26,870 nucleotides of DNA from Candidatus Hydrogenedentota bacterium (GCA_034408725.1 JAWXCN010000082.1:1-26870); one strand, 5' to 3'; positions 1 through 26,870 are shown, numbered from the stretch's first letter. Numbers and translations are program-made. Notes: generated by a model not told the origin, from the sequence alone.

Positions 1-1
1 C

Positions 2-754
2 AAGGACGCCGCCGGCAAGGTCATCGCCACGCAGCGGTTTACAAAAACCATCCGCGCCAACGCAAGCGGCAATACATTATCCTGCACCATCCTCGAACCC
101 AACACGAACGGCACCGGCGTCTCCAATAGCCCGTTCTCCGGCGCGCGCATTCCCGATTTGCCGCCCGCGCCCGACCTCTCACAAGTCAAGTTTGGCGCGC
201 CCGTAACACTTTTTAACGGCAAAGACCTCAGCGGCTGGAAACTTACGAACGAGAAACAGGTCAACGGGTGGAGCGCGGTGGATGGAATCCTCGTGAACAA
301 TACAGTCAAGGAGGAAGGGAAGCCATCGAAGCCTTATGGCAACCTGCGCACAGTCGCGGAATTCGAGGACTTCAATCTCGCATGCGAGGTCTATATCGAT
401 CCCAAAGGCAATAGCGGCGTGTACTTGCGTGGGATATACGAGGTGCAGGTCGAGGACAGCTATGGGGAGCCGGTTGACTCGCATAACATGGGCGGAATCT
501 ATAGCCGGATCGCGCCAAGTGTATCTGCCGATAAGCCCGCGGGACAGTGGCAGACGTTGGACATAACGTTGTGCAAGCGTCACGTGACAGTAATCTTGAA
601 TGGTACGACGATAATTGATAACCAACCCTTGCTCGGATGCACTGGTGGCGCACTGACTTCCGACGAATTTAAACCTGGGCCAATTTATCTGCAAGGCGAT
701 CACACGGGTGTGAAATACCGGAATATCGTGTTCAAGCCGATCGTATCTGGGTAA
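2..754 (+). CDS. DUF1080 (3-keto-disaccharide hydrolase family) protein, 5'-partial
   Basis: Frame is open from base 2 (KDAAGKVIATQ...), so the gene starts before the window. Motifs: LFNGKDLSGW, GNSGVYLRG, YEVQVED, GQWQTLDI, GPIYLQGDH, VKYRNI. Confidence 0.9.
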   Translation, partial: KDAAGKVIATQRFTKTIRANASGNTLSCTILEPNTNGTGVSNSPFSGARIPDLPPAPDLSQVKFGAPVTLFNGKDLSGWKLTNEKQVNGWSAVDGILVNNTVKEEGKPSKPYGNLRTVAEFEDFNLACEVYIDPKGNSGVYLRGIYEVQVEDSYGEPVDSHNMGGIYSRIAPSVSADKPAGQWQTLDITLCKRHVTVILNGTTIIDNQPLLGCTGGALTSDEFKPGPIYLQGDHTGVKYRNIVFKPIVSG

Positions 755-759
755 CCCTA

Positions 760-1515
760 TTATCGAGCGAGAATCGCGCGAAGAATCAGGGCAATCCCCA
801 ACACAAATAACATGTTGGTAATCAAAAGCTGAAACCGGGCCGAATCAAGTCGTTTGTCGATTCGCCGGCCAATCAGCGCGCCAATGAGCAATCCCGGCGC
901 GGCAAATAGTGCATACCAACCGACCTCACGCGTAAGTAAGCCTTGTCCTCCTTGCCAGAGCAGAATGCAGATGCCATTCACCACGAACATGCTTTGGAGC
1001 ACGGACTTAAACTCTCCGCGCGGCCAGCGACGCCATGATCCGTAGATGATTGCTGGCGGTCCGTTGGTGGCGTAGGCGGCGCCGAGGACGCCGGAGAGAA
1101 ATCCTGCAACAGAACTGCCAATATATAAAGGGTCTGCGCGCAGGCCGGGCGTACTGGGAGTGCTTGGTCCGGTCCGCGATAAGGTCTCAAATGCGGCGTA
1201 GAGCAACAACACCACGCCGAGCGCGCCCAATACCACTGACTCGGGGAGTGTCGTGATGGCGAGAGTACCCAAGGGAATGCCGAGTATGGAGAAAAGGACC
1301 AGCGGCACAGCGTCGGGCCATGGCCAGTGCGCGCGGTACTGATAGAAGATCGTCGCGGAAAGGCTGAGGCCGACCAAGGTTTGCAGCGGCGTTGCGACTA
1401 CGGGGTGCAGGACGAGGGTGAGAATCGGCATGGCTATTAACGCGGATCCGAAACCGGCCGTGGTGTGGACCGCGCCGCCGAGTAGTAACGCAATGAAAAC
1501 GACAATTTCGGGCAT
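760..1515 (-). CDS. Sulfite exporter TauE/SafE family membrane protein
   Basis: 251 aa, many hydrophobic segments; N-terminal AGFGSALIAMP and second-repeat GFLSGVLGAAYATNGPP motifs. Confidence 0.85.
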   Translation of the reverse strand: MPEIVVFIALLLGGAVHTTAGFGSALIAMPILTLVLHPVVATPLQTLVGLSLSATIFYQYRAHWPWPDAVPLVLFSILGIPLGTLAITTLPESVVLGALGVVLLLYAAFETLSRTGPSTPSTPGLRADPLYIGSSVAGFLSGVLGAAYATNGPPAIIYGSWRRWPRGEFKSVLQSMFVVNGICILLWQGGQGLLTREVGWYALFAAPGLLIGALIGRRIDKRLDSARFQLLITNMLFVLGIALILRAILAR

Positions 1516-1572
1516 TGGGTGGTATTTTACAGATTTTCCTTGTTGGACACGCCGATGGGTATGGAAAGCGCG

Positions 1573-1791
1573 CTATTTGGACTGCGGTGGCGGAGCGGAA
1601 GCCGAAGCGATTGCTGCGTGCGAGCATCCAATAGTTTGCGCTCTCGGACTCCGAATCGCAGTGAAATCAAGCGCAGACACCGCTTTGACTGTTTATGGGC
1701 GACGGCTTCGTGCGCGCGCGAAAAGGGGTAGACCAACTGTGATAAACAGCCAAAGCGGCGCCTTGGGGGCCGCCGCAGTCCAAATAGGCTT
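1573..1791. repeat. REP/REPIN-like nested inverted-repeat element (family A)
   Basis: Outer arms CTATTTGGACTGCGGTGGC (1573-1591) and GCCGCCGCAGTCCAAATAG (1769-1787) are 18/19 complementary. Inner arms CACCGCTTTGACTGTTTAT (1678-1696) and ATAAACAGCCAAAGCGGCG (1742-1760) are 17/19 complementary. The right end recurs at 6800-6865. Confidence 0.85.
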
Positions 1792-1808
1792 TGTTGCATA
1801 ATGTGGTG

Positions 1809-2894
1809 ATGGGAAAATTGATACGACATTGGCGCTGGGACTTGCCGCTCTCGGCGATGGCGGTGCTACTTTTATTGGCGGTTGGCGTCGTGGCTTTTGC
1901 GGATGATAGCAAAGCGCCGGAATCGGTCGTCCCCGAGGAAATGCCGGAGGGGTATTTCCAGATTATTACATCGCATCCGGCGATGTACACGCAATTCGAA
2001 TTCACCATTATCGCCGAAGAGAGCAAGTTTTCGCGGGAGGACATGCAGGGCGCGGCACAGGAGGCGTTCGCGGCGATTGATCGGCTGGAAGACTTGATCA
2101 GCACGTGGCGGCGCGGTACGCAGGCCTCGCGCATCAACTCCGAAGGCGCGCAGCATTCTGTGGGCGTAGCGCCTACCGTGCTGAATCTCGTCGAATCCTG
2201 CGTGCGGTATTGGCGCGATACAGATAAGGCGTTCGACATCACCGTCGGGCCGTTGGTCGAGCTGTGGCGCACGTGCAAAATGGAAAAACGTCTTCCGACG
2301 GAAGAAGAACTGACCGCCGCACGCGCAGTCGTGGGTTCGGACAAGTTGGTGGTTGTGCCCGATGATCACAGCGTCGGGTTCGCAACACTGGGCATGCGGC
2401 TCGACTTCGGCGGGATTGCGAAAGGCTGGGCGTTGGACCGCGCACATCAAGTGCTTGAGGAGTATGGGGTGTCCTGCGCGTTGCTGGATGCGGGCACGAG
2501 TTCAATGCTGGCAATCGGCGCGCCGCCGGGAAAACCGGGTTGGACTGTGCAGTTGCGCCATCCGTATAATAAGGAATTGCTGGAGGAAGCCATTATTCGC
2601 GATGAAGCCCTGTCGACATCGGGGTACGCGCTCGACTTCTTCGAGGTGAATGGGAAAAAGTACGGGCACATCATTGATCCGCGCACGGGCATGCCGACCC
2701 AAGGAACGCTCTATGCGATGGCGATTGGCTCTTCCGGTTCCCAAACGGAAGCGTTGAGCAAGGGCTTTTTCATCAACGGCATTGATTGGGCCCAACGGTA
2801 TTGCGAACAACATCCGGACACGCGGGGACTTATCGTGCCCGACCCTGGACCGGGAGAATCACCCAAACCTGTCCGCATTAACATGGCGAAATGA
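1809..2894 (+). CDS. apbE: FAD:protein FMN transferase (ApbE/Ftp family), exported
   Basis: Motifs AFDITVGPL, DFGGIAKGWALD, ALSTSG and HIIDPRTG; N-terminal hydrophobic signal. Start uncertain (ATG 1809 or 1857). Confidence 0.9.
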   Translation: MGKLIRHWRWDLPLSAMAVLLLLAVGVVAFADDSKAPESVVPEEMPEGYFQIITSHPAMYTQFEFTIIAEESKFSREDMQGAAQEAFAAIDRLEDLISTWRRGTQASRINSEGAQHSVGVAPTVLNLVESCVRYWRDTDKAFDITVGPLVELWRTCKMEKRLPTEEELTAARAVVGSDKLVVVPDDHSVGFATLGMRLDFGGIAKGWALDRAHQVLEEYGVSCALLDAGTSSMLAIGAPPGKPGWTVQLRHPYNKELLEEAIIRDEALSTSGYALDFFEVNGKKYGHIIDPRTGMPTQGTLYAMAIGSSGSQTEALSKGFFINGIDWAQRYCEQHPDTRGLIVPDPGPGESPKPVRINMAK

Positions 2895-2901
2895 AAGGAA
2901 T

Positions 2902-4437
2902 ATGGCGATGGATGTTTCGAGACGGAATTTCATAAAGGCGGCGGGCACTACTGCCAGCGTGATGGTCGCCACTGGTTGGTCTCCGCTCGCTTATGCGCAA
3001 AACGAAAAAGTACGGCTCGCGATTATTGGCACGGGCAGCCAGAATAAATTTCATATCGAGAATGGCATCGCGGGCAATCCTCAAATTCAGGTGACGGCGA
3101 TGTCGGACGTGTTGCGCCCGAGTCTGGTTACCGGCCTGAAAACGCTCATTCCGGATGCGACCAAGGACATGCCGGCCGACCAGGCCGCCGCCATCAAAGA
3201 AAAGCAGAACGCGTTCTATAAGGACCATTGCTATCTCAACTACCGCGAGATGCTGGACAAGGAAAAGGACAACATTGACGCGGTACTGATTGCCACGCCG
3301 TTCAAGACGCATTATGACATCGTGATGGATTGTCTTGACGCGGGTAAACATGTTTTCTGCGAAAAGACAATGGCGGACACTTACGAGCGGTGCCGTAACA
3401 TCGTCACGAAATGCCATGAAACCGGAAAGTTCGTGCAGTGCGGCCACCAGCGCCGGTATAGCCCGGAGTATATCCATGCCGCAAAGGGTTTTATGGATAA
3501 TCTCAATCCGCGACTGGGCCGCGTGCAGTACATCGAGGCGCAGTGGCACCGCAATGGCGACTGGCGGCGACCCCTTCCCAAAAAGGCAGACGGAACCGAA
3601 TATCAACTGAGCGAGGCCGAACAGGCGCTGATCGGTGATCAGGAAGCGTATCGCAAGCTTGTCAACTGGCGCATCTACGAAGAATACAGCGCGGGCCTCA
3701 TTAGTGAGCTGGCGACGCACCACATCGAGGTGATCAACTGGATGCTCGGCACGCCGCCGCGCCGCGTGTGGGCGACCGGCGGCACAGACTACTGGAAAGA
3801 TGATCGCGACACCTACGACAACGTCATCCTTGTTTTTGAATACGATGTAAATTCGCGCCACACCGGATTCATCCCAACGAGTCCGGTGACCGGTATCGAA
3901 CAAATCGACCCCGTCAAGATGAACAAGCCATACACCGTGCGGTTCACGTGGACTGGCACGTTGCAAAGTTCTCTGAAGGGTGAATCCATTCTCATGTGCG
4001 GCGACAAGGGTTCGTACATTCTGCGTGAACGGCTGGATCGCGCGCAGCGCGGTTGTGTGTTTCAGGAGGAGCCCAAGAAAATCTGGCTCGACCCGGAAAC
4101 CATGCAGCCGACGACGGACGAGAAAATAATTTCCTGGATCAAGTCCTCTGGCCAGAGTCAAAAATACTCGAAGCTGGTCGATGTCGACCCCGTGTTGTTT
4201 GAGAACGAACTTGATCCGGCCGCATTCGACAAGATTTCCGACGTGCATCAGTTCGAGGCGTTTGCCAAGCACATTAAAGAAGGCGGCGTTCCGCGGACGA
4301 ACCAGATGTGTGGACTGATGGCGTCGATCTGCGACATTGCGGCGCACGAGGCTTCGCTGTCGAAACAGGTAGTCGAGATCGATCCGGCCATTTACAAGTT
4401 CGACTTTGAAACGCCGGACCCGTTCCTGCTCGTATAA
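2902..4437 (+). CDS. Tat-exported Gfo/Idh/MocA family oxidoreductase
   Basis: RBS AAAGGA at 2894-2899; twin-arginine signal SRRNFIK; motifs IIGTGSQ, DAVLIATP..H, GKHVFCEK, GHQRRY, NWR.Y.EYS.GL..EL..H. Confidence 0.9.
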   Translation: MAMDVSRRNFIKAAGTTASVMVATGWSPLAYAQNEKVRLAIIGTGSQNKFHIENGIAGNPQIQVTAMSDVLRPSLVTGLKTLIPDATKDMPADQAAAIKEKQNAFYKDHCYLNYREMLDKEKDNIDAVLIATPFKTHYDIVMDCLDAGKHVFCEKTMADTYERCRNIVTKCHETGKFVQCGHQRRYSPEYIHAAKGFMDNLNPRLGRVQYIEAQWHRNGDWRRPLPKKADGTEYQLSEAEQALIGDQEAYRKLVNWRIYEEYSAGLISELATHHIEVINWMLGTPPRRVWATGGTDYWKDDRDTYDNVILVFEYDVNSRHTGFIPTSPVTGIEQIDPVKMNKPYTVRFTWTGTLQSSLKGESILMCGDKGSYILRERLDRAQRGCVFQEEPKKIWLDPETMQPTTDEKIISWIKSSGQSQKYSKLVDVDPVLFENELDPAAFDKISDVHQFEAFAKHIKEGGVPRTNQMCGLMASICDIAAHEASLSKQVVEIDPAIYKFDFETPDPFLLV

Positions 4438-4443
4438 TGTAAT

Positions 4444-4488
4444 AACAACACGGGCGCGGACTGGCGTGTCCGCGCCTGTGTTGTTTTT
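4444..4488 (+). terminator. Intrinsic terminator after the apbE-gfo operon
   Basis: 18-bp stem AACAACACGGGCGCGGAC / GTCCGCGCCTGTGTTGTT (one G-U pair), 6-nt loop, ends in a T run. Confidence 0.8.
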
Positions 4489-4496
4489 GGATTTTC

Positions 4497-6281
4497 ATGG
4501 AAAACACACACCCTCGAAGTGAATACCAGCAGCGCCTCGCCGCGCGCGAAGCAATGGTGCGCACGTTGGCCGGACGCGAATCATTGGTGGCCAATCTGCG
4601 GCTCATTGTGTTTGCCCTGGGCCTGATAATTGCCTGGGCAGCGTTGTGGATGCACTGGATTCCGTGGCAGGTGATCGGTCTGCCGATCGCCGCGTTTGTT
4701 GCGCTTGCGCTCTGGCACGATCGTATCCTGCGCGCGCGCGCGAATGCACGGCTCGCCGTGGCGCACTACCAGCGGTGTCTTGCGCGTGTCGAAGACCGTT
4801 GGGCGGGCACCGGTATTCCCGGCGACGAACTGCTTCCAGAGCACCATCCCTACGCGGTCGATCTGGATTTGTTTGGACGGGGATCGTTGTTCGAGCTGTT
4901 GTGTACCGCGCGCACTCGCGCCGGCGAGCGCACGTTGGCGGCGTGGCTAACCGCGCCCGCGGATGCCGCGATGGTCCGGTCGCGGCAGGAAGCTTTGCAG
5001 GAAATGCGCGACAGATTGGATCTCGGCGAGGAACTTTCCCTGCTTGGTTCGGACGTGAATCGTGGCGTGCTTCCCGAAGTGCTCGTGAAGTGGGCAGAGG
5101 CGCCGCAGACATTTACGACGAATACGCCGAGGCGCATCGCGTTTGTAGTGGGCGCGTATAACCTATTGGCGCTTGCTGCGTGGATCGCTCTTGAAACAGG
5201 GCCGAGTCCGCTGTTGCTGGGCATGATCGTGGCAGTACTCGCGGAACGGATTACCGGAAACCGCGCGCATCGCGTCGTTGAATCGGTCAGCGAACCGTGC
5301 CGTGAATTGGACGTGTTGGCCAGGGTGCTTGCCCGGCTCGAACGCGAACCTTTCACGCACGGACGCTTGCGCGACGTTCAGGCCTCGCTCGTGTCGGACG
5401 GCGCGCGCGCCTCCGAATGCATCGCGCGCCTTGACCGCCTCGTAACGTGGCACGAATCACGCCAGAACCAGCTATTCATTCCCATCGCGTTGATGACTAT
5501 GTGGGACGTGCATTTCGCGTACGCGTTCGAGCGCTGGCGCGCTCGATACGGAGGAAGCGTGCGGCGCTGGCTCGAAGCATTGGGTGAACTGGAAGCGTTG
5601 GTATCTCTGGCGGCGTATCATTACGAGCATCCCGAAGACCCGTTTCCTGAGATCGTTGAAACGGGCGCGGAGTTCGACGGTGTGGATATCGGGCATCCGT
5701 TGTTGGGCGCGACGGGCGTGCGCAATACCTTGCGCCTGGACAACAAGTCCCGAATATACATCGTGAGCGGATCGAACATGAGCGGTAAAAGCACGCTGCT
5801 GCGCACGGTGGGCATTAACACCGTGTTGGCGCTGGCGGGCGCTCCGGTGTGCGCGGCCTCGTTGCGGGTGACACCAATGAAGATTGGCGCGACTTTGCGC
5901 GTGCAGGATTCGATCCAAACCGGCGATTCGCGATTCTACGCGGAAATCCGGCGCTTGCATCAGCTTTCACTCCTGGCAACGGGTCCGATGCCATTGTTGT
6001 TTCTGCTTGATGAAATATTGCATGGGACAAATTCGCATGATCGGAAGATTGGTGCGGAAGCCGTGCTGCGCAGCTTCATCGAGGCAGGCGGCATTGGACT
6101 TGTAACGACGCATGATCTCGCGTTGACATCGAGTGCTGACCATTTACCGGACGCGGTGAACGTGCATTTCGAGGATCATATAAAGGACGGACAGCTTGCT
6201 TTCGACTATCGGATGCGGCCTGGCGTTGTTCAGAAGAGCAATGCATTGGAATTGATGCGGCGAATTGGATTGCCGATTTAA
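4497..6281 (+). CDS. Membrane-anchored MutS-related ATPase (domain V type, not canonical MutS1)
   Basis: Walker A GSNMSGKST, SRFYAE, Walker B FLLDEILHGTNS, TTHD and FDY..RPG motifs; hydrophobic helices in the N-terminal half; no mismatch-binding domain recognised. Confidence 0.85.
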   Translation: MENTHPRSEYQQRLAAREAMVRTLAGRESLVANLRLIVFALGLIIAWAALWMHWIPWQVIGLPIAAFVALALWHDRILRARANARLAVAHYQRCLARVEDRWAGTGIPGDELLPEHHPYAVDLDLFGRGSLFELLCTARTRAGERTLAAWLTAPADAAMVRSRQEALQEMRDRLDLGEELSLLGSDVNRGVLPEVLVKWAEAPQTFTTNTPRRIAFVVGAYNLLALAAWIALETGPSPLLLGMIVAVLAERITGNRAHRVVESVSEPCRELDVLARVLARLEREPFTHGRLRDVQASLVSDGARASECIARLDRLVTWHESRQNQLFIPIALMTMWDVHFAYAFERWRARYGGSVRRWLEALGELEALVSLAAYHYEHPEDPFPEIVETGAEFDGVDIGHPLLGATGVRNTLRLDNKSRIYIVSGSNMSGKSTLLRTVGINTVLALAGAPVCAASLRVTPMKIGATLRVQDSIQTGDSRFYAEIRRLHQLSLLATGPMPLLFLLDEILHGTNSHDRKIGAEAVLRSFIEAGGIGLVTTHDLALTSSADHLPDAVNVHFEDHIKDGQLAFDYRMRPGVVQKSNALELMRRIGLPI

Positions 6282-6321
6282 TTGGGTTTACGGCGCAGAC
6301 CTACCCTTCGTTAGTAGTGCG

Positions 6322-6341
6322 TGTGAATAAGATGTGGATAA
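6322..6341 (-). promoter_or_regulatory. Two tandem consensus DnaA boxes
   Basis: TGTGAATAA (6322-6330) and TGTGGATAA (6333-6341) read TTATTCACA and TTATCCACA on the minus strand; 11-bp period. Confidence 0.55.
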
Positions 6342-6424
6342 CTTTTTTGCGCATCCGGTTTAGGGACAGCCAACCGATTTCGTTTGGGCGAAATCGGTGA
6401 CAGTCCCCTGGGCGTAAAGTGATC

Positions 6425-6470
6425 ATCTCGCAAACTTTTCGTTGCGATATTTTGCGCGGCGTGGTATCGT
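6425..6470 (+). promoter_or_regulatory. Putative sigma70 promoter with overlapping palindrome
   Basis: TTGCGA (6442-6447), N17, TATCGT (6465-6470), with a TG extension. The inverted repeat ATCTCGCAA/TTGCGATAT (8/9) covers the -35. Confidence 0.45.
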
Positions 6471-6517
6471 TCTTTTTGTAGGGGTTGATGTACGTTCGAG
6501 CATTCTCGGGGGAATGA

Positions 6518-6754
6518 ATGTCTACGCCGAACCTGGCCGAACAGGTCGCTCAAAAAATTAGGTCGCTGCCCAGCGACAAGCAACAAGAAGTGTTGAAGTC
6601 CATCGAGCTCATCGTGGCGGAAGCTACGCGTGTCACGCCGCAAAAATTCGCGGGTGCTGCATGGGCGGCGTCAACATCTTCCGAAACCGACGAGTTGCGC
6701 CCCGACGTGTGGCGTTTCACGGCCGGTACCCGCCCCACGCCACCATCGCCCTAA
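6518..6754 (+). CDS. Small DUF2281-like (putative antitoxin-type) protein
   Basis: N-terminus LAEQVAQKIRSLPSDKQQEVLKSIELI resembles the DUF2281 pattern L..LP...Q.EVLDF..FL; purine-rich RBS GGGGA upstream. Confidence 0.55.
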   Translation: MSTPNLAEQVAQKIRSLPSDKQQEVLKSIELIVAEATRVTPQKFAGAAWAASTSSETDELRPDVWRFTAGTRPTPPSP

Positions 6755-6799
6755 CGGGTTTCATTTGCGATCTCTAATCAGCGTCCGCGCGCACAGTCA

Positions 6800-6865
6800 G
6801 GGTAGACCATCTGTGATGAGCAGCCAAAGCGGCGCCTTGGGGGCCGCCGCAGTCCAAATAGGCTT
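6800..6865. repeat. Second, partial copy of family A REP-like element
   Basis: 63/66 nt identical to 1726-1791, same orientation; lies between convergent genes. Confidence 0.9.
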
Positions 6866-6950
6866 CTTGTTAGGACGTGGTTTTGGGTGGAGGGCCATTT
6901 GTATCGGGTGTCGAAGTGGTCTTGCTGCGGTTGTGTTCTGTTCCGTAGTC

Positions 6951-8066
6951 CTATTTCGCCGGCAGATCAGTTTCGTCTACCGAAAGCGCTAGAAATGGCG
7001 CTTGTTTGCCTTCTGGGCCGTAGGTGTAGCGGGTAAAGACCCAAAGTTCACCGGGCGCGCGTTCGAGTATGTAGGGATACGAGAACTGCCCGCCGTCCTG
7101 GTACGCAATGAGCGTTGGTTTGCTCCAGGTTTTGCCGTCATCATCTGAGAAGGCGATGGACAATTCTTCGCGGTGCCACGACGCGGGAGTTTCCGCGGTG
7201 GATGGGCCGGACGATTTTTCCCACTCGCCTTTTCGTTCGGAGTTGAGCCGGTTCCATACGAGGACAAGCCTTCCACTCTGCAACCGCGTCAACCAACCGG
7301 GCGCGCTGCTGGCGTCGATGCCGCTGGGTTCGATGGTGCGCCAATAGAGTCCGTCGTCGGAATACGCGCGCCAGAATTGATCGAGGTTGGTGCGGATCAA
7401 CATCATTAGTCGGCCGTCTTTCAGTTCGACGGCCATGGGTTCGACAGCGCCGTCGTGGTGGCCGCGACCACCGAGATCGATCCAGTTTCCACGCCGCCAC
7501 GTTTTGCCGTCGTCGTCGGAGATGAACGAACAAACGACCCAGCGCTTCAAATCGGGATCGAGATGCTCGACGGTTGCAACCAGCCGTCCCTTGCTTGTTT
7601 GAATGAAGCCCATGTAATCGGCGTTGTATCCCGCAAGAAGCTGCTGGTTGTCGATCCATGTTTTACCGCCGTCGATGCTGCGGACGGACCATAGCTCGAG
7701 TTTGCAGGAGGGATCGGGTTCGTTTTTTTCGTCGTTCCACTTGAAAGTGTAATCGTCGAAATTGAGATAGGTGATCACGATGGCTTTTTCGCGCGTGCGG
7801 AGCATTTGCCCGACGTGGCCGACGTGTTCCATGTTTAGCCCGGAGGCAATTTCGGGGCTTGCGGGCGACCAAGTCTTTCCAGCGTCGGTGCTTTTATGAA
7901 GCATCTTGCCGGTCACGGCGAGCAGCGCGCCGTCGGCATCCTGAATAAAAGGTCCGTTTTTGGAAATGTCCAGCACCGTGCAACGTGGATCTAGCCAGCG
8001 TTCGGCCTGGGCCTGCGCGAGCGCGGGCAGGACCAACAGAAGGATAAGCACTTTCGACCAATTCAT
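6951..8066 (-). CDS. Secreted BNR/Asp-box (sialidase-like) beta-propeller hydrolase
   Basis: Start MNWSKVLILL at 8066 with RBS GGAGGT; signal peptide; Asp boxes STDAGKTW, SIDGGKTW, SDDDGKTW (twice) and SDDGLYW; EP, IRT and SYP motifs. Confidence 0.85.
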   Translation of the reverse strand: MNWSKVLILLLVLPALAQAQAERWLDPRCTVLDISKNGPFIQDADGALLAVTGKMLHKSTDAGKTWSPASPEIASGLNMEHVGHVGQMLRTREKAIVITYLNFDDYTFKWNDEKNEPDPSCKLELWSVRSIDGGKTWIDNQQLLAGYNADYMGFIQTSKGRLVATVEHLDPDLKRWVVCSFISDDDGKTWRRGNWIDLGGRGHHDGAVEPMAVELKDGRLMMLIRTNLDQFWRAYSDDGLYWRTIEPSGIDASSAPGWLTRLQSGRLVLVWNRLNSERKGEWEKSSGPSTAETPASWHREELSIAFSDDDGKTWSKPTLIAYQDGGQFSYPYILERAPGELWVFTRYTYGPEGKQAPFLALSVDETDLPAK

Positions 8067-8172
8067 GAATGCACCTCCATAAGTAACGTAACGCGGTCTG
8101 TTGATTCGTGCCGCGGCGCGTACGCAGTATATAAGGTTTCCGGCGGATTTAGGACAACGGGGAGCAAGGTGA

Positions 8173-8907
8173 ATGGCCGGCATTCGGGTGATGGTATGGA
8201 ACGAGGGCGTGCATGAGCGCATGGACGAGGTGGTGCGATCTATATATCCAGACGGAATGGGCAGGCAAATTGCCCGGTATCTGGAATTTCAGACGGGGAT
8301 TGATTCTGTGCAGGTCTCGGAATTGCACCATCCGGAGCAAGGGTTGGCGCATGAAATTCTAAACCGCACGGATGTGATGACATGGTGGGGCCACAAGGCA
8401 CACGCGGACGTGTTGGACGAGCATGTGGCGCGCGTGCATGCGCGGGTGCTTGACGGGATGGGTTTGATCGTGTTGCACTCCGGGCATCACTCGAAAATAT
8501 TTCGCAAGTTGATGGGTACTTCATGCGATCTGAAGTGGCGTGACATTGGCGAGCGGGAACGCCTCTGGGTCGTTGATCCCGGCCACCCGATTGCGGATGG
8601 TTTGCCGGAGTATATCGAATTGCCGCGGGTTGAAATGTATGGGGAGCATTTCGATATTCCGCAACCGGAACGGCAGGTGTTTGTGAGCTGGTTTCAAGGG
8701 GGAGAGGTATTTCGCAGCGGATGTTGCTGGCATCGCGGGAAGGGCAAGATTTTTTATTTCAGGCCGGGACACGAGACCTACCCGATATATCACAATGAGC
8801 AGGTATTGCGCGTCATTTATAACGCGGTGAAGTGGGCCGCACCGTCGGGGGTAGGGAGTATTAGGCGGGGGAATGTTGAGGCGATTGAGGATGTGAATGG
8901 GGAGTGA
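8173..8907 (+). CDS. thuA: ThuA family (trehalose utilisation) protein
   Basis: Motifs VWNEGVHE, YPDGM, PEQGL, WWGH.AH, GMGLIVLHSGH.SKIF, EMYGE.FDIP, SWF.GGEVFRSG and FYFRPGHETYPIYH. Confidence 0.93.
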   Translation: MAGIRVMVWNEGVHERMDEVVRSIYPDGMGRQIARYLEFQTGIDSVQVSELHHPEQGLAHEILNRTDVMTWWGHKAHADVLDEHVARVHARVLDGMGLIVLHSGHHSKIFRKLMGTSCDLKWRDIGERERLWVVDPGHPIADGLPEYIELPRVEMYGEHFDIPQPERQVFVSWFQGGEVFRSGCCWHRGKGKIFYFRPGHETYPIYHNEQVLRVIYNAVKWAAPSGVGSIRRGNVEAIEDVNGE

Positions 8908-8949
8908 AGAGAAGAGGAAACCTGCGGTCGGCGGCGTGGCGCGGTCAGG

Positions 8950-9077
8950 AGACCGGTCACAACACGCCATCCTTTCGTGCTCGTGCTCGTAATCGTGCTC
9001 GCAATCGTGGGTCGTTATTCTTGTGGTTAAACGAGCGTGACGCGTTACGAAATACGATTACGAGCACGAGCACGAAA
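8950..9077. repeat. REP-like inverted repeat (family B) built of CGTGCT/CGTAAT hexamers
   Basis: Perfect 24-bp inverted repeat TTTCGTGCTCGTGCTCGTAATCGT (8973-8996) / ACGATTACGAGCACGAGCACGAAA (9054-9077), between convergent thuA and acylase genes. Confidence 0.9.
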
Positions 9078-9138
9078 AACGCATATAGACATTTGAGATA
9101 CTGGTTACTACCTCGCTTCCCCGCTACCTTATTTTCCC

Positions 9139-11505
9139 CTACGGCGTAAGCGTCAATGATTGCTTCACGCTGTCCGCAGGGAGCGCATCAACAGTCGAGA
9201 CGGCACGTATGGGCGCATACGTACCCGACGCCCATAATTTCATTTGATCGGAGTAGTGCGAGCTTTCGGGGTTCTCGCTTTGGCCGCCGGGGTAAGTGCC
9301 GACACTTGTCGATAGGTTGCTGAAATCGACGATCATGCGCCAGCTTGCTCCACCGCCAACGGCGCCGCCGTCGCCTCCGGGATTGACGGTGAACGAATCG
9401 CCGGGAACGGGGCCACCCTCGCGGGCGAGCTCCGGAACGGGCAGCATGGAGCGCACTTTCAGGATGTTGAAGTTGCGCCAGGCGTATTTCGTGAGGTCTT
9501 CCCCGACGTCTTTCTTCAAACTTTCGACAGTGTTTGCGAATGCGCGGCGGACGATGTCGTCGCGTAGTTCGCGATCGGGTGTTGCGCGATCGTCGAACCA
9601 GATTGCGCTTGGGTTTTCGCGTGTGATGTATTCGAGGACTTCGAGCATGGGTTCGCGCTGGTTGTCGCCCGAGAATCCCCAGGAGCCGCCCTTTGCTTCG
9701 ATGCCGCGCGCGGTCCAGTCGTCATCCCACGTCGCTGCGCGATACGCGTCCATCCAGCGCAGCCAGATGATCGTGCCGATGGAATCGAGGCTGGCGACAT
9801 AGTCCCATTGGCTCAATGCCGCCAGGACGCGCGCGGAAAACGGATCGTTGACGTCGCTCTGCGCCATTACCTGCAAGAAGACGGGCAAGAACGTTTCCGC
9901 GAATTTGTCGTGGGCATCATTTTGAATACGGGCCATGGTTTCGATAGTGAGGTCTTGCGCGGGCGCGAGCATATCTACGATCCGGCGCGTGCGCGAACTG
10001 GGGTCCCACTGGTAGCCAAGATAATGCGGGTAGCCGATGGACGCGGGGCGGCCATTGGCGGACATGACGAATCCTTCCGCGGGATTTATTGCAAGCGGCA
10101 TTTCGTCTTTCGGAATCATGCCCACCCAATCATTTTCACCGGATGCGCCATCCATTGGCACGCGGCCTTGACCGTGCAACCGGATTGGCAATGAACCCGC
10201 GCAATACAGCGCGATGTTGCCGTCGACGTCCGCGTACATCAGGTTAATCGCGGGCGCGACGAGTGTGCGCGCGGCTTCGAGCCATTCCTGAAGGTTCGTG
10301 GCGCGGTTCATTCCGAAGATCGCGAGCGCGTCCGTGCTGACACCGAGATCGGTCCATTGCATGGCGATGACGCGGCCTTCACGGCTGATGACGGGACCGT
10401 GGACGGTGTAGTCGATATCGAGTTTGTGCGGCGCTTCGCCTTTCACGGGCACGTCCTCGGAGATGCGCTCCATCGTTTTCCATTCGCCGCGGTGCATGTA
10501 TTTGCGGGGATCATTCGCATCAACCGTTTCGACAAAATAATCCACTGCGTCTGCCTGAAGGTTCGTGATGCCCCAGCCGAGGCGGTCGTTGTGACCGATG
10601 ACGATGGATGGGCTTCCGGGGAACGTCACGCCAGCGAGATTGCGGCCTTCGGCGGAGAGGTGCGCGGTGTACCAAATTGACGGGAGTGTGAAGCCCAAAT
10701 GTGGATCGCTGCACAGCATTGGTTTGCCGCTTTGTGTTTTGGAACCCGCCACTGCCCAGTTGTTGCTACCGAACGCGCCGCCGCGTCCGAGCCAAATATC
10801 ATCGAACATGCCGAGCGCCGCGAGGTAGGCATCAGACGCGCCGGGTATGGCGGTGAGTGTTGCCTTTGCGATTTTTGATGCATCCGCTTGTTGCCTTACG
10901 GCGGGAACTTCATAAGGACGATCGAGCGGCCAGAGTTGTTCAAAGGCTTCGGCGCCGAGTTTTTCGAGGACTATGCCGAACCAGAGATCATCGTCGGAGC
11001 CGGATTGGTCCCAGGCCATGTATTTTCCGAAGACGAGACAATCCACGGGCGTCCACGGGGCTGGTGAGTATTCGAGCATTTTGAATGCCGCGGGCAGGCC
11101 TTCGGCGCCGAGGTCCGCGATTTTTGCATTCACGCCCGCGCAGTAGGCTTCCAAATCTTCCCGCAACGCATCGGGAAAGTTTCCCTGATTCCAGAACGCT
11201 TCGCAGGTGCGGCGCAGACCAAGCTGGCGGACGACGATGTCGTCGTTCAGCGCGTCTTTGCCCATGACCTCCGAGAGTGTGCCGGAAGCGCTGCGGCGCG
11301 TGAGGTCCATTTGAAACAGTCTGTCGGTTGCGTGAATGTACCCGAGCGCGCGGACGGCGTCGGTCCATTTATCGGCGAAGACGTGCGGGATGCCGTATTC
11401 GTCGTATCGCACTTCAACAGTGCCGGCGAGACCTTCGAGTTTTGTTTGCGCGGTCGCGGCTATCGGGAACATCACGGCAAGCAGGAGACAGGTGCGTGTT
11501 CGCAT
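9139..11505 (-). CDS. Penicillin acylase family (Ntn hydrolase, peptidase S45), secreted
   Basis: Motifs DEYGIPHV, GYIHATDRLFQMD, GSNNWAV (nucleophilic Ser), DPHL, SANG and PGGQS.NP.S.HY.DQ..LW; signal peptide. Confidence 0.93.
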   Translation of the reverse strand: MRTRTCLLLAVMFPIAATAQTKLEGLAGTVEVRYDEYGIPHVFADKWTDAVRALGYIHATDRLFQMDLTRRSASGTLSEVMGKDALNDDIVVRQLGLRRTCEAFWNQGNFPDALREDLEAYCAGVNAKIADLGAEGLPAAFKMLEYSPAPWTPVDCLVFGKYMAWDQSGSDDDLWFGIVLEKLGAEAFEQLWPLDRPYEVPAVRQQADASKIAKATLTAIPGASDAYLAALGMFDDIWLGRGGAFGSNNWAVAGSKTQSGKPMLCSDPHLGFTLPSIWYTAHLSAEGRNLAGVTFPGSPSIVIGHNDRLGWGITNLQADAVDYFVETVDANDPRKYMHRGEWKTMERISEDVPVKGEAPHKLDIDYTVHGPVISREGRVIAMQWTDLGVSTDALAIFGMNRATNLQEWLEAARTLVAPAINLMYADVDGNIALYCAGSLPIRLHGQGRVPMDGASGENDWVGMIPKDEMPLAINPAEGFVMSANGRPASIGYPHYLGYQWDPSSRTRRIVDMLAPAQDLTIETMARIQNDAHDKFAETFLPVFLQVMAQSDVNDPFSARVLAALSQWDYVASLDSIGTIIWLRWMDAYRAATWDDDWTARGIEAKGGSWGFSGDNQREPMLEVLEYITRENPSAIWFDDRATPDRELRDDIVRRAFANTVESLKKDVGEDLTKYAWRNFNILKVRSMLPVPELAREGGPVPGDSFTVNPGGDGGAVGGGASWRMIVDFSNLSTSVGTYPGGQSENPESSHYSDQMKLWASGTYAPIRAVSTVDALPADSVKQSLTLTP

Positions 11506-11598
11506 GGAAGTGCTCCAACGGGTGAAGTGTGGCTGCGCTGCCCATCGAGCGCAACGAATGACTATACCAAATGGAAACGGCAGCGCGTCAACGCATAA

Positions 11599-12381
11599 TC
11601 AATTGCGCTTGTGGAGGAAATTGGAGAGGCGCGGAAGGTCATCGGCGTTAATGAGGTCAACTCCGGCGTCGAGCAGCGCGGCCCAGAAATCTTCACGATG
11701 CGGGATGCCCCAGAAGCGGATGATCGCGCCGGAAGCGTGTGCTTTCTCGCAGGTGGCGCGCAGTTTATCTCGAACATCCGCGGGCATGTCCCCCGCCCTG
11801 TTCCAACGGAACGTGGCCGGCCAACTGTCACTGATGACGGGGATCAGCGCCGGGTCGAGCGGGGCGTCGAGATCGGGCAGTCTTCCATCGATGGCGGCAT
11901 AGCGTTTGGATTCGGTAATCAATATGTTTTTGGGCGCGTCGCCGGACAGCACTATGGTTACGGCGTTTTGCTTCACCCTGCCATCTTCGAAGACGGTGAG
12001 CATATCTGCGTATTGTTCAAGGAGCGGACGCAATGCCGCGTAGGTGGTTGGGCCGTCGTCCTTGATATCGATGAACAGCCAGATAGTGGGTCCATCTTTG
12101 TAAACGCGGCCGCCGTTGGCGCGCACGCGCTTTTGAAGTGGATCGAGGTACAGGCTTTGCAGCGTGCGGTCCGGTTTGATGTCTTCGCGATCGTGCGCGA
12201 CAAGCAATTGGCTATTGACAAGATAGACGTCGGCTTCGATGCTGCAAAAGCCGTGGTCGAGCGCATCAAGCAGTGGGCGCGCGTGTTCGTAATCATTGTG
12301 CGCGTGTGCATTGGGGAGCGGCGCGGTGTCCGCCGCGGCTGCGATGACAGAGCAGGCAAGCATTATGATTCGCGCGAGCAT
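11599..12381 (-). CDS. Secreted PI-PLC / glycerophosphodiester phosphodiesterase-like protein
   Basis: Start 12381 with RBS GGAGGG; motifs NAHAHNDYEH, SIEADV, LLVAHD, TLQSLYLDPL, IDIK, RFWG and GVDLINAD. Confidence 0.82.
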   Translation of the reverse strand: MLARIIMLACSVIAAAADTAPLPNAHAHNDYEHARPLLDALDHGFCSIEADVYLVNSQLLVAHDREDIKPDRTLQSLYLDPLQKRVRANGGRVYKDGPTIWLFIDIKDDGPTTYAALRPLLEQYADMLTVFEDGRVKQNAVTIVLSGDAPKNILITESKRYAAIDGRLPDLDAPLDPALIPVISDSWPATFRWNRAGDMPADVRDKLRATCEKAHASGAIIRFWGIPHREDFWAALLDAGVDLINADDLPRLSNFLHKRN

Positions 12382-12403
12382 TTTGCCCTCCGGGAGAATC
12401 CGT

Positions 12404-12466
12404 TTACGAATACGATTACGAATTACGAGCGCGAGCACGAAGGGGTAAGGTGTCGTGGCCGGGTCT
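12404..12466. repeat. Degenerate copy of family B repeat
   Basis: 12422-12466 aligns with the reverse complement of 8950-8993 at about 36/45 positions; preceded by TTACGAATACGATTACG hexamers. Confidence 0.7.
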
Positions 12467-12497
12467 GCCGTCTTCGCATCATTCGGAGCTGGCGGGT

Positions 12498-12878
12498 CTA
12501 ACGGTTTACTGCGCGCCTCAACTCATCAATGAGATCGTCCGCGGCGCGATCCTTGGTCACGTACCCGGCGGCGCCGAGCGCTATCGCCTGCGTCTTGTAT
12601 TCGTCGGCGGGGTGAATGCTGAGCATGACGACGGGCAGGTTCGGGTTATCACGTTTGATTTCGCGCAGAACTTCGAGACCATTTTTGACGGGCATCGTGA
12701 TGTCCAGAATGACGAGATCGAATTCTTCCGTGCGGATTTTTTGCAACGCTTCGCCGCCATCCACGGCTTCCGCGGTCACTTCCATATCGTCGAATTGCGA
12801 CATCAACCGTACAATGCTTTTGCGCACCGCCTGGTGATCATCGGCCACCAGCAATCGTATGGGTCTCGTTCCGGTCAT
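12498..12878 (-). CDS. Single-domain response regulator (NarL-type receiver, no output domain)
   Basis: ADDH acidic pocket, phosphoacceptor in LDITMP, switch Ser in MLS, and GAAGYVTK; ends right after the receiver domain; RBS GGAG. Confidence 0.9.
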   Translation of the reverse strand: MTGTRPIRLLVADDHQAVRKSIVRLMSQFDDMEVTAEAVDGGEALQKIRTEEFDLVILDITMPVKNGLEVLREIKRDNPNLPVVMLSIHPADEYKTQAIALGAAGYVTKDRAADDLIDELRRAVNR

Positions 12879-12919
12879 CAAAATCTCCGGGTTTCTGAAT
12901 TCGAGTCCTGCTTCATAAT

Positions 12920-13570
12920 CTACTCGACCAGTCCCGCTTTCAAAGCGTACCGCATGAGGTCGGCGTTCGTCTTCATGCTCATCTTCTCGAGCACGCGCGT
13001 TCTATAGGTGCTCACGGTCTTTACGCTGAGGCACAACTTGTCGGCGATTTCGGTCGGGGTCATGCCGGAAGCCAGCAGGCGCAGCACTTCGAATTCGCGG
13101 TCTGACAAACTCTCGTGCGGCGCCCGTTCCGAGTTTGAATCCATCGCAAACGCCAATTGTTCGGCGAGCGATTCGGAAACGTAGCGTTTGCCGGAGCAGA
13201 CTTTTCGCACGGCAATGAGCAATTCATCGACCAGGCTTTCCTTGGTCACGTATCCGGCAGCGCCGGCCTGCAGCAATCGCCGCGCGTACAAGTCTTCCGG
13301 TTGCACGGTCAAGATTAACACGGGCAAGCCCGGCCGGACCGCATGCACCTGGCGCAACAAATCCATGCCGCTAATACCGGGCATGTGCAAATCCATTATC
13401 AGCGCGTCCCACTTTTCTTTTCGCAGTTTGTCGAGCAATTCAGGCCCGCTCGAGGCTTCCCCTTCGACGCGGATATCTTCGGCGCCTTGCAGCACCTGCA
13501 AGATTCCTTTGCGTACGACGACGTGGTCATCCGCTACGATGACCCGGCATTGCCGTGTCTGTAGACTCAC
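12920..13570 (-). CDS. NarL/FixJ (UvrY/GacA-like) DNA-binding response regulator
   Basis: GTG start at 13570 with RBS GGGGAGGT, next to the kinase stop; receiver domain plus LuxR-type HTH LSDREFEVL...EIA..L.LS.KTVSTYRTR.LEK. Confidence 0.93.
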   Translation of the reverse strand: MSLQTRQCRVIVADDHVVVRKGILQVLQGAEDIRVEGEASSGPELLDKLRKEKWDALIMDLHMPGISGMDLLRQVHAVRPGLPVLILTVQPEDLYARRLLQAGAAGYVTKESLVDELLIAVRKVCSGKRYVSESLAEQLAFAMDSNSERAPHESLSDREFEVLRLLASGMTPTEIADKLCLSVKTVSTYRTRVLEKMSMKTNADLMRYALKAGLVE

Positions 13571-13571
13571 A

Positions 13572-14732
13572 TCACACCTCCCCCGTAGGCAGGTTGACAC
13601 GCACGCGCGTGCCCTCACCCGGCACGGTTTGAATCGAAAACTCTCCGCCAAGCTGCGTGATACGCTCGCGCATGCCGGCAATTCCAAAAGTCTTTGCCGC
13701 GGCCGCGCCGGGGGTTGCTTGAATCCCGACGCCGTTGTCCGAGACCTCGACCTTGATTGTATCCGGTTTGACGGATAAGTGTACTTCTAATTCCGAGGCT
13801 TTTGCGTGCCGCGCCACATTCGTGAGGCATTCCTGGACAATGCGGAATATTGCGCGGGACTGCTCATGACCGGGCAACACACCATTAGTATACAGTGTCG
13901 TGCGGCAGCCAATTTCCGTCCGCTTCCCAAATTCAGCGACCAACCATTCTAGCGCCGGTTTCAGCCCCAACTCTTCCAGCATCGCGGGATGCAGTTCCGT
14001 CATGATGCGGCGGGTGGCCTGTACGGTCGCGTCCACCTGTTCGCTCATTGATGCAATAGCTTCCAGGGCCGCTGTATCCGGACTCGCGTGCTTCGAGATG
14101 TGCCGGCGCAGGTTGGCCAATTCAATCTTCAGGCTTGTCAGCGTTTGGCCCAGGTCATCGTGCAACTCGCGGCTGAGCCGCGCCCGCTCATCTTCGCGCA
14201 CGGTTTCCACATGCGCGGACAAGGTGCGCAACTCGTCTCGAGATTGCTGCAACTCGAGTTGCGCCCGCTCACGCTCTCCAATCTCTTTCACCAGGGCTGT
14301 CCGCTCGAGCCGTAACTGCGCCTTCGTCGTCACCGTCTCGAGGAGCGCGAAATAAAATGTTGTCAGCAACAACACGAGACCTGCCAACAATAAGGGGTTC
14401 TCGATTGTTGGACCCCATTGGTCAGCCCAAGCGTAAATCCCACCCTCCAACGGGGCGCTACGCAGAATCGCCACCACCTGCGAGAGCATTAAAAACGCCG
14501 TCGCAACGCTTACCATTCCTTGCAGAAGGTGGCGTCCTTTCAACTGGAATATCAAATAGAGTGCCGCGGAGATCAATAGCAGGAGGGCAATCAAACTCAG
14601 GAAATCGGCGTACAGCGGCCCCCATACGATGGAGTCGTTCACCCGTCTCGCCGCGATTTCGATTGCAAACGCGGCGCACATGGCGATGAGAATGGAAAAC
14701 CGCAAACGCGATAATTTGTCGTCCCGAATCAT
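13572..14732 (-). CDS. Membrane sensor histidine kinase (HisKA_3 + HATPase_c)
   Basis: About four hydrophobic helices, a coiled coil, H box ERARLSRELHDDLGQ, N box QECLTNVARHA, DNGVG, FGIAGMRER and GEGT. Confidence 0.93.
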   Translation of the reverse strand: MIRDDKLSRLRFSILIAMCAAFAIEIAARRVNDSIVWGPLYADFLSLIALLLLISAALYLIFQLKGRHLLQGMVSVATAFLMLSQVVAILRSAPLEGGIYAWADQWGPTIENPLLLAGLVLLLTTFYFALLETVTTKAQLRLERTALVKEIGERERAQLELQQSRDELRTLSAHVETVREDERARLSRELHDDLGQTLTSLKIELANLRRHISKHASPDTAALEAIASMSEQVDATVQATRRIMTELHPAMLEELGLKPALEWLVAEFGKRTEIGCRTTLYTNGVLPGHEQSRAIFRIVQECLTNVARHAKASELEVHLSVKPDTIKVEVSDNGVGIQATPGAAAAKTFGIAGMRERITQLGGEFSIQTVPGEGTRVRVNLPTGEV

Positions 14733-15092
14733 CCCTTACCGTGCCCTCCGCTGCCGCCCCGCCGCTCTGCAGAATATGAGAATTGTACGACAATTTACAA
14801 CCTTTTATTCTGAGCCCAAGTACCTTTTCATCTGTAAATGCTTACCGTGCATAGAATTTCGATTATTTCGCCGTTGACAGTGTTCTTCCTACAAGAACTT
14901 GCTCGTTCGTCCGATATTCCGGTCTGGACGTGATACGTATACTTCACCCCTCGACGGACAGAGTGCCGTAGATGAAAGGCTGGAATTCGATGAAGTATTC
15001 CCGGTCTTTGAAGTGGGTGGTGGGAAGGTGTCCAGCGCACTTGGTGACAAACGGTCACCGGGGACGCGGTATCTGAACTAGGAGAATTGATA

Positions 15093-15386
15093 ATGAGTGA
15101 TCAACAGCGGCAGTTTGAACAGCTTCTTCTTTCGCACGTCCCGCTGTGCTTTTCGGTAGCGTTACGCCTTACGAACAATCGCGAACACGCGCGAAGCGTT
15201 ACAAGGGACGTGCTCACGAGGGCTTGGGAGCTGTCCGACCAGCCGGATTTGCATCGGAGCATCAAACCTCGGCTACTCGCGATGTTGCGCAAACGCATCG
15301 AACAGCGCGCCCAAGAGCCCACGGCGTTACCGATGGCTTTGGCGCCAGCCTGCGTGACGCCCATGCAGCTTGCGGCAAAACGTTAG
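15093..15386 (+). CDS. Short ECF sigma-like protein with region 2 only
   Basis: RBS AGGAGA; FEQLLLSHVPLCFSVALRLTNNREHARSVTRDVLTRAW...IKPRLLAMLRK follows the ECF sigma-2 pattern; no sigma-4 HTH. Confidence 0.65.
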   Translation: MSDQQRQFEQLLLSHVPLCFSVALRLTNNREHARSVTRDVLTRAWELSDQPDLHRSIKPRLLAMLRKRIEQRAQEPTALPMALAPACVTPMQLAAKR

Positions 15387-15566
15387 CGAGCTTTCGAGCG
15401 GCGTCCCTGGTCCCGTTCAGCGCATATAACGCTGCCATTGGCGGATAGGAAACGGCGAACGTGGCGGTTATTGCCGATGTTTGAATCTCTCCGGTTCTTC
15501 GCTGGCGTGTTTTTCCGGCGTGGAACCGGTTCATTATTTCATGCGGGAAACCAATCAGGTTCATTG

Positions 15567-15600
15567 AAAAGGGCCGCCGGAACGCAAATCCCGGCAGCCC
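15567..15600 (-). terminator. Intrinsic terminator for the 40-aa gene
   Basis: Minus strand GGGCTGCCGG-loop-CCGGCGGCCC-TTTT, starting about 22 nt after the stop at 15623. Confidence 0.75.
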
Positions 15601-15622
15601 ACGAATTCGGAGGGAATGTGCC

Positions 15623-15745
15623 TCAGCTCATGCCTAACGCACCCAACAACCAATACAGGACGAGAAATACAACGATTGTTCCCAAGACGCCGCCGCCCCA
15701 CATCCAGGCGCCAGCGCCGGCGGCTCCAGTTCTGAGTAAACCCAT
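15623..15745 (-). CDS. Unannotated 40-aa Gly-rich membrane peptide
   Basis: MGLLRTGAAGAGAWMWGGGVLGTIVVFLVLYWLLGALGMS; RBS AGGAG (15754-15758) and its own terminator; too short to appear in the ORF track. Confidence 0.75.
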   Translation of the reverse strand: MGLLRTGAAGAGAWMWGGGVLGTIVVFLVLYWLLGALGMS

Positions 15746-15974
15746 GTCAAAAACTCCTCTCGTTAACGTGCTGGAATATATCCACACTGGTTCCACAGTA
15801 AAGAACCCCTATTACCTGCCGTTCATTCCCATTATTTCCGGTAATCTTCGGCTTTTGGGTGTAGACGGGGGAACAAAGTTTGCCGCGCCCGGAAGGGCGA
15901 TGGCGGCCGGGCTTGTTAACCATTACAACAGGCCCAGACCAAGGAACTCGGGACAGTCTGAAAAGGAGAACTAC

Positions 15975-16124
15975 ATGTCTAGTTGGAAACATCTCGTAAT
16001 GGCCGCGCTCATTGCCGTATTGAGCATCGGCTCCTTCAGTTGCAACACCGTGAAAGGTGCGGGTCGCGACATTCAGGAAGGTGGTGAAGTCATCGAAGAC
16101 GCCGCAGGTAGCGCGCAGCGGTAA
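15975..16124 (+). CDS. Entericidin EcnA/B family lipoprotein
   Basis: RBS AAGGAG; signal peptide followed by CNTVKGAGRDIQEGG, the entericidin signature. Confidence 0.92.
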   Translation: MSSWKHLVMAALIAVLSIGSFSCNTVKGAGRDIQEGGEVIEDAAGSAQR

Positions 16125-16145
16125 ATTCACCCTCGAAGAAATAAC

Positions 16146-16180
16146 GGCGGCGGCCCGAAGGGTCCCTTCGGGCCGCCGCC
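16146..16180. terminator. GC-rich palindrome between convergent genes, probable bidirectional terminator
   Basis: Perfect 17-bp inverted repeat GGCGGCGGCCCGAAGGG-T-CCCTTCGGGCCGCCGCC; poly-U tails are weak. Confidence 0.65.
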
Positions 16181-16224
16181 ATCTATGCAATCGCTTCCTT
16201 TGGGAGGCGCTAAGACCTGAGGTC

Positions 16225-18156
16225 TTACACTACCGAGGCGATTACCGGCCTCTGATTTGATTGGACAACGACCGGCAACCAGCTCTCGAGTTGGCGTTGC
16301 GTTTCCGCAATCGTACACGCGATGTTGTCCGCGCCCGCTTCGCGCAATTGTTCCTGGATGGCTTCCGGATTTCCCCGCGCTCCCCAGCGGCCAACGAGAA
16401 TTTTAACATCGGGAGACCGCGCCCGCAGCCGTTTGCAAAGGTGGCGCGTATGCGCCAGTCCGCCGGGCGGCAACGCCGCGATGCAAACCAATTGGGCGCT
16501 GCCCTCGGAAACCCGCTCAACCACTTCGGAGACGAGCGTTTCTCCGCTAATGGTCTCGACTTCCCACTGCCGTTCGTCGAGCGCCATACCGAATAATTCC
16601 ACCGCCAACCGGTCCTCTTCATCGTGGGCAGGACATGCGAGCACCTGGATGCGTGGCAACCGGGGAGATTCGCTCTCGATCGGCGCGTCGGCGGACCGTT
16701 TCCGGTCGCCAAAATCTTCGAGCATTTCCCGAATTGACTGGAGCACAAAAGTTTCGTCGTCTTTCGTCAGCTCGTTGGCGGCGCGATCCCGTTTGAGATA
16801 GGTCAATGCAGGCACGACAAGACTGTCGAAACAAGTCCCCGGCGACGCTTTTTCCTCGGCCAGGAGCAATCCTTCGGCTTCATCATGATCGTGCGCGAGC
16901 AGACGCTGATAGAACGTCACGTGGTTGGCGAGCGCCGGCTCATCGCTCATCATCACGACGAGTGATTCCAGTCGCGAGACATGCCGGCCCAGCACGGTCA
17001 GACACACGGTGAGCGGCGCGGAAAGCACGAGGCCAATCGGCCCCCACAGCAGCGTCCAGAACGCGGCCGAGACTATCATCGCGACTTCGGAAACTCCAAT
17101 GCTGCGTCCGTAGAGCAGTGGCTCCATAATGTTGTTGGATACGAGTTCCAGAACAATCAGCAGACCTATTACGGTGAGGGGTTGCCACCATCCTGTGAAC
17201 TGCGCGAAACTCATCACAACCGGAAGTATCGCGGCAATCGTTGCACCGATGTATGGCACATAGCGCAGGAGCGCCGCCAGAAATCCCCACAACGGCGCAT
17301 ACGCGACGCCAATGGCGTACAGGCCGATACCCCAGGCCAAGCCATAGGTCGAGTTGATGATGAACTGCATGAACAGAAAGCGCGAGATGCGTTCGCCCGC
17401 TTCATCGACGGCTTTGGTAGTAGCGCTCATCCGCCCGTCGCCCACAAGCCAGATGAAGCGGTTGCGTAATGCTTCGCGCCGCAGAAGCGTAAAAATCACC
17501 AGGACAAGCGCGAGCCCGAAACTGACTACGCTTCCCAAAACTTCTCCGGCGATATACGGCGCGCGCTCCATCCAGGTAGGACTTTCCAGTCTGGCGACGA
17601 CAGGGTCAGTATCGGTGCCAGAAGCAGTAGCCTCAGTAGCAGCAGTAGTCTCGGTAGCAGCAGTGGTCTTAGTCGCAATGGTAGTCTCAGTATCAGCAGT
17701 GGTCTCAGTCGCGATGGTGGTTTCAGTAACAATGGTTTCAATGGGTTCCGAATTCAATTCCTTCGAGATTTCCCCAAACATCCATTCCAACCGGTCCATG
17801 GTGGCGCCTTCGCTCATCATGCGTATATCTCGAATACGGTTCCGGATATTTTGGGTGTATCCAGGAAGTTCGCCGGCCAAGCTCGAAATCTGGCCCACTG
17901 CAATCCAGAGGACTGCCCCGAAAGCAATCGAAACGCAACTCACCACAAGGACGACCGATACTGCTCGCCCGACGCGCAGGCCCTCAACGCGTTTGACAAG
18001 GGGCGTCAGCAAGAACGTGAGGAACATTGCCAGCGCAATGGGGATAAAAATGGCCTGCGCAAAATAGAGGATCGCCACGATTGCCAAGAAGACGACCGTG
18101 TTACTCAGCACGATTACCGCCCGTTGCCAGGGAGCCGCCGTCAACGATCTACCCAC
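16225..18156 (-). CDS. AI-2E family transporter with C-terminal B12-binding-like Rossmann domain
   Basis: GTG start with RBS GGAGGGGG; AI-2E motifs IPIALA.FL.FLL.P, LRYVPYIG, NNIMEP.LYG and W..LWGPIGLVLS.PLT; C-terminal FYQRLLA and ICI.ALPPGG-type segment. Confidence 0.9.
   Translation of the reverse strand: MGRSLTAAPWQRAVIVLSNTVVFLAIVAILYFAQAIFIPIALAMFLTFLLTPLVKRVEGLRVGRAVSVVLVVSCVSIAFGAVLWIAVGQISSLAGELPGYTQNIRNRIRDIRMMSEGATMDRLEWMFGEISKELNSEPIETIVTETTIATETTADTETTIATKTTAATETTAATEATASGTDTDPVVARLESPTWMERAPYIAGEVLGSVVSFGLALVLVIFTLLRREALRNRFIWLVGDGRMSATTKAVDEAGERISRFLFMQFIINSTYGLAWGIGLYAIGVAYAPLWGFLAALLRYVPYIGATIAAILPVVMSFAQFTGWWQPLTVIGLLIVLELVSNNIMEPLLYGRSIGVSEVAMIVSAAFWTLLWGPIGLVLSAPLTVCLTVLGRHVSRLESLVVMMSDEPALANHVTFYQRLLAHDHDEAEGLLLAEEKASPGTCFDSLVVPALTYLKRDRAANELTKDDETFVLQSIREMLEDFGDRKRSADAPIESESPRLPRIQVLACPAHDEEDRLAVELFGMALDERQWEVETISGETLVSEVVERVSEGSAQLVCIAALPPGGLAHTRHLCKRLRARSPDVKILVGRWGARGNPEAIQEQLREAGADNIACTIAETQRQLESWLPVVVQSNQRPVIASVV
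17617..17724 (-). repeat. In-frame 18-bp tandem repeat (6 units) inside the AI-2E gene
   Basis: Units encode ETTIAT, ETTADT, ETTIAT, KTTAAT, ETTAAT and EATASG. Confidence 0.9.
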
Positions 18157-18188
18157 AAGACCCCCTCCGTGCTTTTATGCCACGACAA

Positions 18189-18977
18189 TCAGGCCTGCTC
18201 CGCGCCCGGATCGGGCGCGTATGCGGGTGGTTCCGCCGGTGCGGTCGTACTCGGGCGCCGCAACGTCCAACTGTCGGGAAGTATGCGTCCGCGAATCGGT
18301 TTTCCTCCCAATTTCAGGGTGAATTGATTGATTGCATCTTCCAGCGGCTGGTTGATCGCGGCGGGCGCGGATTTCATCGCAAGGTCCCGGACGATACCGA
18401 ACAACGTCCCAAGTGCGAGCCCTTTCAGCAACTGAATCTCGTCGTGGAACATTTCGCCCATACGGATTCCCATTTTTTCTCTCGCGTCTTTCACCGTCTC
18501 GACGTCGAGCTGGGTTTCAAGGGGAGCGGGGGCGGGCGTTTTTTCTTTAATGGGAACAGCTTTCTCGACAATGCGAACCGGTCCAATTTCTGGATCGGCA
18601 AGCACCGACATGAACCCGTTATACCTATCGGTCAACGCACCGCCGTTAGCGGGGTGAGAACCATTGCCATTTGGACGATCCCGCAAATACGCCGTTCCCA
18701 CGTACCCCACCGCCGCCGCGCCAGCGATCATGGCCCAAGGGTGCCGGACAACATGCCGCCGTATATTTACTGCGTTGGACATGTTTTCCTTTGCGTCATG
18801 ATACGTGCGTTGAACGGAGTCCACAGTATCGGTTACCGTGTCGATCACGTCATTCACGCGTTCCTTCGCATCACTAAAAGTGCCTTCCACCTGCTGCTCC
18901 AGTTGATCCAGTTTGTCTGTCAGCGCCGCCCGGCGTTCCATCATGCGTTGACGGATTTCCTCTGAGCCGTTATCCAT
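18189..18977 (-). CDS. DUF3618/DUF883-like coiled-coil protein with membrane helix
   Basis: N-terminus EEIRQRMMERRAALTDKLDQLE; VRHPWAMIAGAAAVGYV anchor motif; lies directly after the holin-like gene. Confidence 0.75.
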   Translation of the reverse strand: MDNGSEEIRQRMMERRAALTDKLDQLEQQVEGTFSDAKERVNDVIDTVTDTVDSVQRTYHDAKENMSNAVNIRRHVVRHPWAMIAGAAAVGYVGTAYLRDRPNGNGSHPANGGALTDRYNGFMSVLADPEIGPVRIVEKAVPIKEKTPAPAPLETQLDVETVKDAREKMGIRMGEMFHDEIQLLKGLALGTLFGIVRDLAMKSAPAAINQPLEDAINQFTLKLGGKPIRGRILPDSWTLRRPSTTAPAEPPAYAPDPGAEQA

Positions 18978-19363
18978 TCGACGTTCTCCTGCATCGCCCG
19001 TTTCGTTTCCACGAACGGGGCGCCAACACTTCGTATACTTCTACTTCCCAACCACGCGACGACACCTCCGGTAAGAGCGATTGGCGCTCCTACGACCCCG
19101 AAGCAGGCCCAAAGCGGGAGCGAGGGATACAGCGCCACCAGCACGTAGACCAGCATGAAAGACAAAAGCGCCACGCCCAGCAGGACGAGCAGACCTCCGC
19201 ATGCCATCAAAATCGTTGCCGACTTAGCCGCGCTCAACCGCTCCTCGACCTCGAGCCGCAGGAGCGTCAATTGCTGACGGGCGAGTTCCTGTGCATCATC
19301 GAAAATGCCAGACACCAAGTGGGTCACAGGCGCTTTCGCGTGCACGTTGGCTTCGCGCTCCAT
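18941..19363 (-). CDS. YqjE-like two-TM membrane protein (phage holin family 3_6 type)
   Basis: LVSGIFDDAQELARQQLTLLRLEV followed by two TM helices; overlaps the next gene by 37 nt. Confidence 0.82.
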   Translation of the reverse strand: MEREANVHAKAPVTHLVSGIFDDAQELARQQLTLLRLEVEERLSAAKSATILMACGGLLVLLGVALLSFMLVYVLVALYPSLPLWACFGVVGAPIALTGGVVAWLGSRSIRSVGAPFVETKRAMQENVEWITAQRKSVNA

Positions 19364-19369
19364 CCCGCC

Positions 19370-19800
19370 CTAGCTCCTTCGTGATGTGGCTTGGGCGATG
19401 AGGAACCCCACGCCAATGGCGGCAAGCAATGCCGGAATTGGGTTGCGGCGGACCACGTTGGTCAAATCGTCGGCGATACCGCTGAGCCCTTCACTTTGAA
19501 GGTAGTCGCCCGTGCGTTCGAGTGAGTGCGCCACCGCAGAGGTTGCGGTGCCGGCCATACCGCTTTGGGGTGATTTATCGCGCACGGACTCGCCCATTGA
19601 TTTCAGGGTGCCGCCCAGCGACGATGTCGCGTCTTCGGCTTTGTGGCCGACATACGCCGCCGCATCCTCGCCTTGCGCATGACTGCAGACGCCGCATCTT
19701 TGGCGCGATGGCCAGCAGAAACTGCCTTGTCGCCGATGGCGTCGGCCGCATCCGTGGCCATGCCGATGCTATTTTCCACTTCGGGATAGGTCGTATTCAT
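19370..19800 (-). pseudogene. ElaB/YqjD (DUF883)-like tail-anchored protein with a 1-nt frameshift
   Basis: ATG 19800 (MNTTYPE...) joins the 19370-19597 frame if one base is restored near 19670, giving ...MRKAEDAAAYVGHKAEDATSSLGG...VRRNPIPALLAAIGVGFLIA (143 aa). Confidence 0.75.
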
Positions 19801-19871
19801 GACTGTCCTTTCACAACTCTGATTTCGAGTTATTGGTCGCTTTGGCACGGCGTGCGCCGTGTTTCCTGCCG

Positions 19872-20405
19872 TTATATTGCTTCAATGGAAATCTTGAATT
19901 CGTTTGTGGCTTCCGCGCCGACGGCGGGCGAACCGTTAACTTTGATCATAAAATCGCCGACTGCTGCGTCCGCTGACGCGGTGATCATGACGTCGGCCTC
20001 GGTTTCACCGTTCTTGATCACGGGTGACGCTGGTTCGACGGTCACACCGGGAGGTACGTTCGCAAATTCGAGCGTAACATCCTGGCTCATATTGTCACCG
20101 CGATTGATTTCGATTTGGGTGGCTTTCGATTCGCCTTGCTTCAGGTTTGTGGCCAAGTTCGGAACGTCCAAGGTAAACGTGTTTTCGCTGGGTCCCAACA
20201 CTTTCGTGCTGGTATCCTGTAACAAAGACGTGTCGGTTTCGGTGCGGACACCGTCACGAACTGGTTCGGTGGTCATTGGTTCCGTCGTCACTGGCGTCGT
20301 TCGTTCTACGGTCCTGTCTACGCCCGGACCGCCTGGCGTGCCACTATCGCACCCGCCAATTAGTACAATGGACGCCGCTGCTAACGTTGCTGCTAAGCCT
20401 TTCAT
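19872..20405 (-). CDS. Hypothetical lipoprotein with Thr-rich linker and beta-rich C-terminal domain
   Basis: ATG 20405 with RBS AAAGGT; signal MKGLAATLAAASIVLIGG-C; GTPGGPG. Confidence 0.8.
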   Translation of the reverse strand: MKGLAATLAAASIVLIGGCDSGTPGGPGVDRTVERTTPVTTEPMTTEPVRDGVRTETDTSLLQDTSTKVLGPSENTFTLDVPNLATNLKQGESKATQIEINRGDNMSQDVTLEFANVPPGVTVEPASPVIKNGETEADVMITASADAAVGDFMIKVNGSPAVGAEATNEFKISIEAI

Positions 20406-20438
20406 AATCGTCACCTTTCAAGTACGACCGCGTTCCGG

Positions 20439-20642
20439 TTAGGAACGGAGCCCGTTAATGAAATCGGTGAGCTCCTGCTCGACCCGATCTTTCGCATACC
20501 CATATCTTTCCTGGAGCTTTCCGGCGAGCTGATCGCGTTTTCCGTTAACCTCGCTTACATCATCGTCGGTCAATTTGCCCCAACGCTCTTTCACATCACC
20601 TTTTAACTGCTTCCAACTTCCCTCGACCTTGTCCCACGACAT
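20439..20642 (-). CDS. csbD: CsbD/YjbJ family general stress protein
   Basis: RBS AAGGAGG; WDKVEGSWKQLKGDVKERWGKLTDDD...G.RDQL.GKLQERYG. Confidence 0.93.
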   Translation of the reverse strand: MSWDKVEGSWKQLKGDVKERWGKLTDDDVSEVNGKRDQLAGKLQERYGYAKDRVEQELTDFINGLRS

Positions 20643-20680
20643 TGATGATCCTCCTTTTTTTGATGATGCCGATGCGGGTG

Positions 20681-20845
20681 CTAGAATCCGCGCGGAAGAT
20701 AGCCCAAGAGCATCATCACCACGACGATTACCAGCACAACTCCCAGGACGCCACTCGGTCCATAGCCCCAACCCCGACTGTACGGCCACGCCGGGAGGCC
20801 GCCGGCGAGCAGCACGATTAGAATAATTAGCAAAATCAGGCCCAT
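20681..20845 (-). CDS. DUF3309 family small membrane protein (54 aa)
   Basis: MGLILLIILIVLLAGGLPAWPYSRGWGYGPSGVLGVVLVIVVVMMLLGYLPRGF; LP.WP.SR.WGY.PSG signature; RBS AAGGAGA; not in the ORF track. Confidence 0.9.
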   Translation of the reverse strand: MGLILLIILIVLLAGGLPAWPYSRGWGYGPSGVLGVVLVIVVVMMLLGYLPRGF

Positions 20846-21362
20846 CGGAGTCTCCTTCATTTTTTCTTCCGCTTGTTGACCGTGCGTTGCTTGATCAACT
20901 ACCTATGGTTGTACCCCGATTCCGCAAACAGGAACATAAGACAAGGTTTCAAAATGATGTAGGACGATTGGAAAAGCTGAAAGAACGGTATTCGGTGGAG
21001 CGGAAATGTAAAATAGGGTGAATCGTGGCGGGCGCGCCACGAGTTGATGGATGCTTCAATCGATCAACAGAGAACTTTGGTTATCGCGATACATCTTTTC
21101 GAATGGAACCGCTCTGTCAAAGCGAGACGCGCGAAACGGTGAATCCGTCACAACCCTTATGGACACCAATGGATAGAGCGCTCAACGGGATACTTCTGGG
21201 ATTACAACATCCGTCCGCAAGGTTATCTATGTAAAACTAAGTCGAATTGGGGGCAGGGCAATCAGCGGATATGCCAAATAAAATCGCTGGCAAAGTCCAG
21301 GATATTGTCCATTTTATCCTTATTTCGAGGTGCAGCAGACAGCAAGGGACTTTTTCGCATTT

Positions 21363-24300
21363 ATGCCACCCACTCTTCCGCCGCTGACAAAAACATTCGG
21401 ACGGCTCTCGAACTGGTATCAAACCGTGTATCACACAGTTACCGGGAACGGGATCGGTTTTTCGGCGGATGAACAGCCGTTGCGCGCCGAACTGTATAGC
21501 GTGCACCAACTCGAGTTGCACGCCAAGGCGGTGGCGGCAACGCACGAACTCGCAGCGCGCCGCACCCCGAACCGGCTGATAGCGCGTCTTGAAAAGAACG
21601 AACGGGTTCTAACCCGGACCTATGAATCCCTCGCCATCGCGGTCGAAAAAAAATACCAGATTACCCCGGCGGCGGAATGGCTTCTCGACAGTTTTTACGC
21701 CATTGAAGATCAAATCCGCGCCGCGCGCCGGCATTTGCCGCGATCGTTCAGCCAGTCTTTGCCACAGCTTTCGAGCGGCCCTGCGGCCGGTATGCCCCGC
21801 GTGTATGGCATCGCGACTGAACTCATTTCTCACGCCGATGGCGCCATCGATAACGCCAGCCTTGGCGCTTTCATTGCCGCGTACCAGACCATCACGCCGT
21901 TGACCCTGGGCGAACTTTGGGCGATCCCGATCATGTTACGGCTTGCCCTTATCGAGAACCTTCGGCGGGTCTCGGTGCGCGTTGCCGCAAGCCTGCGCGA
22001 TCGGGATGAAGCGACCGAGTGGGCCCTCCGGATGGTCACCATCGTCGAGAAGAACCCGACCGATCTTGTCCTTGTGCTTGCGGACATGGCGCGCGCGGAT
22101 CCGCCGCTGACGAGCACGTTCGTCGCGGAACTGACACGCCACCTGCACGGGCAGAGTCCTCATTTCGCGTTTGCGCAAGGCTGGCTCGAACACCGCCTTT
22201 CCGAACGTGGCGTGACGATCAGCCAACTGGTCCAGATCGAAAGCCAAACCCAGGCGGCGGACCAGGTGTCAATTGGCAACAGCATTACGAGCCTTCGTTT
22301 GCTCGGTTCGACGGATTGGCGGGATTTTGTCGAAAGCCAAAGCGTTGTCGAAAGTGTTTTACGCCATGACCCCGGCGGTGTGTACGCGGACATGGGGTTT
22401 GTCACGCGCGACCGCTATCGTCACGTGGTTGAACAAATTGCAAAGTACGCCGGACTTCCCGAAGCGGACGTTGCGCTTCACGCAGTCCGTCTTGCCGAGG
22501 CCGCGTTCGTCCGCGAACCGGGGAACCGCTGTGCCCACGTGGGCTATTACCTGATTGACAAGGGCCGCGACGAACTGGAGCGGCGCGCCCGGATGCGCGC
22601 GCCGGTCTCGATGAAGATCAATCGGGCTTTTCAACGGCATCCTCTTTTGTATTACGTGTCGGGAATCGCAGCGCTCGCGCTTTGCGTGATTTTGGCGTTT
22701 TTCCAATGGACGGGCGCGGGTGAAGCGCCGGTATGGATGCTGGCCGCCATCGCGGCGCCCGCACTCATGTGCGCCACGCAATTTGCGATTAACGTCGTTA
22801 ACTGGTTGGTCACCATCGTCGTTGCGCCAAAGCCGCCGCCCCGAATGGATTTCCGCGCGGCGATTCCGCGTGAACACCGCACCATGGTGGTCATCCCGAC
22901 CCTGATCACGTCTAAGCAGGGGATTCACGATCTCCTGGATCGGCTGGAAGTTCACTATGTCGGGAATAGCGACAAGCACCTCCACTTCGCGCTACTTACG
23001 GATTTGAAAGACGCATCACAGGAAATCCTGCCGGAGGACGAAGCGCTGGTGCGCCGAGCGCGCGAAGGCATCGAGGCGCTTAACGAAAAGTACGCGGACG
23101 ATCGGCGGGACATTTTTTTTCTGTTTCATCGCCCGCGCAAGTGGAGCGCCGCGGACAAGGTCTGGATGGGATACGAACGGAAACGAGGCAAGCTAAGGGA
23201 ATTTACGGGACTTCTTCGCGGGGGATCGTTCGACAGTTTTTCAGAAGTCGTGGGCGACGTGCAGGTGCTTCCGGAAATCCAATACGTCATTACGCTTGAT
23301 ACGGACACGTTGCTTCCGCGCGACGCCGCTCGTGAACTCACCGGCGCAATGGCCCATCCCTTGAACCGCCCTGTGATCGACGCGCGGCTGCGGCGCGTGG
23401 TCGAGGGCTATGGGATTTTACAGCCGCGTGTGGCCATAAGCCTGCCGACGGCATCCAAGTCGTGGTTTGTCCGCCTGTTTGCGATTGATTCCGGCCTGGA
23501 CCCGTATACGCGTGTCGTCTCCGACGTTTACCAGGATGTTTTCGGCGAGGGCACATTCATTGGAAAGGGCATCTACGACGTCGACGCATTTCATCAGACC
23601 TGCGATCATTTTCCAGAGAACGCAATCCTCAGTCATGATCTGCTTGAAAGCGCGTATGCGCGTTCCGCGCTAATGAGCGACGTGGAACTTTACGAAGACT
23701 ATCCTTCGCGGTATGCAGTGGATGCAAGCCGCCGGCATCGGTGGATTCGTGGGGATTGGCAAATCGCGCGTTGGATTATGCCGCGCGTACACGGGCCGGA
23801 AGGGCGGTCCGTGAAGAACCCAATATCGGCGCTGTCCTGGTGGAAAATCGCCGACAACCTGCGGCGTAGTCTGGTTCCCCCGGCGATGATTGCGTTGCTC
23901 ACATTGGGTTGGCTGTTTTCCTGGCCCTTGCTTGCCGCGTACGCGACCGGTCTCGTCGTTGCCGTATTTGTGGTTGCCCCCCTGCTTTCCGCGATAGCGG
24001 AATTGGCGCGCAAGCCGGTTGATCTCGACTGGTTTACTCACTTTCGGGCGTATCAACCCGACATGGCGCACCGTGCGGCCCAAGTTTTGTTCAATATCAT
24101 CTTCCTGCCCTACGAAGCGTTTCTCAGCCTTGACGCGGTAACGCGCACCTTGGCGCGCGTGTGGTGGACACGCCGCCGTATGTTGGAATGGACGACGTCG
24201 TCGGACGCCGAACGGTTCGCCCGAACGTCGCTTGCTGGCCATATGCTCACCATGTGGGCGGGACCCGCCGCGGCGGCATTACTGGGAATTGCGACGGCCA

Positions 24301-26810
24301 TGGTCCACCCTGGCTATCTCATCGCGGGGGCGCCGTTACTTCTATTGTGGCTGTTCTCCCCCGTCATCGCGTGGTGGGTGAGTCGAACGCTGCACGTCTA
24401 CAAGCCAGACCTTGACACGGGCCAGCTTGTGTTCCTTCGCAAACTCGCCCGCAAGACCTGGAGGTATTTCGAGGTATTCGTTACACCGGAAGAAAATTGG
24501 CTGCCGCCAGACAATTACCAGGAGCAACCGAAGGCCGCCATCGCGTCGCGGACCAGCCCCACGAATATCGGCGTTGCATTGCTTGCGAACCTCACGGCAT
24601 CCGACTTTGGGTATTGCACGACCGGAGAACTCCTGCTGCGCACGCAAAATACGCTCGCCACGATGGGCCGTCTCGAAAAATACCGCGGCCATTTCTACAA
24701 CTGGTATGACACCCAGACGCTTCGTCCGCTCCCGCCCCACTATGTTTCGACGGTGGACAGCGGAAACCTTGCCATGCACCTGTTGATCCTGCGATGCGGG
24801 CTGCTCGAGTTTATTGATGCGCGCGTGTTTCCGGCCAGTGTCTTTACGGGCATCCAGGATACGGCGAGCGTGCTATACGACGTGATTCACCATGCCATCG
24901 AAACGCAGGAGCCTGGAAAGGATTCGTTGCAGCTTCGCGAGTGCCAGCATCTCACGGAACAAATCGTCGCGCTGGCGACAGACGGTTCACGTTCACTCAG
25001 CGGTTCGGCGCTCCTGCTCAATCGCATCGCCGATACGGTGAACGCGCTTGAGAAGATCGATTGCGGGTCGCCCGAAGGCCGGTGGTGGACGGCCAAGCTC
25101 GTCAAAACCATCCACGGGTTCCAGGAGGAGTTAGCGCAGACCGCGCCCTGGGTGCTGCTCGAGTCCGCACCGGAAAAAATGTGGAGTGCCGCAAGCGGCG
25201 GACAGAGTGCGCAGCTTGAAGAATTGCGCGACGCGCTTGCACGGCTCGAGAGGATACCTACGTTGCGCCAGGTGGCCGAATCGCGTCATTCCCTGCTGCC
25301 GCGGATTGACGCCGCACTTGTTGCCGTCCACGCGGCTGGCGCGGTTAGCATGGAATGGCTCACGGCGTTGCGCCGTACCATATCGGATGCGTCGCGCACC
25401 GCCATCGAACGCATTCGCAATATCGAAGAAGCTGCCAGCCTGTGCCTCGATCATGCGAGCATGGACTTCGGGTTTCTGTACGACAAGACCCGCGATCTCA
25501 TGGCGATTGGCTACAACGTCTCCGACCACCGTTTGGACACGGGCTTCTACGATCTGTTGGCCTCGGAGGCGCGAACGGCCAGTTACTTCGCGATCGCCCA
25601 GGGGCAATTGGACCAGGAACATTGGTTTGCAATGCGGCGCATGCTGACAACGTCTACGGGCGCTCCGGCGTTGCTGAGCTGGAACGGTTCGATGTTCGAG
25701 TATCTGATGCCGTTGCTTGTGATGCCCACGTATGAGAATACACTGCTGGATCGGACGTGCAAGGCAATCGTGTTCCGCCAGATTGCATACGGTAAACAGC
25801 GCGGCATACCCTGGGGCGTTTCTGAATCCGGATACAACACGCTCGACGTTCACCTCAACTATCAGTACCGCGGCTTCGGCGTGCCTGGGCTCGGTTTGAA
25901 ACGCGGGCTTGTCGACGATCTCGTTGTCGCGCCGTATGCCAGCGCCCTTGCCTTGATGGTTGCGCCCGAAGAAGCGTGCAAAAACCTGGAACGCCTCGCC
26001 AGCGAAGGCCGCGCCGGCGCCTACGGTTTATACGAGGCAATCGACTACACGGCGACCCGGCTGCCGCGCGGGGCCAGCAGTGTGACCGTCCGATCGTTCA
26101 TGGCCCACCATCAGGGGATGAGCCTGTTGGCGTTCAGCCATGTTCTGTTGAACAGACCGATGCAACGCCGTTTCGCGGCCGATCCGGCGTTGCGCGCGAA
26201 CGAATTACTGTTGCAGGAGCGGGTACCGCGCACGACCGCGCCAATCTATCCGCACGCGGTAGAAGCCAGCACTTCAATTGCCGCCTTGTCTGGAGCGGAA
26301 GATTCCACGCGGGTGTTTTCCGATCCGGGAGGGTCCGCGCCGGAAGTACACTTGCTGTCCAATGGACGCTATCACGTCATGGTCAGCAGCGCGGGGGGCG
26401 GCTACAGCCGCTGGGGCGATTTTGCCGTCACCCGCTGGCACGAGGATGCGACGCGCGACTGCTGGGGCACATTCTGCTATTTGCGCGATACAGATTCCGG
26501 ACGCTACTGGTCCGTCGCACACCAACCGGCGCTTAAGTCCACGAAACCCTATGAAGCGATCTTTGCCCAGGGAAAAGCCGAATTTCGCAGAAGAGACGAC
26601 GAGATTGAAACGCATACCGAGATCAGTGTTTCGCCCGAGGACGATATCGAGCTTCGGCGGATTACCCTAACCAATCGCTCGGACAGGCCGCGTAACATCG
26701 AGTTGACCTCTTACGCCGAAGTTGTGCTCGCACCCGTCGGTCAGGACCTTGCGCATCCCGCCCTCAGCAATCTGTTCTTGCAAACTGAACTCATTGCGGC
26801 GCGTGCATAA
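21363..26810 (+). CDS. ndvB: Cyclic beta-1,2-glucan synthase (Cgs/NdvB/ChvB, GT84), C-terminally truncated
   Basis: Motifs AAEWLLD, GELWAIPIMLR, WMGYERKRGK, ITLDTDT, SHDLLE, RRHRWIRGDWQ, LPPDN.Q, RTSPTNIG, YDLLASEAR, PWGVSES and HLLSNGRY. Ends after about 1815 aa, early in the GH94 region. Start uncertain (21330 or 21363). Confidence 0.92.
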   Translation: MPPTLPPLTKTFGRLSNWYQTVYHTVTGNGIGFSADEQPLRAELYSVHQLELHAKAVAATHELAARRTPNRLIARLEKNERVLTRTYESLAIAVEKKYQITPAAEWLLDSFYAIEDQIRAARRHLPRSFSQSLPQLSSGPAAGMPRVYGIATELISHADGAIDNASLGAFIAAYQTITPLTLGELWAIPIMLRLALIENLRRVSVRVAASLRDRDEATEWALRMVTIVEKNPTDLVLVLADMARADPPLTSTFVAELTRHLHGQSPHFAFAQGWLEHRLSERGVTISQLVQIESQTQAADQVSIGNSITSLRLLGSTDWRDFVESQSVVESVLRHDPGGVYADMGFVTRDRYRHVVEQIAKYAGLPEADVALHAVRLAEAAFVREPGNRCAHVGYYLIDKGRDELERRARMRAPVSMKINRAFQRHPLLYYVSGIAALALCVILAFFQWTGAGEAPVWMLAAIAAPALMCATQFAINVVNWLVTIVVAPKPPPRMDFRAAIPREHRTMVVIPTLITSKQGIHDLLDRLEVHYVGNSDKHLHFALLTDLKDASQEILPEDEALVRRAREGIEALNEKYADDRRDIFFLFHRPRKWSAADKVWMGYERKRGKLREFTGLLRGGSFDSFSEVVGDVQVLPEIQYVITLDTDTLLPRDAARELTGAMAHPLNRPVIDARLRRVVEGYGILQPRVAISLPTASKSWFVRLFAIDSGLDPYTRVVSDVYQDVFGEGTFIGKGIYDVDAFHQTCDHFPENAILSHDLLESAYARSALMSDVELYEDYPSRYAVDASRRHRWIRGDWQIARWIMPRVHGPEGRSVKNPISALSWWKIADNLRRSLVPPAMIALLTLGWLFSWPLLAAYATGLVVAVFVVAPLLSAIAELARKPVDLDWFTHFRAYQPDMAHRAAQVLFNIIFLPYEAFLSLDAVTRTLARVWWTRRRMLEWTTSSDAERFARTSLAGHMLTMWAGPAAAALLGIATAMVHPGYLIAGAPLLLLWLFSPVIAWWVSRTLHVYKPDLDTGQLVFLRKLARKTWRYFEVFVTPEENWLPPDNYQEQPKAAIASRTSPTNIGVALLANLTASDFGYCTTGELLLRTQNTLATMGRLEKYRGHFYNWYDTQTLRPLPPHYVSTVDSGNLAMHLLILRCGLLEFIDARVFPASVFTGIQDTASVLYDVIHHAIETQEPGKDSLQLRECQHLTEQIVALATDGSRSLSGSALLLNRIADTVNALEKIDCGSPEGRWWTAKLVKTIHGFQEELAQTAPWVLLESAPEKMWSAASGGQSAQLEELRDALARLERIPTLRQVAESRHSLLPRIDAALVAVHAAGAVSMEWLTALRRTISDASRTAIERIRNIEEAASLCLDHASMDFGFLYDKTRDLMAIGYNVSDHRLDTGFYDLLASEARTASYFAIAQGQLDQEHWFAMRRMLTTSTGAPALLSWNGSMFEYLMPLLVMPTYENTLLDRTCKAIVFRQIAYGKQRGIPWGVSESGYNTLDVHLNYQYRGFGVPGLGLKRGLVDDLVVAPYASALALMVAPEEACKNLERLASEGRAGAYGLYEAIDYTATRLPRGASSVTVRSFMAHHQGMSLLAFSHVLLNRPMQRRFAADPALRANELLLQERVPRTTAPIYPHAVEASTSIAALSGAEDSTRVFSDPGGSAPEVHLLSNGRYHVMVSSAGGGYSRWGDFAVTRWHEDATRDCWGTFCYLRDTDSGRYWSVAHQPALKSTKPYEAIFAQGKAEFRRRDDEIETHTEISVSPEDDIELRRITLTNRSDRPRNIELTSYAEVVLAPVGQDLAHPALSNLFLQTELIAARA

Positions 26811-26870
26811 AATCGCCTGGCGCGCCGCACTGAGGTCAGTTTGTACAACCAGATTGCTGAAGGCGCGATG

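Follow-up and report, generated by a model that had tools for sequence, protein, structure and literature searches.

The question raised by this locus of an uncultured mat bacterium (G000) is whether its small stress-protection genes and the regulators encoded next to them form one dedicated circuit. The 26,870-nucleotide stretch analysed here, to which we refer as the window, combines an effector cluster of such genes with a two-component operon and a free-standing sigma-2 domain protein ("half-sigma"; Table 1), and the original prediction had joined the kinase, the two receiver proteins and the half-sigma into a single stress circuit. The genes are present as described, with Pfam matches for the receiver, regulator, kinase, entericidin, AI-2E, holin, CsbD, DUF3309 and Cgs-like proteins; the operon is indeed divergent from a sigma-2-only ORF, and no regulatory system of the SigB, RpoS or EcfG type is encoded there. 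The order kinase, half-sigma, entericidin is also found on a 9.5-kb contig of another run, and positions 14600-17818 are carried by a single contig of run X1, possibly the run from which the window derives. The 180-aa lipoprotein gene was missing from the earlier gene list, and the start of the NarL/LuxR-type regulator is uncertain, as the open frame reaches 13687 with a GTG at 13570.

Table 1. Features of the window (positions counted from its first nucleotide).
Feature	Position	Strand	Evidence
Lone receiver (response regulator with REC only), at the end of the operon	12498..12881	-	Pfam Response_reg, E=2.5e-28
NarL/LuxR-type response regulator	12920..13570	-	Pfam Response_reg and GerE/LuxR HTH
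HisKA_3 histidine kinase (membrane protein), at the start of the operon	13572..14732	-	Pfam HisKA_3 and HATPase_c
Divergent control region	14733..15092	.	Palindrome GTTCTTcctacAAGAAC at 14881-14897, with TGTAGGAAG half-site
Sigma-2-only protein (half-sigma), 97 aa	15093..15386 (ORF 15087/15093-15386)	+	Profile, AF2 model, Foldseek
40-aa membrane peptide	15623..15745	-	ORF conserved in relatives
Entericidin-like lipoprotein, 49 aa	15975..16124	+	Pfam Entericidin, E=9e-7
AI-2E family transporter	16225..18156	-	Pfam AI-2E_transport, E=8e-45
262-aa protein without family	18189..18977	-	Syntenic orthologues in G002 and G111
Holin-X / YqjE-like membrane protein	18941..19363	-	Pfam Phage_holin_3_6, E=3.6e-20
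YqjD/ElaB-like membrane-anchored protein, ~140 aa	19370..19848	-	Frame comparison with intact G002 gene
180-aa lipoprotein (signal peptide and lipobox)	19872..20414	-	Sequence; orthologues adjoin CsbD
CsbD-family protein, 67 aa	20439..20642	-	Pfam CsbD, E=1e-21
DUF3309 membrane protein	20681..20860	-	Pfam DUF3309, E=3.8e-22
Cgs-like protein, N-terminal 1826 aa	21330..26810	+	Pfam GH94 supersandwich, glucoamylase, weak GT2

The CsbD (76.9 bits vs. a gathering score of 40, PF05532), DUF3309 (78.6 vs. 22.3, PF11752), holin-X/YqjE-like (72.6 vs. 28.4, PF07332) and entericidin-like proteins (29.1 vs. 23.3, PF08085) all score above the cut-offs of their Pfam families, while the NCBIfam models PRK10428 for CsbD (93.7 bits, cut-off 113) and the entericidin B equivalog (36 bits, cut-off 94) are not reached. 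The likely start of DUF3309 is the second ATG at 20845. The entericidin-like sequence contains a signal peptide and the Cys, and its gene shares a strong hairpin (16143-16183) with the convergent AI-2E gene, whose product ends in a B12-binding-like domain (E=7e-7, under the curated cut-off). From the triad predicted to be yqjDEK-like, the YqjE-like member is supported by PF07332, but the other two match no family: the supposed YqjK-like 262-aa protein gave only weak YtxH and apolipoprotein matches in the Pfam search, and the YqjD-like protein gave none in Pfam or NCBIfam, including the DUF883 model, neither with the fragments in the window nor with the intact orthologue of the sister species G002. 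Its label presumably reflects a similar architecture, the sole resemblance being the C-terminal membrane anchor. The 40-aa peptide is likewise without family in Pfam and NCBIfam, but is conserved in G002 (74% identity over 27 aa), L043, L060 and L029, and a terminator-like hairpin (15600-15571) follows its gene. Orthologues of the 180-aa lipoprotein gene adjoin CsbD in G002, G014, G020, G111 and G128. Two ORFs of 41 and 45 aa between DUF3309 and Cgs lack Pfam support.

Two of these genes appear defective in the window, and both the frameshift in the YqjD-like gene and the stop of the Cgs-like gene are assembly artefacts rather than true defects. Compared with the intact G002 gene, a T is missing after 19672, and this T is present in the contigs of all four of four runs. 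The Cgs-like frame ends at an assembly break, beyond which the homologue in G014 continues, and the alignment of contigs from runs X1 and X3 stops at 26803. Cgs is a protein of about 2800 aa with a glycosyltransferase at its N-terminus and a GH94 phosphorylase-like domain at its C-terminus; in the window the glucoamylase domain is present, GT2 is weak and the match to the GH94 supersandwich breaks off at position 159 of the 251-position profile. A search for the rest of the gene in G000 did not find it.

A comparison with related genomes revealed that DUF3309, CsbD, the lipoprotein, the holin-X/YqjE-like protein, entericidin, AI-2E and Cgs are found again in the vicinity of a half-sigma in eight further genomes, and the recurring set also includes the trio of YqjD-like, holin-X and 262-aa proteins as well as the 40-aa peptide. 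In G002, Cgs, entericidin and the 40-aa peptide lie on one side, facing the kinase, the regulator, DUF3309, CsbD, the lipoprotein, the YqjD-like, holin-X and 262-aa proteins and AI-2E on the other; in G014, G018, G027, G106, G111, G128 and G132 no more than about 25 kb separates effectors from a half-sigma. Overall, the stand-alone sigma-2 protein is located 1-21 kb from recurring effectors in the island genomes, and in the seven genomes in which CsbD and half-sigma were both located on one contig, 4.5-21 kb separate them. As this clustering recurs across genera, it exceeds chance, and two expectations of the original prediction are borne out: a conserved island of effectors with regulators of its own, and the half-sigma as a recurrent member of it. 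We consider this region to be one copy of a stress-protection island with a patchy distribution, which is part of the explanation that we prefer and regard, as a whole, with moderate confidence. The same families, namely YjbJ/CsbD, EcnB, ElaB/YqjD, YqjE and OsmY, are known as RpoS-dependent small proteins of E. coli and are clustered here or found behind promoter repeats of the relatives described below. In E. coli the genes are dispersed and under the control of a complete sigma factor encoded elsewhere, whereas the island genes are clustered with local regulators. Gene order within the island varies greatly from genome to genome, and the contexts of the half-sigma are heterogeneous: at 27 loci an NTP transferase lies directly upstream in eight and an island regulator nearby in nine, with cytochromes, WD40 proteins and glycosyltransferases among the further neighbours. 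Transposase genes were noticed in two related loci.

In most related genera the island has genes for a PAS kinase and for an OmpR-type regulator instead of the regulators of the window, and phased CTTTRCC direct repeats accompany them: the island loci (579 kb) contain 86 matches, compared with 5.9 on average over 20 shuffles. Two to four units per promoter, phased at 11 bp, take the place of the -35 element ahead of a -10-like element. Such arrays precede DUF3309, CsbD, SPFH, YflT, OmpA, BON, KaiC and lone receivers, and also the half-sigma itself (G014, L039) or an NTP-transferase/half-sigma operon (G106). A genome-wide scan with a strict repeat pattern, controlled by the reversed pattern, yielded 68 matches vs. 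31 in ten regulator-positive genomes and 7 vs. 9 in five regulator-negative ones, and the matches concentrate beside the regulator gene (e.g., 7/7 in G106 and 5/5 in G132). From this co-occurrence and the habit of the regulator family we infer that the repeats are candidate sites of the OmpR-type regulator. Units phased at 11 bp that replace the -35 element and a regulator encoded among its candidate targets are in line with PhoB/OmpR regulons, but the CTTTRCC unit and the gene set are new and the targets lie mainly within one island instead of being scattered across the genome. Since the repeats are the probable sites of this regulator, we propose that in the relatives it may bind them and so control a self-contained island regulon, in which the half-sigma would be one induced gene. 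The half-sigma is dispensable for this regulon, as the OmpR-type regulator occurs without it in 11 of 116 genomes (e.g., G116 and G071).

None of this applies to the genome of the window. G000 contains no CTTTRCC arrays genome-wide (zero matches to the strict pattern) and no orthologue of the OmpR-type regulator (best match 38% identity), its kinase, the NTP transferase or the radical-SAM gene, and the regulator was found in none of five genomes of the genus (g1). Membership of the window in the direct-repeat regulon can be rejected, as both regulator and arrays are missing, and the island is usually wired by a regulator other than that of the window. The suggestion that the half-sigma is wired to the kinase set of the window is not supported: in other genera it is found together with the PAS kinase, the OmpR-type regulator and the repeats. 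The genus of the window has presumably lost this regulator together with its sites.

Which regulator controls the effectors in the window instead? The combination of a HisKA_3/HATPase_c kinase and a REC-GerE regulator in one operon corresponds exactly to the architecture of NarXL, UhpBA and LiaSR. In contrast to these systems, the operon has a lone receiver as third gene, conserved in six genomes, and the regulator reaches no equivalog cut-off, although UvrY/NarL-family models of NCBIfam were matched. Full-length relatives of the kinase occur in 8 of 135 genomes of the phylum, including G000; regulator orthologues (56-84% identity) were identified in seven genomes, and the receiver follows the regulator in G003 (73% identity), G020 (60%), G001 (59%), G032 (49%) and G013 (45%), but is absent from G002 and G116. 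Three genomes, which belong to two genera, have kinase and regulator next to CsbD-type genes: G000, G002, where they lie inside the effector cluster, and G020, where they lie beside CsbD and the lipoprotein. The operon is nevertheless a conserved unit of its own, which abuts effectors in only three of seven assessable genomes. In four places of three genomes (G001, G013 and twice in G032) no effectors were found within 10 kb, nor in G116, where only kinase and regulator are present. As four of seven assessable places lack effectors and the half-sigma stands beside the operon in G000 only, the idea of all four regulators as one dedicated circuit is not supported.

Another possibility is that the clustered genes are under the common control of a complete sigma factor or of a regulator encoded elsewhere and that the kinase operon and the half-sigma merely came to lie beside them by rearrangement. 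The isolated operons just mentioned, the shuffled gene order and the transposase genes in two related loci would fit this assumption, and about 30 ORFs with sigma-4 in G000 could serve as alternative factors. The search for a motif upstream of the effectors of the window, which had been proposed as a check, would fit as well, for no promoter motif common to them was found. A GTAGGA(A/C) site or an inverted repeat resembling the palindrome of the divergent control region precedes the kinase gene in G001, G002 and G020, but with seven matches in the window vs. about 13 expected the site is not enriched, and because the counts are not above chance this candidate, like the palindrome, is tentative. 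Among RNA sequencing runs, none was found to contain the stretch. On the other hand, kinase and regulator abut CsbD-type genes in two genera, and local control seems to be a habit of the island because the relatives' copies carry their own regulator and its candidate sites. We therefore regard control by an unlinked factor as rather improbable, albeit worth serious attention, and assume that the HisKA_3 kinase, the NarL-type regulator and the lone receiver, which lie within or next to the effectors in G000, G002 and G020, would be the likeliest local controller in the window.

The half-sigma requires a separate explanation. Pfam gives a single weak match to Sigma70_r2 (E=0.009), and neither Pfam nor NCBIfam finds a Sigma70_r4 match. 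A profile of 27 half-sigmas matches the sigma-2 fragment of SigR (1h3l) with E=4.7e-10, and the AF2 model (pLDDT 84) consists of four helices and a disordered tail (residues 75-97) and superimposes on 1h3l with an rmsd of 1.6 A over 68 columns; the top Foldseek matches are ECF sigma-2 domains, every one with an E-value >0.001. The 97-aa ORF is a true ECF-type sigma-2 domain without sigma-4. The library contains 1295 matches at E<=1e-3, and at E<=1e-10 the family still comprises 133 clusters. Among the 150 best matches, 132 are no longer than 150 aa, and high-scoring short members occur in 19 of 135 phylum genomes. This family of short proteins is undescribed. The ECF census in PMC7826278 demanded both sigma-2 and sigma-4 domains for inclusion. 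Aligned to SigR by HMM, the half-sigmas have replaced the hallmark residues of ECF sigmas: W of AWL is found in 0/27, N in 0/27 and Q in 1/27, and the D..QE signature is degenerate, with an acidic D/E in 15/27. D..QE, AWL and N are the conserved residues of regions 2.2-2.4, and D..QE serves ECF sigmas for core binding. A full ECF (group 4) sigma can be dismissed, as sigma-2 is present while sigma-4 and these residues are lacking.

Could a partner in trans supply the missing part? RsoA is a small protein with a sigma region-2-like segment only, co-operonic with sigO, whose product provides region 4. The half-sigma is also small (in the size class of RsoA) and sigma-2-only, its partner in the window could be the LuxR-type domain of the divergently encoded neighbouring regulator, whose HTH weakly matches Sigma70_r4_2 (E=5.8e-5), and the pair would direct RNA polymerase to the island promoters. 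However, no small sigma-4-only ORF adjoins any of the 27 half-sigmas and no obvious one is among the 31 sigma-4 matches in G000, so that an RsoA-type arrangement with an adjacent partner was discarded. Furthermore, the neighbouring regulator of the relatives is a winged-helix protein of the OmpR type, the residues for core and -10 recognition are replaced, and the promoters behind the repeat arrays resemble, as judged by eye, housekeeping extended -10 promoters. A split sigma factor is consequently a very unlikely solution.

HATPase_c_2 is fused to a half-sigma in P0024, P0083 and L035, STAS in five clusters, with the fold confirmed in one model, and the half-sigma of L041 adjoins a PP2C/RsbW-like and a STAS protein. 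We infer from the RsbW-like and STAS fusions a role in partner switching or sigma mimicry, similar to RsbV-RsbW-SigB and SpoIIAA-SpoIIAB-SigF, of which the former controls CsbD and YflT in Bacillus. The difference is that a sigma-2 domain on its own would take the part of the sigma-like partner, and that the two RsbW/STAS pairs of G000 have no group-3 sigma, or any sigma gene, alongside. PhyR-NepR-EcfG of Alphaproteobacteria offers a second parallel, since there too two-component signalling feeds a stress pathway in which a protein domain resembles a sigma factor without being one; the outputs of this pathway include CsbD-type small proteins, and the PhyR mimic shares with the half-sigma the degenerate state of the ECF hallmark residues. 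Yet PhyR fuses sigma-2-like and sigma-4-like parts to a receiver, and half-sigma control in the relatives appears to be transcriptional through the repeat arrays. With 97 aa, no receiver and no PhyR_sigma2 match at E<=0.01, the half-sigma is not a PhyR, and the locus contains no NepR-like or EcfG-like gene.

The same fusions place the half-sigma where the sigma factor stands in the partner-switching triad, which together with the complete sigma-2 fold and its position in the presumably stress-induced gene set of the relatives could also indicate that it docks on the beta-prime clamp helices of RNA polymerase and competes with or tunes complete sigmas in stress, RsbW and STAS gating the docking. 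We consider this unlikely, as the core-binding signature is degenerate. Our preferred explanation, in which the OmpR-type regulon of the island was lost in this genus and the operon of the NarL-type regulator is the likeliest local controller there, assigns the half-sigma, which is unable to be a sigma factor alone, most probably an action through protein binding; it might, for example, occupy an RsbW-type or other anti-sigma factor and thus add a second regulatory tier. RsbW-type anti-sigmas are known for group-3 rather than ECF sigmas, which counts against RsbW as the bound protein. More broadly, and possible although on balance doubtful, stand-alone sigma-2 domains could represent a new regulatory class, sigma mimics that are induced by two-component systems under stress and act as third partner of RsbW/STAS-type switches, for which no sigma output is known in many bacteria, by capturing or releasing the anti-sigma factor. 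If true, sigma mimics and a repeat-marked island would be the core of the general stress response in a phylum without cultured member.

Finally, the half-sigma of the window could be a relic, decaying without present function since the genus lost the OmpR-type regulon. Its terminal branch is the longest in the family tree (1.68 vs. a median of 0.51), it deviates at several near-invariant positions (e.g., S for D/E and V for L), and the usual half-sigma neighbours are missing from G000; because of this branch and the lost neighbours the protein could be drifting. Such decay is hardly probable, as the frame is intact and preceded by a good ribosome-binding site (AGGAGA 7 nt ahead of the ATG), all nine family-invariant residues are retained, and the sequence is identical across contigs of several runs. 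Moreover, G000 has kept a second half-sigma copy, and an orthologue of this copy is present in G002.

The four regulators of the window come from two modules with separate histories, which are found together only in its genome (G000). The original prediction had joined a kinase, two receivers and a half-sigma (a stand-alone sigma-2-domain protein) in one circuit; an island with embedded regulators is indeed present, but the prediction of a single circuit is only partly right. That the island matches no described paradigm was borne out. To our knowledge, detailed accounts of general stress responses exist for few lineages only, namely those run by RpoS, SigB and EcfG/PhyR. The window locus and its relatives provide a concrete, testable stress-response model for an uncultured phylum, which consists of a compact island of effectors and regulators, a candidate operator of phased CTTTRCC units and a natural swap of regulators in one genus. 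As all components are small and either soluble or easily cloned, binding and reporter tests are feasible in a laboratory host.

The window is an entire 26.9-kb contig of a genome with 280 contigs and a completeness of 92%, and Pfam confirmed the gene list predicted for it; the labels "YqjD" and "YqjK" found no support in any family model. The 262-aa protein is of no family. A pseudogene was rejected for the YqjD-like gene: the contigs of all four runs contain an extra T after position 19672 that is absent from the window, and its restoration yields an intact 140-aa gene as in the sister species G002, so that the gene is intact in the population and the frameshift an assembly error. A genuine truncation of Cgs was likewise rejected in favor of an assembly artefact, because the contigs of runs X1 and X3 align with the window no further than 26803, five bases short of the apparent stop, and Cgs homologues continue past it; the remainder of the gene was not found in G000 with 308 residues of the homologue of G014 as query. 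One loose end near 26803 is the reverse complement of the next 13 bases of the window plus the stem before them, which points to a fold-back or inverted loop where the contig ends (26791-26870). A C>T difference at 26763 is present in three runs. The order of kinase, half-sigma and entericidin also occurs on a 9.5-kb contig of another run. Among the runs listed as containing 12400-21400, none is of RNA. An Rfam scan of the window at gathering score and a tRNA search were both negative, and neither consensus promoters (4 vs 4.6 in shuffles) nor terminators (11 vs 10.5) stand out. In the AI-2E transporter, threonine-rich TETT/ATETT repeats form an insert at residues of about 140-175, and the C-terminal cytoplasmic domain matches the B12-binding family below threshold.

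Features of the island in the window
Feature	Position	Strand	Remarks
Lone receiver	12498-12881	minus	Pfam
REC + LuxR-type (NarL-type) regulator	12920 to about 13570	minus	Pfam
HisKA_3 kinase	13572-14732	minus	Pfam
Half-sigma, 97-aa ORF	15093-15386	plus	divergent from kinase operon; good ribosome-binding site; marginal Sigma70_r2 match
40-aa membrane peptide	15623-15745	minus	conserved
Entericidin	15975-16124
AI-2E transporter	16225-18156	minus	in series with 262-aa protein, holin-X/YqjE-like, YqjD-like, lipoprotein, CsbD and DUF3309, all minus
Cgs-like gene	past DUF3309		divergent from the minus-strand series

A profile of 27 relatives of the half-sigma matches the crystallised sigma-2 fragment of SigR (E=4.7e-10) and also SigH and the Bartonella RpoE that was co-crystallised with NepR (5uxx). 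In its AF2 model (pLDDT 84), the window protein folds into a sigma-2 domain of four helices, followed by a disordered tail of 23 residues; sigma-4 is absent. The top Foldseek matches of this model are ECF sigma-2 domains, every one at an E-value above 0.001, with an rmsd of 1.6 Å over 68 columns to 1h3l. A search of 1.84 billion representatives returned 1295 relatives, of which 133 have E<=1e-10, and 132 of the best 150 are no longer than 150 aa; the possibility that the half-sigma is a fragment was rejected on the basis of this family of short proteins. High-scoring short half-sigmas occur in 19 of 135 genomes of the phylum, often in several copies, and their nearest full-length relative is a complete SigH-like ECF sigma, of which nearly every phylum genome has one (contig C51 in G000). 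W45, K58, L61, L62, L65 and R66 are invariant in 27/27 half-sigmas. The W of "AWL", an N and a Q, all conserved in ECF sigmas, are replaced in nearly all of them (retained in 0/27, 0/27 and 1/27, respectively). The window copy is the most divergent of its family, and the resolution of the tree, in which 15 of 25 inner branches are open, is too poor to place it. No sigma-4-only partner was found in G000. The standard ECF census demanded both sigma domains, so that sigma-2-only proteins were left out by design (PMC7826278), and such proteins do not appear in the accessible part of a review of non-canonical ECFs (PMC8999054). Phrase searches of the literature found no description of a sigma-2-only family.

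G000 has a second half-sigma, a 208-aa ORF on contig C53 (L018 9680-10306) with an unrelated C-terminal extension of ~100 aa. It lies 3' of genes for a Ser/Thr kinase-WD40 protein and a TPR protein and 5' of a FAD/Rieske oxidoreductase gene, a neighbor also found beside the half-sigma of G002. On contig C1 of G039, a strict match to the CTTTRCC repeat pattern described below (2783011) is followed after 1.2 kb by a weaker half-sigma-like match (2784197-2784415, 55 bits, 156-aa open frame); with this weak match, the family may extend past the 19 phylum genomes counted.

Several half-sigmas are joined to domains of partner-switching systems. An RsbW-like HATPase_c_2 domain is fused to the half-sigma in P0024 and P0083, both among the best 150 representatives, and in locus L035. 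A common N-terminal domain was found in five further proteins of this set (P0067, P0080, P0081, P0086 and P0124). Pfam barely registers it, with a STAS_2 match in one protein only (E=9e-4). In the model of P0081, which is poor overall (pLDDT 57) and good in the two domains only, it folds in the order beta-beta-alpha-beta-alpha-beta, and the PDB structures that match it best are without exception STAS anti-sigma antagonists (TM1442, RsfB, RsbS, SpoIIAA and RsbV). Furthermore, the half-sigma of locus L041 adjoins a PAS-GAF-PP2C-RsbW-like protein and a STAS protein, and those of G132 (L028 8185-8775) and G128 (L032 10005-10595) end in a zinc-ribbon-like CxxC...CxxC segment with a weak match to DUF2007, a PII-like "signal transducing" domain. 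The window genome, G000, encodes two RsbW-like/STAS pairs, neither with an adjoining sigma gene, and two half-sigmas, a numerical match that is only suggestive. The half-sigma probably acts by binding other proteins, as a step of partner switching or sigma mimicry. What "orphan" partner-switching modules control is a long-standing question, and the RsbW-like and STAS fusions suggest a possible output for them.

To follow the island in related genomes, we mapped the window proteins by tblastn onto the stretches around half-sigmas. G002 has kept nearly the whole effector set in rearranged order: its kinase (51% identity) and regulator (71%) are faced by Cgs, entericidin and the 40-aa peptide; DUF3309, CsbD, the lipoprotein, the YqjD-like and holin-X genes, the 262-aa protein and AI-2E follow the regulator, and the half-sigma, by its common neighbors an orthologue of the C53 copy of G000, is located 7 kb further. 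Subsets of the effectors lie 1-25 kb from a half-sigma in G014, G018, G027, G106, G111, G128 and G132, which represent seven genera of two families. CsbD is present in 20 of 54 genomes of the family, namely in 9 of 12 with and 11 of 42 without a half-sigma, counts to which no test was applied because the relatives are not independent. Where both were located on one contig (seven genomes), the distance is 4.5-21 kb; in G109, G118 and G129 they are on separate short contigs. Overall, the contexts of the half-sigma in the 27 loci are heterogeneous. A two-helix membrane protein of ~78-97 aa (MxAYxIVA...GQF(T/S)(F/Y)TKE...), to which no family was assigned, recurs in the island, adjoining entericidin in G002 (C11, stitched 15440-15720, minus) and the half-sigma in G019 (L014 5422-5715); it was not found in the window. 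Transposase genes of the IS110-family and DDE type inside related islands (L014 913-2088 and L070 121-1503) are consistent with the shuffling and patchy distribution of the island.

The kinase, NarL-type regulator and lone receiver of the window form a separate conserved operon. All three are present in G000, G001, G003, G013, G020 and G032, and the kinase and regulator without the receiver in G002 and G116. The operon abuts effectors in G000, G002 and G020, in the latter with CsbD and the lipoprotein 1.4 kb upstream, and stands without them in G001, G013, G032 (two places) and G116, a count that leaves out G003 because of its short contig. In no genome but G000 is a half-sigma located beside it. 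In a contig scan with the kinase as query, the matches were a close orthologue on a contig of 3.2 kb and, more distantly related, three kinases of Burkholderiaceae. Beyond the receiver gene, the window encodes a penicillin amidase (788 aa) and a secreted GDPD-like protein (9139-12438), neither of which is conserved beside the operon in relatives. The kinase is preceded by a GTAGGA(A/C) site in G000, G001, G002 and G020, in G001 as a perfect 7-2-7 inverted repeat, and one more copy is located in the DUF3309-Cgs spacer of the window. As GTAGG[AG][AC] is not enriched in any locus and its counts are not above expectation, this candidate operator is a lead only. The 9-mers common to intergenic regions of G000, G002 and locus L019 contained nothing convincing as a NarL-type operator, and a search by eye for ECF-like GGAAC..CGT promoters gave no consistent pattern; an operator for the effectors of the window did not emerge.

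In most genera, the half-sigma keeps different company. An NTP transferase gene, whose product resembles mannose-1-phosphate guanylyltransferase in its N-terminal part, is located directly upstream on the same strand in 8 of 27 loci, and an OmpR-type regulator, 59-89% identical between genera, is found nearby in 9 of 27, in 8 of these 9 adjoined by a PAS-HisKA kinase. Orthologues of this regulator (>=58% identity) occur in 22 of 135 genomes: 11 of the 19 with half-sigmas (12 if the truncated one of G129 is counted) and 11 of the remaining 116. The upstream regions of DUF3309 contain two to four CTTT(A/G)CC units per promoter in an 11-bp phase, followed by a TGGCAnAAT-like element. A loose version of this repeat pattern has 86 matches in 579 kb of island loci vs a mean of 5.9 in 20 mononucleotide shuffles, which are a weak control; the matches fall into 58 clusters, some of which are not true arrays. 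DUF3309 lies behind arrays at least nine times, and CsbD, the 40-aa peptide, SPFH, YflT, an OmpA-family protein, a BON protein, a KaiC-like ATPase, a radical-SAM protein and lone receivers were also found there. Some of the ORFs that were scored as downstream of a match are probably spurious. One array precedes a transposase. Arrays precede the half-sigma itself in G014 and locus L039 and the NTP-transferase/half-sigma operon in G106; judged by eye, at least seven half-sigma loci have co-directional upstream arrays.

With a strict two-unit pattern run over whole genomes and its reversal as control, the ten regulator-positive genomes gave 68 matches vs 31, and the five regulator-negative ones 7 vs 9, without clustering. 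The matches concentrate beside the regulator gene in G106 (7/7), G132 (5/5), G116 (7/8), G018 (4/5), G111 (6/10), G071 (4/8) and G014 (4/11), and are dispersed in G019 and G039. We assume that the CTTTRCC repeats are the operator of the OmpR-type regulator and that the island would largely represent its regulon. The half-sigma would be an induced member of this regulon, and an optional one, because G116 and G071 hold the regulon without it. G000 has no repeat arrays: none of its 103 loose matches (52-64 in shuffles) is adjacent to another, and the strict pattern has 0 matches. Orthologues of the OmpR-type regulator (best match 38%), its kinase, the NTP transferase and the radical-SAM gene are also missing from G000, and the regulator is absent from all five genomes of the genus, in which the NarL-type system would control the neighboring effectors instead.

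Between the repeat-array promoter and the start codon of DUF3309, a conserved 5' leader with a hairpin (CCGTGGCGTTCACGG, then a G-rich run and a second stem) was found in at least seven loci, namely L026 of G106 (about 12810-12920 and stitched 22140-22300), G132, G128, G111, G014, L039 and L064, and is absent from the window. This leader may act as a cis-regulatory RNA. In the island of G111, the gene that immediately follows a repeat array encodes a two-domain KaiC-like ATPase (L071 349-2094), a hint that this regulon may have a clock-like or KaiC-type input or output. In G018, groES-groEL immediately precedes the PAS kinase and OmpR regulator of the island in the same direction (L015 12405-14363), and a repeat array lies in the divergent spacer past groES.
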